A stretch of DNA of 64,000 nt from positions 1 to 64,000 of the IMG/VR virus record IMGVR_UViG_3300046492_000237. One strand, given 5' to 3'. The notes beneath the pieces are model-generated. The model ran no database searches and had not been told where the DNA came from. It was given only the letters and a program-made list of their open reading frames with translations. This DNA is from a virus. A program made the position numbers and the translations under genes. Positions 1 through 64,000 of the stretch are shown piece by piece. Within the stretch, counting starts at the first letter, position 1. Every line of letters begins with the position of its first letter.

Positions 1-948
1 GCGGCCGTGCAAGCGATCTACGCGGCAGCCAAGACCGGCAGCGCGGAAGCGGTCAAGGCCCTGAGCGCCGACACGTTCAACAAAAACACCGGCGAGGTCA
101 TTGGCAGCGCGCCGGTGCTCGATCACCCATCGCAGCACGTAAAGGGTTACGCACAGCAGGCGCTCAACGAGATCCATCACCAGATGAATCCGCCGAAGCG
201 CTTCCGGTTCGAGGGTGGCCACCCACTGCACTCGCTCAACAGCGCCTATCCTTCGCACAAAGGCCCGCCGCACAGTGACGCGGTCGAGAAGGTCGGCAAG
301 TTCCTCATGCTCGGCAGCCCGGGGATCGTATCGCTGGATGCGCTGGCACTGCCGAAGATCACCCACGCCAGCGGGAAACTGACCAAGGCGACGTATTCCC
401 CTGCCGCGCAGGCCGCGCTGAAGCAGATGCCGGAAACCCAGAAGCAGGCGATCAAGGCATACACCGGCAGCGCTTACAGCAACATGAACAGCTCGCTATG
501 GACCGGCAACCCGAGCGGTGCGGCAAAGTCTGCTGGCGAGGCATTGCACGCGCTCGGCCATGAGATTGCGCCCGGCACCGTGCTGTCGCGCAAGCTCAGC
601 GTGCAGGGCGCGGCGCTCGACCAGATCCTAAAATCGGCTGGCAAGGTGCTACAAGAGCCAGCTATTATGTCGACATCCATTCGCCCTTCATCGTGGTCGG
701 GCAACGTGCATCTCAAGCTGCACGTTGGCCCGGGCGTGAAAGGCCTTTGGGTAGGCCCGGGTTCAACCGGCGGTAAAGGCGCGCTGTCGCTGAACTCCGG
801 TGAGGATGAACTGATTTTGCCACCGAACACCCGACTGCTGATCATGTCGGTAAAACATGCTGGAGGCGGCGACTCTGACGGGTTCGGCACCGGCTCCAGT
901 CACATTGTCGAGGCAGTCATTCTGCCAACCCAGCAGGCGGCCTCATGA
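1..948 (+). CDS. ADP-ribosyltransferase (VIP2/C3-like R-S-E type) domain protein, 5'-truncated by the window edge
   Basis: Frame is open from base 1. The C-terminal ~180 aa contain AIKAYTGSAYSNMNSSLW, LSRK (R), MSTS (S-T-S) and GEDELILPPNTRL (ExE), the motif order of VIP2-like ARTs. Confidence 0.8.
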   Translation, partial: AAVQAIYAAAKTGSAEAVKALSADTFNKNTGEVIGSAPVLDHPSQHVKGYAQQALNEIHHQMNPPKRFRFEGGHPLHSLNSAYPSHKGPPHSDAVEKVGKFLMLGSPGIVSLDALALPKITHASGKLTKATYSPAAQAALKQMPETQKQAIKAYTGSAYSNMNSSLWTGNPSGAAKSAGEALHALGHEIAPGTVLSRKLSVQGAALDQILKSAGKVLQEPAIMSTSIRPSSWSGNVHLKLHVGPGVKGLWVGPGSTGGKGALSLNSGEDELILPPNTRLLIMSVKHAGGGDSDGFGTGSSHIVEAVILPTQQAAS

Positions 949-1445
949 GCGATCAACTGAGCTACCACAACGATGCGGCCGGGCTTGTACAGTCGGCCGA
1001 GCAAGCCTCCGGTCCACTGCCCTACCTTGGCGACCTGCACGACGTCGACCAGATCCTGCGAAAGCTGAACGAGAACGTCATCAATCGTTTTGCAGCGGTT
1101 GGCCGTGGCCAGATGTCTCAGCAGGAGGCCGCTGAAGCCGATCAGGCCGAGTGCATCCGGTTGGGCGAGGTCTTTGATGGTCAGGATCTCGGATACAACT
1201 CGATCGAGCACTGGAACGGCAACGGGCTGGCCAACTACATCCGCAATCGCATGGGCGAAACTGTGCAGCCTGCCGAGGACGATGAGCAGATCATCACGCA
1301 GGCTTTCGCCATGTTCGTTCACCAGATCTACGGCGCGATCAACGAGGCCGGCGCAAACCCGGACGAGGCAAAGCTGGCCGAGACCTTGGACGAAAACATC
1401 CGTTCGTTTACGTGGGTGCTGATCGGGATCGAGTCCAATGAGTAG
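945..1445 (+). CDS. Acidic hypothetical protein, translationally coupled to the ART (candidate immunity/partner protein)
   Basis: 166 aa, D/E-rich; ATGA overlap with the ART stop codon. Confidence 0.6.
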   Translation: MSDQLSYHNDAAGLVQSAEQASGPLPYLGDLHDVDQILRKLNENVINRFAAVGRGQMSQQEAAEADQAECIRLGEVFDGQDLGYNSIEHWNGNGLANYIRNRMGETVQPAEDDEQIITQAFAMFVHQIYGAINEAGANPDEAKLAETLDENIRSFTWVLIGIESNE

Positions 1446-2238
1446 TTCCTTCGAGGCCCAGATGGGCATGCTGTTCGGCGAGGTTCCGGCTGCCGAGGTT
1501 CTGGCCAAGTCGAATGTGCCCGGCTACACCCGCCGCGACGGCACCTATGTTCGCCCCCATCGCCGCGCTGGCGAGGCTGTGGCCACTGCGGCGGCGCATC
1601 CGCACCCACGGCCGGGCGAGAAAGGTGAAAAGGTCCTGATCAAGGATCCGCACCACGCCTCGACGCCAAGCACTTGGCATCACCCGGATGCGGTCGCGAC
1701 CTTTGTGCCTGATGGCGATGTCCCGAAGTCCATCAACGGCATCGGCCTGCGCGAATGGACCGATCACCCGCAAACCAGCGAGGGCTGGGATTATGTGGAT
1801 GGTCAGGCCGACGACCTGATCGAGCCGCCATTCCACCTGTCGCCCGGCAAGAAAGCTGCGTCCGGCGTGATCATCGAAGAACCAGACGGTCGCGTGTGGC
1901 TGATCCACCCGACCAACCAGTTCGGCGGATACGAGGCGTCGTTCCCCAAGGGCACCGCCGAACCTGACCTGTCGCTGCAGGCCAACGCCATCAAGGAAGC
2001 GTTCGAGGAGACCGGGCTCAAGGTCGAGATCACCGGGTTCCTCGGTGACTACTCCCGCACCACGTCGGTCGCGCGCATGTACACCGCCAAACGCGTAGGC
2101 GGGACGCCGGTGAATATGGGCTGGGAAACGCAGGCCGTCTCGCTGGTGCCGAAAGCGCACCTGTTCGAGCAACTGAACATGCAGTCCGACTACGGCATCG
2201 CCGAAGATATCGGCGCGACTGATGGCGGCAAGAAATAA
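1438..2238 (+). CDS. NUDIX hydrolase with an N-terminal LAKS / GYTRRDGTYVRPH leader
   Basis: Nudix-box-like FPKGTAEPDLSLQANAIKEAFEETGL, preceded by the ASGVIIEEPDGRVWL strand. Confidence 0.85.
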   Translation: MSSSFEAQMGMLFGEVPAAEVLAKSNVPGYTRRDGTYVRPHRRAGEAVATAAAHPHPRPGEKGEKVLIKDPHHASTPSTWHHPDAVATFVPDGDVPKSINGIGLREWTDHPQTSEGWDYVDGQADDLIEPPFHLSPGKKAASGVIIEEPDGRVWLIHPTNQFGGYEASFPKGTAEPDLSLQANAIKEAFEETGLKVEITGFLGDYSRTTSVARMYTAKRVGGTPVNMGWETQAVSLVPKAHLFEQLNMQSDYGIAEDIGATDGGKK

Positions 2239-2249
2239 CTGCGCAGTCA

Positions 2250-2278
2250 TTGCGGCATTGCTCAAATATGATTAAGAT
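2250..2278 (+). promoter_or_regulatory. Sigma70-like promoter TTGCGG-17-TAAGAT with the operator TTGCTCA-AATA-TGATTAA (2258-2275) in the spacer
   Basis: Read directly from sequence; the same palindrome recurs at other promoters. Confidence 0.65.
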
Positions 2279-2313
2279 GGCCCTACGTTAACCAAACACG
2301 AAGGGCCATTATC

Positions 2314-2676
2314 ATGTGGGTATGTATTTCAGATGCGTTTCTCTCGATCGTTCACAAAGACTGCGCGCCAGATGAGCTGCTGGTGCGCGCCCGCCGTCAA
2401 GGCGATATCAAAAAGCTGATCCCCTGCGCTACCGAGACAAAAACCGTCGGCAACGACTATCTGTATCGTGCCGTGGTCAAGCGCACCGTGGTCGCCGAAG
2501 CGCTGACCAAACTGGCGATGTCGACCATCGACTACGACAACTTCAAAAACACAGTCCGCGACAACAAGCTGCACTCGGCATTCAACCGCATCTGGCATGT
2601 GATGGCCGACCTGCAGGTCATTGCGCCTTACACGTATCCACGCCGCACCGGCGCTCAGCGGAGCATGCCCCTGTGA
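2314..2676 (+). CDS. Phage hypothetical protein
   Basis: 120-aa ORF immediately downstream of the promoter; GTGA overlap with the next gene. Confidence 0.75.
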   Translation: MWVCISDAFLSIVHKDCAPDELLVRARRQGDIKKLIPCATETKTVGNDYLYRAVVKRTVVAEALTKLAMSTIDYDNFKNTVRDNKLHSAFNRIWHVMADLQVIAPYTYPRRTGAQRSMPL

Positions 2677-4355
2677 ATGCAATTACCGGCACCATCCACG
2701 GTGAACTGATCGAGGACGTTTCCGAGTTCTTCGCGCCGATGGCGAGCGATCTGGTCGACAGCATGATGGGCGAGTATGGCGCAACCCGCGCCCGTCTCGA
2801 ACATATGGCTGCCGCCGTTTCGTCCGAAGCGTGCCGGGGCGTCATGCACTACTTCATTGAGGGCAACGTCCGCGAGGAGCGCTACACGCTGCCGAAGACT
2901 GTCAGTGAACTGTTTGGTCTGGAAGGTGCTATTGCGCAGCTGAATGCCGACTTCTGGAATCGCGCCCTGCGCCTGACCGACGTCATCGACTACATGCCGC
3001 AGAAGCGTCGCGACGAATGGTTCCAGCAGATCAAAAACCCGCTGGGCAGAAAGGCGAGCAAGCACACCGGCGAAACTGAGCTTCCAGCACTTCCCGAGTT
3101 CGAAGAAAACACCGTCCGCTCAACCATCGCTGGCCTGCTGAACAGCCGGTCCCAGTTCTTCGGTGAGCGCGTCGACGGGATTTTCCGCAGCCTGAGCAAG
3201 GACCATGTCACCAACATTCCTCAAGGTTTCAGCAAGCGCATGATCTTGCTGCGCGCTATCACCCATTACGACACCGTCGACAGCTCGACAGCGGGCGTGA
3301 TCAATGATTTACGTTGTGTGATCGCGAAGTTCATGGGGCGCGATGAGCCTAAGTATGATGCGACCGACGCGTTGATCAAGGCTGTTCGAAAGAACAATGG
3401 CCAGTGGATGGGCGTCGATGGCAACGCGTTGCGCATCCGCATCTATAACGGCGTCGGCACTGCGCACCTCGAAGTTCACCCGGAAATGGCATGGCGCCTG
3501 AACGCCGTGCTTGCGAGCATGCACCCGGCTGCAATTCCTGCGGAGTTTCGGACAAAGCCGAAGCGCGCCAAAAAGGTCAAAGACTTTGAGTTGTTCGAAA
3601 AACCGCTGCCGTTCGCAGTAATCAGCCTGCTGGCCGGCCTAAAAACGGTTTCTGTTCGGGTTGAGCCGGATTGGCCTGAGCGTTATCGCGAGATACCGAA
3701 TGCGGTCCAGTTCGGCTATGGCGAAAAGAACAAGGCGGCCATGGCCGAGGCAGAGAAAGTGTTGATGGCGATCGGCGGCGTGAAAGAGAAAAATCACTGG
3801 CAATTCGACTATCACCCGCGCGAAGTGCTGGATCAGATCGTCTGCTCGGGCTGCATCCCTGACCACAAGTCGCACCAGTTTTACCCGACGCCGGAAACTG
3901 TTGGCGCCCGCGCCGTGGCACTGGCCAAGATCGAGCCGGGTCATACCTGCCTTGAGCCGGAAGCCGGCATCGGTGGTCTGGCGGATCTGATGCCGCAGGG
4001 CGCAACCGTGGTGGTGGAAATCAGCGAGTTGCATTGCAAGGTGCTGGAAGCCAAGGGCTATGGCGACACGCTGGTCTGCGCTGACTTCCTCAAGTGGGCA
4101 CCAACCCAAGACGGCATCAAGTTCGACCGCATCGTCATGAACCCGCCATTCAGCGAAGGCCGCTGGTCTGCGCACGTCGAAGCGGCATCCACCCTGCTCG
4201 CCGACGACGGAATCATGACCGCGATCCTACCGGCCAGCGCCAAGGGCAAGTATGAGCTGCCGGGCTTCGATCTGGAGTGGGATAGCGTCTACAGCAACGA
4301 GTTCGCCGGGACCTCGGTATCGGTGGTGATCATGATCGCAACGAAAACACCTTGA
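2673..4355 (+). CDS. Class I SAM-dependent DNA methyltransferase (amino/N6-adenine type, DUF4942-like N-terminus)
   Basis: QFYPTP, LEPEAGIGGL (motif I) and DRIVMNPPF (motif IV). Confidence 0.85.
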   Translation: MNAITGTIHGELIEDVSEFFAPMASDLVDSMMGEYGATRARLEHMAAAVSSEACRGVMHYFIEGNVREERYTLPKTVSELFGLEGAIAQLNADFWNRALRLTDVIDYMPQKRRDEWFQQIKNPLGRKASKHTGETELPALPEFEENTVRSTIAGLLNSRSQFFGERVDGIFRSLSKDHVTNIPQGFSKRMILLRAITHYDTVDSSTAGVINDLRCVIAKFMGRDEPKYDATDALIKAVRKNNGQWMGVDGNALRIRIYNGVGTAHLEVHPEMAWRLNAVLASMHPAAIPAEFRTKPKRAKKVKDFELFEKPLPFAVISLLAGLKTVSVRVEPDWPERYREIPNAVQFGYGEKNKAAMAEAEKVLMAIGGVKEKNHWQFDYHPREVLDQIVCSGCIPDHKSHQFYPTPETVGARAVALAKIEPGHTCLEPEAGIGGLADLMPQGATVVVEISELHCKVLEAKGYGDTLVCADFLKWAPTQDGIKFDRIVMNPPFSEGRWSAHVEAASTLLADDGIMTAILPASAKGKYELPGFDLEWDSVYSNEFAGTSVSVVIMIATKTP

Positions 4356-4381
4356 TCAAATAAGATCAACGCGCATACAAT
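4352..4381 (+). promoter_or_regulatory. Promoter TTGATC-18-TACAAT overlapping the operator TTGATCA-AATA-AGATCAA (4352-4369)
   Basis: Read directly from sequence. Confidence 0.6.
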
Positions 4382-4427
4382 CATTCGACAATCAAAGGCG
4401 CCGGGATTGCCCGGCATGGGGAAGGGT

Positions 4428-4655
4428 ATGTCTACAAAAGCATCAAAACCGGTTCTCGTTGTAAAGGCAAAAATCTCGGTGAAGCACGCCAGCGGATCGT
4501 CGTCCGCTGAGTGCTCGACAGCTGTCGGCCTCGCTGATGAAGCGTTGCACTGCCTGATTCAGGAACTCGGCACAGCTGGCGCTTGGGAATTCATCAACAA
4601 GAAAATGGGAAACTATCGCGCTGACTACGCAGGCATCGCGGGGACCGTCCAATGA
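4428..4655 (+). CDS. Hypothetical protein
   Basis: ATG after GAAGGG; ATGA overlap with the next gene. Confidence 0.6.
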   Translation: MSTKASKPVLVVKAKISVKHASGSSSAECSTAVGLADEALHCLIQELGTAGAWEFINKKMGNYRADYAGIAGTVQ

Positions 4656-5386
4656 ATGGCGAAGCAAAAACGCTGGATCTGCGCGAGCTTGGCATGGTCA
4701 CCACGCTTGCCAGCGGCGTATACAAAGGCTACTGGGATAACGCTGCTCAGGTGGGCGGCGTACCTGAAGGCATCCATCAGGTGGTGATTAGCGGCGAGGA
4801 CGTTATCGCACACTGCCCTGACAACTCCCCTCGCAGCTCTATCTTGGCCGACTACTTTGCCACCATGACGCCGGAGGTTGTCATGCAGCTGATCCGGATC
4901 GCCGAAACGAACATGCGCCTGAGCGAAAACCTGCGCATATCTCAAGGCCTTGCAGCTGCAAATGTAACCTCGGTCAAAATCAACCCGGGCGACGTGCTGA
5001 TCATCCGCATCGCTGAAAGTGAAGGGCCGACGACACACGACCACTTCGAGGAGCTGGCGCGCAATCTCAGCCAGCATTTCCCGCAGGGTACTCCGGTGCT
5101 GCTGACCAACGATATCGACATCAGCGCGCTGGATGAAGATGCGATGCGTCAGGCTGGGTGGGTGAAAGCTGGGAACCGTGACGATGAGTTGCGCAAGAAA
5201 ATACTCGAATGGTGGGATGAACACCAGTACGACACCATGTCCTACGGCGATGGTGATGAGCGCAACGTGTACGATAACGAGCCGGATTTTGTGATCTTGG
5301 CACGCGAAACCACGCCAAATACACAACCTGCTTTAGATCCTCGAACGCCAGATCAAATGATTGCAGACGGCTGGAAGCCTGTTTAA
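4652..5386 (+). CDS. Hypothetical protein
   Basis: 244-aa ORF in a coupled operon. Confidence 0.7.
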   Translation: MNGEAKTLDLRELGMVTTLASGVYKGYWDNAAQVGGVPEGIHQVVISGEDVIAHCPDNSPRSSILADYFATMTPEVVMQLIRIAETNMRLSENLRISQGLAAANVTSVKINPGDVLIIRIAESEGPTTHDHFEELARNLSQHFPQGTPVLLTNDIDISALDEDAMRQAGWVKAGNRDDELRKKILEWWDEHQYDTMSYGDGDERNVYDNEPDFVILARETTPNTQPALDPRTPDQMIADGWKPV

Positions 5387-5488
5387 CCCTGATCCTCAAT
5401 CAGGTATAGCCAAAGTAAAATCAAACACTTATCAACAATTCAGCAATTCAGGGCGCAGATAGGGCGCCCAGACAATTAGGAGCACCAC

Positions 5489-5833
5489 ATGTCAGAGCAG
5501 GAACAGAACCAAGAGCAGATCGCAAAACCGGGCGTGCAAATGATCTCGGTAACGCATGAAGCGTCGATGGCGATCGGCGATGATGGCCGTGCGGTGATCG
5601 TGAAGCGTCTGGCCGACGGTGGCTATCACTTCGAGTGGATCAAGCCTGACCCCGGCAATGGCGCCGCCAATATCGGAACGCGCATTTCACTGAGCCAAGA
5701 AGCGCTGGAGGCCACGCTCGAATGCCTGTTCGGTATCGACAATGCCATTCAGAAGCGAAATGCCGAGGTCCAGCTCGCCAGCGCTGTGCAGTCCAAAGCT
5801 GACGACGCACCAGAACAGGAAGTCCAAGTATGA
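5489..5833 (+). CDS. Hypothetical protein
   Basis: Strong AGGAG RBS; coupled to the next gene. Confidence 0.75.
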   Translation: MSEQEQNQEQIAKPGVQMISVTHEASMAIGDDGRAVIVKRLADGGYHFEWIKPDPGNGAANIGTRISLSQEALEATLECLFGIDNAIQKRNAEVQLASAVQSKADDAPEQEVQV

Positions 5834-6351
5834 ACATAATTCTCAAGGGTCACACCCTCAACCAGCGCCAGCTGGATGCCATTACACCGGTCATGAACAT
5901 GCTCTTGCAGGGCAAGGTTAAGCAGAAAGCATTCGATGCGAAGTGCGTTGAAGCGCTTGAAGCGGCAGGCTGCCCTCCGGGCTACGACACCACGATGCCC
6001 GGCGCCGATAAGTCGATCACCGAGCGCGCGCAGGCGTGGATCGTGAATGGTCGCGTCGGTATGTCGTCGCGGTCGATTTATTGCCACATGATGGGCGTCG
6101 AGAATAAGCGAGGCTGGGATTATCCGTCAGACCCGGACGACTTGAATCGCTGCCTGTTGCTGCTCGACCTGATCCCCGAGTGGCAGCCACGAATGCATGA
6201 AATGGCAGCCCACGGCAAAGAGTGGAAGGGGCTTTCTGAAAATTGGGACAAGATCGCATTCACATTCATCGACGAGGTCGGCCTGAACTGGTCGCATGGT
6301 GACAAAGCCGGGCGCACTTACGCCATGATGAAAGAGGCTATGGGTGAGTGA
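5830..6351 (+). CDS. Phage hypothetical protein (P-x-D-x-x-D-x-x-RC motif)
   Basis: 173 aa; C-terminal half is paralogous to the next ORF. Confidence 0.75.
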   Translation: MNIILKGHTLNQRQLDAITPVMNMLLQGKVKQKAFDAKCVEALEAAGCPPGYDTTMPGADKSITERAQAWIVNGRVGMSSRSIYCHMMGVENKRGWDYPSDPDDLNRCLLLLDLIPEWQPRMHEMAAHGKEWKGLSENWDKIAFTFIDEVGLNWSHGDKAGRTYAMMKEAMGE

Positions 6352-6764
6352 TGAATAATTCGTATGTTTTGACCCCCGGGCTCACGCTGGAAATCGCGCG
6401 TTGGCTTGCTACAGGGAAAGGTGTCGGCATTTCAGCTCGTACCATTGCCGCTGTCGCTCTTGGGCTTGATGACGGCGACTGGGATTGCCCGCACGACGAT
6501 AGCGATTTTGGCCGATGCTATGCGCTGTTGGCAAAAATTCCGGAGCTTCGCGGGGCATTGAACATGGTGGCGCGGAAGTGTCCGCAGTTCGCCCCGTTAG
6601 TTATTGTCTGGGATGAGCTATCCAAACTTTACGAACAGGACCGGCTTGATAGTGGGCGTCGTTGCTACGACAAAATCAAGCAGTTTTCGGACTCCTGTCG
6701 TATCGCTGGTGGCTGGACAAAAATAGGCTGTGGAAACTGGGTGAAACTGGGGGGTGCCGAATGA
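6348..6764 (+). CDS. Phage hypothetical protein, paralogue of 5830-6351
   Basis: Shares GxSxRxI...WDxPxDxxDxxRCxxLLxxIPE with the upstream ORF. Confidence 0.75.
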   Translation: MMNNSYVLTPGLTLEIARWLATGKGVGISARTIAAVALGLDDGDWDCPHDDSDFGRCYALLAKIPELRGALNMVARKCPQFAPLVIVWDELSKLYEQDRLDSGRRCYDKIKQFSDSCRIAGGWTKIGCGNWVKLGGAE

Positions 6765-6991
6765 CTCTGAGCACCGAGGAGCACCACATCCTGCGCCTCA
6801 GTGCGCAGAAAGGGCGCCTCTACTACTTCCAAGGAAACTTTTTCCATCCGATGGATCTGGTCGGCGACTCGATCGGCAAGGTCAAGCGCGGGATTCGAGA
6901 ATTCATGCGCGACAACCAGCAGCTGGTGGACGCCGATCGGTCGAGTCCTGACTATCGGACACTGGTTCAACTTGGCGAGGCTACATCATGA
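6761..6991 (+). CDS. Hypothetical protein
   Basis: ATGA overlaps on both sides (MTLSTEEHH...). Confidence 0.65.
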   Translation: MTLSTEEHHILRLSAQKGRLYYFQGNFFHPMDLVGDSIGKVKRGIREFMRDNQQLVDADRSSPDYRTLVQLGEATS

Positions 6992-7215
6992 AACGCCGAA
7001 TCGTCTGGAGCTGCCGGCCAATGCCATACGGCTTCCATATACTGGCCACGGCGCCGGTGTCCGGTAAGCCGCTGGATATCAACGTCGCGCTCGATGGGCA
7101 GCTTTGGAAGGAAGCCAAGAGCCCAGTTGCTCTCATGGCTGATCTGACAAAGCAAGTAGAGAAGACGTTCGACGCCATCGACAGCTACATCCCTTCCGGC
7201 ACTACCCGCCACTAA
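6988..7215 (+). CDS. Hypothetical protein
   Basis: ATGA-coupled 75-aa ORF. Confidence 0.65.
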   Translation: MKRRIVWSCRPMPYGFHILATAPVSGKPLDINVALDGQLWKEAKSPVALMADLTKQVEKTFDAIDSYIPSGTTRH

Positions 7216-7238
7216 ACCATCTGGGCCGGGATGGCGTC

Positions 7239-7261
7239 GTCGTGACGCCATCCTTTCCCGA
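7239..7261 (+). promoter_or_regulatory. Putative late promoter GTCGTGAC-gccAtccT-N6; +1 is the terminase ATG (leaderless)
   Basis: One of 12 copies of the motif; no Shine-Dalgarno upstream of ATG 7261. Confidence 0.75.
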
Positions 7262-9891
7262 TGACTAGAAAACCATCGATCAAACTCCCTACGCCACATC
7301 GCGTACAGCAGAAGATTCTCGACAAAGCCAGCCGCTTCAACGCGGTCGCCATGGGCGAACAGGGCGGGAAAACTACCCTCGGCATCGAGGTGCTTTTGCT
7401 TGGCCCGCGCGGCGCTATCAAAGGCAAAGCCCCGGTAGGATGGTTCTCTGCTACCGAATCCAAAATGCTCGAAGTCGTTGGCATGGTGGTGGCGGCGATC
7501 GCGCCGCTGATCAAGCGCCGCATCAGCAACAAGCGGATCGACCTCACCACCGGCGGCTCGATGTTCTTCTACAGCATGGACGACCTTCCCGAGGTGTATG
7601 AGCAGTTCGGTCTGGTCGTTGTCGATGATGTCTGCCGGGTAAATGGATTCCTGTCCACCTATGAGCCGGTGCTCACTCAGGCCCTCGAAGCCCACAATGG
7701 CGACGCGTGGTTCCTTTCTGGCGCCTACGGTAAGCGCAACGACTTCCACAAGCTGCTGCAGGCCGGCAAGCAGGATCCTGACTGGTCGTGCTGGCAGTTC
7801 GATTCGTTCTGCAACCCATTCCTGAGCGCCGCCACCAAAGAGGAAGCCGACAAGGTCAGTGAACCAGAGTACCTGCAGCGCTTCGGCGCCGAGTTTCTGG
7901 ATGTCGCGATCGAGCTGACCAACGCGCAGCGCGTCATCGGGCCGGATGAAACATTCCGCCAGTGGGTTGAGCGACTGGCAGCGGACGGCCTCAAGGTCGA
8001 CGGGCGCGCATTCAAGCTGTCCGACCGCCCTGCCATGGCATGGATCTACGATCAGGTCCCCAGCACCGCAGACGAGGCCTTCCGCTACGTGCTGGTGCTG
8101 ATGAAGTGCGCACAGGTGGGATTTACCGTCATGGAAATGCTGGCGGTGATCTATCTGGGGATCAAGTTCCAGCCGGCGACCGTGGGCATGTTCCTGCCCG
8201 ATATGAACTTGGCCGGCCTCAAGTCTGCCGAACGCTTCATGCCGATCGTGCGCACCATCCCGGACGTTCACAACCTGATGACCATGGATGACCCTAACGG
8301 CGGCGGCAGGAAGTCTGGCGAAGGCAACGTGCGGACGCGGCGGATCTCCGAAGCGATGTTTGTCTTCAGCTGGACTTCCGGTCGATCGACCACGGAGTCG
8401 ATCCCGATGGACATCCTGTCGTTTGACGAAGTGCAGGAAATGACCCTCGAGCAGCTGGAGAAAACGCGCGAGCGTCTGTCTGCAAGCCCGATCCGTTTTA
8501 CGCTGATGGGCAGTACCGCGAACTGGCCGGACGTTGATATTCATCACTGGTACAAAAAGGGCAGCAAGCACCGATTCCATACCGAGTGCCCGCACTGCCT
8601 TGAGGCAAAGCCTCTGGACGACTACTTTCCGGAGTGCATCAAATACGACAAGATCACCAACCGGCATCGCTACGTCTGCTTCAGCTGCCAAGGCTGGATC
8701 GACGACACCCAGCGCGGCGAGTGGGTTGCAGAAGAACCCGAACTTGATCCGCCGATCGATCATTCGATGCCAAAGCGCGACTGGCCATTGCGCATTCGCT
8801 CAATTCACTTCCCGCAGTTCCTGTCGCCGACCATCTCGGCCGGCGAGATCATCGACGCGTACAACACCGCTACGGACATGAAGAACTTTTTCAACCGTAA
8901 GCTGGGCAAGCCGTACCTTGACCCGAGTCAGGTTCCGGTCACGCTCGAGCACATGGCGAACTGCGCCAAGGTCGGTATGGCCGCCGGTATCGTCTGGAAG
9001 TCGCGTGCGAAGGGTGCCTACATGGGCATCGACCAGATGGGTAACTTCAACGTTCATGTGATCAAGGAGCGGCTGCCAGACGGGCGTCAGGCCGTGATTC
9101 ACGTTGAGGAAACCTACAGCGCGGATCCGTTCGCGCGATCAGCTGAGCTGATGGACCTTTACGGCATCGCCATCTGCGTGGTCGAGATCAACCCGAACTA
9201 CAATGACGCGAAAAAGTTCGCCAACCAGTTCCCCGGCCGGGTATTCATCTGCAACAGCTTCGGCAGCATGATGGAAGGCATGATTCAGTGGGGCGACACG
9301 CCGAAACTCGATCGTAGCGATCGGCGCACCGATGAGGACGCTCAGGATCGCTACACACTGAAAATGGACCAGTACAAGTGCATGCAGGTCAGCATGTCGC
9401 GCTTCACCACGCCAGAGCCATCCTGCATCTTCCCCGACCCGCAGGGGTTGGTACAGGAAGTCATCGACAAGGGCCAGAAACAGATGGTGGCCGTCCTCCC
9501 GCGCGTGTTCCACCACTTCACCAAGACCGCACTTGTGGCGGAAAAGGACGAGGAAACGAACCAGTACCGGCGATCGGTTAAAAAGGTCGGCATCGACCCC
9601 CACTTCAGCTACGCCAACATGCTGTGCGATGTGGCATGGTCGCGATCGCACGGCACCACCACGTTCATCCTGCCCGATATAGACAGCACCCAGCGCGGCA
9701 TGCTGGAGCCGGGCAACATTCAGGTGCCGGGCACGATCGCTGCGGCAATGCATGAACAGCAGATGGCGCTGGAGGACACCTGTGGGCGTTGCACGCACTT
9801 CAACGAGGAAACCCGCATGTGCGTGGAGAACATGGTGCTGACCCGCGCCACAAGTCCGAGCTGCTACGCCTACATCGCCAAGCAGTCGTGA
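7261..9891 (+). CDS. Terminase large subunit: lambda GpA-like ATPase, Zn-binding segment and RNase H-like nuclease, with an extra N-terminal ATPase-like domain
   Basis: KCAQVGFT (GpA-type Walker A), ILSFDEV (Walker B), CPHC/CFSC and YMGIDQ (nuclease). The N-terminus has QQKIL...MGEQGGKTT and LVVVDD. Confidence 0.85.
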   Translation: MTRKPSIKLPTPHRVQQKILDKASRFNAVAMGEQGGKTTLGIEVLLLGPRGAIKGKAPVGWFSATESKMLEVVGMVVAAIAPLIKRRISNKRIDLTTGGSMFFYSMDDLPEVYEQFGLVVVDDVCRVNGFLSTYEPVLTQALEAHNGDAWFLSGAYGKRNDFHKLLQAGKQDPDWSCWQFDSFCNPFLSAATKEEADKVSEPEYLQRFGAEFLDVAIELTNAQRVIGPDETFRQWVERLAADGLKVDGRAFKLSDRPAMAWIYDQVPSTADEAFRYVLVLMKCAQVGFTVMEMLAVIYLGIKFQPATVGMFLPDMNLAGLKSAERFMPIVRTIPDVHNLMTMDDPNGGGRKSGEGNVRTRRISEAMFVFSWTSGRSTTESIPMDILSFDEVQEMTLEQLEKTRERLSASPIRFTLMGSTANWPDVDIHHWYKKGSKHRFHTECPHCLEAKPLDDYFPECIKYDKITNRHRYVCFSCQGWIDDTQRGEWVAEEPELDPPIDHSMPKRDWPLRIRSIHFPQFLSPTISAGEIIDAYNTATDMKNFFNRKLGKPYLDPSQVPVTLEHMANCAKVGMAAGIVWKSRAKGAYMGIDQMGNFNVHVIKERLPDGRQAVIHVEETYSADPFARSAELMDLYGIAICVVEINPNYNDAKKFANQFPGRVFICNSFGSMMEGMIQWGDTPKLDRSDRRTDEDAQDRYTLKMDQYKCMQVSMSRFTTPEPSCIFPDPQGLVQEVIDKGQKQMVAVLPRVFHHFTKTALVAEKDEETNQYRRSVKKVGIDPHFSYANMLCDVAWSRSHGTTTFILPDIDSTQRGMLEPGNIQVPGTIAAAMHEQQMALEDTCGRCTHFNEETRMCVENMVLTRATSPSCYAYIAKQS

Positions 9892-9907
9892 AACCAGACT
9901 GGTCACT
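9885..9907 (+). promoter_or_regulatory. Late-promoter motif variant GTCGTGAA-accAgacT upstream of 9927
   Basis: Overlaps the terminase stop codon; A and T are at the conserved positions. Confidence 0.55.
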
Positions 9908-9926
9908 TCGATAGATGAGGTGACCG

Positions 9927-10568
9927 ATGAAAATGAAGCTGCTGGACTACCCGCGCGCACTGGTGCAGGCGATCGGCCTGATCACCCTGCGCGTGGTGCT
10001 GATTGTGGCGGGGTTTGCGGTTGTACCGATCGCGCTGCCATTCCGCAAGGTTGACGCGAGCACCACCAAGCCATTCACTGAAAACGCAGGAAACTGGACG
10101 CTGGTCACGCTGCCCCGCTGGGCGTGGCTATGGTCCAACGACCGTGATGGAGCCATGGGCGATGAGCGCGGCTGGTGGCATGTCAACGGGCCGTTCGGCC
10201 TTCCGTCCGATCACTGGTTTTCTATGCTGGTCTGGCTGGCCCTCCGCAACCCTGCAAATAACGCGCGCTTCACCAAATTCATGGGCTGCCCGGTACTCGA
10301 CTGCGTGTATGACTACTGGGGCGACAAGGTGGTCAAGGACAAGGTAGGGAATGCGGGACGGCGTTTTCTGGTCGCCACGCACAAGGTAACTGACCGACGC
10401 TACTACGGTTTCTACTGGGTTAAGATCTGGAACCCGCAGCGCGCACTGGTCGTGCAGATCGGGTTCAAGGGCGAGCCATCGGACTGGCAAGAGGATTATT
10501 CTGGCGATGAGAGCCGGCAATGGAAGGGGCTGACCTGCGAGATCAACCCATGGAAGAATATCGCCTGA
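9927..10568 (+). CDS. Trp-rich membrane-anchored phage protein
   Basis: N-terminal hydrophobic helix, LPRWAWLWSNDRDG and WLALRNPANN motifs, GAGGTG RBS. Confidence 0.7.
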   Translation: MKMKLLDYPRALVQAIGLITLRVVLIVAGFAVVPIALPFRKVDASTTKPFTENAGNWTLVTLPRWAWLWSNDRDGAMGDERGWWHVNGPFGLPSDHWFSMLVWLALRNPANNARFTKFMGCPVLDCVYDYWGDKVVKDKVGNAGRRFLVATHKVTDRRYYGFYWVKIWNPQRALVVQIGFKGEPSDWQEDYSGDESRQWKGLTCEINPWKNIA

Positions 10569-10571
10569 CGG

Positions 10572-10964
10572 CTACTGCCCGCCAGTCAGCAGGAACTGGC
10601 TCATGTAGTCGCTCCACGTCGTGAAGCCCGGCAGTTTTTTGAAGTCGTCAACGCTCAGCAGGATGTAAATGTCCTTGCCGGTGTTCTGGTCGACGCCGGA
10701 ATATTCAACGCTGCCGTCGCGATTCACCAGCCAGCACCCGAGGTTGATACGCTGGGTGCTGGCTGGATACCCGGCTACCGCCGATAACATCCGCGCAGAA
10801 TGCTGGCCGAACTTGCAATCGATCGAGTCGACAGGGCCGTCACTGAGCTGCAGGGTCAGCACGGTTGTTTTGTAGGTGACCACGCGCTCGGCGATGGCCT
10901 GCTCAGCGTTTGCCGAACCAACCATGGCCAGCACCAGCCCTATCGCCGCGATTACCTGCTTCAT
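10572..10964 (-). CDS. Exported hypothetical protein
   Basis: Sec-type signal peptide MKQVIAAIGLVLAMVGSANA; GGAGG RBS. Confidence 0.75.
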   Translation of the reverse strand: MKQVIAAIGLVLAMVGSANAEQAIAERVVTYKTTVLTLQLSDGPVDSIDCKFGQHSARMLSAVAGYPASTQRINLGCWLVNRDGSVEYSGVDQNTGKDIYILLSVDDFKKLPGFTTWSDYMSQFLLTGGQ

Positions 10965-10979
10965 ACAGCCTCCGATCGA

Positions 10980-11552
10980 TCAGAATGGGGTATCCAGAAA
11001 ATCCCGAAGTTCTTCTTTGAATGCCGCCACGTCAAGTCCTTGCCATGAGTCTATGCGCTTTATGACTTTTTGGGTAACCACCGTTCGGTGCTCATGCTTT
11101 CCGCAGTGTTTGCACTTGCGCGCGTTGCGGTTGATCATCACCCAATCATGAGCGCCATCAGGCCAGACGATGCAACGTCCGCGTGCCAGATATTCGCTCC
11201 AAAACCAGTCGGTGACATCAAGCCAGTTGGCCGTGTTGAAAGCACCACCGTAGGAGTAATCGCAGTGCCCTTTGCCTGCCCTGCATACCTCGCGCAACGG
11301 TTGACCGAGGAAGTGCCCGTCGTGCATCTGACCGATATAAAGCAGGCGCAGGTGCAAATTTTCGCCAGACTTCACGCCGTCCAGCGTTGGTGAGAATGGG
11401 CACCCGTAAATGCTGTCCCACGCTGAAACATAGATCCGCTCACGGCCTTTCTTGGCAGCGCGCAGGTACAGACGCCAGCTGAACTTGTCCGATTTGCTTC
11501 GCTCTGCCGGCTTGATCTGATTGGCGAAAGCAATGCGTTCCTTTGTGTCCAT
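10980..11552 (-). CDS. Hypothetical protein with a C-terminal CxxC
   Basis: 190-aa ORF with CKHCG. Confidence 0.7.
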   Translation of the reverse strand: MDTKERIAFANQIKPAERSKSDKFSWRLYLRAAKKGRERIYVSAWDSIYGCPFSPTLDGVKSGENLHLRLLYIGQMHDGHFLGQPLREVCRAGKGHCDYSYGGAFNTANWLDVTDWFWSEYLARGRCIVWPDGAHDWVMINRNARKCKHCGKHEHRTVVTQKVIKRIDSWQGLDVAAFKEELRDFLDTPF

Positions 11553-11593
11553 GATTATCCCCAGCCGGGCAGAGCCCGGCGGTCAAAGGTGGC

Positions 11594-12535
11594 TCAGGCA
11601 GATGTCAACTCTGGCTTGACATCTGCTTCGGCTTCATCAGCTGGAGGCTCATAGCCCAGAAGGTCGCACAGCGAGGTCACAACGTTGCCGAACAGCATCG
11701 ACTGCACCGATGCTTCCTGCTGCCAGATGTACAGGCCGTCGTCTTCAGGATTGTGTTCGATGTCGTCAAGGTAGCCGACCTGCTTGAACGTGAAGTCCTG
11801 ATTCAGCTTGAACTCGACGCCGCCGTAACCGAGGCTCAGCGCGCTCACTTCGAAGCCGGATTCGATGCGCTCGAGGATGCCGATCTTTGCCGCATCCAGC
11901 GCATCCAGCTTGTAAGTGACCTTCTGGCTGCCGCGCGCCAGATCAACCTGCTCGCCGACAAGGAACTCATTGACCGCGAAGGCACCGTGGTCGTCGTTGA
12001 GGTGGTTCTTCAGGCGGGTCGTCAGGCCGTTTTTGATGTCGCTGATGTGGATGGTGGTGGTCTTCACGCTGCCAACCACTTGAATCAGTGTGCCGATAAC
12101 GTGGCTGGCCAGAAGCTTGCTGGTCACCGGAACGATCAGATAGTTTTTGTCTTCGCGGTAATAGACGGTGATGATCGCGGTCTTCACCAATGCAGTCTTG
12201 GCGAGCTGCACCAGCGTGTCGTCATGGATGGCCAGTCGCTCCACTTTGCTCAGGCGGGCGCCGGTCTGGGACTGGATTTTTGCAATGCGTTCTTCGGCGC
12301 GTGCGCGGACGATCGCTTTCGGCAGGATCTTTTCGTCGAGGCGCATGCAGAAGGCGTAGCCACCGACAAACTCGGTCACCAGCTCATTGCTGATCTTGTG
12401 CGGAACAAAGCTGATGCGGGCCAGCTCGGTTTCGCCGATCGGTGCATACGGGCGTTCGGCAAGGTGCATGCCGAGGTGATGAGCTTGTGGCAGGGTGGCG
12501 GCATAAACGATGGCTTTTTTGATGAGGGTAGACAT
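11594..12535 (-). CDS. rdgC: Recombination-associated protein RdgC
   Basis: Typical RdgC features: ARISFVP, RLDEKILPKAIV, LTTRLK, and overall length of 313 aa. Confidence 0.8.
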   Translation of the reverse strand: MSTLIKKAIVYAATLPQAHHLGMHLAERPYAPIGETELARISFVPHKISNELVTEFVGGYAFCMRLDEKILPKAIVRARAEERIAKIQSQTGARLSKVERLAIHDDTLVQLAKTALVKTAIITVYYREDKNYLIVPVTSKLLASHVIGTLIQVVGSVKTTTIHISDIKNGLTTRLKNHLNDDHGAFAVNEFLVGEQVDLARGSQKVTYKLDALDAAKIGILERIESGFEVSALSLGYGGVEFKLNQDFTFKQVGYLDDIEHNPEDDGLYIWQQEASVQSMLFGNVVTSLCDLLGYEPPADEAEADVKPELTSA

Positions 12536-12588
12536 GGGTTTACTCTTTTGTCGTCGAGGTGGTTGCCCGGCCGAAGCCGGGCAGTTGG

Positions 12589-13173
12589 TTACGCGGTTAC
12601 TGGAACAGGTTGCGGCGGCATAGCCCGGGCGTAGTGCCGGATCAGCAGCGCGGTGATCAGGATCCCGCCACCGATGGCCACGGCCACGATCAGCAGGACC
12701 ATTGCGACCTTCTGCTGGTCTTTATCACCCTTGAAGAGATCTCCTACCTTGCTGAAGGCATCGGGAACGTTGCTGGCGGCGCTGTAAACGTTGTGCGCCA
12801 TGGCGAAGGTGTTCCACGCGGCCACGCCAATATTGGCAATGTTGCGCTCACGCCATGCGGTGATCAGCGAGTGGATGGTGATGATCAGGCCTGATCCCAG
12901 CGCGGGCACGATGATCAGCAGGTACCAGAGACTGATTGTCGACTCGAGGTATTGCTGCGGAAGGTGTCCGGTGGCAAATGCGGTAAAGCCAAACACCAGA
13001 ATCAGCACCGAGCTGAAACCAACCACGGACTGGATCGCCGCGCACCAGACGAGAAGGCGCATGAAGCCGCCGGACTTTTTAGCCTCGTACCAGATCGACC
13101 CTGCAGTTCGACAGTTGTACCAACTGATGAACAGGTTGAGCGCCAGCACGCCGATGATGAAAAGTAGTTCCAT
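12589..13173 (-). CDS. Multi-pass membrane protein
   Basis: About four hydrophobic segments; own promoter and operator at 13226-13255. Confidence 0.75.
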   Translation of the reverse strand: MELLFIIGVLALNLFISWYNCRTAGSIWYEAKKSGGFMRLLVWCAAIQSVVGFSSVLILVFGFTAFATGHLPQQYLESTISLWYLLIIVPALGSGLIITIHSLITAWRERNIANIGVAAWNTFAMAHNVYSAASNVPDAFSKVGDLFKGDKDQQKVAMVLLIVAVAIGGGILITALLIRHYARAMPPQPVPVTA

Positions 13174-13225
13174 GATGTTTCCCGAGAAAGAGCCGCGCAC
13201 CGGGGCGGCAAACCGTTGAGGCTCA

Positions 13226-13255
13226 ATGGTAGTTCATCATATTTGATTAATGCAA
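13226..13255 (-). promoter_or_regulatory. Promoter TTGCAT-18-TACCAT with an operator in the spacer (13233-13250, TTCATCA-TATT-TGATTAA on +)
   Basis: Read directly from sequence. Confidence 0.6.
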
Positions 13256-13278
13256 TAGCGCTCATAAAGATTACAGGC

Positions 13279-13309
13279 AAAAAAAAGCCCCGACTCAGCG
13301 TCGGGGCTT
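13279..13309 (-). terminator. Rho-independent terminator ending the ncRNA cluster
   Basis: On the minus strand AAGCCCCGAC-GCTGA-GTCGGGGC followed by T8. Confidence 0.85.
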
Positions 13310-13480
13310 GATGTGATGTCCGGTGCTGAGATCCCGGTTCATGGCGAGAATTGAACTCGCGACGCGCCTTTTGTGAGGTCGCTCTACCAACTGAGCTACA
13401 TGATCACGATCTGGTCACCCGGTCTAGAAATCCGGTTACCCGTCCCGCTTAGCGTATCAGCCTACGCATTCATCAACATC
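13310..13480 (-). ncRNA. Structured RNA module A (closing stem plus two kissing hairpins) with a nested tRNA-like element at 13336-13405
   Basis: GATGTTGATG/CATCACATC stem; GCGT-AGGCTGAT-ACGC and CCGG-GATCTCAGCA-CCGG hairpins; nested TAGCTCAGTTGGTAGAGC D-arm and GCGAG-TTCAATT-CTCGC T-arm. Confidence 0.65.
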
Positions 13481-13591
13481 GGAGTGTGAACTGTCCGGGG
13501 CTCAACCGGCATTTCGCGGAAGGGACAACCCTAAAGGCTGCCTGTCGGCACGACCGCTGCTCGAGACTTAGCTTCAGTTCACACTCCGATG
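13477..13591 (-). ncRNA. Structured RNA module B closed by a perfect 17-bp inverted repeat
   Basis: CATCGGAGTGTGAACTG ... CAGTTCACACTCCGATG, with a CCGG-loop-CCGG-A hairpin before the 3' arm, as in module A. Confidence 0.55.
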
Positions 13592-13733
13592 CAGCCTAGT
13601 GCTACGTCTAGGTCGTATCGGTACAGCTTATTCAAACTGGCGTGCGCCTTGACCGGGCTTACAGTTCCGATCGCGCCCCTGTTATGCCTGCATCGGGGCA
13701 GCTAACATGCCAGCATTCCGAGCTGTCGCGGTT

Positions 13734-13897
13734 GATACAGATGGCCGGCGCTGATCCCCGGCACTTCGCGTTCCTTTGGCCCTCGGGTCTTTTCCAGCAT
13801 CCTGCTGCCTATACCGTCATGTTCGCCTTACTAGGGTTACTTGCAATCGAGCTGCCATCCGCTTAGCGGCGCACCAGCCTGCGCATTCATCTGCATC
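13734..13897 (-). ncRNA. Structured RNA module D, a second copy of the module A scaffold
   Basis: GATGCAGATG-AAT-GCGC-AGGCTGGT-GCGC ... GCCGG-GGATCAGCG-CCGGC-CATCTGTATC. Confidence 0.65.
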
Positions 13898-13970
13898 CCT
13901 GACAGTCATGCTCGGTGGCCACGGCTTGATCCAAGAGGGCTCATGGCTGTCAGGTGATAAAGACGATCAT

Positions 13971-14138
13971 CTGCATCGGACAAGCATCAAGTTCGCGGCG
14001 TCCCGCTAGCTGCGTTAATCGTGGAGGATTCGAACCCCGGCATCTGTCAGGTGGGATCTTGAAACCCCCATGGGCCAAGCGTAATCCCCTTCCAGTTGTA
14101 CAGCCATTCCACGCAGGCTTGATGCTTGTCCGATGCAG
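13971..14138 (-). ncRNA. Perfect 21-bp inverted repeat enclosing a degenerate tRNA-like element with a T-loop and a possible UCA loop
   Basis: CTGCATCGGACAAGCATCAAG (13971-13991) pairs with 14118-14138; GGGGTTCGAATCC lies inside on the minus strand. Confidence 0.5.
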
Positions 14139-14290
14139 CCTCGCCAAGGAGGCTTGATTCTGATTGGCGAAGTTGTCGGTCTGGTCTCTCCCAGATGTCA
14201 CGGATGTTTGTTTTGCCGATATCTCCGCTATGCTGGCCAGCTTTGCGGACTTTACCTTCCCCGGCTCCTCGTTACCGTCTCGTCTCCGTT

Positions 14291-14366
14291 TGGCAGGTCG
14301 TCAGGGATTCGAACCCCATCCACACGGCTTTGGAGGCCGGCATGCATGCCATCACAACCACGACCT
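14291..14366 (-). tRNA. tRNA-Trp (CCA)
   Basis: Acceptor stem AGGTCGT/ACGACCT plus G-CCA end; anticodon arm CGGC-CT-CCA-AA-GCCG; T-loop GGTTCGAATCC; 76 nt; D-arm atypical. Confidence 0.85.
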
Positions 14367-14491
14367 AAAATCAGTGAAGCCACATTAGGGCGGACTCTCC
14401 CGAGTACACAGAGAACATCGGGGAAGGATGCGGGAAAGCCCGCTCTAATGTGAGCCTCTTGCCAGACTGTGCATCATGCCCGGCGAGTTGG

Positions 14492-14520
14492 AATCTACTT
14501 GCTTGCTCAAATCAGAGCAA
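14492..14520 (-). promoter_or_regulatory. Promoter TTGCTC-17-TAGATT driving the ncRNA/tRNA cluster, overlapped by the operator at 14503-14520
   Basis: Read directly from sequence; operator reads TTGCTCA-AATC-AGAGCAA on +. Confidence 0.7.
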
Positions 14521-14534
14521 GATGTTTTTGCAGT

Positions 14535-14780
14535 TTATTTTTGGGTGTTTGGCTGGAATCTTTTCCGATACTGCCTTTTTTTGTCGGTGTCGCAGGCCTT
14601 GCACCAGCTGTGATAAGCATTGCGCGATGGAAGCCAGCAGAAAAAATCAGGATCCAGCGGCCACCACTCACTGCATTTTGTGCAAAGTTTTTCTTGACCG
14701 TCCTCGGTGTTCGCCACCGACACCTCATGCCAGTGCGTGGCGAGAAGTTGCTTGGCACGTTTTTTTGCTGCAAAACTCAT
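14535..14780 (-). CDS. Small Zn-ribbon protein (CxxC...CxxC)
   Basis: KLCTKCSEWWP...WCKAC; the upstream ATG at 14816 lies within a predicted -10 box, so the later start is preferred. Confidence 0.6.
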   Translation of the reverse strand: MSFAAKKRAKQLLATHWHEVSVANTEDGQEKLCTKCSEWWPLDPDFFCWLPSRNAYHSWCKACDTDKKRQYRKRFQPNTQK

Positions 14781-14857
14781 TTCGCCACTCGATGTCTTTA
14801 GTGATTGCAGGATCATAGCTCAAATATGATTATCGGCAAAGATAGCAGCGATAAACC

Positions 14858-14880
14858 GTCGTGACGGCATGCTGTGGCCA
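14858..14880 (+). promoter_or_regulatory. Late promoter; +1 is the portal ATG (leaderless)
   Basis: GTCGTGAC-ggcAtgcT-gtggcc-ATG. Confidence 0.75.
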
Positions 14881-16520
14881 TGACCGACAATGCCATCCAA
14901 ACCGCGCACAACCCGTCTGCTCCGAAAGATGAGCAGCAGGACGCCATGCGCGAAGCACAAAAGAACGCGATCCCGAGCAGCGTCGAAGACATGATGCCGC
15001 TGATCAAATTCATGTCCCAGCAATATGAGGATCAGGAGTTCGCGAAGGCTCTGACAAAGCCCAACGTGATCCCGTATCCGAGCATGGCGGCCGCCAAGGG
15101 CGAATCCGGCATGCAGTCCGTATATCTGGACGAGCGCCGGGTTGAAATGCTTGGCGAATATTACGAGCGCCCGGGCGCCTTCGGCTTCGACATGATGCGA
15201 GCAATGGTCGACCAGACGCCGATCCTGTCAGCGGTGATCATGACCCGCGAGCGGCAGATCCGTCGGTTCTGTCGTGTGCAGGAAACCGGGAAAGGCCCCG
15301 GCTTCGCGATTCGGCACAAGGATCAGAGCATCAAGATGGGCAAGACCGAGCAGAGCACCATCACTCTGCTCGAAAGCTTTTTCACGAACTGCGGCTGGGA
15401 GTCGAAGCCGCGCCAGCGCATGCGCCTGCGCCGCGACAACTTTTCCGGGTTCATGTCGAAGCTGGTGCGGGACACGCTGACCATGGACAGCGCCGCGATC
15501 GAGACTGAGTGGAAGCGTGACAAGGCCAAAGGCCTCGATGGCATGTACGCGGTCGACGGCGCCACCATCCGCCTCTGCACCGAATCAGGCTACCGTGGCG
15601 ATGATGAGCTGTTCGCGCTGCAGGTGGTTCAGGGCAACATTCGCGCGGCTTACACCTATGACGATTTGATCTACGTCCCGCGCAACCCGCGCACCGACGT
15701 GATGGTCGGCGGTTACGGCATGTCCGAGGTCGAGCTGCTGATCAAAGTGGTCACCGGCTTCCTCAACGCCATGACCTACAACCTCAAGTTCTTCGATTCG
15801 AACACCATCCCGAAAGGGATTTTGCACATGGCCGGCGACTACAGCGCCGAGGACCTGAACAGCTTCAAGCGCTACTGGAACGCCATGACCAAGGGCGTGG
15901 CCAACGCGTGGACCATGCCGGTGATGATCGCCAAGAATGGCGAGTCGAAAGCGTCGTTTGAGAAATTCGATGTCGATGTCGACGAACTGATGTTCGGCAA
16001 GTGGATGACCTTCCTCACGTCGATCATCTGCGCGATCTACGGCATGGCTCCGGATGAAATCAACTTTGAGAGCTTCACCACGGGCACCAGCTCGCTGAGC
16101 GGTAGCGACACCGAGGAAAAGTTGATCAACTCCAAGGACAAGGGGTTGCGGCCGCTGCTGTCCTACTTCGAGGACCTGTTTTCCGATTACGTCGTGTCTG
16201 AGTTCAACGAGAACTATGTGTTCCGCTGGACCGGTCTGGACGAGATGGATTCCAAACAGGCTTGGACTGAGGAAAACGCGATCAGCACTTGGGGTGAAGC
16301 CCGCAAGGCTCGCGGTCAGGATGAGATCGCAGACGACGTGCTCAACAACGCGCCGCTCAACCCGAACCTCATGGGCATCTATATGCAGACCGTGATGGGC
16401 GGCGGTGATGATGATTCCCAGCCAGCCGGCGGTGCGCCAGCCAAGCCAAAAAAGGCACCGAAAAGCGATAGCGAGCTGCAAAAGGCCTTTGGCCTGCCGC
16501 AGTTCAGGGTGGATCCGTAA
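14880..16520 (+). CDS. Portal protein
   Basis: ~546 aa with portal motifs VDGATIR, YGMSEVE, NLKFF...IPKGIL, ICAIYGMAPDEI, GLRPLL; first gene of the head module. Confidence 0.9.
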   Translation: MTDNAIQTAHNPSAPKDEQQDAMREAQKNAIPSSVEDMMPLIKFMSQQYEDQEFAKALTKPNVIPYPSMAAAKGESGMQSVYLDERRVEMLGEYYERPGAFGFDMMRAMVDQTPILSAVIMTRERQIRRFCRVQETGKGPGFAIRHKDQSIKMGKTEQSTITLLESFFTNCGWESKPRQRMRLRRDNFSGFMSKLVRDTLTMDSAAIETEWKRDKAKGLDGMYAVDGATIRLCTESGYRGDDELFALQVVQGNIRAAYTYDDLIYVPRNPRTDVMVGGYGMSEVELLIKVVTGFLNAMTYNLKFFDSNTIPKGILHMAGDYSAEDLNSFKRYWNAMTKGVANAWTMPVMIAKNGESKASFEKFDVDVDELMFGKWMTFLTSIICAIYGMAPDEINFESFTTGTSSLSGSDTEEKLINSKDKGLRPLLSYFEDLFSDYVVSEFNENYVFRWTGLDEMDSKQAWTEENAISTWGEARKARGQDEIADDVLNNAPLNPNLMGIYMQTVMGGGDDDSQPAGGAPAKPKKAPKSDSELQKAFGLPQFRVDP

Positions 16521-16529
16521 CAGAGGATC

Positions 16530-16552
16530 GTCGTGACGCAATGATCAACGCA
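16530..16552 (+). promoter_or_regulatory. Late promoter; predicted +1 at A16552
   Basis: GTCGTGAC-gcaAtgaT-caacgc-A. Confidence 0.7.
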
Positions 16553-16800
16553 TTGAGCCCAAGCATCCCCTAAGTCTGAGGGGGCCGGGAGGGGTTAAGC
16601 TCCCGGGTACTATTCACCTTGCATCGCTCAAGGTTTTGAGTCGGCAACGACCCATGCAGACAAAGCGGAGAAGCGCAACCCCCCTGTAGACTTGGTTATC
16701 CCTCCTCGCCAAGTCTATAAGTCGCCAAGGGCGGGAGTCCGATGCTGTCGGTCGGTGGATGTCCAGACGCTCCGCTGGCGCCACCGACTGGGGCGACCCT
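16552..16800 (+). ncRNA. Candidate highly structured ncRNA or long leader between the portal and MuF genes
   Basis: At least six hairpins directly after the predicted +1; no credible ORF in the interval. Confidence 0.5.
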
Positions 16801-16822
16801 TCACTCTCCAAAGGATGCGCTT

Positions 16823-17965
16823 GTGGCTTTTCTCCTCGACCTCACACCTATCAGCCGGCAGACAACCAACGCCGCGCTCGAATTCATTTACAAGGCAGTC
16901 CACGATGGTGAAGACGGCATCTGGAGTCCGCATGAGTCCGTGCTGATCCGCAGACTTGTCGAGCTGTTCTCCGAACGCGGCCTCGATCGTCTTGAACACG
17001 TCAAGCAGCAGATCATCGCATGGGAAAATGGCGACCACTTCAAACCCGGCGCGCCTCAGCCTGTTGCCGTCCCGGGCATGATGGGGCGCTGGTCTGACGC
17101 CGAGCTGAAACTGGTCCGCGTCTACCTCGAATCGCTCCCGCCGAGCAGCTGGTCGCTGGATGACCACATGATGGCCGTCGATTACGTGGTTCAGCGCTAC
17201 CTTCCTGCCGATGAGTTGCGCACCGAAGCGGAGTGGATGGCCACCCGCGCAAACCTCATGGGCAAGGTGCAAGCCAATCTCGATCAGCCGGCCACGGTCA
17301 CGCAGGCGGACAAGGTTCTGGCCGCGCTGCCATCGACCATGGCTGCCGCAGTTCAACAGTTCAACATCAATCAGCAGCAGCTGAAAACCATGGCGTTCGG
17401 TAATGCCCGGGCCGCCGAGAACGTGCGCGCGCTGGCCGACGATGTCAGGCACCGGATGCGCAACGCGGTGATGCAGCACCTTGAGGAGGAGTTTACCGGC
17501 GGCACCAGCGAATCGCTGCAGACCAAACTGTTCGACCAGTTCGCCACGTTGAACCGTGACTGGCGCCGGATTGCCGTCACTGAGGCGGGCGAGACCATGA
17601 ATCAGGGTTTCATCGCCAACCTTGCTCCCGGCACAAAGGTTCAGCGCATCGAGCAGTACGCCAGTGCGTGCGCGTTCTGCCGCAAGATCCACAAGCGTAT
17701 TGCCACAGTGGTATCCCCGGACAAGCCAGACAAGGATGGCGAAACAGAGATCTGGGTCGGCAAAAACAACATTGGCCGATCGGCATCCCCGCGCAAGCGT
17801 GTGGGTGACACGTTGGTCAATCGCACGCCAGATGAAATGTACTGGTTACCCGCCGGGCTTGCGCATCCGCACTGTCGCGGGCGCTGGGTGCTGGTGATTC
17901 AGGACCTGCCCGGTGATGATCCGGAGTTCGGCGACTGGTTGCGTAAGACGCTCGGCGGCGAATAG
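16823..17965 (+). CDS. Head morphogenesis protein (MuF / SPP1 gp7-like)
   Basis: RDWRRIAVTE, CAFC and HPHCRGRW; GTG start after AAGGA. Confidence 0.8.
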   Translation: MAFLLDLTPISRQTTNAALEFIYKAVHDGEDGIWSPHESVLIRRLVELFSERGLDRLEHVKQQIIAWENGDHFKPGAPQPVAVPGMMGRWSDAELKLVRVYLESLPPSSWSLDDHMMAVDYVVQRYLPADELRTEAEWMATRANLMGKVQANLDQPATVTQADKVLAALPSTMAAAVQQFNINQQQLKTMAFGNARAAENVRALADDVRHRMRNAVMQHLEEEFTGGTSESLQTKLFDQFATLNRDWRRIAVTEAGETMNQGFIANLAPGTKVQRIEQYASACAFCRKIHKRIATVVSPDKPDKDGETEIWVGKNNIGRSASPRKRVGDTLVNRTPDEMYWLPAGLAHPHCRGRWVLVIQDLPGDDPEFGDWLRKTLGGE

Positions 17966-18002
17966 CTGCTATATTTGAGCAATCACCCAACGAGTACCTG
18001 CC

Positions 18003-18197
18003 ATGAAAACGCTATTTGCCCTCATGATCGCTTTGCTGCCACTGGCCGCGATCGCTGATTCAAGCACCTGCTACAGCATCACCGATGCGGATGCGCGCCT
18101 GTATTGTCTGGCCAAGTCAAGAAGCGAGCCGAGCACCTGCTACTCGATCGTCAAGCCGGATCTGCGCGCCATGTGCCTTGCGGAAGCCAGCAAATAG
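18003..18197 (+). CDS. Small exported Cys-repeat protein (moron-like)
   Basis: Signal peptide followed by two STCYSI-x8-CLA repeats. Confidence 0.7.
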   Translation: MKTLFALMIALLPLAAIADSSTCYSITDADARLYCLAKSRSEPSTCYSIVKPDLRAMCLAEASK

Positions 18198-18257
18198 ACG
18201 GTACGATGACCGCCGGCCCTGATGGAGGTCGCAGCCACACGGCAACCATCACTGACT

Positions 18258-18280
18258 AAGCCGCCTACAGGCGGTTTTTT
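18258..18280 (+). terminator. Rho-independent terminator
   Basis: AAGCCGCC-TACA-GGCGGTTTTTT. Confidence 0.8.
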
Positions 18281-18306
18281 CATGCCTGCGATTCGCCACG
18301 CAAACT

Positions 18307-18329
18307 GTCGTGACGACACCATTGAGGCA
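18307..18329 (+). promoter_or_regulatory. Late promoter; +1 is the protease ATG
   Basis: GTCGTGAC-gacAccaT-tgaggc-ATG. Confidence 0.75.
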
Positions 18330-19222
18330 TGACAGAAGCCCAGCATCAAAGTGCCAATCCAGAATATCTAAGCATCGGAACGATGCTGAAGGCTCGCCCC
18401 TCCGAGGAGAAAGGCGAGCGCTTCATCTATCTGGAAGCCAGCCGCGAAGGCGCCGACCAGCAGAACGATATCGTCCTCGCGAAAGCGCTGGAGGATTCTG
18501 CGCCCCATTTCCTCAAGTTCGGAAACATCGATATCGACCACAAGTCGATGCCGTCGATCGCTGCCCAGTACGGCATCACCGAGCCTGAAGCGTGGGAGGT
18601 CGGCGTTCCCGAGGAGGTTCGCGTTGACGGCCCTTCGGTATTCGTCAAGGCTCGCCTGTTCAAGGGTGATACACCGCTCGCGGCCAAGGCCAACATGGTC
18701 TGGGAAAGCATGACTCAGCTGAGTCCAGCCGCTCGCTGGTATGCATCCGTGGGTGGCGCAACTTTGGCTCGCCGCGATGGCGTTGATCACCTGACCAAAT
18801 CAAAAGTCAGCTATGTGACCAAGGTTCGCTGGAGCAACTTGGCTATCAGCCGCCAGCCAGTCAACCAGCACGTTTCTGCTGCCAGCACCATTCCCTTTGG
18901 GATCCTCGCCAAGTGCTGGACGCCGGCTGGCTTCGACATGGCGAAAGCTTTGGAAGCCAGCTACGCCACCGACGTCTCCCAGCTTTCGGGTGGCGGCGCA
19001 CTCGGCATGCAGTCGATCGATGCCGGACCTTCCTATTTTCAGTTCCGCGATCAGCTTTCTGAGTCGCTACTGGAAGGTCGTGACCACATCATTCAATCCG
19101 CACAAGGCTTGGCAGATTACGCCATGCACAAATTCGGTCTGTCTCGCGTTGAGGCAGTTGAATGGGTAACCCGTTTCATGCGCGACATCAAAAACTCACT
19201 GACAAAACGAGGCTCGGAATGA
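18329..19222 (+). CDS. Prohead protease
   Basis: IYLEAS-x3-DQQND, GNIDIDH, WYASVGG and LAISRQPVNQ (HK97/herpes-type protease layout); lies between MuF and the capsid gene. Confidence 0.8.
   Translation: MTEAQHQSANPEYLSIGTMLKARPSEEKGERFIYLEASREGADQQNDIVLAKALEDSAPHFLKFGNIDIDHKSMPSIAAQYGITEPEAWEVGVPEEVRVDGPSVFVKARLFKGDTPLAAKANMVWESMTQLSPAARWYASVGGATLARRDGVDHLTKSKVSYVTKVRWSNLAISRQPVNQHVSAASTIPFGILAKCWTPAGFDMAKALEASYATDVSQLSGGGALGMQSIDAGPSYFQFRDQLSESLLEGRDHIIQSAQGLADYAMHKFGLSRVEAVEWVTRFMRDIKNSLTKRGSE
19077..19099 (+). promoter_or_regulatory. Internal late promoter within the protease gene, positioned to drive scaffold and capsid
   Basis: GTCGTGAC-cacAtcaT is a full motif match. Confidence 0.6.
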
Positions 19223-19866
19223 GCGAAAAATTTCAAGCACTGCTCGCCGAGCTGGATCAGGCGGGCGCTGACACTCAAGAGCAACTGGCTAAATCGCTGC
19301 CTGCTGCTGTTGAGCCACAAACCCCTGCTGCGGCAACTCCTACTGCTGCCCCCGCGCCAGCTGCTGACCCGGTAAACCCGGAAGATGCCAACGGCGGCGT
19401 TCTGGCCAAGGCCCTCGGCGAAGTAAATGCTCTGGCGCAAGGCGCTCAAGCGGCTACCGGCGACGATCCTGTTGTTATCGATGGCGAAGAAATCTTCAAG
19501 TCGCTGGAAGCCCTTGGCGGCCGCCAGACCGGTGTTGAAGAAGTGCTGACCAAATCCGTGACCTCTCTTCTGGGTCTGGTCAAAGGTCAGAACGCGCTGA
19601 TCAAGTCCCTGTCCGACCGCCTCGATGTCCTCGGTGGCACCGGCGCCGGTCGCCGCACCGTGATTCAGGTTCAAGAGCGCCCGGACGTCGGCGGTGTGCT
19701 GGCCAAGGCTCAGCCTGAAGGCATGAGCGCACCGGAAATTCTGGCAAAAGCTAACACCGCGTTCGATGCCAAGAAAATCACCGGTCTTGAACTCACCGCG
19801 CTGGACGTGAGTCTGCGCAACGGTCAGGTGCCATCGACCGAAACCCTGAACAAAATTCTTTCCTAA
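19219..19866 (+). CDS. Probable scaffolding/head assembly protein
   Basis: Position between protease and capsid; Ala/Pro-rich linker; seven hydrophobic-x-K(S/A) repeats. Confidence 0.7.
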   Translation: MSEKFQALLAELDQAGADTQEQLAKSLPAAVEPQTPAAATPTAAPAPAADPVNPEDANGGVLAKALGEVNALAQGAQAATGDDPVVIDGEEIFKSLEALGGRQTGVEEVLTKSVTSLLGLVKGQNALIKSLSDRLDVLGGTGAGRRTVIQVQERPDVGGVLAKAQPEGMSAPEILAKANTAFDAKKITGLELTALDVSLRNGQVPSTETLNKILS

Positions 19867-19919
19867 CCCGCCGGGTAAGGCAAGCACGACAGCAACAACC
19901 ATCACTTTGAGGTTTATCG

Positions 19920-21422
19920 ATGGACATCAACCAACTCGCTGCACAATTCGGCGCTGCCGCTCCCGGCGGGGCTCCCATTCTGGGCGGTTCTCAGGGCGGC
20001 GCACCGGCGCAGGACCTGATCAAGGCTCTGGAAGCCAGTAATTACCAGACCGACGTTTCCACCCTCACCGGTGGTGGTGCTCTGGGCGTTCAATCGCTGG
20101 ATACGGCGATGAAGACCACCGTGCAGGAGAACGAACACTTCACCCTGTTCAACCGCCTGCAATCCACCAGCGCGACCAACATCGTTGACGAATACGTTCG
20201 TCAGAACAGTGTCGGTGGCTTCCTCGGTGGCTCGACCAACTCCCAAATGGGCGTGGTTCGCTCGGCTCAGGGCGAGTACACCCGCGAAGTCGGTCTGGTC
20301 AAGTTCCTGATGACCCTGCGTCAAGTCGGCTACGTGCTGAACATCGGTAAGAACATCACCGATGCCACCGCAGTCGAAGAACGCAACGGCGCCATGCAGC
20401 TGCTGACCGACGCCGAGTACCTGCTGTTCCACGGCAACGCCGATGCGTGCCCGACCCAGTTTGACGGTATCTTTGCCCAGCTGGACAAAGAAATTGCCGC
20501 CGGCCAGATGTCTGGCGACAACGTGATCGACCTGCAGGGCAAGAAGCTCGACAGCGTCGAAGCGTTCTCCAAGATCAACGTTGCGGTCAGCCGTTACGGT
20601 TCGTGGGGTCGCAGCACCGACGTTTACATGCCGAACAGCGTGCAAAACGACCTGAACACCGGTTTGGACCCAGCGTATCGCTGGACCCCGGGCGGCGGTA
20701 ACACTCCGGTTCTTGGTGGCCACGTTGAAGGCATCCGCCTGACCAACGGCGTACTGAAGACCAACATGGACACCTTCATCCACGATGAAGAAAACCCGAT
20801 GGTCTACCCGTTCGAGGTGTACAACGCCGCGATCGCTACCGCCAACGCTGCGTTCAAGCCAGCCGGCGTGACCGTCGATGCCTCGGCTAACGCCACCGAC
20901 TCGCAGTTCACTTCGGCCCGCGCCGGTAACTACTACTGGGCTGTTGCCGCTGTTGGCGGCCAAGGTCAGGGCCTGACGGCGGTTGTACTGACCGGGCAGA
21001 CCGCTGTGGCTGCTGGTAAAAGCGCTGTGCTGACCATCACCAAGTCGGCAGCCGGCACCGAAACTGGTTACGCGATTTATCGCAGCCGCCAGAACGGCAC
21101 CAACGCTGTAAACGATCTGCGTCTGGTCAAGACCATCAAGAAGACTGGTGACACCACCACCTTCACCGACGTCAACCGCGATATCCCGGGCACGGTCTCG
21201 GTCCCGCTGTTGAACATGGGTCCAAGCGCGGACGCTATCGGCTGGCGTCAATTCCAGCCGATGACCAAGATCCCGCTGCCGTTCGGTATCGGTGGCATGC
21301 CTGTCATCAGCTGGTTCCAGTTCCTGTTCGGTTACCTGCGTATGACCAAGCCGAAGCATCACGGCTACATCAAGAACATCCTGCCGAGCAACGCCAAATG
21401 GCGTCCGCACGTAGGCGAGTAA
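19920..21422 (+). CDS. Major capsid protein
   Basis: 500 aa, strongly biased codon usage, GGGALGVQSLD N-arm, EYLLFHGNAD...QFDGI. Confidence 0.9.
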   Translation: MDINQLAAQFGAAAPGGAPILGGSQGGAPAQDLIKALEASNYQTDVSTLTGGGALGVQSLDTAMKTTVQENEHFTLFNRLQSTSATNIVDEYVRQNSVGGFLGGSTNSQMGVVRSAQGEYTREVGLVKFLMTLRQVGYVLNIGKNITDATAVEERNGAMQLLTDAEYLLFHGNADACPTQFDGIFAQLDKEIAAGQMSGDNVIDLQGKKLDSVEAFSKINVAVSRYGSWGRSTDVYMPNSVQNDLNTGLDPAYRWTPGGGNTPVLGGHVEGIRLTNGVLKTNMDTFIHDEENPMVYPFEVYNAAIATANAAFKPAGVTVDASANATDSQFTSARAGNYYWAVAAVGGQGQGLTAVVLTGQTAVAAGKSAVLTITKSAAGTETGYAIYRSRQNGTNAVNDLRLVKTIKKTGDTTTFTDVNRDIPGTVSVPLLNMGPSADAIGWRQFQPMTKIPLPFGIGGMPVISWFQFLFGYLRMTKPKHHGYIKNILPSNAKWRPHVGE

Positions 21423-21481
21423 CCCCTTGAAGTAGCACCCCGGGCGTCCTAGTGGCGCCCGACTTTTATCAGGAGAACGCA

Positions 21482-21976
21482 ATGTCCCGAGTCATTTGTG
21501 ATTTGCCGAACGCATCGCTTGAGATCAGCGGTGTACGTTTCCAAAAGCTGGAAGATGGCCGTTTCATCTCTGACGAAATTGGCGATGAAGTTACCGCCAT
21601 TTTCCTCTCCATCCCGGGCTACGAGCTGGACGAGGATGAATCCGAATCGGATCTGCCGCCTGCTCCGCCGGAACAAAAACCACTGACCAAAACGCAGATC
21701 GCCAAAGTGGCCAAGGCTACCGGTGGCGCCAAGGGCAAAACCGCTAGCGCTGCGCCTGCCGCTCAGGTTGAACCGGTAGCTCCAGTGGTCGAGACCAAGA
21801 CCACGGATGACACCATCGTCCCGGGCGCTGACAACAACGCTGCAAACGTTGAACCGGAAAATGGCGGCGAGCAGACCACCGTTACCGGCGCCGAAACTGA
21901 TGCAACCGCTCCTGTGGTTGTTGAAGGCGGCGAAACACCTGTAAACACCGAAGACAAGCCTGCCGACGTCTTCTAA
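21482..21976 (+). CDS. Hypothetical virion-associated protein with a low-complexity acidic tail
   Basis: AGGAG RBS; follows the capsid gene. Confidence 0.7.
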   Translation: MSRVICDLPNASLEISGVRFQKLEDGRFISDEIGDEVTAIFLSIPGYELDEDESESDLPPAPPEQKPLTKTQIAKVAKATGGAKGKTASAAPAAQVEPVAPVVETKTTDDTIVPGADNNAANVEPENGGEQTTVTGAETDATAPVVVEGGETPVNTEDKPADVF

Positions 21977-21991
21977 TCACCGAGGTGCCAT

Positions 21992-22237
21992 ATGGCGACC
22001 CCTGCGCAACTTGAAACAATCCGCAAGCTCCTCAACAAGCTGTCGCTCGCAACGCAGAAGGCAGGGCTCGGCGATATCCTCGTCTCTGCCGCTACTCCTG
22101 CTTCTTTGCTGTCGGCAGGTATCGTCAAGCAGATGCCATTGATCACTAACGCCAACGTCGACAACTCCGACGCAGGCGCCAAGTTCAACGCTCTGGTTGC
22201 CGCCCTGAAAGCATCCGGCCAAATGGCGAGCGCATAA
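21992..22237 (+). CDS. Small head fibre/decoration-like protein
   Basis: C-terminal KFNALVAALKASG resembles head-fibre anchors; GAGGTG RBS. Confidence 0.55.
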   Translation: MATPAQLETIRKLLNKLSLATQKAGLGDILVSAATPASLLSAGIVKQMPLITNANVDNSDAGAKFNALVAALKASGQMASA

Positions 22238-22240
22238 ACC

Positions 22241-23338
22241 ATGACCACGATCATTGCCGGTAGTCCGGCGCACTTCGCCGTAACAGTGCAGCGCGACGGG
22301 CAACCGGTAGCGATCACCGGGGCTCTCGAGGCCCGGGTCTTTTCCATGGATGGAAAGGATGAGCTGATCGGCGCCACGGCAGTTGATTCAGCTGCCGCTG
22401 GCGCTGACTGGCCATCTGGTGTAGTTGTTGTCGACTTCACCAATATCGAAACCGCCGTGCTTGCTCCGGGCGATGCCATGCTGGTGCTGTCTGGCGATAT
22501 TGGCATCCGGCGCTTCAGCCTGACTGTAGAAACCCTGTTCGAGCCGACCAGAACCTCACTGTTCATCAAAGACATCGTTGTCGATGAACTCCGGAAAGAT
22601 CGGCTCATGGCAGCCGCGCAAGGCATCCTGCAGGACGTCGTTGTATCCGATGACTACCTGTGGCAAAAGATTCGCGCAGCCGAATCGGAGATCTCCCACA
22701 CCCTGCGTGTGCCGCTGGTCCCGACGCGTTATTTCCCGAACCCGCCAACCCAAGATGAGCTGGATGCACTGGAAGGCATGGCGTGGGAAATTGAAATCGG
22801 CAACGACTACACTCCGGACATGTTCGCGGGCGACAAGTGGGGTTTCATCGCCACGCGCCAGAAGCCAATCATCTCGATCGACCGGCTTCAGTTTTCCTAT
22901 CCGTCGCAGGGCGGCTCCTACTTCGATATCCCCATCCCGTGGGTGAACTTCGACGCGAAGTATGGGCATGTGCGAATTGTCCCGTCATCGAACGCGGTGC
23001 TGAATAGCGTCACCGGGTACGTCCTGACCAACATGGTAGGCGGCCGGCTGATCCCCTCGATGGTGCAGATGACCTACACCGCCGGCCTGACCAACGTATC
23101 TACCACATATCCCGAGCTGCTGGACGCCATCAAGAAGATGGCCGTGCTCAAGATCGTCGGCGATGCATTTTTTCCGAAGTCCGGTTCGATCAGTGGCGAC
23201 GGCTTGAGCGAGTCGATGTCGGTCGACATGTCCGATTATTACGACTCGATCGACGCCATCCTCAACGGGCCGAAAGGTTCTAACGGCGGGCTGATGTCGA
23301 AAATCCACGGTATCCGAGTCATGGTGATGGGCGGATGA
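22241..23338 (+). CDS. Head-tail adaptor (neck) protein
   Basis: Position; YTAGL...PELLDAIKKMA and SISGDGLSES motifs typical of adaptors. Confidence 0.65.
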   Translation: MTTIIAGSPAHFAVTVQRDGQPVAITGALEARVFSMDGKDELIGATAVDSAAAGADWPSGVVVVDFTNIETAVLAPGDAMLVLSGDIGIRRFSLTVETLFEPTRTSLFIKDIVVDELRKDRLMAAAQGILQDVVVSDDYLWQKIRAAESEISHTLRVPLVPTRYFPNPPTQDELDALEGMAWEIEIGNDYTPDMFAGDKWGFIATRQKPIISIDRLQFSYPSQGGSYFDIPIPWVNFDAKYGHVRIVPSSNAVLNSVTGYVLTNMVGGRLIPSMVQMTYTAGLTNVSTTYPELLDAIKKMAVLKIVGDAFFPKSGSISGDGLSESMSVDMSDYYDSIDAILNGPKGSNGGLMSKIHGIRVMVMGG

Positions 23339-23970
23339 AATTCAATCGCGGGCACTTCAACCGGTTCCTGAACAACATCGGCCAGCAGTTCATCTGGCAG
23401 CGATCCTATGCGTGCTCCTGCGTGACAGCTGCAGAAGGCGCGGCGGATCCGAAGTGCTCGCTTTGTTTGGGCAAGGCCTATTTCTGGACTAACCCGACAC
23501 CAGCATCGGCGGCATCGGCCGGGCAGAAGACGCAGAACGCGTGGGCGAAGATGGGCATGTGGCAAAATGGCGACATGGTGATGACGGTTCCGGAGAACTC
23601 TCCGCTGTGGGATGCCGGCCCGTTCGACCGGGTGACCATGCTCAACGCCACGGATCGATTCTCGCTGCCATTGAAGCGCGGCGCGCCGACCGAAAGAATC
23701 CTGTTCACCCCGAAAAAGGTTGAGCGCGTGTTCTGGAAGGATGCAGCTACCGGTGCCCTTGTCGAGGGTGGCATTCCGGTTTTTGACGCCAACGGTCGTC
23801 CTACGTGGACCACTGGCGAGCCGCCTCCGGGGATGAACTACTCGGTCAGCGGGACACGCTTGTCTGAATACTTCCTGTATATGGACTTCCCGCACAACCG
23901 CAACATGCACGACGGTATGCGCCTGCCGAAACTCACGGTGCTGCGCCGCTGGGATCTGCTGGGGCGCTAG
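23335..23970 (+). CDS. Neck/head-closure protein with CSC...CSLCLG
   Basis: Coupled to the adaptor; Zn-motif N-terminus. Confidence 0.6.
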   Translation: MKFNRGHFNRFLNNIGQQFIWQRSYACSCVTAAEGAADPKCSLCLGKAYFWTNPTPASAASAGQKTQNAWAKMGMWQNGDMVMTVPENSPLWDAGPFDRVTMLNATDRFSLPLKRGAPTERILFTPKKVERVFWKDAATGALVEGGIPVFDANGRPTWTTGEPPPGMNYSVSGTRLSEYFLYMDFPHNRNMHDGMRLPKLTVLRRWDLLGR

Positions 23971-24827
23971 CCCTGCATCTTGGTCACGGTGCGTTTGATC
24001 GCTTCCTCAAACGCCGACAGCGCCTTCTGCTGCATATCTTCCGATGTCTTCTGCGCGATCTGCTGCCCCGGCTGGGGCGGCACGATCCAGCCGCCAGACC
24101 CTTCCATCATGACCCGGAACGTCAGATAGGCCGATGACTTGCCGCCGCCCGGCGTGCTGGTATCGAAGCGATGCATGCCCTGAGCCCACTTTCTGGTGGC
24201 CGGGTCGATCCCCGCGCCCTTCATGGCGCCACGCTTGAGGCTGCCGCCCCATGAGTAGTGGTTTTTGTTGACCATCATGGTCGACTTTGTTTTCGCATTC
24301 GACAGAAACGGCGTCTGTTTCGATGACGGCGACATTCCAGCTGTGGGCGAAAGGTTGGTGACCTCGCCGCTTGGCCGCTCGCTCTGGTTAAGGATTGTTG
24401 AGGGGTCAAGATCCTTGGCCATCCCGTAGATGCCAGCGGCTTCCAACTTCGCCGCGTTGTGCCGCATCGGGATGATCAGGAAGCGCCGCCCGTCCTCAGT
24501 GCGCCGCACCTTGAGGCTGGTGCCGAGCATTTTTTTCAGGTCTTTCGCCGGGCGCCCGTTCTCAATTTCTTGGTCGTACCGGTAATCCGACTCTACCAGT
24601 GCGGTGAAGTCGCCAGTCATGTGCCAGCCGATCGTTTTGGCGTAGGCGTCTTTCTCCCCAGACCACAACTTCGCCTGATAGACGTTCGCCTGCCAGTTCG
24701 CGGCGGTCTGCGCAGCAACTGCGCGCACGGCTTGATTGAGCAGCGGAAAGATCTGTTTGTTGATGATCCCGACGCCGTCAAGAGCGTCGCCGAGGTTGAA
24801 CGTGAGCTTGAAGTTTAGGTCTGCCAT
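23967..24827 (-). CDS. Virion morphogenesis/neck protein, inverted relative to the operon
   Basis: IENGRPAKDLK, FLIIPMRH, YLTFRVM and GWIVP motifs; has its own late promoter. Confidence 0.65.
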   Translation of the reverse strand: MADLNFKLTFNLGDALDGVGIINKQIFPLLNQAVRAVAAQTAANWQANVYQAKLWSGEKDAYAKTIGWHMTGDFTALVESDYRYDQEIENGRPAKDLKKMLGTSLKVRRTEDGRRFLIIPMRHNAAKLEAAGIYGMAKDLDPSTILNQSERPSGEVTNLSPTAGMSPSSKQTPFLSNAKTKSTMMVNKNHYSWGGSLKRGAMKGAGIDPATRKWAQGMHRFDTSTPGGGKSSAYLTFRVMMEGSGGWIVPPQPGQQIAQKTSEDMQQKALSAFEEAIKRTVTKMQG

Positions 24828-24888
24828 GAGCCCAGCGTCGCGTCACGATGGCGCCCCGGCAAATCGTCGTGACGCCATCATAATCCCA
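24827..24888. promoter_or_regulatory. Back-to-back divergent late promoters, both leaderless
   Basis: Minus: ATCGTGAC (24849-24842), 14 nt, ATG 24827. Plus: GTCGTGAC (24866-24873), 14 nt, ATG 24888. Confidence 0.8.
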
Positions 24889-25706
24889 TGATCTCTATTA
24901 TCCGGCCGATCGCCGTCGGCAACGCGTTGCGACTATTCCTCGAACCCCCAGCGGGCGCGACGAAGTGGCGCGTTCTGCGTAAAGGCACTGACACAATCGC
25001 ATCCTTCGATGACCCGTCAGCGCTGCTGGTGTTTGAGGGCGAAACCAAGTTTTTCGTTGATGCCGCGTCGCTCCCAAACGAAGTCATGGCTTTCTACAAG
25101 CCGTTCTACTGGGTCAACGGTGCGTGGGTTTCCGGCCAAGGCAACAGCGGCACGCCAGCAGCGATTTACGAGGATCACAGCACCGATGTGGTGTCCTTCC
25201 TGCGCGAGCGCCTTGAGGCTGGCTTGCAGGTCGAAGTGCAGCGCGGAAATTTCAACACTGAGCTCGGCTACATCCAAGTTTATACAGCCCCGCCATCCCT
25301 CGAGCAGAACCTGATGTTCCCGTGCGTCACCGTGGAACTCAGCGATGCAGGTCGCGGCGAGTCAGGTATCGGCGAAGACATCGGCAGCGATGAGGATGAC
25401 GAAGAATCCGAAGGCTGGCTTGAGGACGTGTCCGTCAGCATGGTCGCGTGGTCGCTCAATCCGCTCGAGCGTATCGAGCTGCGTAAAGCGCTTCGCCGCC
25501 TGTTGCTGGCAAATCTGCCGGTGCTCGATGACCACGGGATCCAGCAGGTCAGTTTCCGCTTCAGCGACATCAATGCCGTCAATGGCGAGTTCGGCGCACC
25601 GGTCTATCAGGTGCTTTGCAATCTTTCATGTGTTGCGCCAGCGCGTGTCAGCGCCCGCGTCAGCACGATTCAGGATGTTGTGGTCACGCTCTCGACCACC
25701 ACGTAA
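24888..25706 (+). CDS. Probable tail terminator/completion protein
   Basis: Position before the sheath; FPCVTV...E-x-GIGE. Confidence 0.6.
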   Translation: MISIIRPIAVGNALRLFLEPPAGATKWRVLRKGTDTIASFDDPSALLVFEGETKFFVDAASLPNEVMAFYKPFYWVNGAWVSGQGNSGTPAAIYEDHSTDVVSFLRERLEAGLQVEVQRGNFNTELGYIQVYTAPPSLEQNLMFPCVTVELSDAGRGESGIGEDIGSDEDDEESEGWLEDVSVSMVAWSLNPLERIELRKALRRLLLANLPVLDDHGIQQVSFRFSDINAVNGEFGAPVYQVLCNLSCVAPARVSARVSTIQDVVVTLSTTT

Positions 25707-25745
25707 ACCGCCTGCGCGGCGGATTGTTTCCATAAGGACCACACC

Positions 25746-26057
25746 ATGGCAGCTAAAAGCACCACCAGCGACACCCCTGAAACGACCGAGGCTGTCAGCA
25801 CCGCCTCTGCCGCGCAGGTTGCAGCTACTGAAAAGCCGACTATTGCAGAGGACGCAGACATGTCGAACACGCCGGTTCCCGCTGCGTTTCAAATCACTCT
25901 GCAAGAATTCATGCAGAAGCTTTCGGCCCGTGATAACCGCGTCGAGCTGATCAACGCGTTCTATTACACCGAACGCCAAGCGGGCCACATCAAGGACTAC
26001 GAAGCGAACTTCCAAGCTCGTTTCGTAGCCTTCACCCAACTTGTCATTGAGGACTAA
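25746..26057 (+). CDS. Small hypothetical protein preceding the sheath
   Basis: AAGGA RBS. Confidence 0.7.
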   Translation: MAAKSTTSDTPETTEAVSTASAAQVAATEKPTIAEDADMSNTPVPAAFQITLQEFMQKLSARDNRVELINAFYYTERQAGHIKDYEANFQARFVAFTQLVIED

Positions 26058-26062
26058 AATCA

Positions 26063-27781
26063 ATGTCCCTTTTCTTCAACGGTAAGCTGTGGATCACCCC
26101 GGCTACGATGTCCAAGATCGACGACTCTGCAATGCAGAGCGCGAATCTCGGCGTGGGCAACTATGCCGCGCTGCTGGGCACCTGCACCGGCGGTAAGCCC
26201 AATACGCAACTGGCATTCAGTAACCCGGCAGAAGCCAAGGCTGTGCTGCGCAGTGGCGCACTGCTGGACGCCATCAACAAGGCCTTCGCACCGAGCGCTG
26301 ACACTGGCGGCCCATCGACCGTCTACGCCATCCGCGTAAACCCGGCAGTACAGGCGTCTCTGGTCCTGCAAGACACTCCCGGCAACGCAGCGGTCAATCT
26401 GGTTTCCACCGACTACGGCCTGTGGAACAACCAGATCAAGGTCAAGATCGAGGCCGGCTCCGTGTCGGGTCTGGCGATCACCACCCAGTATCAGACCGAC
26501 TACTTCTCGGAAGATAACATCGCCCGCGATGTCTTCACGATCCAGTACACCGGTGCGCTGGCCAGTGCGGCAATGACCGTGACCGGCACCAGCATCGTGC
26601 TGCAGGCTCCGTCCGGCACAACCGTGGCGACCGTGGATCTCGCGACCTATGGCACTTATGCGCAGGTTGTCGACTTCATCAACACCGTGCCCGACTTCAG
26701 CGCGCTGATCAGCGACACCTCGAACGATGAATTGAAGTCGTTGAACGGTTTCGACTTCGCCGCTTCGGTCGACGTGAAGACCAACCCGGTCAAGGTTACC
26801 GCCAACCTTCAAGCGGTGGTTGACTGGTTCAACTCCAACGGTGAAGGCTACGTGACTGCAAGTCGCGCGACCGGTGCCGGTGCGATCCCTGCGCTGACGT
26901 CGTTCAAGTACCTCACCGGTGGTTCTGATGGTGTCACCAGCACCCCGGAATGGTCGGCGGCCTTCACCACCCTGCAAACGGTCGACGCGCAATGGATCAC
27001 CCCGGTGACCACCAACTCCGCGATCTGGGCGATGACCGAGGCGCACGTTCAGTACATGTCCAAGTTCGCCGGGATGGAGCGTCGCGCCATCGTTGGTGCT
27101 CCGCTGGGCACTTCGGACGAGGATGCTTTGAACATGGCCAAGTCGCTGGGCAGCGATCGCACCTCGCTCGTTCACCTCGGCTACTACGACTACAACGCAG
27201 CCGGCGAACTGGTCCTGTTCTCGCCGGCTTACATGGCGGCGCTGCTGACCGGCATGTTCGCGGGTGTGAACCCGGGCACCGCGTTGAGTAACAAAACGAT
27301 CAGCGTGAGCGGTCTGGAGCGCAAGCTGCGCAACCCAACCGACACCGACGCCCTGATCAAGGGCGGCGTTCTGTGCGTAGAGGACACCAAGACCGGTTAC
27401 AAGGTTGTCCAGTCGATCAGTACGTGGATCAAGGACAAAAAGTTCAACAAGGTTGAGCAGTCCTGCGGCTGGGCGGCTGACTACACCGCGCGCACCGTTC
27501 GCGAGGCGCTGGATGTCCTGCGCGGCGGAAAGAACAACCAAGTCAACCTTGGTCGTGCAGCAAGCATCACCCAGACCGCCCTGAACGCTCTGGCAGTTGC
27601 AGAGCCTTCCGGGCCGGGTGTTCTGGCGGGCGACAAGGCCAACCCACCGTTCCGTGGCATCACCGTCACTGCCGATGGCGACGTTCTGGCTGTGGCGTTC
27701 GAATGCTCCCCGGTCATCCCTATCAACTACATCCCGGTTTCGATCTCGCTGAAGATCTTCACCGGCACTGCCTCGGCATAA
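26063..27781 (+). CDS. Tail sheath protein
   Basis: 572 aa; LTGGSDG, ALIKGGVLCVE and PVIPINYI C-terminal sheath motifs. Confidence 0.9.
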   Translation: MSLFFNGKLWITPATMSKIDDSAMQSANLGVGNYAALLGTCTGGKPNTQLAFSNPAEAKAVLRSGALLDAINKAFAPSADTGGPSTVYAIRVNPAVQASLVLQDTPGNAAVNLVSTDYGLWNNQIKVKIEAGSVSGLAITTQYQTDYFSEDNIARDVFTIQYTGALASAAMTVTGTSIVLQAPSGTTVATVDLATYGTYAQVVDFINTVPDFSALISDTSNDELKSLNGFDFAASVDVKTNPVKVTANLQAVVDWFNSNGEGYVTASRATGAGAIPALTSFKYLTGGSDGVTSTPEWSAAFTTLQTVDAQWITPVTTNSAIWAMTEAHVQYMSKFAGMERRAIVGAPLGTSDEDALNMAKSLGSDRTSLVHLGYYDYNAAGELVLFSPAYMAALLTGMFAGVNPGTALSNKTISVSGLERKLRNPTDTDALIKGGVLCVEDTKTGYKVVQSISTWIKDKKFNKVEQSCGWAADYTARTVREALDVLRGGKNNQVNLGRAASITQTALNALAVAEPSGPGVLAGDKANPPFRGITVTADGDVLAVAFECSPVIPINYIPVSISLKIFTGTASA

Positions 27782-27794
27782 GGAGGGGTAGACC

Positions 27795-28217
27795 ATGAGA
27801 GAGAATCGGAAGGTCCAGAGTGGTAACCGGATCATCATCACGTATGACGGTTTCCAAGTGGGCATGATCCAGTCGGTTCGCATGAACGACGACTATTCGC
27901 CTGAGCCGGCATCCGGTATCGGCGACATTCACGCAGCGGAGTACGTGCCAACCATGGCGCGCCACTCCCTGACCGTGAGTCGCATGATCCTGATCGCCGA
28001 CAAGATGCGCGAGCGCGGCATTTTTGCCGAAAACGGCGACGCCATGTTGCAAGGTCTGGTCTTCGATATCGAGACCTATTCCAAGGACGATGGCACGCTG
28101 ATTCGCAAATACGTCAGCTGCTCCTACGCTTCTGGCGACCTCGAAGTGTCCAAGCACCAGATCCTGATCGGTTCCGGTCAGTTCAACGCTCTGGATGTCA
28201 GCGGTACCGGCGCCTAA
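27795..28217 (+). CDS. Tail tube protein
   Basis: 140 aa directly after the sheath; AGGAGG RBS. Confidence 0.8.
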   Translation: MRENRKVQSGNRIIITYDGFQVGMIQSVRMNDDYSPEPASGIGDIHAAEYVPTMARHSLTVSRMILIADKMRERGIFAENGDAMLQGLVFDIETYSKDDGTLIRKYVSCSYASGDLEVSKHQILIGSGQFNALDVSGTGA

Positions 28218-28234
28218 CAGCACCGAGCACCACC

Positions 28235-28262
28235 AAAAAGCCCGCCTCAGTGCGGGCTTTTT
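28235..28262 (+). terminator. Rho-independent terminator, possibly bidirectional
   Basis: AAAAAGCCCGC-CTCAGT-GCGGGCTTTTT. Confidence 0.8.
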
Positions 28263-28285
28263 GTCGTGACCCGACAATGACTTGA
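28263..28285 (+). promoter_or_regulatory. Late promoter; predicted +1 at A28285
   Basis: GTCGTGAC-ccgAcaaT-gacttg-A, immediately after the terminator. Confidence 0.7.
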
Positions 28286-28317
28286 TCGTGTTCAACCCCC
28301 CAACCACTGGAGCTGTT

Positions 28318-28746
28318 ATGAGTACCGAACAACCGAACCGGGAAGGCCGCGCGCCAGCCACCACTGATTTTCATGTCGATGTCGATGGCATCGGCCATTT
28401 TGTCTTCGCGCGGCGCACCATGCGCGATGAGATGCGGATCTCTGCGGAATACTCGCGCTTCACTGAAGGCCTGTCGCAGCCGACCAACTACCTCGATTCC
28501 ATGGCCGGCTGGATCGCCACATTGAACGTGCTGACGGTGTCGATGCCGCACAACTGGGATCCGGAAAACATGGACCCATTCGATCCGGAGAGCGAGGAGA
28601 ACATCCTCAAGGTTTACAGTGCGCTCCGCATCAAGGAGGGGTCTTTTCGTCCCAAAAAGGAAGCAGCGAGCGAAGGCAGCGGGCAAGGAAATGGCCCAAC
28701 GAGTGAGCTTCTGGTTTCGCCACCGGTACCGCCTGCCGCCGACTGA
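28318..28746 (+). CDS. Tail assembly chaperone (G-like)
   Basis: Lies between tube and tape measure genes; GGAG RBS. Confidence 0.7.
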   Translation: MSTEQPNREGRAPATTDFHVDVDGIGHFVFARRTMRDEMRISAEYSRFTEGLSQPTNYLDSMAGWIATLNVLTVSMPHNWDPENMDPFDPESEENILKVYSALRIKEGSFRPKKEAASEGSGQGNGPTSELLVSPPVPPAAD

Positions 28747-28966
28747 TCCGCGCTTCCTCGATATGACCCTCGAGGACATGGAAGCTGAATACTGGGCCGT
28801 CCACTACTTCGAAACGAAAGACGACAGCAGCGAGGAGTTCGAGGACGACGACTTTGATGAGGCGGCCATTCTGGCGCAGATCGAAGCCGACGCACTGGAA
28901 GCCGAAAAACGACGTGAGGCCGAGCAAGGCCCACCCGACCCGGGTGACTGGGAACCAATTGAGTAA
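28646..28966 (+). CDS. Tail assembly chaperone extension (GT-like), in the +1 frame
   Basis: Overlapping frame encodes WFRHRYRLPPTDPRFLDMT and an acidic tail. Confidence 0.55.
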   Translation, partial: FVPKRKQRAKAAGKEMAQRVSFWFRHRYRLPPTDPRFLDMTLEDMEAEYWAVHYFETKDDSSEEFEDDDFDEAAILAQIEADALEAEKRREAEQGPPDPGDWEPIE

Positions 28967-28974
28967 CTGATCGC

Positions 28975-31587
28975 ATGAGCATCAAAATCCCCGTTAGCGC
29001 CGAACTGAACCAGCAGCAGATCACCGGCCAAATTGATCAGGTCCGTGACGCACTGAACAACCTCGGTCGCGATGCTCAGGGTGCTGGCAAGGTCAAATTT
29101 GACCCGATCAGCAATGTCAGCCTTGAGAACGTCAAGAAGATGCGCGCCGAGTTTGACGCCATCGTCAAGATGTCTCCGGGCCTGCGAAAGGCGCTCGATG
29201 CTGCCGGTCAGGGCGGAAAGTCGTTTGATGAAGTCCGCTGGGGCAAGGTCTGGACCGATGACAAGCAGCGCCGTGAGCATGCCGCAACGCTGCTGCGCCG
29301 TTTGGCTCCGAAGCAGATCTATGATCGCCCAGACCCAACGGTTCCACCGGTAAACGATCGTGGCGGGCCGGGCGGTATGGCCACGCCCGGAACTGGTGGG
29401 TGGCGCCGCGCGGCGCTGGGTGGCGCTGCTGGTATTGCCGGTGGTGTGGCCAGCCAGATTGGCGGGATCGGCGGCGGAATTGCTTCTGGGGCGCTTGCTG
29501 GCGGTCTGGCTGGCGGTCCTATTGGTGCTGCTGTCGGCGGTTTGGCTGGCGCCATCACCAGCTTGCTTGGCGCGATCGGCGAGGCTCGCGATATCGCCAT
29601 CGGCTTGGATACGCTGAAACGGACGCTCGGCGACACCAACGTGTCGTTCAAGGACCTGCAAGACAGCACGCGAAGCCTTGCCGACGAATACAGCCTTGCT
29701 GATGCAGAAGCCTCCGCGCTAACCAAGCGCTATGCCACTCTGGCAAACTCTGGCAAGGATACAGGCGCGCTGCGCAACGAGGTAGGTGTCGGTGTCGGGT
29801 TCTCACGTTCATTCGGCCTTGACCCGGCTGCGGGCGTTGGCTTCTTTGGCCAGATGCAGGGCATGGGGATCACCCGTGGTGCTGATGACAGCAAAAAGCT
29901 TGCGCTGCTGATCGGTGAAAGCGTCGCCAAGGCCGGTGACCTGCCGCGTCTTGGCGACGTGCTGGCCGGACTCTCTCGCTTTATGGAAGGCGCCGCGAGA
30001 ACCAGCCTGACAAATCCGAACTCGGCAGCATGGCTTTCGCGCTTCGCCGGGCTGGAAAACAGCGGGCTGGCCGGTATGGATCCGACCACCGCCGCCAGCA
30101 TCATCGGCAGCATTGACGGCAGCATCCGGCAGGGTGGCATCACCGAAGCCGGCAAAAACTTCATGAATGGTGTGTTGCAGCGCGATCAGGGCCTGAACAC
30201 CATCCAATCCGCAATTCAGCTCGAAGGCGGCGCGTTCGGTACCGGTCGGTCAACCTTCGGCGCAGACTCGCCTATGTCGCGCTTTTATGCGCGATTCGGC
30301 GGCGGCTCGCCGCTAAGTTCTTGGGGCGCCGATGAAAGCAACATCAGCGTGCTGCAGCGCAATCTGGTCAAGCAGTACAGCGGCAAGCCTCCGGAACTGA
30401 TGCTCGATGCGTTCAAAAACACCTTCGGCACCAGTTACGGGCAGTCGGCGGCGTGGATGGCCAGTGATCCCCAGCAGAACGACAGCATGCTCAAGCGTAT
30501 GCAGCGGCTCGGCATCAACTGGAAGGACGTGAACGCGACCGGCGTGTCGAAAATGAGCCAGATTGAGGCTAACGGCAGCCTGTCGGAAATGGACAAGGAC
30601 AACCAGATCCGCAAGGCTGCCGCGAACTATCAGGAGGACACCGTAGGTTCCGAGGCGCGCCGGGCGAGCATTGACGGCTCGAACGCCATGGTTCGTCTGG
30701 CGAACGAAGGCCTGCCGATGATCAGCTCTATTCAGGCTGGCGTGCTCAAGCTGGCGGGCCTTGACGGTTTTAGTCCGCAGAAGGCTGCGCTCAAGAGCGA
30801 GCACGAACGTCGGATGTCGGAAATCGACAACGGCCCACTGGCGGCCGAGCGCGCCAAGGCCGTGCAGAACTACAAGAAAGTGGTTCCCCTGTGGAAGCAG
30901 GTCAGCGGCGTCGGTCTGAACGATGAGGAGCAGCAGGCGAAGGATTGGCTCGACAACGCCAACAGCAATATTTCTGCGGCGCGCGAAGCAGAGGACGCCA
31001 AGTACAACAGCGGTCTGGATGTTCTGAACACCAACCCAAGTCCGGGGATCTCCTCGGCAGCAGTTAAGCCGACCGAGGATCTGCTGGCGCGCGCTGCTGA
31101 GTCCGACAAAAAGGCTGGGCTGCCACCGGGCACCACCGCTGCGCTCATGATGCAGGAAAGCGGTTTCAACTCGCAGGCTGTGAGCTCTGCTGGCGCACTC
31201 GGCATGCACCAGATCATGCCGTCGAACATCAAGACGCTATCCAACCGTGCCGGGCGCAATCTGGACCCGACCAACACCGCCGATTCGTTCTACATGTACG
31301 ACGAGTTGATGGCTGAACGCAAACGCAAGTACGGCAGCGATACCGACAAGATGTTGCGCAGCTATCACGGCGGCTATGACGAAACCGAGTGGGGCAAAAT
31401 CAATGCCGACTACATCCCGGCGATCGAGCGGCGCAAGCGTGAACTTGCAAAAAGCGGCGCCGGTACATCCGTGTCGCACAAGGTTGAGGTTGATGTCACC
31501 ATGCGCGACCAGTCGGGCAACCCTATGAATAACGCCGCCATTAACACAACGGTCGGCAAACCAGTCGTCAGCGGGGCTGCTGAATAA
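28975..31587 (+). CDS. Tape measure protein with a C-terminal lytic transglycosylase (SLT) domain
   Basis: Gly/Ala-rich membrane segment; LMMQESGFN...SSAGALGMHQIMP...YHGG. Confidence 0.85.
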   Translation: MSIKIPVSAELNQQQITGQIDQVRDALNNLGRDAQGAGKVKFDPISNVSLENVKKMRAEFDAIVKMSPGLRKALDAAGQGGKSFDEVRWGKVWTDDKQRREHAATLLRRLAPKQIYDRPDPTVPPVNDRGGPGGMATPGTGGWRRAALGGAAGIAGGVASQIGGIGGGIASGALAGGLAGGPIGAAVGGLAGAITSLLGAIGEARDIAIGLDTLKRTLGDTNVSFKDLQDSTRSLADEYSLADAEASALTKRYATLANSGKDTGALRNEVGVGVGFSRSFGLDPAAGVGFFGQMQGMGITRGADDSKKLALLIGESVAKAGDLPRLGDVLAGLSRFMEGAARTSLTNPNSAAWLSRFAGLENSGLAGMDPTTAASIIGSIDGSIRQGGITEAGKNFMNGVLQRDQGLNTIQSAIQLEGGAFGTGRSTFGADSPMSRFYARFGGGSPLSSWGADESNISVLQRNLVKQYSGKPPELMLDAFKNTFGTSYGQSAAWMASDPQQNDSMLKRMQRLGINWKDVNATGVSKMSQIEANGSLSEMDKDNQIRKAAANYQEDTVGSEARRASIDGSNAMVRLANEGLPMISSIQAGVLKLAGLDGFSPQKAALKSEHERRMSEIDNGPLAAERAKAVQNYKKVVPLWKQVSGVGLNDEEQQAKDWLDNANSNISAAREAEDAKYNSGLDVLNTNPSPGISSAAVKPTEDLLARAAESDKKAGLPPGTTAALMMQESGFNSQAVSSAGALGMHQIMPSNIKTLSNRAGRNLDPTNTADSFYMYDELMAERKRKYGSDTDKMLRSYHGGYDETEWGKINADYIPAIERRKRELAKSGAGTSVSHKVEVDVTMRDQSGNPMNNAAINTTVGKPVVSGAAE

Positions 31588-33095
31588 TGGATATCAAGGT
31601 TCACCTACCGCGCTATCAGGTGCTGGTCACGAAAACGGTAAAGCGCAAGACCGTGGACGGTTACATGCCTACTTCTGCGCGCTTTCAGGGCACACCGGAT
31701 GCGATCGACCTCGCGCCGTGGCTTGGCGATGGGTCGTCGATATCGACGGTCAAGGGCATCAATCAGGCCGCCGGTGGATTCTCCATCACTGTCCCTGACA
31801 TGCCGATCACCACCACAACCGGCGGCCTCGATACGCTATACGGCGTAATTGAGCCGATGGACCTTGTTCAGATCAAGGTTCAGCACTCGCCGTCGACGTG
31901 GGCCGGGAATAAGGCCCCGGTGATCATGCGCGGGTTCGTCTCGAAGGTCAGCCGGCAGGAAGGGATGTCGCCTGATGGTAAGCCTGGGCGATTCGTCACC
32001 ATCAACGGGCAGGACTACGGGAAGATCTGGCAGATCATTCAGATTTTCTACGGGCCATCGTACATCTTTGGCGAAGACATCCTGTCGGCATTCAAGTTGA
32101 TGGATAAGTTCGGCGCGGGCTTCAAAAACGCCATGAGCAACGTCGAGTTCCTGCAAACGGCCATCGACAAGATCATCAACCCGTTCCTGCAACGCCTTCT
32201 GCCAGAGGGCAGCGGGTTCCCGCTGATCACACTGAACACCGACCACGTCGTCGAGGGTGCGGTCGGTATCGCCGGGATCCAGTCAGCTGAGGGCACGATC
32301 TACCAGCTGATGCGCAATTATCTGGACGTCGGCCCATTCAACGAGCTGTTTCTCGCTGATGATGATGCTGGTGTCCACTGCATCTATCGGCAGAACCCGG
32401 CGATCGGGCTGGATGGCTATCCGCTCGCGCCAGATGTTACAGATGCACCGGCGGCGGATCCGCTGATCGTTCCGGACGCCAACACCCTGAACATCATCGA
32501 CATCCCTGCCGAGGACGTGATTGCGCTGGATGTGTCCCGCTCCGATGAGGGCGTGGGGAACTATTACTGGGTGTCGGCTCCGGGGTTCAGCCTGAACAGT
32601 GACACCCTGCAGCGCCAGATGGGTTACAGCAGCGCGGAACGGGCGACCATTGACCTGTCGGAGTACCCGAACAGCGCATCGGCACTGTACGGTACCCGGC
32701 TGATGTGGATCGACACCAAGCTGGGCGGCCCTGCGGTCACCAACACAAAATCGGGATTGACCGAGCCAGAGCAAGAGCAGCGGGACGGCAATCTCTTTGA
32801 CTGGCTGCGCACTCGCCGTGAGTTTCTGGTGGCGCAGAACCGCGACAACAGCATTCTCGAAAGCGGCACGTTGCGCATGCGTGGAAACGAGAACATCCGC
32901 GCCGGGAACTATGTCCGGGTGCTGCGTGGCAACTTTTCATCGGTGTTCTATGTGACCTCGGTTTCGCACAACATCCTGCCATTGCGAGGCTTTTACAGCA
33001 CGCTGACCCTGTCGCGCGGCACCGGGTTTGCCAACCGTGTGCGCATGGCTGGCGGCGTCGATTCTCCTTATCTCAGCGAGCTGACCGGTCTATGA
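31587..33095 (+). CDS. Baseplate hub protein
   Basis: Position; GNENIRAG...FYVTSVSH...TLTLSRG C-terminus. Confidence 0.7.
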   Translation: MDIKVHLPRYQVLVTKTVKRKTVDGYMPTSARFQGTPDAIDLAPWLGDGSSISTVKGINQAAGGFSITVPDMPITTTTGGLDTLYGVIEPMDLVQIKVQHSPSTWAGNKAPVIMRGFVSKVSRQEGMSPDGKPGRFVTINGQDYGKIWQIIQIFYGPSYIFGEDILSAFKLMDKFGAGFKNAMSNVEFLQTAIDKIINPFLQRLLPEGSGFPLITLNTDHVVEGAVGIAGIQSAEGTIYQLMRNYLDVGPFNELFLADDDAGVHCIYRQNPAIGLDGYPLAPDVTDAPAADPLIVPDANTLNIIDIPAEDVIALDVSRSDEGVGNYYWVSAPGFSLNSDTLQRQMGYSSAERATIDLSEYPNSASALYGTRLMWIDTKLGGPAVTNTKSGLTEPEQEQRDGNLFDWLRTRREFLVAQNRDNSILESGTLRMRGNENIRAGNYVRVLRGNFSSVFYVTSVSHNILPLRGFYSTLTLSRGTGFANRVRMAGGVDSPYLSELTGL

Positions 33096-33859
33096 GCACG
33101 AAAACACGCGGTAAGGTAGTTGCGATTCACCCTGAGGACCATTCGTGCGATGTCCGCCTTCTGCGCGACGGCTGTCTGCTGGCGGGCCTTCAAATTCTGT
33201 CGCAATCGGCCAGCACCAACACCGGCCTCAACGATCTGGCCGTGCCGACTACGCCGCCGGACAATCAATGGACCCAACGCACCGATCGGGACATCATCGC
33301 CATCGTGGACTGGTGCGATGGCGTGCCCTACGTTGAGGGTTTCCTATTTCCGCAAATTTGCCAGATGACGTTCAAGGAGCAGAACCGGAAGATCGATCGT
33401 CACGCCTCGGACTTCTATCACACGGTTGATGCGGCCGGTAACGCGGAGTGGTATCACCCGAGCGGAACCTATCTGCGGATGGGCGAGAATCCGGCGCATG
33501 AGGATCTGACCGGCAAGGACGCCGACAAGAAGTGGGCAATCACCAAGAACACCGCGCGCGCTCCGCATGTGCGGCTGGTGGTGGCCAGTGGTGGTGCTGC
33601 GGCACTCACGATCAATGCTGATCCGGCGGGCAACCTGACCATCACCAGCGCTGCGGGAACGGCCACGCTGGTGTTCCCCGGCGGTACGACCATTGATACG
33701 CCGCTGACCACTATGACCGGCGACCTAAAAGTTGATGGAAACATCAAGGCAGATGGCGAGATCGAGGACCACACCCGCTCGATGCAAGGCGACCGCGAGA
33801 TCTACAACGTCCATACCCACCCGGCTAACGCCACTCAGGCGCCGAACCAACAGATGTAA
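33092..33859 (+). CDS. Baseplate central spike (gpV-like)
   Basis: N-terminal OB-like segment, beta-repeat region, C-terminal HTH iron-binding apex (VHTHP). Confidence 0.8.
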   Translation: MSTKTRGKVVAIHPEDHSCDVRLLRDGCLLAGLQILSQSASTNTGLNDLAVPTTPPDNQWTQRTDRDIIAIVDWCDGVPYVEGFLFPQICQMTFKEQNRKIDRHASDFYHTVDAAGNAEWYHPSGTYLRMGENPAHEDLTGKDADKKWAITKNTARAPHVRLVVASGGAAALTINADPAGNLTITSAAGTATLVFPGGTTIDTPLTTMTGDLKVDGNIKADGEIEDHTRSMQGDREIYNVHTHPANATQAPNQQM

Positions 33860-33863
33860 ATCC

Positions 33864-33886
33864 GTCGTGACGCCATTATGGCGTCA
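33864..33886 (+). promoter_or_regulatory. Late promoter; +1 is ATG 33886
   Basis: GTCGTGAC-gccAttaT-ggcgtc-ATG. Confidence 0.75.
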
Positions 33887-35040
33887 TGGACCTATCTACG
33901 CCCGCATCGCAGAAAGCAGACGAGTGCCCCATTACTTTTGTGATGGAGGACGAGTCTGCCGGTACGTCTGACGAATTGACCCTTTTGATCCGCCCAGAGG
34001 AGCTGTCCATCGGCTTCCCTAGTCGCCTGTCCGTCAATCAGACGCTGGGTGGCGGCTGGGCTGATAGCTTCGGTGAGGGGATCGAAGAAGGCACCTACTC
34101 CGGCACCTTGGGATGGCGCGCTACCAGCTCGGACAGTGGTGGCGGTGAACGTCTGGCCAAGATGAAAGAGTTTACTTACAGCGACTGGCATGCACGTCGT
34201 TCTGCCGCCGTGGTGAAGGGTGATGACCCTAGCATGGTCCGGCTGATTCTGGTCGACACGCTGAACAATTACTCCCGCGTCATCGCTCCTCGGATCTTCG
34301 AGCTGAAACGCAGCAAGAGCCGTCCGTTGCTGTGCCAGTACCGGTTCAATTTTGTGATGCTGTCGAAGGATGTTACCCGACAAGACCTGCTTATGTCCGA
34401 CACCGGATTCGGCAGCATCCTCGGCACGATAGGCGCGTGGATCGACAGCTTTACCGCGTCGATCAACAACATCACCGATCGCATCCGCGAGGCGTACAAG
34501 TGGATCGATAAAACGATCATCGCGCCGATCAAGAAATTCGTTGCAACCACCATGCGACTGTACACGGCTGTGAAAAATCTGGTGACTGCGGGCGTCGGCA
34601 TCATTCGCCAAGTCGGCAGCATTGCGACATTGGCGACTCAGGCGATCACCAACGTGCTGCGCGCGGCGGCGATCGTGGTGAATATCCCGAACATCGGCAA
34701 GGCGGCGATCATGAACGTGGTCCGCGAGTACACGAACCTGTTCTGCCTGCTGAAAAATGCCAAGAAGGTGCTTGATTACGAGGACTACTCGGACATCTAC
34801 GGCGCATCTAACTGTTCGTCAACCGGCGGCGGTCGTTCGATCTCGGTCTATTCCGGATCGACCAACAACACCTTCGCCGCCGTGGCCAAGGAGACGCCAT
34901 CTCCGGTGCTTGTGACTCAGGCCGCCTCGACCAGCATGAAGACGATCGCCAGCACTGATCTGGTGACCACGCCACTGCCGGCCGCCGTTATCGCCAGCAA
35001 CCTCAACGTGATCAACTCCGGCCTGTCGGTGACCACATGA
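33886..35040 (+). CDS. Baseplate/tail-tube initiator-like protein
   Basis: IRPEELS...QTLGGGWADSFGEG...SGTLG pattern; position. Confidence 0.6.
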   Translation: MDLSTPASQKADECPITFVMEDESAGTSDELTLLIRPEELSIGFPSRLSVNQTLGGGWADSFGEGIEEGTYSGTLGWRATSSDSGGGERLAKMKEFTYSDWHARRSAAVVKGDDPSMVRLILVDTLNNYSRVIAPRIFELKRSKSRPLLCQYRFNFVMLSKDVTRQDLLMSDTGFGSILGTIGAWIDSFTASINNITDRIREAYKWIDKTIIAPIKKFVATTMRLYTAVKNLVTAGVGIIRQVGSIATLATQAITNVLRAAAIVVNIPNIGKAAIMNVVREYTNLFCLLKNAKKVLDYEDYSDIYGASNCSSTGGGRSISVYSGSTNNTFAAVAKETPSPVLVTQAASTSMKTIASTDLVTTPLPAAVIASNLNVINSGLSVTT

Positions 35041-35660
35041 CCGACTTCACCAAGCAGTATTCGGGCTATCGGTTCGTCAATACCCAGCGCGGCGATACGC
35101 TGCAGATGGTGGCGTTTCGCGAACTCGGCAGCGCAAATGACTGGGCGAAGCTGGCATGGTTCAACAGCCTGCTTCCGCCGTTCATTACCGATGATCCTGA
35201 GCTGGCGGGCGATCGCGTCCTGCTGTCCGGTCAGCAGATCAAAATCCCATCGACCGTGGCTGAGTCAGAGTCATCGACAAGCGATGTCGACAATGTCCTG
35301 CTCACCGACTGCCGCCTGCGCAATGGGCGCCTTTCGGTTGATTTGGAAACTGGTGACTTCGAGGTCGTGTCGGGACGCGACAATCTCAAACAGGCCATCA
35401 CGTTCCGGATCGTCACCGACCCGGGCGAGCTGATTTTTCACCCGGCATATGGGTGCAAGATCAGTCGGCGCCGTGGCACCAAGAATGCGGCCGTGGCCAC
35501 TCTCTTGGGCCGTATGGACCTTCAAGACGCGCTGGTTCAGGAGACTCGCCTGCGCCGGATCAACAGTATTACCACCACCAGCAGCGGCGATGTTTTGTCG
35601 GGATCCGTCGACGTCACGCCGATTACTGGCGACTCAGTGAAAGTGGATGTGAGCGTATAA
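35037..35660 (+). CDS. LysM/tail-X plus gp25-like baseplate wedge protein
   Basis: GDTLQMVA...LG...W...N followed by NLKQAI...GELIFHPAYG. Confidence 0.75.
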   Translation: MTDFTKQYSGYRFVNTQRGDTLQMVAFRELGSANDWAKLAWFNSLLPPFITDDPELAGDRVLLSGQQIKIPSTVAESESSTSDVDNVLLTDCRLRNGRLSVDLETGDFEVVSGRDNLKQAITFRIVTDPGELIFHPAYGCKISRRRGTKNAAVATLLGRMDLQDALVQETRLRRINSITTTSSGDVLSGSVDVTPITGDSVKVDVSV

Positions 35661-36776
35661 ATGGCCTTTCAGGTAAAAGACTTCGTTTCGATTACCGCAT
35701 CCATGATCAACTGGATGCGGGCGACTACCCGCCGGGTCAGCGATTACAATATCGGCTCGGTCGTTCGAACCATGCTCGAGGCCGTAGCGGCTGAAATCGA
35801 TGAGCTGTATCAGCAGTTTTTCATCGGCGTCAAAGAAGCGATCCCGGTCTCGGTCTATAACTCTTTCAGCTTCGAAAAGCTGGCCGCCATCAGCGCAAAC
35901 GGACTTATCCGCGTCACCCTCACGCCGTCGGATACTGCCGGGCTGATCTCTGCGGGCACCACCTTCTCTGCTACTGGACTCCCGACCACTTACACGTCGC
36001 TGACGGATGTCGTCGTAGGCATTGGTATGTCGTTTGTGGATGTATCGGTCAAGGCTGATGCTGCCGGCTCGATCGGCAATATCTCGGCGCTGCAAGAGTT
36101 CACGCTGAACCCGGCGCCGGACAACTTCGTCAGCGCGACCAACCTGAGCGGCTTTGCTTCGGGCGTCGATGCTGAAACTGATGATGAGCGGAAAATCCGT
36201 TTCGCCGCTTACATCGCATCGATCAGCCGATCGACAAATGCTGCGCTGCGTTACGGCATGAGTACCGCAACGCTGGTTGACTCCGATGGCAACATCACAG
36301 AGCGCGTGGCTACTGCGATCACCGTCGAGCCATACCTCGATGACTCGAACCAGCCGATCGCCAAAGTCGATTGCTACATCCATAACGGGGTTGGCGGGAC
36401 TTCCACCGCGCTGCTGGCGAGAACCACCGAGATTGTCGATGGATATTACGACGCGAATGGTGTGGCCGTGGCCGGCTACAAAGCCGCAGGGATCAAAACC
36501 ACGGTGTTCATCGCCGCCGAGGAGTTGGTCAGCGTCACCGGTGAACTTGTCCCTGAAGCTGGCTTCGATGAACCGACCCTGATCACCAATGCCACGACCA
36601 CGGTCTATGCCTACCTGCAAAACCTGCCGATCGGGGGAACGGCCGTCCTCGCCGAGATCATTTACCTGATCAAGGATATCGATGGGGTTTACGACTTCCA
36701 GCCATCCTTGCCAGCGGCAAACGTCACCGTTGATAAAACCAAGAAGCTGATGCCCGGGAGTATCAACATCACATGA
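35661..36776 (+). CDS. Baseplate J-like wedge protein
   Basis: DYNIGSVVRTMLEA, GSIGN, GVDAETDDERKIR. Confidence 0.85.
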   Translation: MAFQVKDFVSITASMINWMRATTRRVSDYNIGSVVRTMLEAVAAEIDELYQQFFIGVKEAIPVSVYNSFSFEKLAAISANGLIRVTLTPSDTAGLISAGTTFSATGLPTTYTSLTDVVVGIGMSFVDVSVKADAAGSIGNISALQEFTLNPAPDNFVSATNLSGFASGVDAETDDERKIRFAAYIASISRSTNAALRYGMSTATLVDSDGNITERVATAITVEPYLDDSNQPIAKVDCYIHNGVGGTSTALLARTTEIVDGYYDANGVAVAGYKAAGIKTTVFIAAEELVSVTGELVPEAGFDEPTLITNATTTVYAYLQNLPIGGTAVLAEIIYLIKDIDGVYDFQPSLPAANVTVDKTKKLMPGSINIT

Positions 36777-39055
36777 ATCTGGTTCAGAAACTCCTCGGCC
36801 TGTTGCACCGCGTTTTTGATCCGGACCCTGAACAGTTTCTGGCTCTGACTTTCCAATACGACGGCGGCATGGTTTGGACCGTAGCAGATAACGTCCTGAC
36901 TACTGCCGTGTCCGGCGGAACCGGCCAAAATCTGTCGATCAACTTGGTCGATTACACGATCAGCGGCCTGATCAACTTTATTGCCCAGCAAGACGGCTAC
37001 ACGGTGACCACCAACGCCGCGCCGGACAAGCTCGCCCTTTCCGCGCGCACACTCATCGACGGCAGCAAAAACCAGTTTGCGTCCAATGGCGATCATCTTT
37101 ACGCGTATGCCAGCCTGATCTGGGTGTTCATGAGCGCTGTCGCCAGCGAATTGCGTGCGGCCGGCGCGCAGATCCCGCAGGCAATCCGCCAGATGACCGT
37201 GACCGAAGCTTCGGATGACTGGATCGATGAGCTGGGCGGCTATTACGGCGTAAAGCGCCAGCAAGGCGAATCCGATGCCAGCTACGGCCCACGCATCATT
37301 GCCGAAGTCGTGCGCCCCCGCTGCAACAACATCGCCATGGAAGCAGCCATCTCGCTTTACACCGGCCAGAGCACCAAGGTGACCGACGTTGTCATCTACG
37401 GCGCCAGCTTCCCGAAGTATGACAGCACAATTTTCCGCGACAGCATGTATCAGTACCAGTCGGTATCGGCCCCCCAATACGGGCTGTTCGACGTCGAGTA
37501 CGGATATGACCTGCTGGGCGGCGATGACATCACCGACTTCGCGGCAAGGGTGCGCGGCATCATCGACACGCTGCGCGCTGCGGGTACTCACCTGCGATCG
37601 CTGGTGCTGAAGGCTGGTTCGTTCAGCGACACGCTGACGCCGCCGGTTGATGAGGCCATGCCGCTGCGCGTGACCTTCAATCATGCCGATACCCTGACCG
37701 CGCCGAATGATGACCTGTTCACGTTTGACGCGGCTCTGGGCGCATTCAACGATACGGCCGCCGCTGGTACTGAAAGCGAATTCAACGCGATCCACTACAA
37801 CCAGCGGTACAACAGCGTTCGGACGCGAAACAGCGCGATCAACTTCGCTGGCGGCACCGTTGAAACATTCCCGGTTCTGGCGAAAGAGTGGCTGTTCACC
37901 ACCGGCACGCTTCCTGCCGACGTCAGTTTCGCGCGCGCAAGCGTTGGCGCTCGATTCAACGCGCAAGGCGTGCTTGAGTTCGTGGGCGCAGATCTCCCGC
38001 GCTTTGACTACGACCCGTACACCAGAACCACGCGTGGCCTGATGATCGAGGAGGCCCGTACCAACCTGCTTCCATATTCCAGCGACTTCACCAACGCCGC
38101 GTGGGGTAAGACCGCCTGCGCTGCATCTGTCAGCACCATGAATGGGCCTGACAACGCCACCGCCGCGTCGCTGATCGTACCGAACACCAGCAACACCACG
38201 CACCTCGTTGGGTCCGCCGCGATCGCGGTAACCGCATCGAAAGCCTACACCGAATCGATCTTTGTGAAAGCCGCAGGCTACACGCAAGTTCGCCTGCTGA
38301 TGGCTGACAACATTGGCCAGCTGATCGACACGGTATTCGACACGGCAACTGGGACGGTAATCGCCGGCAGCACGGCAGCTGTCATCACGCGAATGGCGAA
38401 TGGCTGGTACCGCGTAGCGCTGACAGCGACCACCAACGTCGGCGCATCGACGCTGAACCTGCAGGCATGGGTCTATTCCGCCGGGACCGGGACTTTCGCC
38501 GGCAACGGGACGTCTGGCCTGTACCTGTGGCATGCACAGATGGAGCTCGGCGGGTTTGTCACTACACCGATCGTTACCGCAGGATCCGCTGCAACTCGCG
38601 CGGCAGACCTGCCAACGATCGCCAGTGTGCTGCCGTGGTACAACGCATCGGTGGGCACCTTTATCGTCCATGCCACCGACCGCATGCCTTCGACCGCCAA
38701 CGGTTACACCCTTTCGATCGGCAGTGACAGCTCGAACTACATGGCGTTTGGTCAGGTCACCACCGCCGGGCCGACTGGCACCGCTGCCTTTATCAAGGCG
38801 GGTTCCGGGCTGGTGGGGCCAGACCTGTTCAACCGCAGCAAAATGGCGCTCGCGTGGAACGTATCCGCTGTGAGTCAGGCAGCGGACGGTGTAGCGCTTG
38901 GCGGTGCCACGCACAGCGGAATCCCGGTCGTCAGCAGCATCTGGCTGGGTCGCGGGCACTCAGGAGGCCCGACGGTTACCTGCTACATCCGCAAGATGAC
39001 GTATTGGGCGGCGCGCTTCCCCGACGGAACCCTGAAAATCATGACCGAGGCCTGA
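36773..39055 (+). CDS. Baseplate wedge (gpI-like) fused to a putative receptor/carbohydrate-binding region
   Basis: WIDELGGYYGVKRQQGESDASY in the N-terminal half; PRFDYDP...GLMIEEARTNL and beta-rich domains in the C-terminal half. Confidence 0.7.
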   Translation: MNLVQKLLGLLHRVFDPDPEQFLALTFQYDGGMVWTVADNVLTTAVSGGTGQNLSINLVDYTISGLINFIAQQDGYTVTTNAAPDKLALSARTLIDGSKNQFASNGDHLYAYASLIWVFMSAVASELRAAGAQIPQAIRQMTVTEASDDWIDELGGYYGVKRQQGESDASYGPRIIAEVVRPRCNNIAMEAAISLYTGQSTKVTDVVIYGASFPKYDSTIFRDSMYQYQSVSAPQYGLFDVEYGYDLLGGDDITDFAARVRGIIDTLRAAGTHLRSLVLKAGSFSDTLTPPVDEAMPLRVTFNHADTLTAPNDDLFTFDAALGAFNDTAAAGTESEFNAIHYNQRYNSVRTRNSAINFAGGTVETFPVLAKEWLFTTGTLPADVSFARASVGARFNAQGVLEFVGADLPRFDYDPYTRTTRGLMIEEARTNLLPYSSDFTNAAWGKTACAASVSTMNGPDNATAASLIVPNTSNTTHLVGSAAIAVTASKAYTESIFVKAAGYTQVRLLMADNIGQLIDTVFDTATGTVIAGSTAAVITRMANGWYRVALTATTNVGASTLNLQAWVYSAGTGTFAGNGTSGLYLWHAQMELGGFVTTPIVTAGSAATRAADLPTIASVLPWYNASVGTFIVHATDRMPSTANGYTLSIGSDSSNYMAFGQVTTAGPTGTAAFIKAGSGLVGPDLFNRSKMALAWNVSAVSQAADGVALGGATHSGIPVVSSIWLGRGHSGGPTVTCYIRKMTYWAARFPDGTLKIMTEA

Positions 39056-39066
39056 CAAGGCTTCGC

Positions 39067-39089
39067 GTCGTGACAACAGACTGCGCGTA
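39067..39089 (+). promoter_or_regulatory. Late promoter; predicted +1 at A39089
   Basis: GTCGTGAC-aacAgacT-gcgcgt-A. Confidence 0.7.
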
Positions 39090-39106
39090 ACGCACGGAGA
39101 ACCTAC

Positions 39107-39562
39107 ATGACCGGCTTCAACCTAAAAGACCATTACGATAAGGCGCCAAGCGGCCTGTTTCTGCTGAAGGTTTACCGCGCTGGCGAACTGATCGAGGTCT
39201 TTGAAGAAAAGAACCTGATTGTTGACCTGTCCAAGCAAATCCACGCAAAGCTGCTCGGCGGCGCAGTGGCAAACCAGTCTGTAACCCAGATCGGCTTTGG
39301 CACCAACAACACGGCGCCTGCCGTGGGTAACACCTCGTTGACCAGCCCGTATCTGAAGGCCTTGGACAGCGTGACCTATCCGCTGACGAATCAGGTGTCT
39401 TTCAACTTCTCGCTGGGCACCACCGAAAACAACGGCGTCAACATCGGTGAATTCGGCCTGTTCACCGCAGGCGGCACTTTGTACGCCCGCAAAACGCGCA
39501 CCACTGTTCTTCCAAAAGCGTCCGACCTTTCGTTCGCGGGCTCTTGGATCATTTCTTTCTGA
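39107..39562 (+). CDS. Tail fibre attachment/collar protein
   Basis: NLIV...IGFGT...IGEFGLF...LYARK. Confidence 0.7.
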   Translation: MTGFNLKDHYDKAPSGLFLLKVYRAGELIEVFEEKNLIVDLSKQIHAKLLGGAVANQSVTQIGFGTNNTAPAVGNTSLTSPYLKALDSVTYPLTNQVSFNFSLGTTENNGVNIGEFGLFTAGGTLYARKTRTTVLPKASDLSFAGSWIISF

Positions 39563-39573
39563 GGCCCTGATTA

Positions 39574-40569
39574 ATGGCAAACCAACCGGAAGTCGCCGTC
39601 TACGACAGTGGCGTATACCAGATCGAGGTTTCCGACCCGGTAGATGGTGGCGTCGGCGCGAAAACGAACGCACCGCTGCTGGCGCTGGCGAACCGTACCG
39701 CGTACCTGAAAGCGCACCTTGACGCTATCGAGGGCGGCACCTTCCTTCTGCCCGGCTATGCGCAACTTGATTCGCCAGCCCTGATCAACTCGCCAACCGC
39801 ACCGACTCAAGCTGCTGGCGACAACTCGACCAAGATCGCAACCGATGCGTTCGTGCAGACGGCTGTCAACGGATCGGTAAGCGTCAGCGTCGCTGGCGGC
39901 ACAACTACCACGCTGACCCAAGCACAATTTGGTGCTTCGAGCATCGTGTTGACTGGCGCGGTCACAGCAAACAAGGCAGTCGTTTTGCCTGACGGCCCGC
40001 GACGCTGGCTGATCACCAACAACACTACCGGCGCGTTCACAATCACGCTGAAAACAGCGGCCGGCACCGGCGTCTTGGTCACCCAAGGAAAGACCACGCT
40101 TGTATTCGCCGACGGGACCAATGTCCGTTTGCAGCAGAGCGACTTTATCAGTCCTGCTTTGCTGGGAACGCCAACCGCGCCAACTGCGGCCCCGGGCACC
40201 AGCACCACGCAACTGGCGACCACCGAGTTCGTCACACTGGTGCAGGGCCTGTCGGTTCCGCAGGACAGCTCGGTTGGTGCCGCTCAATTGCCTACCGGCA
40301 CCAGCGCTCAGCGTCCAGCCAACGGCCCCGGCAAGCTGCGCTTCAACTCCGATATTAATCGTCCTGAAATCAATAACGGAGCGGCGTGGGGATCGCTTGG
40401 TGGTGCAACTGGCGGCGGCAACGACGCGGTGTTCTATCTGAACGATCAGACCATCAATAACGACTACACCGTCGCCGGAAATCAGAACGCAATGACTGCC
40501 GGCCCTATCGCCATCGCCAACGGCAAGACTGTCACGGTTTCGACCGGTGCCGTCTGGACCGTGGTTTAA
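39574..40569 (+). CDS. Tail fibre protein
   Basis: GVYQIE...DPVDGG...LANRTAYLK N-terminus; two SPALxxxPTAPT...ATTxFV repeats. Confidence 0.85.
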   Translation: MANQPEVAVYDSGVYQIEVSDPVDGGVGAKTNAPLLALANRTAYLKAHLDAIEGGTFLLPGYAQLDSPALINSPTAPTQAAGDNSTKIATDAFVQTAVNGSVSVSVAGGTTTTLTQAQFGASSIVLTGAVTANKAVVLPDGPRRWLITNNTTGAFTITLKTAAGTGVLVTQGKTTLVFADGTNVRLQQSDFISPALLGTPTAPTAAPGTSTTQLATTEFVTLVQGLSVPQDSSVGAAQLPTGTSAQRPANGPGKLRFNSDINRPEINNGAAWGSLGGATGGGNDAVFYLNDQTINNDYTVAGNQNAMTAGPIAIANGKTVTVSTGAVWTVV

Positions 40570-40580
40570 GGAGTCTGTAA

Positions 40581-40991
40581 ATGAGCATTACCATTCCGGG
40601 CACCGGGCCAATGACGCTTCCGTCTGCCAGTGCTCTGGCCGCGAGCCCGGCAACAGGCGATCGTTCTGCAGCCATTGCCACCATGCAAAAATTCGCTGAT
40701 GAGTTCCCTGCCAGCTTAGCTTCAAACGGATATCAAAAGCTGCCAAATGGATTGATTATTCAATGGGGGCTTAGCTCAACATCATCCGCAGGAACTAACA
40801 CGATCAGCCTTCCTACTGCATTCAGTAATACTGGCTATAGAATTAGTTGCAGTCCATTAGACGTCTCTGTTCCGAATAATGTTTCGTGCTCGCCAAACAG
40901 CACAACTGCATTCAACTCATCTGGATGGGGCCCTACAGCTTCTAATGCGAGAGTTACAACATCGTTTACGTGGATTGCCATCGGCTACTAA
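40581..40991 (+). CDS. Stand-alone fibre-tip domain 1
   Basis: GYQKLPNGLIIQWG...WIAIGY. Confidence 0.8.
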   Translation: MSITIPGTGPMTLPSASALAASPATGDRSAAIATMQKFADEFPASLASNGYQKLPNGLIIQWGLSSTSSAGTNTISLPTAFSNTGYRISCSPLDVSVPNNVSCSPNSTTAFNSSGWGPTASNARVTTSFTWIAIGY

Positions 40992-41000
40992 GGATCACTC

Positions 41001-41465
41001 ATGAGCACAGCAAAAGTAAACCGCTTGCAGCTCGGCCAGTCCGGCACTGCAACGCAGAACTTCACCCTGACAGCTGAAGCTGCTGACGGGACGATGAAGC
41101 TGGCGCGTGGTGTGGCGGGCGGGACCACTCAGGACATCATGATAATCAATGCTGCTGGCGAGGTTGATTTTCCTCAGCTTGTGCGACTGTATGGCGTAAG
41201 CGGATATCAAAAACTTCCGGGCGGTCTCATCGTTCAATGGGGGCCAACGCCAACGACAACGCCGGGCGGCGGATCTTTTGTTGTCACATACCCGATCATT
41301 TTTCCGAACGGCTTCCTTTCCGTCATTGCGCAAGGCGGCGCGACCAGCGCTGCATCCATTCCATATTCTGGTTTGGACGTTTCAGCAAGCCCCCGGACAA
41401 ACTTCAGATTCTGGGTTGCAAGCAATGGCGCGCTACCCGGTAACTACATTGCACTCGGCTTCTAA
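41001..41465 (+). CDS. Stand-alone fibre-tip domain 2
   Basis: GYQKLPGGLIVQWG...YIALGF. Confidence 0.8.
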   Translation: MSTAKVNRLQLGQSGTATQNFTLTAEAADGTMKLARGVAGGTTQDIMIINAAGEVDFPQLVRLYGVSGYQKLPGGLIVQWGPTPTTTPGGGSFVVTYPIIFPNGFLSVIAQGGATSAASIPYSGLDVSASPRTNFRFWVASNGALPGNYIALGF

Positions 41466-41480
41466 AATCAGGAGAAAATC

Positions 41481-41819
41481 ATGTTCGCTTCAATTTCCGC
41501 CCGTGGGTTCTTCGACCCAGAGATTCATACCTCGATGCCGAATGACGCGATCGAGATGCCTGAAGGCCTTCACGCAACCCTGATGAACGGCCAGTCCGAA
41601 GGCAAGATCATTACATGGGGAAAGGAAGGCCTTCCGTACCTCGCTGAGCGCCCAGCGCTGACAACCGACGAGCTGAATACCATCGCGCTTTCCAGCCGTG
41701 AAACAGCATATCGCCTCGAAGCAGATCCACTGTTTTTCCAAGTCCAGCGTGGCGACGTCGAGAATCAGGTCTGGCTCGACAAGATCGCTGAAATCAAAGC
41801 CCGCTATCCGAAGGTGTAA
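41481..41819 (+). CDS. Tail fibre assembly chaperone
   Basis: GFFDPEIH...MPNDAIE...L..GQSEGKII, EADPLFF...IKARYP. Confidence 0.75.
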   Translation: MFASISARGFFDPEIHTSMPNDAIEMPEGLHATLMNGQSEGKIITWGKEGLPYLAERPALTTDELNTIALSSRETAYRLEADPLFFQVQRGDVENQVWLDKIAEIKARYPKV

Positions 41820-41821
41820 CC

Positions 41822-42253
41822 ATGTCCGTCTCTCTACGTGCTGACAACGGCGGCGCAACCGGCGCCCTGCAGCTGAATGGCTCTGACAAGCTGGTGCTCA
41901 ATGCCGATGGCACGATTAGCGGCACGGTTAACCCAGCAACAGGCCTGCGCAGCATGGCGCTGGCTACCATGCAAAAATTTGCGGATGAGTTTGGAGCGTT
42001 ACAGCAGAATACCGGATGGCAAAAGCTTCCAAGCGGTCTGATTATCCAATGGGGTTTTTCAACTCCGGCTGGTGCTGGTGTGATTGCCGCTGTAACTCTT
42101 CCAGTTGCTTATCCTAACGCACATCTTGTTGCTATGGGATCATCTTCCAATAACGTTGGATATGCTGGAGCAACAAAAATCAATACATCCCAAATTGGCG
42201 TGTTTGGAAGTCAAGCGACCAATAACGTTTTCTGGATGTCGATCGGTTTTTAA
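41822..42253 (+). CDS. Stand-alone fibre-tip domain 3
   Basis: GWQKLPSGLIIQWG...WMSIGF. Confidence 0.8.
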   Translation: MSVSLRADNGGATGALQLNGSDKLVLNADGTISGTVNPATGLRSMALATMQKFADEFGALQQNTGWQKLPSGLIIQWGFSTPAGAGVIAAVTLPVAYPNAHLVAMGSSSNNVGYAGATKINTSQIGVFGSQATNNVFWMSIGF

Positions 42254-42263
42254 TAGAAGTAGC

Positions 42264-42286
42264 GTCGTGATGCCACCATCCGCTTA
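42264..42286 (+). promoter_or_regulatory. Late promoter for the lysis cassette; predicted +1 at A42286
   Basis: GTCGTGAT-gccAccaT-ccgctt-A. Confidence 0.65.
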
Positions 42287-42310
42287 GTCAACCAACTAAG
42301 CGGATTTTTT
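42278..42310 (+). terminator. Terminator-like hairpin overlapping the lysis promoter
   Basis: ATCCGCTTAGT-CAACCA-ACTAAGCGGAT followed by a T run. Confidence 0.6.
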
Positions 42311-42311
42311 C

Positions 42312-42620
42312 ATGACTCCATTCCGTCGCATCAAAGCCCTTGTCGATACGTCGGCGTGGATCCTGATCGCCCCCTCTCTGCTCGCCCTGTTCTACATCGA
42401 CGAGTCGATGCTCACCACGCTGGTGCAATGGCTGGTGTTCGCTCCGGTGCTGGCCGGCGTAGCTGTCATCGTCAGCCGCATCGTTTTCCCGCAGATCCAT
42501 TTGACCGCCTTGGTCAACGAGGCGCTGCGCGGTAACCGTGCCGCTGCGACCGTGGCTGGCGCTCTGGTGATCTTTGTCGCCATTCTGGTGCTGGCGCTTG
42601 CTATCTGGTCGCGCGCCTGA
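42312..42620 (+). CDS. Putative holin (3 TM segments)
   Basis: Hydrophobic 102-aa protein directly before the endolysin. Confidence 0.65.
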   Translation: MTPFRRIKALVDTSAWILIAPSLLALFYIDESMLTTLVQWLVFAPVLAGVAVIVSRIVFPQIHLTALVNEALRGNRAAATVAGALVIFVAILVLALAIWSRA

Positions 42621-43318
42621 TGAGCCGCTTCCTGATCGCCCTGCTGGTGCTGCTATCAGTGCCGGCTGCCGCTGAATCCGTCCCTGCGCGCGCTGAGATC
42701 TACCTGCCGACTCTGGTTGGCGCTCAGCGCTCGATCTGGCCGGACGCCCCAACCCCGTCGTTTCTGGCGGGGCAGGTCGAACAGGAATCGTGCATCACGC
42801 TCAAGCATTCCAAATGCTGGAACCCTACCGCGCAGCTGAAGACCTCTCGCGAGTGGGGGCGTGGCCTTGGTCAGGTCACCACGGCTTATCGCGCCGACGG
42901 CACCATTCGCTTCGATAAGCAGGAGGAGTTGCGGCAGCAGTTCCCGTCGCTTCGCGGATGGACCACGGCAAGATGGGCAGACGCCACCTTCCAGATGACC
43001 GCCATCGTCGAGATGGACAAGTCGATTTACACCCGGCAACGCGATGCGGCCACGCCCCGTGATCGTCTGGCGTTCACTCTGTCCGCCTACAACGGCGGCG
43101 AGGGGGGCGTTCTTCAGGATCGCCGGCTTTGCGCCAACACAAAGGGCTGCGACCCGACGCGATGGGCTGGCCACGTCGAGCGCACCAGCTTGAAGAACAA
43201 GGTTGCCAGCGCCGGCTACGGAAAATCATTTTTCGAGATCAATCGCGAGTACGTCACCAACATCCTTGATGTCAGGCGGCACAAATATGAACCCTACTTT
43301 CAGGGCGAGCCTAAATGA
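42620..43318 (+). CDS. Endolysin, lytic transglycosylase family, with an N-terminal signal peptide
   Basis: QVEQES (catalytic E), GLGQVT, LSAYNGG, INREYV. Confidence 0.85.
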   Translation: MSRFLIALLVLLSVPAAAESVPARAEIYLPTLVGAQRSIWPDAPTPSFLAGQVEQESCITLKHSKCWNPTAQLKTSREWGRGLGQVTTAYRADGTIRFDKQEELRQQFPSLRGWTTARWADATFQMTAIVEMDKSIYTRQRDAATPRDRLAFTLSAYNGGEGGVLQDRRLCANTKGCDPTRWAGHVERTSLKNKVASAGYGKSFFEINREYVTNILDVRRHKYEPYFQGEPK

Positions 43319-43542
43319 ATCCAGTACAACGTGATGAATTTCGAGAACTCGAGATCACGGTGCAGCAAATGGACGGCAACGTAATCCGCTTGCAAGAGCA
43401 GGTGAAGTCGATGCAAAAAACCATTGAAGACTTGGTGTCGCGCGCAGAATTCGCGCCGGTCAAACTGATCGCCTACGGACTGGCCACCGCCGTCGGCTCA
43501 TCGGTCATTTTCGCCATCTTGGCCAAGGTGATTATCAAATGA
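43315..43542 (+). CDS. Coiled-coil protein with a C-terminal TM helix (holin/antiholin-like)
   Basis: 75 aa within the lysis cassette. Confidence 0.55.
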   Translation: MNPVQRDEFRELEITVQQMDGNVIRLQEQVKSMQKTIEDLVSRAEFAPVKLIAYGLATAVGSSVIFAILAKVIIK

Positions 43543-44009
43543 CAGTTCGCATGGCTTTCCGCGATCGCGCCTTCCTGTTCGTCAGCATGTATCTGGCAGC
43601 CCTGTTCATCTCGCTGGCGCTGCTGGGCTGGCTGGTGTTCATTGGCGGAAACCCGCTCACTGTCAAGAATTACGGCGCCGTCAGCTCGACCGGCTTCCCC
43701 AACGACCGCTTCCACGCGGGCGACGTGGCCGGCATCAAGCGCCAGCTGTGCGCTGACAAGGATATGGCCATCCAGCTGTTTCCCGCCCTGAAAGATTCTC
43801 GCGGCTTCCTGTTCCCCCTGCCGGTTACCATGAGCGAGACCATGTCCGGCTGCCATGACAACATTTACGGTTTCGTCATCCCCAACCTCCCCGCCGGTGA
43901 ATACACCTACGTCAGCACTATCCGGTTCCAAAACAACTTGGTTGGGCGGGACGAGGCAACGACCTTCCCGCCCATCCGAGTGAGGATCATGTATGAGCGC
44001 AATAACTGA
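43539..44009 (+). CDS. Membrane-anchored periplasmic protein in the lysis cassette
   Basis: N-terminal TM helix; two Cys. Confidence 0.6.
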   Translation: MTVRMAFRDRAFLFVSMYLAALFISLALLGWLVFIGGNPLTVKNYGAVSSTGFPNDRFHAGDVAGIKRQLCADKDMAIQLFPALKDSRGFLFPLPVTMSETMSGCHDNIYGFVIPNLPAGEYTYVSTIRFQNNLVGRDEATTFPPIRVRIMYERNN

Positions 44010-44427
44010 CATCGCCCTCGGCACTGCATCGAGCGCCACGAAAAAAGCAATCCTGCCATGGCTGATTTTGGCGGGGGTCATGGCCCTTGGTGCGTCCGGC
44101 GCGTCCGGCATGTACGCCGGGTATGAGATCGCCACCGCTCGGCATGCCGATGATCAAAAAAAGCTGTTACAGGCATCGGCCGACACGGCGGATGCGCTGA
44201 AAGAAGCGCTGAAAGAAGCGCGGCAGCGTGGTGATGACGCGACCGGCGTGTTCCTCGAGGAGTTGCGCGGGATGCGGGTGGTGAACACCACTATCAACAA
44301 GGAGGTGCAGACCGAAGTGCAGAAGCTGGTCTACACCGACTGCGTGCTGCCAGACAGCGGCGTCGAGCTCCTGCAGCGGCACGTCGATATGGTCAACATG
44401 AGGCTTCTGGAGAGCGACAAAAAATGA
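43993..44427 (+). CDS. Inner-membrane spanin (Rz-like)
   Basis: N-terminal TM helix, coiled coil, VYTDCVLP. Confidence 0.75.
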   Translation: MSAITDIALGTASSATKKAILPWLILAGVMALGASGASGMYAGYEIATARHADDQKKLLQASADTADALKEALKEARQRGDDATGVFLEELRGMRVVNTTINKEVQTEVQKLVYTDCVLPDSGVELLQRHVDMVNMRLLESDKK

Positions 44428-44681
44428 AAGGCATTCTGATTTTGGCGGTACTGCTGCTGGCTGGCTGCGGGACCACTTACGAGGTACGGGTCGCCGGGGA
44501 TGTAGCAAAACTCGACCCGGCATCCGCTGAAGTGTGTGAGCCCGTACCGACCTCGCCGGTTAAGGGGAAAGCCAGCATGGGCGAGCTGTACACCTTTTCC
44601 GACAAGATGATCGCGCTCTATGGCGAATGCGCTCTGCGCGATCGAGGAAAGCTCCGCTGGATCAAATCGCAGGGTCACTGA
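44424..44681 (+). CDS. Outer-membrane spanin lipoprotein (Rz1-like)
   Basis: Lipobox LLAGC; LYGECALR. Confidence 0.8.
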   Translation: MKGILILAVLLLAGCGTTYEVRVAGDVAKLDPASAEVCEPVPTSPVKGKASMGELYTFSDKMIALYGECALRDRGKLRWIKSQGH

Positions 44682-44911
44682 CGGCGCAAGTGCTTCCCGG
44701 CCGCCTCAAGGCCTGCCTTGCACTCAACGCAGATCGTGTAGCCGTATTCGCGGCGCTTGCCCTGCATCGGGTTGTCGCATTCTTCGGTGGTGCAAATCTC
44801 CGGGCCGTAGCCTTTTTCGCCCGGTTTGTACGTTGGTTCTGGCGTGCGCGTCCGGTTGTTGCGCGTCCATTCTTCCAGCTCGACAGCCTGTGCATGATCT
44901 TCGTTTGACAT
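44675..44911 (-). CDS. TraR/DksA C4-type zinc-finger protein
   Basis: EDHAQAVE N-helix; YGPEIC...CDNPM...RR...CVECK. Confidence 0.75.
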   Translation of the reverse strand: MSNEDHAQAVELEEWTRNNRTRTPEPTYKPGEKGYGPEICTTEECDNPMQGKRREYGYTICVECKAGLEAAGKHLRRQ

Positions 44912-44979
44912 AAATCCTACTCAAAAAGAGACGCCGGGGATCCGACGTCTTGGTTTATTCAGTTTGCTGTCACGCCGAA

Positions 44980-46266
44980 TCAGGCGACCAGCGCTGGCGA
45001 CCATGGGGTATGGTTTCCGAAAAGTGCTGCATCCAGCCACGTCGACCACTTACCCATCGCCTCTTTCATCTGGGGCAGGTAGTCGGCCCGGTCGTAATTC
45101 TTCGAGCCGGTGTCACTCTTGGCGTGCTGCTGGATCAGATCGCGGGTGAAGCGCTCGACACCGGCATCATGCGTGCGAGACTTCCACGTCCGGCGAAGAT
45201 CTCGCGTCTGGAAATGGGCGACCGTCACACCGTCGCTGTCCAGCCAGCGCGATATCGCCTGATTGACACTGCGATGGTCGATCAGAGCCGATTGGCTTCC
45301 GCCACGGGCTGGGAACAAAGGCCCGTCGCCATGGACCGCAATCAGGTCGCGCAGCACCTCAACGACCTGTGACGGCAGCGGGATGATGTGCTGGTGCTTG
45401 CGTCCTTTGGTCTTGTGCGCTGGCATTTTCCACAACCCGGCGTCGAGGTCGATATCGGCACCGTCAATGCGCAAGGTTTCCTGCACGCGCTGGCCACATC
45501 CGATCAGCACGCGGATGCATGCGGCGATCTCGGCGGCGAACCCGGCGGTGCCGGTGGCTTCCCACAACAGACGCAGCTCTGGCCCGGACAGGTTGCGGTC
45601 GCGAGTGTTGATCGCCCCGGCATCCTTGGCCACGTCAGACGCAGGGTTGCGCTCAACGCCCCAGTCCTGCCGCTCTTTCGCGGTGTAGTCGTTCGCCGAC
45701 TTCATCGCCCAGCTGTATGCGGAGGCGATATAGCTTCGCGCCTTGTCAGCGGCGCCGCGATGTCCAGCGCTGAAGAACGTCGACACGTAGTTGACCACGT
45801 CCATCGGCGTCGGCTCGGAGGCGGCTCGATCGCGGCCAAGGGCATCAGCAGCGTTGTTGGCTGCCAGTAGCAGCACACGCTCGACCTCATCAGCGCTCAC
45901 CTTACCCTTCGCACGCATGCTGGCGATGTAAGCCTCGAACATCAGGCCAACGGTCGCCCTGAGCTGCGCAGGCTCGCTCCTGACTGGCTTGCGGTCTGCT
46001 GTCGGGTCCTGACCTTCCGCAACCTTCGCAAACTCCTTGCGCGCCAGCTCGCGAGCCTTGTCCGGCGTCAGGTCGGTGCAGCGCGCCAATGTCAGCTTGC
46101 GCTGGGTGCGGGCTGCATCCTTTGTGCGGTAGCGGATCACGTATGTTTTGCGGCCGCTGGCTTGAGTGCGAACGCCGAAGCCTTCCAGCTCGCTATCCCA
46201 CAACCAGCTATCACCCTTTTCAGGGGTTGGCGCATTATCAACGATCGTCTTGGTCAGTTTAGGCAT
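44980..46266 (-). CDS. int: Tyrosine integrase with an arm-binding N-terminal domain
   Basis: WDSELEGFGVR arm domain; GQRVQE, HKTK, RDLRRT, QQH and KNYDR catalytic motifs. Confidence 0.9.
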   Translation of the reverse strand: MPKLTKTIVDNAPTPEKGDSWLWDSELEGFGVRTQASGRKTYVIRYRTKDAARTQRKLTLARCTDLTPDKARELARKEFAKVAEGQDPTADRKPVRSEPAQLRATVGLMFEAYIASMRAKGKVSADEVERVLLLAANNAADALGRDRAASEPTPMDVVNYVSTFFSAGHRGAADKARSYIASAYSWAMKSANDYTAKERQDWGVERNPASDVAKDAGAINTRDRNLSGPELRLLWEATGTAGFAAEIAACIRVLIGCGQRVQETLRIDGADIDLDAGLWKMPAHKTKGRKHQHIIPLPSQVVEVLRDLIAVHGDGPLFPARGGSQSALIDHRSVNQAISRWLDSDGVTVAHFQTRDLRRTWKSRTHDAGVERFTRDLIQQHAKSDTGSKNYDRADYLPQMKEAMGKWSTWLDAALFGNHTPWSPALVA

Positions 46267-46293
46267 GATAAACCCCACTCATTTGCTTGTGCG

Positions 46294-46326
46294 TTGATCA
46301 TAAATGATTAACGTGGTTATTGCCAA
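46294..46326 (-). promoter_or_regulatory. Integrase promoter (TGGCAA-17-TATGAT) overlapped by the operator TTGATCA-TAAA-TGATTAA (46294-46311)
   Basis: Read directly from sequence. Confidence 0.65.
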
Positions 46327-46343
46327 TATTTTTGCCATAGCGC

Positions 46344-46380
46344 AAAAAAGCCACTGAGCCAGATCCCGGCGCAGTGGCTT
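46344..46380 (-). terminator. Rho-independent terminator upstream of int
   Basis: AAGCCACTG...CAGTGGCTTTTTT on the minus strand. Confidence 0.7.
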
Positions 46381-46395
46381 GAGTATTGACCAAAT

Positions 46396-47268
46396 TCAGG
46401 CCAGTGTTTTTTCAGGATCAAGCCGATCAAGGCGCTCAATTTCAGCGATGATCAACGCGCCGGCTCTTACCAGCTGTTCGCGGCGCGGTATTTCTGATTT
46501 TTTGGAGGCCCAACCTACACCCGGAACCGAGGATTGCCCCGGCATGGCGTAATCTGCGGCTGCCTGAGCGATCTCGCTATTTGTGTGGCTGTCGTCATGT
46601 TCGCGGCTGTAGCACTTTTCGGAGATCTGGCGAACTCTCTCATTCACCAGATCGCGCCATGGAATCCCCTCGCCATACCGCATCAGGTCTTGTAGTCGAG
46701 CAACCTCATTGTCAGCAGCCTGCGCGGCCTTCTCTGCGCCGCGCACTCGCTCGATCAGCTCAGGCAGCGCATTAACGGCATCGATCGCCAAGAAGGCATC
46801 GCGGCGCTGCAGAAGCGTGCCAATTTTAAGATCGTAGCTCTCTGTGAAGGTTCTTCCCTCGATGCTACCACCAGCCAATCGGCCTTCTTGCCACTCTCCC
46901 GGCTTATGGCAAGCCTGATCGATCATCTTTTCCAGATGAGTGACGATATCGACCTTTTCAGGTGTCAGACCGGCGAAGTGGTCTGGCTTGATGTCTTGGA
47001 ACGCCAGAGCCTCAATATCCCGGATCGTATCGATCACGGCTTTGGCTGTTTCCTGCCGCTGAGTGAGCGGCACTGACAGAACCGGAACGCTGACAGACAG
47101 CAGAACCTGAGCAACGCTGGCGATCGCCTCGCGCGGACGGCTACCCTCTGGCCGTAGCCACTGGCCCACGATCTTTCTGATTGCGATAATTCCTTCGGCC
47201 GTGGTCAATTCCGGCGCAGAAACATCTGATTGAGCATTTTCCACCTGCAATCCCCTTATCCAGAGCAA
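46396..47268 (-). CDS. Hypothetical phage protein (start uncertain)
   Basis: C-terminal ERVRQI...HDD...LVRAGALIIAEIERLDR module common in phage accessory proteins. Confidence 0.65.
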   Translation of the reverse strand: MLWIRGLQVENAQSDVSAPELTTAEGIIAIRKIVGQWLRPEGSRPREAIASVAQVLLSVSVPVLSVPLTQRQETAKAVIDTIRDIEALAFQDIKPDHFAGLTPEKVDIVTHLEKMIDQACHKPGEWQEGRLAGGSIEGRTFTESYDLKIGTLLQRRDAFLAIDAVNALPELIERVRGAEKAAQAADNEVARLQDLMRYGEGIPWRDLVNERVRQISEKCYSREHDDSHTNSEIAQAAADYAMPGQSSVPGVGWASKKSEIPRREQLVRAGALIIAEIERLDRLDPEKTLA

Positions 47269-47318
47269 TAAAAAGCGGGGTACATGACCCCGCTGACAGC
47301 ATCAGATATCAGTCGATA

Positions 47319-47591
47319 TCAATTCACCGCGTCTTTCAACGCCTTGGCCGGCACAAACTTCAGCGCGACCTTGGCATCGATCACGATCGCTTCGCCGGTG
47401 CGCGGGTTGCGACCGGGACGCTCAGGCTTGTTCGTGGCTTTCAACTTGCCAATCGATGGCAACAGGACTTCGCCATCGGCGCGGAGGCGCGCGACAGTGT
47501 CCGAAAACAACGCATCAAGCACTCGGCCAACAGTAGCCTGTGACTCATTGGTCTTCGTAGCGATGCTGGCGACAAGTGCGAGCTTGCTCAT
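47319..47591 (-). CDS. HU/IHF family DNA-binding protein
   Basis: RPGRNPRTGEAIVI...FVPAKALKDAVN. Confidence 0.9.
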   Translation of the reverse strand: MSKLALVASIATKTNESQATVGRVLDALFSDTVARLRADGEVLLPSIGKLKATNKPERPGRNPRTGEAIVIDAKVALKFVPAKALKDAVN

Positions 47592-47615
47592 GGTGTTTCT
47601 CCAGTGGGTTGCGGG

Positions 47616-48842
47616 TTAAAAAACGTCTTCTTTGGATGGATCCAACACAGTGGTCGGCTCCGGCTCTTGCTCTGGCTCCACATTGCCAGCGCCATCCGCA
47701 ACAACATCAGCGGTATCGGTGCCAGTGGCTGCGGCTTCAGCAGTGGTAGCTGTAGTGACAGCAGCATCAGCGGCCTGATCGACAGCCTTGGTCATGTCGG
47801 CGGACACCTGCTCTTTCGCGGTGGCAGCGTCAGCATCAGAGCCAGCACCAGTTGGCAATGCCTCGTTGGTAGCATCTTTCGGCTGTTCGCCTTTGGCCTT
47901 GTCGGCCTTATCAGCCGCCGTCTGGCGCTTCACCGGTGCAGATTTGGTCGGCGGCGCAGTCTTCGCGGTTGCCGCCAAAGCGTTGCCCGTCTGCTCAGCT
48001 GCTACCTCGGCTTCCGGCGCACCGAAGAACTCGCTCGCTGGCGTACCTTCCTTGAGCGCGGCGTAAACGCCCTGCAGGTTGATCAGTTCGTCGAGCAGGA
48101 TGTCGTCAAGCGAGTGACCGAGGTACGTCTCAAGGTGCGAGACCGTGACGCCGTAGCCGCCGAAGACACCAATCATTTTCCGGGCACGAACCGCCAAAGG
48201 CTCAGTATTCGCCCCGGCGATGGTCTTCTTGCACTCCTCGGACGCGGACTCGATCATCCACTTCGGCATCATCGCCAAGATCCGGCCACGCATCTGCTTG
48301 CTGGCGACGTTGGCAATGCGGTTGTCGATGTCCTTCTGGTCGCGCAGCTTGCGTGGGCCGTCTTTGGTGTCGATGACGTGCAGGACGGTCAACTGGCGAA
48401 TCTGCCGGTTGTTGGTCTGCTTGTCCCATGCGTAGATCTCGACCTCGGAGCGGCCAAAATCACGCGGCTCAGGGCCGGCCTCGGTGCGCGACAGCTCGCG
48501 GTGACCGTATTCGAAGTTGCCATAGACTCGGGCAATTTCCTCGGCAAAGCGGATGCTGAGGCCGGTAACCTTGCTGCCGCCCTGCGGGATCGTATAGAAC
48601 GCCACGTTGGCGAATGCAGGGATTGAGCAAGCCTCTTTCAGCTCCTCGAAAGCCGACATCAGGTTGCGCGGAAAGCGCTTCGCCATGATCAGCTGGCCCT
48701 GCGCTTCGGCGATGGCCCGTTCCTGCTCGATGGACACCGCACCGGCGTTGATACCTGCAGCCATTGGATGTCGGTTGCCCATGGACAACTGATTGCCTTG
48801 CTGGGCTGTGCGCTCAATCAGTTCCTGCGTACCTTGCGTCAT
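47616..48842 (-). CDS. Recombination-module protein (possible single-strand annealing protein) with an Ala-rich tail
   Basis: AIAEAQGQLIMAKRFPR...GLSIRFAEEIA; sits with the exonuclease and ATPase genes. Confidence 0.55.
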   Translation of the reverse strand: MTQGTQELIERTAQQGNQLSMGNRHPMAAGINAGAVSIEQERAIAEAQGQLIMAKRFPRNLMSAFEELKEACSIPAFANVAFYTIPQGGSKVTGLSIRFAEEIARVYGNFEYGHRELSRTEAGPEPRDFGRSEVEIYAWDKQTNNRQIRQLTVLHVIDTKDGPRKLRDQKDIDNRIANVASKQMRGRILAMMPKWMIESASEECKKTIAGANTEPLAVRARKMIGVFGGYGVTVSHLETYLGHSLDDILLDELINLQGVYAALKEGTPASEFFGAPEAEVAAEQTGNALAATAKTAPPTKSAPVKRQTAADKADKAKGEQPKDATNEALPTGAGSDADAATAKEQVSADMTKAVDQAADAAVTTATTAEAAATGTDTADVVADGAGNVEPEQEPEPTTVLDPSKEDVF

Positions 48843-48891
48843 GAATTGTACCTTTCGTTACTGGTTCGTTAATTGTAAATGATTATGCAGC

Positions 48892-50298
48892 TTATGCCGT
48901 GGTTTGCACGTTAAATTCTTCACCATTGACCGTAGTGACGAAAAGTTGCAAGCCTGACTCGAGAACCTGATCGCGGAATGCCACAAAAGCGTCAGGATCC
49001 AAGCATTCCAGCCGGTCGACGCAGCAGATGCCGAGGGCACCGGTGCGCAGCTTGGCGATCTCGACCGCGATCTCGACCTGCTGCGCGGTGTTGAGTCGAT
49101 CGAACACAACGCCGCCACGGTAGATTTCACCATCACGAACCTCAACGCCGGGAATCGGCAGCGCGGCGAGCAGTTCCAGTTTGTAGGCGTCGATGTCTTC
49201 GAGGGCCTTGGTCTGGGATGCAGCATCCTGCTTGAGTTCTTCCAGTTCCTCTTCCATCTGCTTGATGGTGCCCAGCGCCTGTTCACGCTTGGCGTGCGCG
49301 CTGCGGTTGGTGCGGATGGCTTCGAGCGTCTGGTTGATCGGGCCGACAGTTTCCGAGTGTTTCTGGATGGTCTTCTCGCGCTGGGTGCCCGCGTTGGTTT
49401 CCATCGTGCGTTCGGCGGTCTGGATCGCTTCGATTGCCGCTGTTGCAGCGGCGTTGATGGCTTCAACTTCTGCTGAGCCCTCGGTTTTCAACTCATCAAT
49501 CTTGCGCTGCACCTCGGCGCGGATACCATCAACTTTTCCCTGAGCGTCGCTGCGCAGCTTGTCGATCTCGGCTTGGTTGGCCTTTTTGATCCCGTCGAGT
49601 TTGTTCCGGACACGGTCCAGCTCAGCATCCTTGGCGGTGGTTGCCTGCTCCAACGCAGCGCGCAATTCGTCTTCATTGCCATCTGCGCCACCGGGCACAT
49701 CTGGCATGGCCAGTTGCAGCTGGTTGATCGTGCTGTCCTTTTCTTTGACTGCGCGATTGGTGCCAGTGCGGTCGGCATACACCCGGGCGCGGATCTCATC
49801 GATGATCGCCAGTCCATGGATCGAGCCGTCCATGATCGGTTCCATACCGCCAATACTTTCCAGCCGCTCGGCATCAATCTCGATCGGCATGGCTTCGAGC
49901 AGAACCTTCACCCGGTCTTTGGGCTGGGCGGTCAGGAAGGCAACAGGGTTGACGCTCAGGCTATCAACCAGCGACTTCATGAACTCGGCAGGCTTGGGGA
50001 CCTTCTTGCCATCGGCGTCGGTAACACTGGTGGTGCTGCGCAGGCCGGTTACGCGCTTCTTGATCTCGGCGCCGTCGTCGAGAACCAGAACGACCTCGCC
50101 TTCTTCGGCACCCAGACGCAGCAGCGTGGCGTCGTGGCCTTGGCCGGTGGCGGCCTTGATCGCCTCGAGGACGCTGGTCTTGCCCTCGCCATTTTTGCCA
50201 CGGATCTCGTTGAAGCCTTCCGGGCTGAACTCCAACTCATCAATGCCGAGGATGTTGGAGATTTTGAGGTGGGAAATTTGCAGCAATTTATCAGTCAT
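48892..50298 (-). CDS. SMC/Rad50-like ATPase with a coiled coil
   Basis: GKNGEGKTS Walker A, long coiled coil, LNTAQQ signature-like segment, CCVDRLE Walker B. Confidence 0.85.
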   Translation of the reverse strand: MTDKLLQISHLKISNILGIDELEFSPEGFNEIRGKNGEGKTSVLEAIKAATGQGHDATLLRLGAEEGEVVLVLDDGAEIKKRVTGLRSTTSVTDADGKKVPKPAEFMKSLVDSLSVNPVAFLTAQPKDRVKVLLEAMPIEIDAERLESIGGMEPIMDGSIHGLAIIDEIRARVYADRTGTNRAVKEKDSTINQLQLAMPDVPGGADGNEDELRAALEQATTAKDAELDRVRNKLDGIKKANQAEIDKLRSDAQGKVDGIRAEVQRKIDELKTEGSAEVEAINAAATAAIEAIQTAERTMETNAGTQREKTIQKHSETVGPINQTLEAIRTNRSAHAKREQALGTIKQMEEELEELKQDAASQTKALEDIDAYKLELLAALPIPGVEVRDGEIYRGGVVFDRLNTAQQVEIAVEIAKLRTGALGICCVDRLECLDPDAFVAFRDQVLESGLQLFVTTVNGEEFNVQTTA

Positions 50299-50330
50299 TG
50301 GTTGGTTTCCTTCAGGTGCTATGTCGGGTG

Positions 50331-51380
50331 TTAAATGGCGAATTCTTCTTCACGCATTGCCCAGAACGGCAATTTGGCTTCGAGCATGTCGCCTTCGGCG
50401 GCGCCCAGCCAAAGGTTGTTCTGCTCGCAGTGGATCAGCCGAGCCAAGTCGCGCTTGTAAAGGCGGCGACCGCGCTCGATCTGGAAGTCATTCAGGTAGT
50501 GGACGGCCACGTCATGCGGGCGCCCGTTCTGTGCGGCGATAAAAGCGAACCCACGCGGCGCGTCGCGCCCGTACAGACCTCGGAGGATGTCCAGATACCA
50601 CGCGGCCTGAACTTCGTAGCGGCGCTGGGCGATGGTTTTGCCGAAGCCTTCGAGACTCACGTCGTCGGTAGTCTTGAGGTCGACAACCCACATGCCGTCA
50701 TGAGTGATGGCGTCAGTTCGGCATTTGCGCAGAACCGGCACCTTGACCACTTTCTGGGTGTCGTGGTCGATGTAGTCTTCCTCAGTTTCGAGGAAAAACG
50801 ATCGCTCTACCGTGGCGCCGCTCAACAGGCCGCCGGCCCATGGGTCACGATCGACTGCGCGCAGCATGCCGAGCATGCCTTTATAGGCCTTTGCCGGGAT
50901 GGCGATCTTGCCGACCATGCTTTCTTCATGCATTTGCTTGAGGAAATAGATGATCTTTTCACGCGGGTAGCCGGCTTCCTCTACCAGTCGGCGCGCCAAC
51001 TCAGGCTTGGATCCGCCAGTCATCAGCGACTCATCGATCAGGACGCGCTTCATGTCGTCGACCGTGTCCAGTGCTTGAGGGAAGGCTGACTTGTCGAAGT
51101 CGACCGCGTAGGTCTTTTCGAAGGTGCCCGGCTCTAAAACCAGCTTGTGGGTGCCGTCACCAACAGCAAAGCAGTGCTTGAATTCCTGCTCCTCGCGATC
51201 CGGGTTGATGTACTGATCCCAGTAGTTCAAGCCGCTGACAGCGATCGCATCCAGCTTGCTTTTACTGACCCCGGGGCCGGAATGGTACTCATCGTTTGTA
51301 AGCACGACTTCGCCGTGCAGTTTGGGTAGGTTCAAGGTCTGATCTCGGTTGAACTCTGGAGGTGCGCAGAATACGCGCAA
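50331..51380 (-). CDS. RecE/exonuclease VIII-like PD-(D/E)XK nuclease
   Basis: YHSGPGVSKSKL, KCRTD, VVDLKTT, YEVQAAWY. Confidence 0.85.
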   Translation of the reverse strand: MRVFCAPPEFNRDQTLNLPKLHGEVVLTNDEYHSGPGVSKSKLDAIAVSGLNYWDQYINPDREEQEFKHCFAVGDGTHKLVLEPGTFEKTYAVDFDKSAFPQALDTVDDMKRVLIDESLMTGGSKPELARRLVEEAGYPREKIIYFLKQMHEESMVGKIAIPAKAYKGMLGMLRAVDRDPWAGGLLSGATVERSFFLETEEDYIDHDTQKVVKVPVLRKCRTDAITHDGMWVVDLKTTDDVSLEGFGKTIAQRRYEVQAAWYLDILRGLYGRDAPRGFAFIAAQNGRPHDVAVHYLNDFQIERGRRLYKRDLARLIHCEQNNLWLGAAEGDMLEAKLPFWAMREEEFAI

Positions 51381-51497
51381 ATTTGATTAACGCGCAAGTC
51401 ATCACGACCATTTTTGTGCAGCTTATATAGTTTCGCTTTTTTCGTGCCGGGGGCGATTTATTCGTTACACCCGTTAATCAAATCCGATACACTTGGC
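51368..51497. promoter_or_regulatory. Divergent early promoters (minus TTGCGC-18-TATTCT; plus TTACAC-17-TACACT), each carrying a TTAATCA operator half-site
   Basis: Half-sites at 51384-51390 and 51474-51480 in an AT-rich intergenic region. Confidence 0.55.
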
Positions 51498-51523
51498 CGG
51501 CAGTCAATCGAGTGAGCACTACC

Positions 51524-51769
51524 ATGAACGAACAGAACAGAACAGAAACAGAAGGCGATGCGCCGGATGGCTTCGATCAGATCTTCTACCAGTATCTTGA
51601 TCAGCTTGAGCGTCGGGCACATGCGGTCAATATGACGTTGACCGATCTTTGTCGTGATTCTGGAGTATCGAGGGCGACCCCGGATCGTTGGCGTAAAAGT
51701 CTGCCGAAAACGATCCAGAACGTTTGCGACCTCGAAGCCATCGTTAAAAAGGCTGAGCGGAAAAAATAA
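51524..51769 (+). CDS. Small HTH protein (Cro-like)
   Basis: MTLTDLCRDSGVSRATPDRWRK; first gene of the divergent operon. Confidence 0.7.
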   Translation: MNEQNRTETEGDAPDGFDQIFYQYLDQLERRAHAVNMTLTDLCRDSGVSRATPDRWRKSLPKTIQNVCDLEAIVKKAERKK

Positions 51770-51818
51770 CCCCTAACTTTGGGGCGTGGACCTATCAATA
51801 AAGCCACGCTTGTGCCGA

Positions 51819-53480
51819 ATGAAAATTCAACCCCGCGACTATCAGCAATCGCTGATGGATCAGGTTCGTGTTGCCTTTAGAGAAGGAAAGCGCAGTCCGT
51901 TGGTAGTTGCTGCCACCGGCGCGGGAAAAACCGTGGTGTTCAGCGCTATCGCTGACAGTGCTGCGGAAAAGGGGCATGAGGTGCTGATTCTGGCGCACCG
52001 TGACACCCTCATTAAGCAGGCAAGCGCCAAGCTCAGGCAGAACGGCGTGAAGCACGGCATCATCATGGCGGGCTTCACGCAAGACCTTCGCCAGAAGGTG
52101 CAGGTTGGGTCGGTGCAAACGCTGGCCCGGCGACTGTCAAAGCTGCGCTGGAAGCCGAAACTCATCATTATCGATGAGGCTCACCTGTCAGCTGCAAAAA
52201 CCTACCGCGACATCCTCAAGGCTTTCCCCGACGCGCTGGTGCTGGGCTTCACGGGATCGCCGTGCCGGCTCGACAACAAGCCTCTGGGCAAAGAGGCTGG
52301 CGGTATTTATGACGACCTGATTCAGGCCATCTCCATCAAGCAGCTCATTGCGCGTGGCTTCTTGGTGCAGCCGCAGGTGTTCGGCGCCGCCGAGGCGCTG
52401 GATCTGTCCGGCATCAAAAAGAGCATGGGTGACTACGCCACCGCCGAACTGGCGGCCGTCGTCGACAAACCCAAGATCACCGGCGACGCTGTCGCGCAAT
52501 ACCTCAAGATCTGCCCGGATGTCCCGGCGGTGGCGTGGTGCGTCACGGTTGAGCACGCCCAGCACGTTGCTGACGCCTTCAATGCAGCGGGGATCTCGGC
52601 GCTGATGCTCTGCGGCGAGCACGACAGCGATTACCGCGACAAGGCGCTCAAGGCGCTGGAAACCGGCGAGATCAAGGTCATTTCGTTTGTCGGGATTTTG
52701 ATCGAGGGCGTCGACCAGCCCGCGATCGGGGCAATCATCCTGCTGCGTCCGACCATGTCTCTCGCCAGTTACCTGCAGGTGATCGGTCGCGGCCTTCGCC
52801 CATACACCGATGCCAACGGCGTCAAGAAAGAATGCTGCTACGTGCTTGATCATGCTGGGCTCTGGCAGCGCCATGGCTTCGCCGATGAGGAACGCGAGTG
52901 GGAATTGAACACCGAGGTCAAGAAGGGCGCCAAGAAAAAGGAAAAGGAGACGACTGTCGACCTTATCCAGTGTCGCGGCTGCTTTGCGGTGTTCTCCCCG
53001 GTGCAGGCTGCCGAGGCCGGCCAGAAGCTGATCGAGGAGCGCCCGGGCTATCTCGGCGCGCCATGCTGCCCGAACTGCAAGAAGGCGATCGAGATCAAGG
53101 TCCGCAAGCTTGAGCAGGTTGATGGCGAGCTGATCAAGATCACGCCGGAAATGCGTGCGGAAATGGAGGCTGACCGCAAAAAGACATCGCTTGAGCAGCG
53201 CCGCATGCAGGGCCAGACCCAGACGCTCGAGGACCTGAAGGCCTACGGCGCGAAGATGGGCCGCTCTGCGCAGTGGGCGGAACACGTTTGGAATGCTCGC
53301 CAGCGCAAGAAAGAACCCAAGAAATCGCCGCCAGTCATCGAGCTGCCGCCGGTCCCTACCGATGAACAGCTGGCCGTCATGACACTGGAGGAGCTGGAGA
53401 AAGTCCGCGCCGAACAGGGCTGGCCCCTCAGCTGGCCAACTGAATTTTATCGCAGCAATCAGTCGAACCTCAATTTCTAA
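51819..53480 (+). CDS. SF2 DEAH-box helicase with a Zn ribbon
   Basis: PRDYQ, ATGAGKT, IIDEAH, TGSP, QVIGRGLR. Confidence 0.9.
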   Translation: MKIQPRDYQQSLMDQVRVAFREGKRSPLVVAATGAGKTVVFSAIADSAAEKGHEVLILAHRDTLIKQASAKLRQNGVKHGIIMAGFTQDLRQKVQVGSVQTLARRLSKLRWKPKLIIIDEAHLSAAKTYRDILKAFPDALVLGFTGSPCRLDNKPLGKEAGGIYDDLIQAISIKQLIARGFLVQPQVFGAAEALDLSGIKKSMGDYATAELAAVVDKPKITGDAVAQYLKICPDVPAVAWCVTVEHAQHVADAFNAAGISALMLCGEHDSDYRDKALKALETGEIKVISFVGILIEGVDQPAIGAIILLRPTMSLASYLQVIGRGLRPYTDANGVKKECCYVLDHAGLWQRHGFADEEREWELNTEVKKGAKKKEKETTVDLIQCRGCFAVFSPVQAAEAGQKLIEERPGYLGAPCCPNCKKAIEIKVRKLEQVDGELIKITPEMRAEMEADRKKTSLEQRRMQGQTQTLEDLKAYGAKMGRSAQWAEHVWNARQRKKEPKKSPPVIELPPVPTDEQLAVMTLEELEKVRAEQGWPLSWPTEFYRSNQSNLNF

Positions 53481-53492
53481 GGTAACCACACC

Positions 53493-53945
53493 ATGTCATC
53501 CGTAAACAGCGTCACCATCGTCGGTCGTGTCGGTCAGGATCCAGAAGTCCGCTTCCTGCCGAACGGCGACGCCATCTGCAACCTGTCCGTGGCCACCAGC
53601 AAGCAATGGATCGACAAAGCCTCTGGCGAAAAGAAGGAAAAAACCGAGTGGCACCGCGTCGTGCTGTTCGGGAAAACCGCCGAGCTGGCGGGCAAGTGGA
53701 CCAAGAAGGGCACCGTGGTTTATGTCCGGGGCGAGCTGGAAACCCGCGAGTGGGAGAAGGACGGAATCAAGCGCTACACCACCGAGATCAAAGGGCTCGA
53801 CTTCGATCCGTTCATCAGCGGCGTAAAAGCCGAACCGAACCAGACTCAAAGTCGTGACGGTAACAATCAGACCTCGCAGCAACGTTCTCAGGCCGCGCCG
53901 CAGCAATCCGCGCCGCCGCCGAAGGACAACGATATTCCGTTCTGA
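53493..53945 (+). CDS. ssb: Single-stranded DNA-binding protein
   Basis: [23 protein letters not shown]-terminal DIPF. Confidence 0.95.
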
Positions 53946-54015
53946 CGCCGCCCCACATTGAGCAATGGAGGGGTGGTTTTCGACTCTGGGGCCCCCTCCT
54001 ACAAGGAAGCCGTAA

Positions 54016-54231
54016 ATGAAAGACAGTATCTTGAAGGCGTATCAAGAAGAACGCGACACCTTGAAGGCTGGGTCTCCACCGCTGACAGCGCACGATCATA
54101 CCGTTGCTGTCATTGCCGCGTTGTATTCCGAGAATGACCTGCGACAGGCCGCCGCAATGCGTGGCGCGTATGAGCGCAAGCAGCGCCGTGAAGGTCTTGC
54201 AGCCAAGCGCAAAGGGAAGGCTGTCAAATGA
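54016..54231 (+). CDS. Hypothetical protein
   Basis: AAGGA RBS; coupled to the next gene. Confidence 0.65.
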   Translation: MKDSILKAYQEERDTLKAGSPPLTAHDHTVAVIAALYSENDLRQAAAMRGAYERKQRREGLAAKRKGKAVK

Positions 54232-54557
54232 GCCCGGTTATCCTTTGTCCACGGGTTGAAGGCTACGAAACCCTCGAAAGCGTGCTCGATGCCGCGTATG
54301 CGCAAGCTGCGCATGGAAAGGGAAAAGAACGCCACGCCAATAACCTGCCGTTTCACAAACAGCGCATGCAGTCGATCAGCGATCTTCTCGATTCCGATGA
54401 AGGCATGGCTTATCAGGTCATCAAGAAAATGACCGAGGGCCTGCAGTTCACAGATCCGGCCGCGCGCGAGAAAGAATTGCTCGGCGCCATCGTCTACATC
54501 GCCGGTATCGTCGTCCGCCAGCGTCAGTCTTTGGCGGGCACACCCGATGGCCAGTGA
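54228..54557 (+). CDS. Phage hypothetical protein
   Basis: QAAHGKGKERHA...ELLGAIVY. Confidence 0.7.
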   Translation: MSPVILCPRVEGYETLESVLDAAYAQAAHGKGKERHANNLPFHKQRMQSISDLLDSDEGMAYQVIKKMTEGLQFTDPAAREKELLGAIVYIAGIVVRQRQSLAGTPDGQ

Positions 54558-54993
54558 AGGCGTAATCCAGAAAGAGATAATCGGCGCTCTCGGCTTCTTT
54601 TCTCGCTTATTTCGCCTGAATGGCGGCAAAGCTTGGATGTCGAACCTCGGTCCCAAGGGCGTCGTAACGCTCGCCGATGGCTCCAAGCTGATCAAAGCGC
54701 CGCGCCCGGTCGGGCTCGGCTTCACCATGACCAACGGTGACAGCGTTCCGGGGCAGAGCGACCTTGGCGGCTGGACCAAGGTGACCATAACGCCGGAGAT
54801 GGTTGGCAAAGACATTGCCGTTTTTACCGCCATTGAAACCAAGCGTTCGAAGGGTGGAAAGGCATCCGACGACCAGCTCAATTTCGTTGACCAAGTGCAG
54901 CGCCAAGGCGGTATTGCGGGCATTGCCAACAGCGTCGACGCCGCTCGAAAAATTATTGAGCAATGGGCTAGCAAAATCGGCGCTATTTTGTAG
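54547..54993 (+). CDS. VRR-NUC nuclease (Holliday-junction resolvase-like)
   Basis: SEGVIQ, GQSDL, AIETK, Q..F...V...GGIAGIA. Confidence 0.85.
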   Translation: MASEGVIQKEIIGALGFFSRLFRLNGGKAWMSNLGPKGVVTLADGSKLIKAPRPVGLGFTMTNGDSVPGQSDLGGWTKVTITPEMVGKDIAVFTAIETKRSKGGKASDDQLNFVDQVQRQGGIAGIANSVDAARKIIEQWASKIGAIL

Positions 54994-55173
54994 TATCATC
55001 GCGGCGTTTCCTATTGCTTAAAGTGTTGTGGCCCGGGCTTGGGCCGTGTTGTTGTGGGCTAGGGTCCGGTTAGCTCCCGAACTCGAAAAGCGCATCCTGA
55101 TGGCGCCGCCCATTTTTTTTATCAGTCAGACTTCAGGGGTCAGGATGAACACTTTAATGGGCGGGGACATTCA

Positions 55174-58053
55174 ATGAATGACCACGCGGCAATCAACAAG
55201 TTCCTAGAAGCGATGGCGGAACAAGACATCGTTCCGAGCCAGAACCTTAATTTCGAAGGGAAGCTTGAGCGTTTCCACGTTCAGGGTGATGCTCTCGGCA
55301 GCCGTAATGGCTGGGCTATCCTTCACATTGACAATGCACCAGCTGGTCAGTTCGGTTGCAACAAGCGTTACGGCGATCATAAGTTCTCTTGGAGCGCGGG
55401 CATCAGTGCCACTCCGATGACTGAAGCCGAAAAGAAAAAACAGCGCGAGGACTGGGCAAGGCAGAAGGCCGAAACCGAGAAGCGCCGAGCTGCCGAGCGT
55501 GATGCTGCCGCTGTTCGAGCGCAGTCAGTCTGGGACGCCAGCGTCCCAGCCACTGATGATCATCCCTATCTCGTTCGCAAAGGCGTCAAGGCGCACGGCC
55601 TGCGCGTGGGCAAATGGGAATTCATCAATTCGGATACAGGTGAAGTCACCTGCCTGACTGATCAGGCGCTGCTGGTTCCGCTTTGCGACAAGACCCGTAA
55701 GGTTCACAGCCTGCAGGGTATTTTCCCCGGGAAGATCCTTGGCCGTGGCGATGGCGCGCGCGACAAGGACTATCTGAAATTCGGCGCCAAGGTTGGCATG
55801 TTCCACGCCATCGGCAAACCGCAGATGGTCGACGGCAACCCGGTCTTCGTTATCTGCGAAGGCTATGCCACCGGCGCATCCATCCATGAAGAAACCAGTC
55901 ATCTGGTGCTGGTCACTTTCGATGTGACCAACCTGCTCACGGTTGCCAAGGCAATCCGTGACAGCAAACCAGATGCGATCATCGTGTTTGCCGTCGATAA
56001 CGATGTCTGGACCAAAAAGCCAGTCGAAAACCCGGGCGTCCATTACGCAACGATCGCGGCCAAAGCCGTTGGCGGCCTGCTGGCCATTCCGCCATTCGTC
56101 CATGCCGACGGGACCCAAGATGCGGCCGGCAAGTGGTCTGGCCCTACTGACTTCAATGATTTGCAGGTGCGTGACGGGGCTGGCGCGATAAAGGCCATCT
56201 TCGACGACGTCATTGCAAACCGTAACCTGTCGCCAGAGCCAGAGCCTGAGTCGCCGATGCCTTGGGAGGACGGGCCTCCCGACTACCTCACCGAAGACAT
56301 CCCGCCATCGTCGATGGATGATTCAAACAGTGGCGCGTCATCTCCACCGGTAGAGCCACCGGCGGCCACCGGCGGCGGCCCAAAAGACCCGATCGTTCCT
56401 GCTGACAAGGATGAAGACGATCTGGTTAAGAACGCCCACTTCACGATCCTCGGCTATGACGGACAGACCTATTTCCTGTTCCAGCACGAAAAGAAACAGG
56501 TGCTGGAGATCACCAAAAAGGACCTGAGCGATGTTGGCCTGATCGAGCTGGCCGACCTCTACTGGTGGGAGATGAATTTCGGCAACGGCAACGGCGGGAT
56601 CGACAAGAAGGCCGTTGCTCAGTGGCTGTTCCGCACGGCGAACGGTCGCGGTATCTACGATCCTTCGCGGATCCGTGGGCGTGGTGCATGGGCTGATAAA
56701 GGGCGCGCGGTGTTCCACCACGGCTCCTACCTGACCGTAAATGGCGAGCACACCGACATAACAGCCATCAAATCAGCCTACGTCTACCCGATGGCGCGCG
56801 AACTGCCGCAGCCGTCAGAGACGCCGCTGACCGATGCGGAAGGCGACCATCTCGTCGGCGTTGCCGATATGGTCCGCTGGAACATGCCGGGCAGCGCGGC
56901 GCTGATGGCCGGCTTCGTGATGCTGGCTCCGATCTGCGGTGCGCTGACATGGCGTCCCCACATCTGGCTGACAGGCGTGGCCGGCTCTGGCAAGTCAACC
57001 GTTCAGAACAAGTTCTGCGCGGCCCTGCTGCGCGGTGTTGGCCAGTACTACTCTGGCGACAGCACCGAGGCCGGTATCCGTCAGGATCTCAAGGCAGACG
57101 CGCTGCCGGTGCTTATCGATGAGGCTGAGTCGAACAACGAACGCGACAAGCAGCGGATCGAGAACGTCATCGGCCTGATCCGGAAAACCTCGACCGAGTC
57201 GCAGATGCACACGGCCAAGGGCACCGTTTCCGGAAACAGCCAGCACTTCCAAATCCGGTCGATGTTCTGTCTGGCCTCGATCAACGTCAACCTGCCGACC
57301 AAGGCCGATATCGACCGCCTGACCATTCTTTCGATCAAGAAAGCCAAAGAGGGTGACGTCGACAACTGGCCTGAGCTCGAGGCTGAGCTGAACAAGATCG
57401 ATCAGGACGAAACCATGTCCAGCCGGCTGCTGGCGCGCGCGCTGAAGCTGATGCCGGTCATCCTCGACTCGGTGAAGGTGTTCCGCAAGGCTGCCGCCAT
57501 CCACTTCAAGGATCAGCGCTACGGTGACCAGTTCGGCACCCTGTTGGCGGGCTGCTGGTGCCTGATGAAAAGCTACGTGCCGCAGGAATATGAGGCACTG
57601 GCCATGATCAAGGGCTACAACTGGCAGGAGCACACTGAGGATCAGGATCAGGACGACTCGGCCAAGGCGCTTGAGGCGCTGCTGAGCGCGAAGATTCGTC
57701 TTCCGGGTAATCTGGGTGACCTCACGGTCTACGAGCTGATACGCGAGTCGACAACGTCGTTCCGCCACGGTAGTGGCGTTGACATGGACGTGGCTGACCA
57801 AACACTGCGCCGTCACGGGATCCTCGTTGAGAGCGGGCGCCTGTTGTTCGGCACCGGCGTGAGCAACCTCAAAGAGCTGATCGCCAAGATGCCCGCCATC
57901 ACCAACTTGCGCGACCAGCTGCTGCGCGTGAAGGACGCCGATCGAGTGGGCACGAAGAGCTTCAACGGCACCAAGTCAAAATGCGTGTCCATCCCGTTGG
58001 TGCCGATCCTCGGCGAAGCGGTAAAAGAGGAGGACGACGGCAAACCGTTCTGA
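55174..58053 (+). CDS. Primase-helicase (TOPRIM plus P-loop)
   Basis: HPYLVRKG, ICEGYATG, VDND, TDFND; C-terminal GVAGSGKS and LIDEAE. Confidence 0.85.
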   Translation: MNDHAAINKFLEAMAEQDIVPSQNLNFEGKLERFHVQGDALGSRNGWAILHIDNAPAGQFGCNKRYGDHKFSWSAGISATPMTEAEKKKQREDWARQKAETEKRRAAERDAAAVRAQSVWDASVPATDDHPYLVRKGVKAHGLRVGKWEFINSDTGEVTCLTDQALLVPLCDKTRKVHSLQGIFPGKILGRGDGARDKDYLKFGAKVGMFHAIGKPQMVDGNPVFVICEGYATGASIHEETSHLVLVTFDVTNLLTVAKAIRDSKPDAIIVFAVDNDVWTKKPVENPGVHYATIAAKAVGGLLAIPPFVHADGTQDAAGKWSGPTDFNDLQVRDGAGAIKAIFDDVIANRNLSPEPEPESPMPWEDGPPDYLTEDIPPSSMDDSNSGASSPPVEPPAATGGGPKDPIVPADKDEDDLVKNAHFTILGYDGQTYFLFQHEKKQVLEITKKDLSDVGLIELADLYWWEMNFGNGNGGIDKKAVAQWLFRTANGRGIYDPSRIRGRGAWADKGRAVFHHGSYLTVNGEHTDITAIKSAYVYPMARELPQPSETPLTDAEGDHLVGVADMVRWNMPGSAALMAGFVMLAPICGALTWRPHIWLTGVAGSGKSTVQNKFCAALLRGVGQYYSGDSTEAGIRQDLKADALPVLIDEAESNNERDKQRIENVIGLIRKTSTESQMHTAKGTVSGNSQHFQIRSMFCLASINVNLPTKADIDRLTILSIKKAKEGDVDNWPELEAELNKIDQDETMSSRLLARALKLMPVILDSVKVFRKAAAIHFKDQRYGDQFGTLLAGCWCLMKSYVPQEYEALAMIKGYNWQEHTEDQDQDDSAKALEALLSAKIRLPGNLGDLTVYELIRESTTSFRHGSGVDMDVADQTLRRHGILVESGRLLFGTGVSNLKELIAKMPAITNLRDQLLRVKDADRVGTKSFNGTKSKCVSIPLVPILGEAVKEEDDGKPF

Positions 58054-58067
58054 TAGCCGTAAACGAC

Positions 58068-58092
58068 AAAGCCCGCAGACGCGGGCTTTTTT
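58068..58092. terminator. Terminator between convergent operons
   Basis: AAAGCCCGC-AGAC-GCGGGCTTTTTT. Confidence 0.8.
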
Positions 58093-58103
58093 GTGGGATG
58101 GAT

Positions 58104-58319
58104 TCAGTCTGGCTTGATCGGTCGACCCAGAATACCGAAGTCAGCCCAGAGTGCTTCACGCTCTCCGCAGTGTGTGCATTCACGGATTTTCATGCTGATG
58201 TATCGAACCCAGATGTGTTTCTCGGTGCAGGGCGCACCGTTCGGGCGCCACTCCCAGATATCCGTGTTTGGGATCTCGGCCACGGTGCCGGGCGTCCATT
58301 TGTCTGCTTTGACTCGCAT
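58104..58319 (-). CDS. Small CxxC hypothetical protein
   Basis: MRVKADKW...CTHCG. Confidence 0.55.
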   Translation of the reverse strand: MRVKADKWTPGTVAEIPNTDIWEWRPNGAPCTEKHIWVRYISMKIRECTHCGEREALWADFGILGRPIKPD

Positions 58320-58371
58320 TGCGTACCCCATAAAAAAGCCCGGCACTGGCCGGGCGGTCTGCAGGTCGGTG

Positions 58372-58656
58372 TTACGGGATCCAGACCTGCCAAGTGAAGT
58401 CGGTCCAGTCGGCGTGCTCGACGAGGGCCTTTTCCAGTTCGGCTTTGGCGAAGGCCGCTGCCGACCAATATGGCATCACGCTGGTGTCCATGCTCAGGCG
58501 GATCACCGGGCGCTGCGTGGCGCCGGGCTCGAACGGCAGATCGATGATCAGACGGACATTCCATCGGCGCTGTGCGTTGGTGAAGGTGCGAGGCCCAACA
58601 AATACGCCAACGCCCTGCTTGTGCTTGCTATGGACAAAGTTACTCAGGAGCCTCAT
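58372..58656 (-). CDS. Hypothetical protein
   Basis: AGGAGG RBS; ATGA coupling. Confidence 0.6.
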   Translation of the reverse strand: MRLLSNFVHSKHKQGVGVFVGPRTFTNAQRRWNVRLIIDLPFEPGATQRPVIRLSMDTSVMPYWSAAAFAKAELEKALVEHADWTDFTWQVWIP

Positions 58657-58826
58657 GCGGCCTCCTGACTGAAGGACCGGGCTTCCTGCCATGTTTCCCA
58701 GCGCACCTGCACTCCACGATTGGAGTAGCGGCCACGCCCGTTGATATGCAGACGCGTGACTCGGGCAATCAGGTCTACGCCGTATTTGCGGCAATACCAC
58801 TGTTCAAAAAGTTCGCGCTCGGTCAT
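58653..58826 (-). CDS. Small hypothetical protein (57 aa, not in the ORF track)
   Basis: MTERELFEQWY...WETWQEARSFSQEAA; ATGA overlaps at both ends. Confidence 0.65.
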   Translation of the reverse strand: MTERELFEQWYCRKYGVDLIARVTRLHINGRGRYSNRGVQVRWETWQEARSFSQEAA

Positions 58827-59068
58827 TTGTGTGGCGGTCCTAAAATTACTTCAACCTTGACCATGGCGGCCCGGACTCGCGCCCGGCTTGCGGCCGCGTC
58901 GATCTTGTTCTGCGCTTCAGCTCGAGCCCAAAATTGTTCCATCTGGACGAACCGATCTTCATGGGACGATTGAGCTGGTGCCGAGGTATTTGCTCGTTTG
59001 GAGATATCCCGGTCCATCTGCCGGGCTTGCGGGCTGTCCGCGTATTCGATTGCTTCGCTCATGCTCAT
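58823..59068 (-). CDS. Hypothetical protein
   Basis: ATGA-coupled. Confidence 0.6.
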   Translation of the reverse strand: MSMSEAIEYADSPQARQMDRDISKRANTSAPAQSSHEDRFVQMEQFWARAEAQNKIDAAASRARVRAAMVKVEVILGPPHK

Positions 59069-59601
59069 TTGCTCAGTTCGATATCGGCATCATTCCAGCC
59101 GGCCATCCACCACCCGCGAAGTACTCGGTCAAGACCGGATGGCGGTGAATTGTTCGCATTGCAGGCTCGAGCCTGCTTGCCTTCGGCGTAGGCGTCTTCT
59201 GGCTTGACCTTAACGTCACATGGCCCGGTCAGTGCAATCTCGATCCGGCGTAGAGTGACCGCTTCGGCCACTTCCAGACGAAAGGAGTCGGTCACCCTGA
59301 TCGACTTCCCATGCCCGGCGATGCGCAACCACCCACCACCACCCTCCGCCCGGGCAGCTTGCGTGTAGCTCATCATCAGTGAGCGTTTCACCAAAAGGCC
59401 GGGCGAGCAGCAGACAAAGTCAGCGGCGAACTCAGCGGCGAGGAGGCGAATCGTCATTCGAGCATGCAGATAAAGCGATCGCCCATCGATCAGATCCGCC
59501 ATGACGATGCGATCGTCTGCACGGAACCACTTGACGCTGTCGATTGAGAACTGGGTGATGGTGTCGCCGAGCCGGGCCTTTAGAGCCCTGCGCGCCGCCA
59601 T
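59065..59601 (-). CDS. LytTR-like domain plus a C-terminal RMF-like motif
   Basis: IDSVKWFRADDR...TIRLL...FV....LLV, followed by AYAEG...P......WMAGW. Confidence 0.5.
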   Translation of the reverse strand: MAARRALKARLGDTITQFSIDSVKWFRADDRIVMADLIDGRSLYLHARMTIRLLAAEFAADFVCCSPGLLVKRSLMMSYTQAARAEGGGGWLRIAGHGKSIRVTDSFRLEVAEAVTLRRIEIALTGPCDVKVKPEDAYAEGKQARACNANNSPPSGLDRVLRGWWMAGWNDADIELSK

Positions 59602-60134
59602 TAGAGGTCATGCCCGATGGCGATCGGCTGCATGCGTTTTGCGAAGTCTTCTGGCTCACGGAAAAACAGCTTTCCACTGGCGATATCGCGGTACGCCCGA
59701 CCAACCAGCCCCTTGGCCTGACCTGCACCGGTAATGGTGCCCAACACGGCATATTCACCGCCCTTGCTAACGCTGGTGAAGCGCTCAACGCCTTGCAGGG
59801 CATCACGCTCGGCGGTCACCTTGGTCAGTGCCGCCAATGCCCACGCCATGAGGCCTGACTGATCAACTGGGCGCACGTTGCGGGCATTGCCGACCAGCCA
59901 GCTTTGCAGCTCAGCAGCTTCGGCGCTGTCGCGCTTGCGGGCTGCAATGGTGGCCTCATCGACCAGTTGATCCGGCGCCGCGGCGACCATCTTGGCGAAG
60001 TTGCTCGCCATGTTTTCGCGGTTTCGGGCTTGGGTCTGGCAGCACTGCGGCTCGATCAAGCCAACAAATGGCGCGTTGGCCATCTCCGGAGTGGCGGTCG
60101 TTGGCAGCATTTTCCAGTGAATAGGCTTTTCCAT
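59601..60134 (-). CDS. Hypothetical protein
   Basis: WKMLP...TPEM and KGGEY...YRD...LFFRE..DF modules. Confidence 0.65.
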   Translation of the reverse strand: MEKPIHWKMLPTTATPEMANAPFVGLIEPQCCQTQARNRENMASNFAKMVAAAPDQLVDEATIAARKRDSAEAAELQSWLVGNARNVRPVDQSGLMAWALAALTKVTAERDALQGVERFTSVSKGGEYAVLGTITGAGQAKGLVGRAYRDIASGKLFFREPEDFAKRMQPIAIGHDL

Positions 60135-60148
60135 GGTTTTCCCCTTTT

Positions 60149-60265
60149 TTAGATCGATGAGTGAACGAAGGCGATACCGCAAACGACCAGAATCAGCAGC
60201 GCCGAGACCCAGAGATGGGCCTTTGTTATTTCCGCTTCGTGGTGCCGCTTAGTTTGGTTGCGCAT
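60149..60265 (-). CDS. 38-aa single-TM peptide (not in the ORF track)
   Basis: AGGAG RBS; MRNQTKRHHEAEITKAHLWVSALLILVVCGIAFVHSSI; first gene after an operator-promoter. Confidence 0.55.
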   Translation of the reverse strand: MRNQTKRHHEAEITKAHLWVSALLILVVCGIAFVHSSI

Positions 60266-60295
60266 CGACTTCGCTCCTGCGTTTATGATGCCCAA

Positions 60296-60325
60296 ATAAT
60301 AACGCCGTTACTCATATTTGAGCAA
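60296..60325 (-). promoter_or_regulatory. Promoter TTGCTC-18-TATTAT with the operator TTACTCA-TATT-TGAGCAA (60308-60325)
   Basis: Read directly from sequence. Confidence 0.65.
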
Positions 60326-60356
60326 CGGCGCATGTAGAACTGTTTGGAATATGCAA

Positions 60357-60548
60357 TTAGCTATTTTCGCAATCAACCTTATTAAAACCGGGTGGCAGCG
60401 GGATTGGGCTGTACTGCTTGGAAAGGATCATCTGACGCACCTTCTCACATCCGTCCATTGTCATGCTGGGTGGCAATTCGAGTTTCTGAGTCACTACGCA
60501 TTTTTCAAGTGCAGCGTTGACGCAAGCGGCGAAAATCAGGCTGATCAT
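60357..60548 (-). CDS. Small Cys-containing hypothetical protein
   Basis: AAGGA RBS; MISLIFAAC... Confidence 0.55.
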   Translation of the reverse strand: MISLIFAACVNAALEKCVVTQKLELPPSMTMDGCEKVRQMILSKQYSPIPLPPGFNKVDCENS

Positions 60549-60567
60549 GGGTTGGCTTCCTTGTTGA

Positions 60568-61182
60568 TTATGGGGCGTTGCAGGCGCCGCAGTTCGGGCA
60601 GGCACCATAGTTCTGTGATTCTGTAAGGAATCGACCGCACGGCTCGCAGCGGTAGGTATAACGGGTGCGCTTGCGTTTGAATCGCTTGATACTGGATCCG
60701 CTCAGGGCTTCGGCGAGACTCAGCTTTCCTTGATGGACCAGACGCCGGGTTTTCGTCTCGATGTAGGCCACCGGCCAGATGATTTCGTTTTCACTCAGGT
60801 GGTTGGCGTGCTCGAGTGAAATGCGGTGCGCCTGCTCGAGCCTTGGAGATGTGCCGATTGGCCACCGCGCCCAGATCAGATCGTTGCCGTTCCACTCACC
60901 CTTGACTTGCACCACACACTGGCAGCCTTCGACCAGCATCGGCGCAGCCTCTTCGGCGCGCACATACTGGCAGTCGACGCCGAGGTGTGCGCGCTGGTCG
61001 ATGTAGGCCTTCGGCCAAGGAATGTCATCGCCGCAGCGATCTTCGTGCAGCTTCTGCGCGCGATCGCGGGTGAATACCTCAGCCTTGTCCAGATCGGTGC
61101 AGTAACCGCCGCCCAGCGCCCAGAACATAAGGCCGTCGCCGGTATTGCCGTGCGGGCTCTGCAGGTAAAATTCGTCAATCAT
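60568..61182 (-). CDS. Phage protein with an internal repeat and a C-terminal Zn ribbon
   Basis: Two G-x-G(D/N)..W...A.....WP.AYI units; CEPC...CPNC. Confidence 0.7.
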   Translation of the reverse strand: MIDEFYLQSPHGNTGDGLMFWALGGGYCTDLDKAEVFTRDRAQKLHEDRCGDDIPWPKAYIDQRAHLGVDCQYVRAEEAAPMLVEGCQCVVQVKGEWNGNDLIWARWPIGTSPRLEQAHRISLEHANHLSENEIIWPVAYIETKTRRLVHQGKLSLAEALSGSSIKRFKRKRTRYTYRCEPCGRFLTESQNYGACPNCGACNAP

Positions 61183-61946
61183 TGAGCCACCTCAACGGGC
61201 GCCTGCTCGATCGCCGTACCCAGCGCCTTCATCGCCATAATCGCCTTGGCGGCGTGGTTGATCATGTAGAGGTTGCCGTAGACGCTTTCGCGCACTTTCT
61301 CAACGCTCTCGTTGTCGACTTCAGCCATGTGCAGGTCATCACCGACTTCCTGCACGAATATCATGGCGGCCTCGGTGTATTCGATATCCTCGGCCTCCTG
61401 CATCATGTCGTAGAGGTTCGTCCAGCTCAGGTCAACTTCGTGCTCGCGCATCGAGTCGACAAAGGCCATGACCGCAGCGTAGATCTCACGGGACTGAAGG
61501 TCGGTGTTGTTGACCCACTCCGGCCACTTCTCCATTTCCTCATCAGACGAGATTTCAACGATCCGTGAGCAGGCGCCGCTAACCACCTGATCGCGCCAGC
61601 GATCCTGATCGAACTCGACCTCTTTGCACTTCGAGTCCAGCTTGCTGTGGATGTAATACTGGACGTCGTTCCCCGCCAGAAACTCCATCCCGTAATGGCT
61701 GCCGACCACAAAGGACATGTTTTCGATATCACCGACGACGCTGATTCCGAAGCGGGTGATCAGGATGTCGAAGGCATAAAAGGTGCTGCGCGGATCCTTG
61801 CAGCGCCACGCCTCGACCAGCCCTGTCGAGATCTGGGTGTAGCGGTGGTCAAACAGGTTTTCAGCAGCGCGGGCCTTGTAGCGATCTTCGGTCGCCTTGC
61901 GTTCGGCGATGTATTCCGCATGTGATTTTTCAGTGTTCATCAGCAA
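61179..61946 (-). CDS. Hypothetical protein
   Basis: 255-aa ORF in a coupled operon. Confidence 0.7.
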   Translation of the reverse strand: MLMNTEKSHAEYIAERKATEDRYKARAAENLFDHRYTQISTGLVEAWRCKDPRSTFYAFDILITRFGISVVGDIENMSFVVGSHYGMEFLAGNDVQYYIHSKLDSKCKEVEFDQDRWRDQVVSGACSRIVEISSDEEMEKWPEWVNNTDLQSREIYAAVMAFVDSMREHEVDLSWTNLYDMMQEAEDIEYTEAAMIFVQEVGDDLHMAEVDNESVEKVRESVYGNLYMINHAAKAIMAMKALGTAIEQAPVEVAQ

Positions 61947-62365
61947 TCCCAGTTCAGGCCTTCGTAATATTCTGGAGTACCGCAGTTCGTGTCTTCGATC
62001 GGCGCCTCACCGGCGGCGACCAGTTCATCGACCTTTTCCTTTGCCGCCTTGGCGGTGGCCAGTGCGTATTCGAGGTGCCGCAGATGGCGAACCTTGCGTT
62101 GCTGGAAGGAATGCAGCGCCTGCTTGCGATCGGCATAGCAGCGCTGAATCCGGGAAGGATCTTTGCTGACCTTGCGGCGCTGTTTCATCAGCCACTTCTC
62201 ACCGAAAACATGCGCGTTATCAGCTTCGTATTTACTGGCCACGTACCAATAGAACGGCGTCTGACCGACCACCACGAACGTGTCGCAGACCAGCGTGACG
62301 CCGTCCGGGCCGCCCTCGGCGCGATAGCGATAGTGGTCTGGTCCAATTTTCACTTTTGTATTCAT
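61940..62365 (-). CDS. Hypothetical protein
   Basis: ATGA coupling with the upstream gene; GAGG RBS. Confidence 0.65.
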   Translation of the reverse strand: MNTKVKIGPDHYRYRAEGGPDGVTLVCDTFVVVGQTPFYWYVASKYEADNAHVFGEKWLMKQRRKVSKDPSRIQRCYADRKQALHSFQQRKVRHLRHLEYALATAKAAKEKVDELVAAGEAPIEDTNCGTPEYYEGLNWDC

Positions 62366-62844
62366 GCGAATTGTTCCTCGGCTTCCCGCTGCGCGGCCTT
62401 GTATTTTTTGAGGGCTTCCTTGTAGCTGGCCTTCGCGGCCTTTTGAGTCGGTGCCCATTCGCCTTCGACGTCGCGTCCGTAGTAGCTGGCATGGCTCGAT
62501 CGATACATACGGTATGAGTAGCCATTGCTCCAGCTGCCGCGATGTTCGAACTTCGGCTTGTTGATCCCAAGCCACTCATGGAAGTAGAGGCCGCAGTCGT
62601 CATGCTGGAACTTGTCATAGTTCGACCGGCGCGGTGGCTTCGGCAGCTTCTCGGTCAGTTCGCCATAGACGATGCCATCGGTTGGGTGATGCGGGCGCGG
62701 ACGGCGCTTCGGATCATCGTCAAGCACCACGCCGATATAGGCGTTGATGGCGGACATGATGATACCGGGCTTGCCGTAGGCCACCACGCGGCGGCCAACC
62801 ACGGCTGGCACCGCGTAATATTCGCGGATGTAGGACAGGCTCAT
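62362..62844 (-). CDS. Phage hypothetical protein
   Basis: YIREYYAVPA..GRRV...G.PG.I...HPT. Confidence 0.7.
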   Translation of the reverse strand: MSLSYIREYYAVPAVVGRRVVAYGKPGIIMSAINAYIGVVLDDDPKRRPRPHHPTDGIVYGELTEKLPKPPRRSNYDKFQHDDCGLYFHEWLGINKPKFEHRGSWSNGYSYRMYRSSHASYYGRDVEGEWAPTQKAAKASYKEALKKYKAAQREAEEQFA

Positions 62845-63338
62845 TTGACTGGAGCCAGACCGGCCGCCGCGAAGGCTTCATTGACCTTAGCGTTCAGCGT
62901 GTCACGGGTGATGGTCTGGACTTTGTAGTCAACCATTTTCTGGATACTCGGTTCCATACCGTCTTGCCACTTGGTCAGCCGCTCCTCGATCAGCTCGACC
63001 ATTCTGGTTTCAACGTGATCCTTGAATACCTGCTCAACCTTCGCCTTGATGGCGACGGCCAAACCGCCACCCTCACGAACCTCCAGAACCTTCTGCCAGC
63101 CTTTCCGCTCGAACAGTAATGCCATGATGCCTTCGGCATCTATTTGCTTGGTGGCTTCGTCGACTTGAGCTTTGAGCACGCCAGTGACTTGCTCGGTCAG
63201 CTGGCCCTTAACGAATTTGCCGGCGGCCTCGGCCAGTACAGCGGATTGCAGCTGGACGCGGGCCTCGGTGCCTTCAGGAAACAGCGCGTTCAATGCCGAG
63301 GTGTTCAGTCGCAGGATTACTTGTTCGCCAATGTTCAT
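62841..63338 (-). CDS. Hypothetical protein
   Basis: GAGGA RBS. Confidence 0.7.
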   Translation of the reverse strand: MNIGEQVILRLNTSALNALFPEGTEARVQLQSAVLAEAAGKFVKGQLTEQVTGVLKAQVDEATKQIDAEGIMALLFERKGWQKVLEVREGGGLAVAIKAKVEQVFKDHVETRMVELIEERLTKWQDGMEPSIQKMVDYKVQTITRDTLNAKVNEAFAAAGLAPVK

Positions 63339-63347
63339 GTGGATTCC

Positions 63348-63506
63348 TCAGTTAAGGTGCCAGCCATTGCAATACTTGCAGCGCGGGCAAACGGTTTTTG
63401 ATACGTGAGTGCGGCGGTAGATCTGTTCCACTGCAGCGCGCGCCGTCTCGGCCGAAGTGAAACGGCGGCGCGGGTGGCACAGCGGCTTTTCTTTGACTTC
63501 GGCCAT
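63348..63506 (-). CDS. 52-aa Zn-finger-like protein (not in the ORF track)
   Basis: AAGGAG RBS; C..RRRF.S...A...RCKYCNGWHL. Confidence 0.65.
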   Translation of the reverse strand: MAEVKEKPLCHPRRRFTSAETARAAVEQIYRRTHVSKTVCPRCKYCNGWHLN

Positions 63507-63515
63507 GATGGCTCC

Positions 63516-63998
63516 TTATGCGTAGTCTTCGGCGTCGAAGGATTTCATCGCGGCATCGAAGCCGTCAGGATCCTTTTCGGTTAAGCTGTAATCAGCGACA
63601 AGATCAGACCCTTCGCCAAGAATCATCAGGATGCGATGGCTGTTCCCGGCTGCGTTGCTGACCTCGATGCGAACCTCGTCGAGGTTGAAAATCAGCTCCA
63701 TCGCCGATTTGGCATCAGAAACTTTGGTTTCTTCGTCGCCATCGTCGATCGCGGTGACCTTCCAGCCGTTGAATTCGAGCCACGCCAGCAGGTTGGCAAC
63801 GATGCGGCGCTCCATCTTTGCGCTGTAGTGCATCTCACGCCCCTTGTAGAGCAGCGCATCGATTTCCAGATCTGGCGGCTCGACCGGCATGAACACGGTC
63901 GGCGCCGAGAATTCAAGAGCAGCGCGCGCCTTGTCTGCCAGCGCGGTGTTGCCGGTGGCGTCGTGCAGCGGGATCAGCAGCGCGATCATGGCGCTCAA
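63516..63998 (-). CDS. Hypothetical protein (may extend beyond the window)
   Basis: ORF runs to the window edge. Confidence 0.6.
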   Translation of the reverse strand: MSAMIALLIPLHDATGNTALADKARAALEFSAPTVFMPVEPPDLEIDALLYKGREMHYSAKMERRIVANLLAWLEFNGWKVTAIDDGDEETKVSDAKSAMELIFNLDEVRIEVSNAAGNSHRILMILGEGSDLVADYSLTEKDPDGFDAAMKSFDAEDYA

Positions 63999-64000
63999 CT

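Follow-up and report, generated by a model that had tools for sequence, protein, structure and literature searches.

A very probable phage-specific late promoter: a 16-base signal repeated ahead of packaging, head, tail and lysis units

T4 gp55 reads TATAAATA, a single-element promoter without a -35 element. In phiEco32, gp36 reads tAATGTAtA, again a single-element promoter with no -35 (PMC8948821). Phage P1, a ~94-kb myovirus, transcribes from its late promoters with the host sigma70 enzyme and the phage DNA-binding activator Lpa (gp10), together with host SspA (PMC1891329; PMC8198154). These promoters also lack a -35 element, and a conserved box lies immediately upstream of the -10 hexamer (TAnnnT) and is repeated before late operons. 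Thermus phages (Lalka27a and YS40; P23-45, with extended -10 middle/late promoters and gp39/gp76) have a class-specific -10 region and no -35. In Lalka27a, mapped starts are 6 nt past TANNNT and leaderless transcripts form the majority (bioRxiv 10.64898/2026.04.20.719267). For Thermus late promoters the proposed reader is the host's RNA polymerase after its modification by a phage factor (bioRxiv 10.64898/2026.04.20.719267; PMC7403470).

We analysed a stretch of 64,000 nucleotides (the window) from the IMG/VR virus record IMGVR_UViG_3300046492_000237. A sequence-only reading had listed twelve copies of a motif ahead of packaging, head, tail and lysis units. All twelve were located where it placed them, and the downstream genes were as it described. 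Nine copies carry the exact octamer GTCGTGAC and three have one mismatch (9885, 24849 on the minus strand and 42264), so a title announcing twelve copies of the octamer overstated the count. The 4th base after the octamer is A and the 8th is T in 12 of 12, and the 15th is A in 10 of 12 (T at 9885, C at 19077), as had been noted. At six copies this A begins the start codon of a long ORF (7261, 14880, 18329, 24827 on the minus strand, 24888 and 33886), which also agrees with the earlier reading. The copies are as follows.

7239..7261, + strand: candidate promoter copy (GTCGTGAC, gc, CATCCT, N6); predicted +1 at 7261, the A of the large terminase ATG (gene 7261-9891, + strand); predicted leaderless.
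9885..9907, + strand: weaker candidate copy GTCGTGAA, one mismatch, spanning the terminase stop codon; -10-like hexamer CAGACT; ~20-nt leader with GAGGTG to the DUF7338 gene 9927-10568 (+ strand).
14858..14880, + strand: candidate copy, hexamer CATGCT; predicted +1 at 14880, the portal ATG (14880-16520); predicted leaderless.
16530..16552, + strand: candidate copy, hexamer AATGAT, a short way past the portal stop codon; predicted +1 at 16552; 190-nt leader to a 407-aa head-associated gene 16742-17965 (+ strand).
18307..18329, + strand: candidate copy, hexamer CACCAT; predicted +1 at 18329, the prohead protease ATG (18329-19222); predicted leaderless.
19077..19099, + strand: candidate copy, hexamer CATCAT, within the 3' end of the protease gene; 15th base C; followed by the scaffold-position gene 19162-19866 and the major capsid gene 19920-21422 (+ strand).
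24827..24849, - strand: divergent candidate copy ATCGTGAC, one mismatch, hexamer GACGCT; predicted +1 at 24827, the ATG of a reverse-oriented 286-aa gene 23967-24827 (- strand); predicted leaderless.
24866..24888, + strand: candidate copy, hexamer CATCAT; predicted +1 at 24888, the ATG of a 272-aa neck/adaptor-region gene 24888-25706 (+ strand) that heads the sheath and tube genes; predicted leaderless.
28263..28285, + strand: candidate copy, hexamer GACAAT; predicted +1 at 28285; 33-nt leader with GGAG to a tail-chaperone-like gene 28318-28746 (+ strand).
33864..33886, + strand: candidate copy, hexamer CATTAT; predicted +1 at 33886, the ATG of a 384-aa baseplate/virion protein (33886-35040); predicted leaderless.
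39067..39089, + strand: candidate copy, hexamer CAGACT; predicted +1 at 39089; 18-nt leader with GGAGA to a 151-aa gene 39107-39562 (+ strand), upstream of the tail-fibre genes.
42264..42286, + strand: candidate copy GTCGTGAT, one mismatch, hexamer CACCAT; predicted +1 at 42286; 26-nt leader to the holin gene 42312-42620 (+ strand).
81439, 88695 and 89319: further full or near-full copies past the window end.

The exact octamer occurs 10 times in the window, always on the + strand, against 2.9 +/- 1.6 expected, and 0 of 100 shuffles reach 10. The longer pattern GTCGTGAC-N3-A-N3-T occurs 9 times against 0.13 expected. One exact octamer outside the list of twelve, at 53851 within the SSB gene, lacks the T at the 8th base. 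The sequence-only reading had proposed a check of the whole genome and of relatives; over the entire 92,689-bp (92.7-kb) genome the full pattern is found 11 times forward and 0 times reverse, and it recurs across the clade in gene direction. Ten of the 11 full matches are intergenic in a genome whose non-coding share is only ~19% by our own gene calls. Terminator hairpins directly precede some copies, namely 28263 and 42264, and the latter copy overlaps a terminator-like hairpin (42278-42305) at the end of the upstream fibre unit. Two copies stand back to back in the 60-bp divergent intergenic region 24828-24887, between the two genes of a neck-region pair, with no Shine-Dalgarno (SD) sequence on either side. 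In relatives the box of the 286-aa gene is retained and is degenerate at its first bases (nnCGTGAC).

A logo was made from 160 exact-octamer sites at 80 related loci. Beyond the octamer it contains A at the 4th base (90%), T at the 8th (92%) and A/C at the 7th (89%), which are the equivalents of -11, -7 and -8, and no other information. Upstream of the octamer these sites have nothing conserved, and hence no -35 element. At the position equivalent to -12, C stands in 50%, T in 23% and G in 22% of the 160 sites, so the T preferred by sigma70 is not prevalent; of the features of a sigma70-family -10 element, the A of -11 and the T of -7 are present and T at -12 is not. The canonical sigma70 features, a -35 hexamer ~17 bp upstream and TG at -15/-14, are absent; the octamer does contain a TG, at -18/-17. 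Scans of the 7-46-kb late block for sigma70-type two-hexamer sites gave 3 where 6.5 would be expected and 0 where 6.7 would be, none of them at a motif copy. With the logo, this fits the proposal of a one-block promoter without -35. The same proposal saw a GTC-NN-GAC quasi-palindrome in the octamer, and this part was not upheld: the constraints are asymmetric, single mismatches being found at positions 1, 2 and 8 only, plus one case at position 3. These positions leave CGTGA as the invariant core, and this has little resemblance to a site for a dimer.

Start-codon geometry was examined at 234 distinct sites, where an ATG was counted if it opened an ORF of at least 70 codons. An ATG falls on the 15th base after the octamer (offset 0) at 95 sites and on the 16th (+1) at 27, and there are almost none at offsets +2 to +14. 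All 95 starts at offset 0 are ATG, with no GTG or TTG, and only 3 of the 95 have an SD-like sequence ahead. Leaders of 15-60 nt are found at 65 sites, and in 38 of these cases the leader contains an SD-like sequence. The start codons of two relatives, PHB04 and Jeremy, were annotated independently. Those of PHB04 gp005, gp022, gp030, gp035, gp049 and gp064 fall on the predicted +1, as do those of the Jeremy adaptor at 16308 and ADP-ribosyltransferase at 86311; the Jeremy portal and protease starts lie one base past it. This bimodal placement locates the transcription start indirectly. Along with the annotated starts, it gives strong, indirect support to a predicted start at the 15th base and to leaderless mRNAs, as first proposed. 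The accompanying suggestion that leaderless messages belong to lower-copy proteins found no counterpart in the data, and the Yersinia relative (fHe-Yen8-01) has 20-25-nt leaders at most copies.

The constant 14-nt spacing to the ATG would also fit a translation signal. The motif might be an RNA signal for SD-independent internal initiation or for the processing of long late transcripts, or else a DNA site for a repressor, packaging or recombination, and we consider all of these very improbable. About 40% of copies are 15-190 nt from the start codon, mostly with 15-60-nt leaders that carry an ordinary SD-like sequence, and A-N3-T is the pattern of a -10 box. Read-through transcription cannot feed both members of the divergent pair at 24828-24887, and no further candidate promoters were found in the late block. 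Packaging or recombination sites would hardly be expected to follow the direction of transcription so strictly.

Our preferred reading, to which we give a probability of roughly 0.8, is that the 16-bp block GTCGTGAC-NN-nAnn(A/C)T, without a -35, is the late-gene promoter of this phage and its clade. The late set would comprise virion, packaging, lysis and injected-cargo genes. The hexamer would act as a minimal -10 box, with A(-11) and T(-7) flipped out by sigma70-family region 2, and the octamer at -22 to -15 would stand in for the -35 contact. Transcription would start 6-7 nt past the hexamer, on base 15 or 16 counted from the octamer. For six copies in the window, and roughly one in two across the clade, the start base would be the A of the ATG; such mRNAs would have no leader and no SD and would be translated via 5'-terminal-AUG initiation. 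The remaining copies would give leaders of at least 15 nt, with an SD-like sequence in most. The motif, its strand bias, intergenic placement, conservation in the clade and start-codon geometry are observed; we infer that it acts as a promoter, where its +1 lies and what kind of factor reads it, and late timing from gene function only. The observation itself is confirmed, and the interpretation is supported.

The transcribing enzyme is likely to be the host holoenzyme, since no recognisable RNA polymerase or sigma is encoded by the phage. A six-frame search of the genome gave no match to Sigma70_r2 or Sigma70_r4_2 at E<=10. The T7-type RNA_pol family also gave no match at E<=10, with a profile that matched no control genome either, and a DFDGD-type motif was not found. 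Pfam/PHROG scans of most, not all, called genes named no sigma, and many small proteins were without a family; the sigma search covered the two Sigma70 profiles plus Pfam/PHROG. The sequence-only reading had seen no sigma or activator gene in the window, and the wider search recognised none anywhere in the genome. A sigma-like phage subunit too diverged to be recognised might still read the 16-bp block alone, without a separate activator. Three features are consistent with this: the element is one uninterrupted block whose predicted start lies 6-7 nt further on, as in gp36 promoters (PMC8948821); it is invariant over hosts from Bordetella to E. coli; and the A of -11 and T of -7 that it conserves suit any region-2-like domain. 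The negative profile searches and scans argue against it. The non-structural proteins common to all relatives are only two Cys-rich proteins, and for one of them, Cys-rich protein A, a confident fold model matched no solved fold, sigma domains included. We regard a diverged sigma as unlikely, if the most plausible of the alternatives.

Under the preferred reading the octamer would probably be read by a phage-specified factor, comparable to Lpa on the P1 -22 box. The P1 late promoter (-22 box and -10, Lpa and SspA) seems to be the closest known design. We compared LPmat, LPpro, LPlyz, LPdar, LPs, LPsit and LPpac, with boxes taken from the P1 record. P1 resembles this phage in genome size, in the absence of a -35 and in a repeated box next to the hexamer. 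The seven P1 boxes read AAGTGACTT-N4-TAnnnT, and the pentamer GTGAC is common to the P1 box and the motif here. However, the box here is 8 bp and 2 nt from the hexamer, whereas the P1 box is 9 bp and 4 nt away, so that GTGAC is 4 bp closer to the hexamer here. No Lpa homologue was detected: six-frame searches with phrog_1704 and PF25716 came up empty at E<=10, and tblastn with P1 Lpa gave no significant match in this phage and seven relatives (best E 0.58). Comparison with two parts of P1 (the first 48 kb and the lpa-pacA region) showed no relationship to the structural genes here. The seven P1 promoters examined have leaders of roughly at least 20 nt and 0 of 7 is leaderless, in contrast to the six window copies predicted to be leaderless here.

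It is also conceivable that a modified host holoenzyme contacts the octamer itself, without a sequence-specific phage protein. The routes could be ADP-ribosylation by the injected giant ART, a TraR/DksA-like zinc-finger protein, or a factor displacing sigma region 4. GTGAC of the octamer matches 4 of the 5 bases of -35 TTGAC, and the phage's own genes include one for a DksA-like protein and one for a giant late protein into which an Alt-like ART is fused (phrog_54; Jeremy annotation). Thermus gp39 displaces region 4 and switches the host enzyme to -35-less promoters (PMC7403470). However, a -35-like contact accounts neither for the invariant C (position 3) nor for the G and T preceding it, both well conserved, and region 4 one base pair from a -10 box has no known case. 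The TraR-like gene is absent in one relative with 9 motif copies and a completeness of 95% (G001). Modification as the means of reading the octamer, by any of these routes, is improbable in our view.

The Thermus phages are unrelated to this phage, and their signature is TAGGGT with C at -25 instead of an adjacent octamer; the first base of the start codon at the 5' end is a likeness to Lalka27a that here is predicted from sequence. With the gp36 and gp55 promoters the motif shares one conserved block, no -35, a start 6-8 nt downstream (predicted here) and a place before middle/late genes. Those blocks are AT-rich extended -10 boxes, whereas here a GC-rich octamer is joined to a minimal A/T-only hexamer, and phiEco32 and T4 encode a recognisable sigma-like protein, of which none was found in this phage.

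The motif is present in the cultured relatives Bordetella PHB04, Pseudomonas Jeremy, E. coli ECML-606-1 (9 copies) and Yersinia fHe-Yen8-01 (7 copies), in the last two in a single orientation within each phage, and in dozens of IMG/VR contigs, in gene direction every time. Five distant IMG/VR relatives (41-65% GC) have 47 copies along gene direction and 0 opposite; reversed-pattern controls gave 0. Where portal genes are 52-99% identical, the upstream DNA has diverged throughout and the motif alone is kept; its arrangement with the portal ATG is retained in most of the 80 related loci. A scan of IMG/VR with the leaderless form points to a motif specific to the clade: it found at least 118 stretches, and most of the 80 examined are the clade's structural module. 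Those of the 80 without homologues of this phage have one oriented copy each, except two (L152 and L163), which is the pattern expected of chance matches. Morganella phage Mecenats66 has 0 copies, although the structural genes and the conserved pair of Cys-rich early genes are present in it too, and its late genes have TATAAT-like boxes and SD leaders; the motif is thus not obligatory for the virion module.

Our data indicate that the motif is very probably a late promoter common to an entire clade of phages with ~90-kb genomes. The Thermus host commonly makes leaderless mRNAs, which are rare in Proteobacteria. At half of the copies the predicted mRNA starts with the start codon itself, which would be unusual among phages of Proteobacteria.

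The window contains 10 exact matches to the octamer GTCGTGAC, on the plus strand only, against 2.9 expected, and the full pattern, in which A and T follow at the fourth and eighth bases after the octamer, occurs nine times against 0.13 expected. In the whole genome the full pattern has 11 forward matches and no reverse match. Ten of these 11 are intergenic. The sequence-only reading had described twelve late-promoter copies in the window; all lie at the positions it gave, the A and T are kept in 12 of 12, and the 15th base, the predicted +1, is A in 10. A single octamer common to all twelve did not hold, since the copies at 9885, 24849 (minus) and 42264 each carry one mismatch. In six copies, as had been claimed, the A at the 15th base opens a long ORF. 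These six and three copies beyond the window (genome coordinates) are as follows.

7261: terminase; predicted +1 is the A of the start codon
14880: portal; predicted +1 is the A of the start codon
18329: protease; predicted +1 is the A of the start codon
24827 (minus) and 24888: divergent gene pair; each predicted +1 is the A of its own start codon
33886: baseplate protein; predicted +1 is the A of the start codon
81439: copy before a probable small terminase
88695: copy before a small membrane-protein unit with its own terminator
89319: copy before a giant ADP-ribosyltransferase-containing protein; predicted leaderless

Two copies stand back to back in the 60-bp divergent region (24828–24887); each lies 14 nt from its own ATG, and neither side has a Shine-Dalgarno (SD) sequence. 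The copy at 16530 precedes the longest predicted leader in the window, 190 nt (16552–16741), before a 407-aa head gene. A one-mismatch copy, GGCGTGAC-agc-A-aac-T, lies at 44929–44976 (minus) between the integrase and a TraR/DksA-like zinc-finger gene; its function is doubtful because a terminator-like hairpin (44950–44929) directly follows the predicted +1. The giant ORF behind the leaderless copy at 89319 spans the record ends (89341–92689, continuing into window positions 1–948), already exceeds 1,100 codons where the record ends and is homologous to a Jeremy protein annotated as an ADP-ribosyltransferase.

The record is a complete IMG/VR phage genome of 92,689 bp, with a GC content of 58.9% and 127-bp repeats at its termini; the window covers its first 64 kb. 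The four sequencing runs found for the record are all rhizosphere DNA metagenomes. DNA and protein searches place the phage in a clade of ~85–98-kb myoviruses that includes Bordetella phage PHB04 (genus Phabquatrovirus), Pseudomonas phages Dolphis, Jeremy and Touem01, Aeromonas ST4, Yersinia fHe-Yen8-01, Enterobacter phiT5282EW and E. coli ECML-606-1, with Morganella Mecenats66 as a more distant member. The packaging, head, neck, tail, baseplate, fibre and lysis genes lie at 7–44 kb, nearly all on the plus strand.

Across 160 distinct exact-octamer sites, information beyond the octamer is confined to A at the fourth base (90%), T at the eighth (92%) and A or C at the seventh (89%), with a weaker A-T-G at bases 15–17. 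The 30 bases 5' of the octamer carry no information across the same sites, in agreement with the proposal of a one-block promoter without a -35 element. If the hexamer is taken as a -10 box at -12 to -7, the octamer occupies -22 to -15. Before ATGs with the correct A and T, the octamer had no mismatch in 76 cases, one in 50 and two in one, the remainder being background, and a shifted control register gave zero cases with one mismatch or fewer. Single mismatches are confined to positions 1, 2 and 8, plus one case at position 3, which defines an invariant core CGTGA. The box had also been read as a quasi-palindrome of GTC and GAC; judged by the positions of single mismatches, the constraint on this dyad is asymmetric, which argues against dimer binding on a palindrome. 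A two-hexamer sigma70 scan found three sites at 7–27 kb (6.5 expected), none at a motif copy, and no site at 27–46 kb (6.7 expected). Two copies, 28263 and 42264, adjoin terminator hairpins, as boundaries between units would. At the latter, the holin promoter, a terminator-like hairpin with a T-run (42278–42311) straddles the predicted +1, and the same arrangement is found in PHB04. Transcripts of the upstream fibre unit would end at this hairpin, and a holin transcript starting inside its left arm would be unable to form it.

The distance from the octamer to the start codon was mapped at 234 distinct sites, with an ATG counted if it opened at least 70 codons. The ATG stands at the 15th base in 95 of the 234 and at the 16th in 27, and ATGs at +2 to +14 are almost absent. 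This gap covers lengths too short for a ribosome-binding site, as expected from a fixed transcription start at the 15th base. At 65 sites the leader is 15–60 nt long, and 38 of these leaders contain an SD-like sequence; such a sequence precedes only 3 of the 95 ATGs at offset 0. GTG or TTG was not found as an offset-0 start among the 234 sites. Leaderless mRNAs need a 5'-terminal AUG, and the ATG-only usage at offset 0 agrees with this need. In Proteobacterial hosts leaderless mRNAs are rare exceptions, with lambda cI as the textbook case.

The block recurs in PHB04, Jeremy, IMG/VR portal loci, ECML-606-1 and fHe-Yen8-01. The PHB04 portal, protease and baseplate homologues are preceded by GTCGTGAC-nn-nACAAT-N6-ATG, and the annotation of PHB04 puts at least six start codons precisely at the predicted +1. 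Jeremy behaves in the same way, with the portal and protease ATGs one base further on. In ~80 IMG/VR portal homologues (52–99% identity) the upstream DNA has wholly diverged apart from the block; in most the portal ATG lies exactly 14 nt past the octamer, and in a minority the block lies 30–40 nt upstream with an SD leader. In five distant relatives (41–65% GC) all 47 copies run with the genes, and reversed-pattern controls gave no copy; in ECML-606-1 and fHe-Yen8-01, nine and seven copies, respectively, share a single orientation. An IMG/VR-wide scan with the leaderless form returned, among the matches listed, mostly contigs of this clade, and among those listed without homologues in this genome all but two loci had a single oriented copy, as expected by chance. 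The proposed promoter function, the predicted +1 and the predicted leaderless mRNAs are well, though indirectly, supported by sequence comparison, and the sequence-only reading is upheld in its main lines. Two PHB04 genes, gp066 and gp014 (59527 and 13976), each have an in-frame ATG ahead of the annotated start, at the predicted +1 or +2 of a motif copy; their CDS are probably annotated too short, with the true starts at the motif-predicted position. A literature search with the bare octamer returned unrelated primer matches only, and promoters are not a subject of the papers found that name PHB04, Dolphis, Mecenats66, Touem01 or fHe-Yen8-01. Mecenats66 has no motif copy, and TATAAT-like boxes and SD leaders are seen at its late genes. 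In strand-asymmetric k-mer counting for a replacement motif in Mecenats66, the signal was swamped by codon bias.

The late promoters of phage P1 are transcribed by the host RNA polymerase together with SspA, also from the host, and the DNA-binding activator Lpa (PMC1891329, PMC8198154). The seven annotated P1 late promoters that we examined read AAGTGACTT-N4-TAnnnT. As here, a box replaces the -35 element beside a minimal -10, is repeated ahead of late operons and contains GTGAC. However, the box of the present clade is 4 bp nearer the hexamer, an Lpa homologue was not found, the virion genes show no relation to the P1 regions compared (the first 48 kb and the lpa–pacA region) and all seven P1 promoters examined give transcripts with leaders. 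Late transcripts of the leaderless type predicted here are documented in Thermus phages, where they start 6 nt after TANNNT (bioRxiv 10.64898/2026.04.20.719267). In phiEco32, single-block promoters are read by a phage sigma factor (PMC8948821).

A sigma or activator gene, of which the sequence-only reading had seen no obvious example in the window, was not found in the genome by six-frame searches or by scans of ~70 proteins. Sigma70_r2, Sigma70_r4_2 and the Lpa PHROG and Pfam families had no match in six frames; nor did the T7-type RNA_pol family, in a weak search that left control genomes without a match as well. A DFDGD-type polymerase motif was not found. Pfam and PHROG scans of the ~70 proteins named no sigma or activator family, and as possible transcription factors gave only a Cro-like HTH protein, an HU, a DksA-like zinc finger and the probable small terminase. 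The polymerase at these promoters is therefore likely to be the host enzyme.

Several genes were considered as the factor that recognises the octamer. The TraR/DksA-like gene is missing from G001, a motif-bearing relative, and also from Mecenats66; the integrase is missing from Mecenats66 but also from G001. DUF7696 gave 21.9 bits in pairwise BLAST with Lpa, which is not meaningful. DUF7696, the Cro-like HTH protein and two adjacent Cys-rich early proteins, A and B, are all found in motif-less Mecenats66, and no gene tracks the motif in this phyletic comparison. The 286-aa reverse gene was rejected as a regulator: its model (pLDDT 84) locally matches the SaPI1 neck protein 9mu2_P (probability 0.96, 67 columns), and this conserved protein looks structural and neck-like. 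It is the sole reverse gene in the virion block (23967–24827, minus), is reversed in all relatives and has a weaker box, nnCGTGAC, with a predicted leaderless start; in fHe-Yen8-01 it is not listed as particle-associated. Proteins A and B lie beyond the window (together L093:9699–10642, L093 being the stretch of the genome there).

73699–74241: protein A, 180 aa
74241–74642: protein B, 133 aa

They are the only non-structural, non-replication proteins found in every relative examined, including the distant ones with 41% GC. Their genes overlap by one base in TGATG and are translationally coupled, and neither protein has a Pfam or PHROG family. The AlphaFold model of A has a pLDDT of 89; searched against the PDB, it had no Foldseek match at E ≤ 0.001, and its best VIA-align Z was 2.5. 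An Atlas search with A returned unnamed viral clusters only, and hhalign against Lpa was null. The B homologue of fHe-Yen8-01 is annotated as particle-associated. Upstream of the two genes, ~25 copies of the palindromic heptamer GGTWACC fill a ~600-nt intergenic region (73.0–73.55 kb; L093:9000–9530), which could be an iteron, operator or origin-like array; in Mecenats66, GTAACCGGTAACCGG precedes the capsid gene. A and B are candidates only; both are kept in Mecenats66, which has no motif copy.

A new kind of phage transcription factor might read the octamer and so redirect the host's sigma70 enzyme to a box that directly adjoins the -10. Such a system would control an entire late programme of leaderless mRNAs in Proteobacteria, and promoter box and start codon would evolve as one unit. 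The A/B pair would be the best candidate, A having a confident predicted fold with no PDB match. We give this reading as a whole a probability of roughly one in five. Whatever the factor is, one compact late switch would be common to a whole clade of ~90-kb phages infecting Beta- and Gammaproteobacteria, with cultured members on E. coli, Yersinia, Pseudomonas, Aeromonas and Bordetella, and identification of the factor could uncover a novel means of redirecting bacterial RNA polymerase. The motif can be relied on to call late transcription units and to correct start codons, as probably for PHB04 gp066 and gp014. With some half of its late transcription units predicted to be leaderless, the clade offers a natural setting in which to study how leaderless mRNAs are translated at high expression.

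Follow-up and report, generated by a model that had tools for sequence, protein, structure and literature searches.

The DNA analysed here, referred to as the window, is a stretch of 64,000 nucleotides (positions 1 to 64,000 of IMG/VR record IMGVR_UViG_3300046492_000237) from a 92,689-bp phage genome whose ends are direct terminal repeats and whose relatives are the Touem01/Dolphis-like phages. Between its portal gene and the gene for a minor head protein lie a late-promoter motif and a structured RNA that occurs once in the genome. The features of this region are as follows:

14880–16520, + strand: portal gene (Pfam PF04860, 9e-20; phrog_12, 7e-41; promoter spacing)
16531–16545, + strand: late-promoter motif TCGTGAC with a -10-like AATGAT; predicted +1 at A16552
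16552–16798, + strand: structured non-coding RNA comprising a core and a 3' domain (models R1 and R2; stops in all frames)
16799–16822, + strand: linker with the Shine-Dalgarno sequence AAGGA at 16811–16815; no + strand terminator-like site was found between the RNA and GTG 16823
16823–17965, + strand: minor-head-protein gene, 380 aa, GTG start, MuF-like by position and neighbours
7261, 14880, 18329, 24888 and 33886, and 24827 on the minus strand: genes with the promoter motif at the exact 21-nt spacing

The portal gene's ATG (14880) follows the T of the TCGTGAC at 14859 by exactly 21 nt. The start of the downstream gene at GTG 16823 with its AAGGA is supported by approximately 45 homologues that begin at the equivalent residue, corresponding to residue 27–30 of the longer ORF 16742–17965, and a ribosome-binding site follows the RNA, as the first-pass annotation had read. 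Weak start codons characterise this gene: GTG in the window and apparently ATT/ATC in two enterobacterial phages. The gene had also been labelled MuF. Its product has no match in Pfam even at E ≤ 10, PF04233 included, and no PHROG or PDB sequence match, and to this extent the label lacks backing; however, the position of the gene, the annotations of relatives (minor head or particle-associated protein) and its ESM-Atlas neighbour cluster (score 0.94, with PF04233 in 27% of members) make MuF a plausible identification.

In the window, six structural genes have TCGTGAC-N14 upstream, at a distance of exactly 21 nt from their ATG, giving leaderless mRNAs; the extended motif occurs five times versus 0.7 expected, and it is kept upstream of the portal and protease genes in relatives. 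These data agree with the earlier placement of a late promoter with its +1 at 16552, which is 5 nt 5' of the first helix of the RNA, and with the earlier remark on short leaders, those of the other copies measuring 0 to ~35 nt. No further promoter motif was found between the RNA and the downstream gene in the window. As the RNA starts at the late-promoter +1 and no terminator separates it from the gene, it is the 5' leader of that mRNA and, since the gene starts at GTG 16823, a leader of 271 nt. In the literature on this phage group we found nothing on the RNA or on the TCGTGAC promoter.

Sequence comparisons show that 16552–16798 (+ strand) is a conserved, pseudoknotted structured RNA of approximately 245 nt, and neither a coding region nor a set of chance hairpins. 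Model R1 scored 244.5 bits across 16547–16798, while R2, the core model of 128 positions, scored 117 bits across 16552–16678. The predicted folding energy, taken alone, is modest support: the minimum free energy of 16552–16822 is -109.9 kcal/mol, with z = -2.27 on the + strand versus -0.88 on the - strand. The strong evidence is comparative. In a first comparison of only 8 sequences, 19 of 48 pairs showed compensatory changes. In the CM-fitted alignment this rose to 42 of 48, with 93.8% of cells able to pair versus 71.6% in shuffles. A structure-blind MAFFT alignment gave 89.3% versus 69.7%, with compensatory changes in 28 of the 30 pairs tested, the pseudoknot included, and sliding the partners in this alignment lowered pairing to 31–45%. 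The full set of 27 sequences gave 92.3% versus 68.2%, and G-U pairs are confined to the + strand, in keeping with an RNA of that orientation. The first-pass annotation had proposed a densely structured non-coding RNA after the portal gene and had staked this on structural conservation in relatives; the fold is conserved and covaries in 27 phage sequences. Whatever its mechanism, the structured RNA is almost certainly real and under selection.

That the region is instead an N-terminal extension of the downstream gene (from ATG 16742), a small ORF or a run of chance hairpins in GC-rich DNA would be consistent with the ORF 16742–17965 being open in the window, with a hypothetical minus-strand CDS that Touem01 annotates over the homologous stretch and with the modest z-score. 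However, many of the ~45 homologues that begin at the GTG-equivalent residue have an in-frame stop just 5' of it, the window's RNA contains stops in all six reading frames with no frame open throughout the homologues, and the indels that separate relatives have lengths that are not multiples of three, while their substitutions are pairwise compensatory. Coding readings, whether the extension or small ORFs on either strand, are ruled out by the homologue starts and the stop codons, and on these alignments the covariation and start-site data already refute the non-RNA view, which we credit with next to no probability.

The predicted architecture of the RNA is as follows:

16557–16560, + strand: 5' strand GCCC of a tentative closing helix P1; partner GGGC at 16791–16794
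16567–16583, + strand: hairpin P2, CCCCT/AGGGG, whose loop holds the pseudoknot 5' half GTCTG (16574–16578)
16585–16606, + strand: hairpin P3, CCGGGAG/CTCCCGG, with the conserved loop GGGTTAAG at 16592–16599 (consensus GGGYTAAR)
16616–16634, + strand: hairpin P4, ACCTTG/CAAGGT; compensatory changes in 6 of 6 pairs
16637–16654, + strand: hairpin P5, with a GNRA-type GCAA tetraloop (16644–16647); 7 of 7 pairs compensatory
16657–16661, + strand: pseudoknot 3' half CAGAC, pairing with 16574–16578
16670–16678, + strand: conserved junction GAAGCGCAA (consensus ...CGCAG), at least 85% conserved in 27 sequences
16679–16735, + strand: helix P6 (16679–16685 with 16728–16735); 6 of 6 pairs compensatory
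16747–16790, + strand: 3' hairpin domain P7, GTCGGTCGGTGG / CCACCGACTG plus an inner hairpin; covaries (helices 7–9)

All of the hairpins that the first-pass annotation listed are present where it had drawn them, and for P2, P3, P4 and the GCAA-capped P5 covariation across 24–27 sequences upholds them: both sides change in 5 of 5 pairs of P2, and in P3 99.5% of cells pair, with 6 of 7 pairs compensatory and a loop that is near-invariant in most members. Missing from that list was the pseudoknot between 16574–16578 and 16657–16661, in which 5 of 5 pairs are compensatory and 91.7% of cells pair in the MAFFT alignment; in a permutation test its observed score was reached by 0 of 5000 reassignments. 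The 16687–16717 hairpin, P6a (TAGACTTGG/CCAAGTCTA), exists in the window but is a variable insertion, missing from L006 and Touem01; together with a conserved AAGTCG motif (16719–16724) it is enclosed by P6. Of the long 3' domain proposed at 16721–16797, the inner part (P7) covaries, but the outer GTCGCC/GGCGAC helix is, in our own reading of the alignments, not conserved in relatives. The place of this outer pairing is taken by P6 and, tentatively, by the closing helix P1. The latter pairs in 95.8% of cells of the CM-fitted alignment, but is poorly tested by it, since its columns are nearly invariant; its 5' strand is also complementary to the P3 loop, and the AAGCCC strand is absent from both enterobacterial members. 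P7 differs in length among relatives, several of which have a terminator-like stem there.

The covariance models find the RNA in 27 distinct phage sequences, six of which are cultured phages, the cultured carriers being phages of Pseudomonas putida, P. syringae, Aeromonas, Yersinia and E. coli. It is always in the sense orientation relative to the flanking late genes, and no member was found on the opposite strand or outside a late operon. In five lineages (L100, L161, L087, L016 and L011), 0.4–2.2 kb is inserted between the RNA and the gene. A second, Mu-like myovirus group lacks P5 and has the RNA placed between head-completion and tail-terminator genes; its own portal and head-morphogenesis genes overlap, with no RNA between them. 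Strict linkage to the portal or minor-head-protein gene was therefore rejected, given this placement and the insertions found on both sides of the RNA in different lineages, and no partner protein was found that co-occurs with it in both phage groups. An association with homing endonucleases or mobile introns was likewise set aside, as no endonuclease match was obtained for the inserted ORFs that adjoin the RNA in L100 and Touem01. Further scans of genome contigs and metagenomes were seeded by a single P3-loop pattern. Among the matches listed, the genome-contig scan gave only chance matches, so that bacterial-genome copies were rejected, and a single CM match (L238, 30 bits) inside an ORF; among the 120 loci listed, the metagenome scan gave at least three real members. 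A weak match of 22 bits is present in L085, L088 and L098.

In the 3' flank of relatives, terminator-like hairpins overlap the closing strand. The GC stem of Touem01 is 13 bp long, ends in GGGC and precedes A and TTTTT, the stem of L010 measures 14 bp and is followed by TTTCTTTT, and similar hairpins with U-runs lie at the 3' end of the RNA in L061, L008, L016, L048, L190 and L004. L061 shows a joint change of three elements (5' strand, hairpin base and 3' strand) to GGCCC/GGGCC. Touem01, L061 and L008 have no promoter motif between the terminator-like hairpin and the Shine-Dalgarno sequence of the gene, which therefore would be transcribed only by read-through. The GGGC strand overlaps the Shine-Dalgarno sequence or the ATG, or directly adjoins one of them, in L190 and the Mu-like L082 and L094. 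The 3' flanks thus vary, being terminator-like in at least eight members, overlapping the Shine-Dalgarno sequence in three and doing neither in the rest, while the core is conserved and covaries; by analogy, this would be the usual pattern of an aptamer plus expression platform. Approximately half of the members lack a U-run after the 3' hairpin, and no terminator marks the 3' end of the RNA in the window's lineage, L066, ST4, L007, fHe-Yen8-01 or ECML-606-1.

The terminator-like hairpins of relatives weakly favour a cis-regulatory leader as the leading reading of function, and we rate a cis-acting, riboswitch-like or attenuator leader as a real possibility, though somewhat short of an even chance. 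The conserved core (P2–P6 with the pseudoknot) would serve as an aptamer-like module for a putative factor, which may be a small ligand or a protein of phage or host; no result here indicates a particular ligand or binding protein. The 3' strand GGGGC (16790–16794) could pair with the 5' AAGCCC and close the core or, alternatively, lengthen the 3' hairpin by pairing with the junction (GUCC or GCCCC) immediately 5' of P7. Where a U-run follows, as in relatives, the second pairing would complete an intrinsic terminator, and the fold of the core would then set the number of transcripts that reach the downstream head genes. In the window's lineage, which has no U-run, control would have to affect how the leader-bearing mRNA is translated or how stable it is, which is the weakest part of the model.

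Known riboswitch and attenuator leaders, such as the adenine pbuE ON switch, resemble the RNA in having a multi-helix core (pseudoknotted here) closed by a helix, a closing 3' strand common to a downstream terminator-like stem (here in several members), variable 3' flanks (U-run, Shine-Dalgarno overlap or neither) and a sense position 5' of a gene. They differ in that the genes downstream of the RNA encode virion proteins and not metabolic or transport functions, that about half of its members lack a terminator and two phages have an intervening promoter, and that it is not in Rfam. The two phages are Dolphis and Jeremy, in which TCGTGAG-N14-ATG separates the RNA from the gene. This promoter makes the gene leaderless and uncouples it from the RNA, which both phages have kept with compensatory differences between them. 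The predicted accessibility (unpaired probability) of the ribosome-binding region (-16 to +3) in 15 native leaders versus 40 dinucleotide shuffles each gave a mean z of +0.13, in folds computed without the pseudoknot. Sequestration of the Shine-Dalgarno sequence is accordingly not supported as the mechanism, the ensemble accessibility being equal to that of shuffled leaders; complementarity between the Shine-Dalgarno region and the J1/2–P2 strand is marginal (65 versus 59.3 ± 3.1; 194 of 5000, p ~ 0.04). The earlier suggestion of a cis-regulatory leader that limits MuF dosage therefore stands only weakly, since the terminator-like hairpins of relatives and the weak start codons speak for it, whereas the shuffle-like accessibility and the uncoupling in Dolphis and Jeremy speak against it.

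The same two observations fit a self-contained, trans-acting late RNA (a protein-binding RNA, decoy or assembly cofactor), made from its own promoter or cut from the 3' end of the portal transcript, with its position beside the gene reflecting synteny only. A ribosome-binding region as free as with a random leader implies that the RNA behaves as an autonomous domain, and in Dolphis and Jeremy the fold outlasts its link to the gene. At least eight phages (the window, L003, L004, L006, L009, Touem01, L010 and L061) have a dedicated late promoter whose transcript starts 3–10 nt before the first helix; L010, Touem01 and L061 have both their own promoter and their own terminator, the window a promoter only, and Dolphis, ST4, L066, fHe-Yen8-01 and ECML-606-1 lack an own promoter for the RNA. 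In L010 the order is promoter, RNA, 14-bp terminator and another promoter-like motif. The insertions on either side of the RNA and the different gene context in the second, unrelated phage group point the same way. However, the six lineages and phages named above without a terminator leave the 3' end of such an RNA undefined, the RNA is never antisense and never outside late operons, the terminator stem has its base in common with the closing strand, a feature not usual in a simple sRNA terminator, and the two phage groups have no partner protein in common. We consider a trans-acting RNA somewhat less likely than the cis-acting leader.

The constant sense orientation within the operon is also what a processive antitermination RNA would require, in which, as with HK022 put or Bacillus EAR, the nascent RNA modifies its own RNA polymerase so that it passes the adjacent and later terminators of the long late operon. 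Such an RNA would be independent of the next gene and so would fit all three contexts, and the terminator-like hairpins directly 3' of the RNA in at least eight members complete a layout of promoter, ~200-nt RNA, terminator and structural genes that, by analogy, recalls the lambda PR'-tR' and HK022 PL-putL systems. Like HK022 put and Bacillus EAR, it is a structured sense RNA that lies within or heads a long operon, with terminators after it; EAR is, moreover, intercistronic and pseudoknotted. Against this, many late promoters are spread across the structural region of the window, so antitermination is not obviously needed; approximately half of the members have no terminator after the RNA; and it has no sequence or structure match to these elements, nor similarity to any Rfam family, and is far larger than put. 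Antitermination thus seems improbable. We give similarly little credence to a self-cleaving ribozyme or RNA-processing module that would cleave the polycistronic late transcript at a point between cistrons. Phage operons often contain small self-cleaving ribozymes, and the intercistronic sense position, the complex pseudoknotted fold and the highly conserved junction nucleotides would suit one, but the RNA matches no known Rfam ribozyme class and exceeds most self-cleavers in size, and in at least eight phages it is placed at the extreme 5' end of the primary transcript, where cleavage would achieve little.

The weakest functional proposal is the packaging role like that of phi29 pRNA (RF00044) that had first been suggested, a special case of the trans-acting reading which we find highly improbable: both are phage-encoded structured RNAs of 120–250 nt, and in the window the RNA adjoins the portal gene, but there is no RF00044 match, the RNA is late and not early, its carriers are ~90-kb myovirus-like or Mu-like phages, the latter with the RNA at the head-tail junction, away from the portal, and the window's genome (92.7 kb, direct terminal repeats) is not of the phi29-like type with a protein-primed polymerase and gp16 ATPase.

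The Rfam search that the first-pass annotation had named as a check gave no family match at the RNA. With Rfam 15, the whole window at the gathering threshold gave two tRNA matches elsewhere and nothing at the RNA, window positions 16300–17000 at E ≤ 10 gave only two chance snoRNA matches (13–14 bits), and nine diverse homologous loci at E ≤ 1 gave no match at the RNA. No curated RNA family matches it, and this pseudoknotted late phage RNA appears to be new. To our knowledge, complex RNAs of 170–250 nt with a pseudoknot and comparable covariation are rare; in the past, such RNAs have mostly proved to be riboswitches, ribozymes or RNP scaffolds, and we know of no riboswitch or comparable RNA regulator in phage structural-gene operons. 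The RNA has moved between unrelated phage lineages. That it represents a new functional class (a riboswitch for the timing or dosing of head assembly, or a new large ribozyme), acting as a movable late-operon module in at least two unrelated phage lineages, is a doubtful proposition. Its presence in cultured phages makes it directly testable with standard phage genetics, and with it goes a sharply defined late-promoter motif from which leaderless mRNAs arise throughout the phage group. Annotations are also corrected, as the Touem01 record places a hypothetical protein antisense to the RNA and other records leave a gap of 220–270 nt.

Two sets of phage RNAs invite comparison. A survey of IMG/VR reported 10,006 structured-RNA candidates in all, which are unnamed (Fremin, Bhatt and Kyrpides 2023; PMC10690425); they have their source in common with the window and include covarying motifs consistently located 5' of phage structural genes, e.g. 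the GP20 portal, although that paper's text describes no candidate in the present gene context. Proteo-phage-1 RNA (RF03044) is likewise an orphan structured RNA of the same phage group and lies upstream of the portal gene in L010 and L061, but at a different locus and on the other strand, and it is 82 nt long with an unrelated structure.

The window covers the first 64 kb of a virus record that is complete at 92,689 bp and has direct terminal repeats. The closest cultured relative by DNA is the Pseudomonas syringae phage Touem01 (73% identity over the portal gene). Between the portal gene and a 380-aa gene lies a gap whose DNA sequence is conserved among close relatives.

Genes flanking the gap (window coordinates)
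end at 16520, plus strand: portal gene (Pfam PF04860, phrog_12)
302 nt: gap from the portal gene to the 380-aa gene
GTG 16823: start of the 380-aa gene (minor-head-protein gene), after the 302-nt gap and before the protease
18329–19222: head maturation protease (phrog_1028)
19920–21422: major head protein (phrog_752)

The longest open reading frame across the gap and the 380-aa gene starts at ATG 16742. Using tblastn against 80 portal-containing viral contigs, we found that approximately 45 homologues start at residue 27–30 of this frame, equivalent to GTG 16823, and that many have an in-frame stop directly 5' of that position; ATG 16742 was therefore rejected as the start. The Shine-Dalgarno (SD) sequence of the gene is AAGGA (16811–16815). 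Since stops occur in all six frames of 16547–16798, with no frame open throughout the homologues, and given where the homologues start, the gap does not code for protein, which gives a predicted leader of 271 nt. The first-pass annotation had called the 380-aa gene MuF, a name that we could not confirm by profile or sequence, as the gene had no match in Pfam (cut-off E ≤ 10), in PHROG or, by sequence, in the PDB. Three leads point to a MuF identity: the gene follows the portal, relatives bear the annotation 'minor head protein' or 'particle associated protein', and 27% of the members of a neighbour cluster in the ESM-Atlas carry PF04233.

A densely structured RNA had been proposed directly after the portal gene, and every hairpin listed for it is present in the sequence. 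Its minimum free energy (MFE) was -109.9 kcal/mol (z = -2.27 on the plus strand; z = -0.88 on the minus strand), and folding thermodynamics by itself modestly supports structure. An Rfam scan had been suggested as a check; with Rfam 15, no known family matched the RNA, either over the entire window at the gathering threshold or over 16300–17000 at E ≤ 10. An alignment of eight sequences contained evident compensatory changes, such as CCCCT/AGGGG to CCGCG/CGCGG or CCTTG/CAAGG, and RNAalifold found both sides changed in 19 of 48 pairs. Three larger alignments were compared with column shuffles.

Pairing in alignments of the RNA (paired cells, observed versus column shuffles)
Full-length, covariance model-fitted, 24 sequences: 93.8% versus 71.6%; 42 of 48 pairs changed on both sides
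5' core, MAFFT (structure-blind), 24 sequences: 89.3% versus 69.7%; 28 of 30 pairs changed on both sides
5' core, fitted to the 128-position core model R2, 27 sequences: 92.3% versus 68.2%; 24 of 25 pairs changed on both sides

No column shuffle matched the observed pairing in any of the three, and pairing in the MAFFT alignment fell to 31–45% once the 3' partners were slid by 1–3 columns. Because G-U pairs are tolerated on the plus strand, the orientation of the RNA is fixed. Judged from this comparison of 24–27 sequences, 16552–16798 is almost certainly a selected RNA structure, its fold kept in relatives by compensatory changes.

Elements of the RNA (window coordinates, plus strand)
16557–16560 with 16791–16794: helix P1, tentative
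16567–16571 with 16579–16583: P2
16574–16578 (P2 loop GTCTG) with 16657–16661 (CAGAC): pseudoknot
16585–16591 with 16600–16606: P3, near-invariant loop GGGYTAAR
16616–16621 with 16629–16634: P4
16637–16654: P5, GNRA loop
between P5 and P6: conserved junction ...CGCAG
16679–16685 with 16728–16735: P6, around a variable hairpin (16687–16717) and a conserved (T)AGTCG motif
between P6 and P7: GAGTCC junction
16747–16790: P7, GC-rich variable hairpin

The pseudoknot, absent from the first-pass description, is well supported. All five pairs are compensatory in the MAFFT alignment, and of 5000 permutations in which loops were matched with junctions of other sequences, none reached the observed score. 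Among the variants are GCCTG/CAGGC, TCCTG/CAGGA, GACTA/TAGTC, GCTGT/ACAGC and CCCTA/TAGGG, with GTCTGG/CCAGAC in a Mu-like group. The outer GTCGCC/GGCGAC helix drawn earlier is not kept in relatives. P1 is poorly tested because it is nearly invariant. Another candidate partner for the 5' AAGCCC strand is the P3 loop, to which it is complementary, with covariation in the E. coli phage ECML-606-1 (AACCU with AGGUU) and the related locus L061 (GGCCC with GGGUC). In L011 (4774–4885; identical in L012 and L050) the P3 loop is swapped for a GCAA tetraloop and the AAGCCC motif is missing, which suggests that loop and 5' strand may interact. There is thus some support for this predicted pairing as an alternative to P1.

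Members of the family were gathered in four steps: the full covariance model R1 on portal loci (14 full and 3 partial members), a P3-loop pattern scan, metagenome contigs and cultured phages. Among the matches listed, the scan of viral contigs contributed L100, L087 and a separate group (L082, L083 and L094), and bacterial genome contigs gave chance matches only. Metagenome contigs had at least three members (L161, L190 and L179), and the cultured phages Dolphis, Jeremy, Aeromonas ST4, Yersinia fHe-Yen8-01 and ECML-606-1 were carriers too. The RNA was absent from both Bordetella PHB04 and Morganella Mecenats66. At 8377–8622 (minus strand) of Touem01 (L001, PP179325), a hypothetical CDS, Touem01_00051, is annotated opposite the homologous RNA and is probably a mis-call over it.

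Transcription of the leader was predicted from a recurrent motif, TCGTGAC-N14-ATG, which precedes 7261 (terminase), 14880 (portal), 18329 (protease), 24888 and 33886, and 24827 on the minus strand.

Late-promoter motif sites in the window
7240, 14859, 18308, 24867 and 33865: plus strand
24848: minus strand, back to back with 24867
28264, 39068 and 19078: further sites

The extended motif occurs five times against 0.7 expected. TCGTGAC-N14-ATG stands exactly 21 nt ahead of the start codon, with no SD. A -10-like CATNAT is suitably spaced, so the predicted first transcribed base is the A of the ATG; late mRNAs with this motif would be leaderless, and such predicted messages would serve many structural genes, among them those for terminase, portal, protease and tail proteins. 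The motif also precedes the portal and protease genes of Dolphis, ST4, Touem01, L010, L061, L066, fHe-Yen8-01 and ECML-606-1, and is kept before these genes in related phages of Pseudomonas, Aeromonas, Yersinia and E. coli. The +21 position of a copy at 16531 is A16552, 5 nt before P1, a spacing that bears out the start site first predicted there. The 271-nt leader is indeed an outlier, as the leaders predicted from other copies are 0 to about 35 nt long.

Arrangements in portal-type phages ('gene', minor-head-protein gene)
A, late promoter, RNA, SD, gene: window, L003, L004, L006, L009, Touem01, L061
B, portal stop, RNA, strong hairpin, TCGTGAG-N14-ATG, leaderless gene: Dolphis, Jeremy
C, portal or other gene, RNA, SD, gene, without promoter motif: L066, ST4, L007, L190, fHe-Yen8-01, ECML-606-1
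D, RNA, 0.4–2.2 kb of other DNA, gene: L100, L161, L087, L016, L011
E, promoter, RNA, 14-bp terminator, further promoter-like motif, SD, gene: L010 only

Where genes are inserted between the portal and minor-head-protein genes, four lineages (L006, Touem01, L010 and L061) have the RNA beside the downstream gene and five have it nearer the portal. The Mu-like myovirus group (transposase, terminase, portal, head-morphogenesis protein, HNH endonuclease, protease, major head) carries a shorter RNA (~170 nt, without P5 or P7) between a head-completion gene and the tail-terminator and sheath genes. In all cases the RNA has the sense orientation of the late structural genes; it is an autonomous, late-expressed, sense RNA domain within structural operons. 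The portal/minor-head-protein junction is itself a hotspot for accessory genes. A GDSL-like lipase is inserted there in Touem01, and in PHB04 (L345, 519–3479) four genes, including an annotated (p)ppGpp synthetase/hydrolase and a Ser/Thr phosphatase, replace the RNA.

A terminator-like hairpin and U-run end the RNA in Touem01, L010, L061, L008, L016, L048, L190 and L004, a consensus scanner agreeing for Touem01 and L010; no U-run follows it in the window's own lineage. At the stem base in Touem01, L010, L061, L008 and Jeremy, a conserved 3' GGGGC pairs with a GCCCC or GUCC in the junction that precedes P7, and GGGGC is also the proposed P1 partner of 5' AAGCCC. As GGGGC is common to both pairings, two near-identical pyrimidine strands compete for one G-rich strand, and in L061 all three strands are altered together. 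This is the layout that the expression platform of an attenuator or riboswitch should have, and mainly because of it we rank first, tentatively and at less than even probability, a leader or attenuator that acts in cis and has an aptamer-like core. The strongest evidence against this reading comes from Dolphis and Jeremy: the RNA is uncoupled from the gene in both, and the two differ from each other by compensatory changes, which shows continued selection on the fold. That the Mu-like group carries the RNA in another gene context also counts against this reading.

The earlier proposal of a cis-regulatory leader that limits dosage stays the leading reading, tentatively. In the window, the MFE structure pairs GCATCC (16563–16568) with GGATGC (16813–16818) across the SD, similar complementarity of 5–6 bp occurs in L003, L009, Touem01 and L007, and the initiation regions of fHe-Yen8-01 and ECML-606-1 pair with a 5' flank. 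A permutation test of SD-region complementarity was marginal (65 versus 59.3 ± 3.1; 194 of 5000 permutations reached the observed value). Ensemble accessibility from -16 to +3 in 15 native leaders was the same as in dinucleotide-shuffled leaders (mean z = +0.13), leaving sequestration unsupported. The minor-head-protein gene has weak start codons, GTG in the window phage and those closest to it, and, in the enterobacterial phages fHe-Yen8-01 and ECML-606-1, apparently ATT or ATC; these fit low dosage, yet the RNA is not needed for that. In the latter two (L348, ~2567; L347, ~2992), homology and an AGGAG/AAGGAG box point to the ATT/ATC start, upstream of the annotated ATGs (2618 and 3028, respectively), which suggests a rare start codon.

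A self-contained trans-acting RNA, which the uncoupling in Dolphis and Jeremy favours, ranks second and is somewhat less probable than the cis-acting reading. We found no evidence for the phi29-pRNA-like packaging role first suggested. Processive antitermination is improbable, as is, to the same degree, a ribozyme or processing module. A coding sequence or chance structure, set against the stops in all frames and the compensatory changes, has next to no probability.

The RNA is not mentioned in the literature on this phage group or in wider literature searches. Fremin et al. 2023 (PMC10690425) list 10,006 unnamed candidates, of which this RNA may be one, although their text describes none in this gene context. 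A sequence shared by the viral contigs L085 (5019–5110), L088 (501–592, minus strand) and L098 (6210–6301, minus strand) has a P3-like hairpin with a GGGTTAAA loop; its core-model score is 22 bits (E about 0.02), which could reflect distant relationship or chance. Low-scoring tRNA matches lie on the minus strand at 13336–13405 (39 bits) and 14294–14366 (32 bits), in the largely ORF-poor stretch from 13200 to the portal gene. The orphan Proteo-phage-1 RNA (Rfam RF03044), not detected in the window at the gathering threshold, occurs upstream of the portal gene in L010 (2659–2741, minus strand, 59.9 bits) and L061 (1862–1944, minus strand, 40.4 bits).
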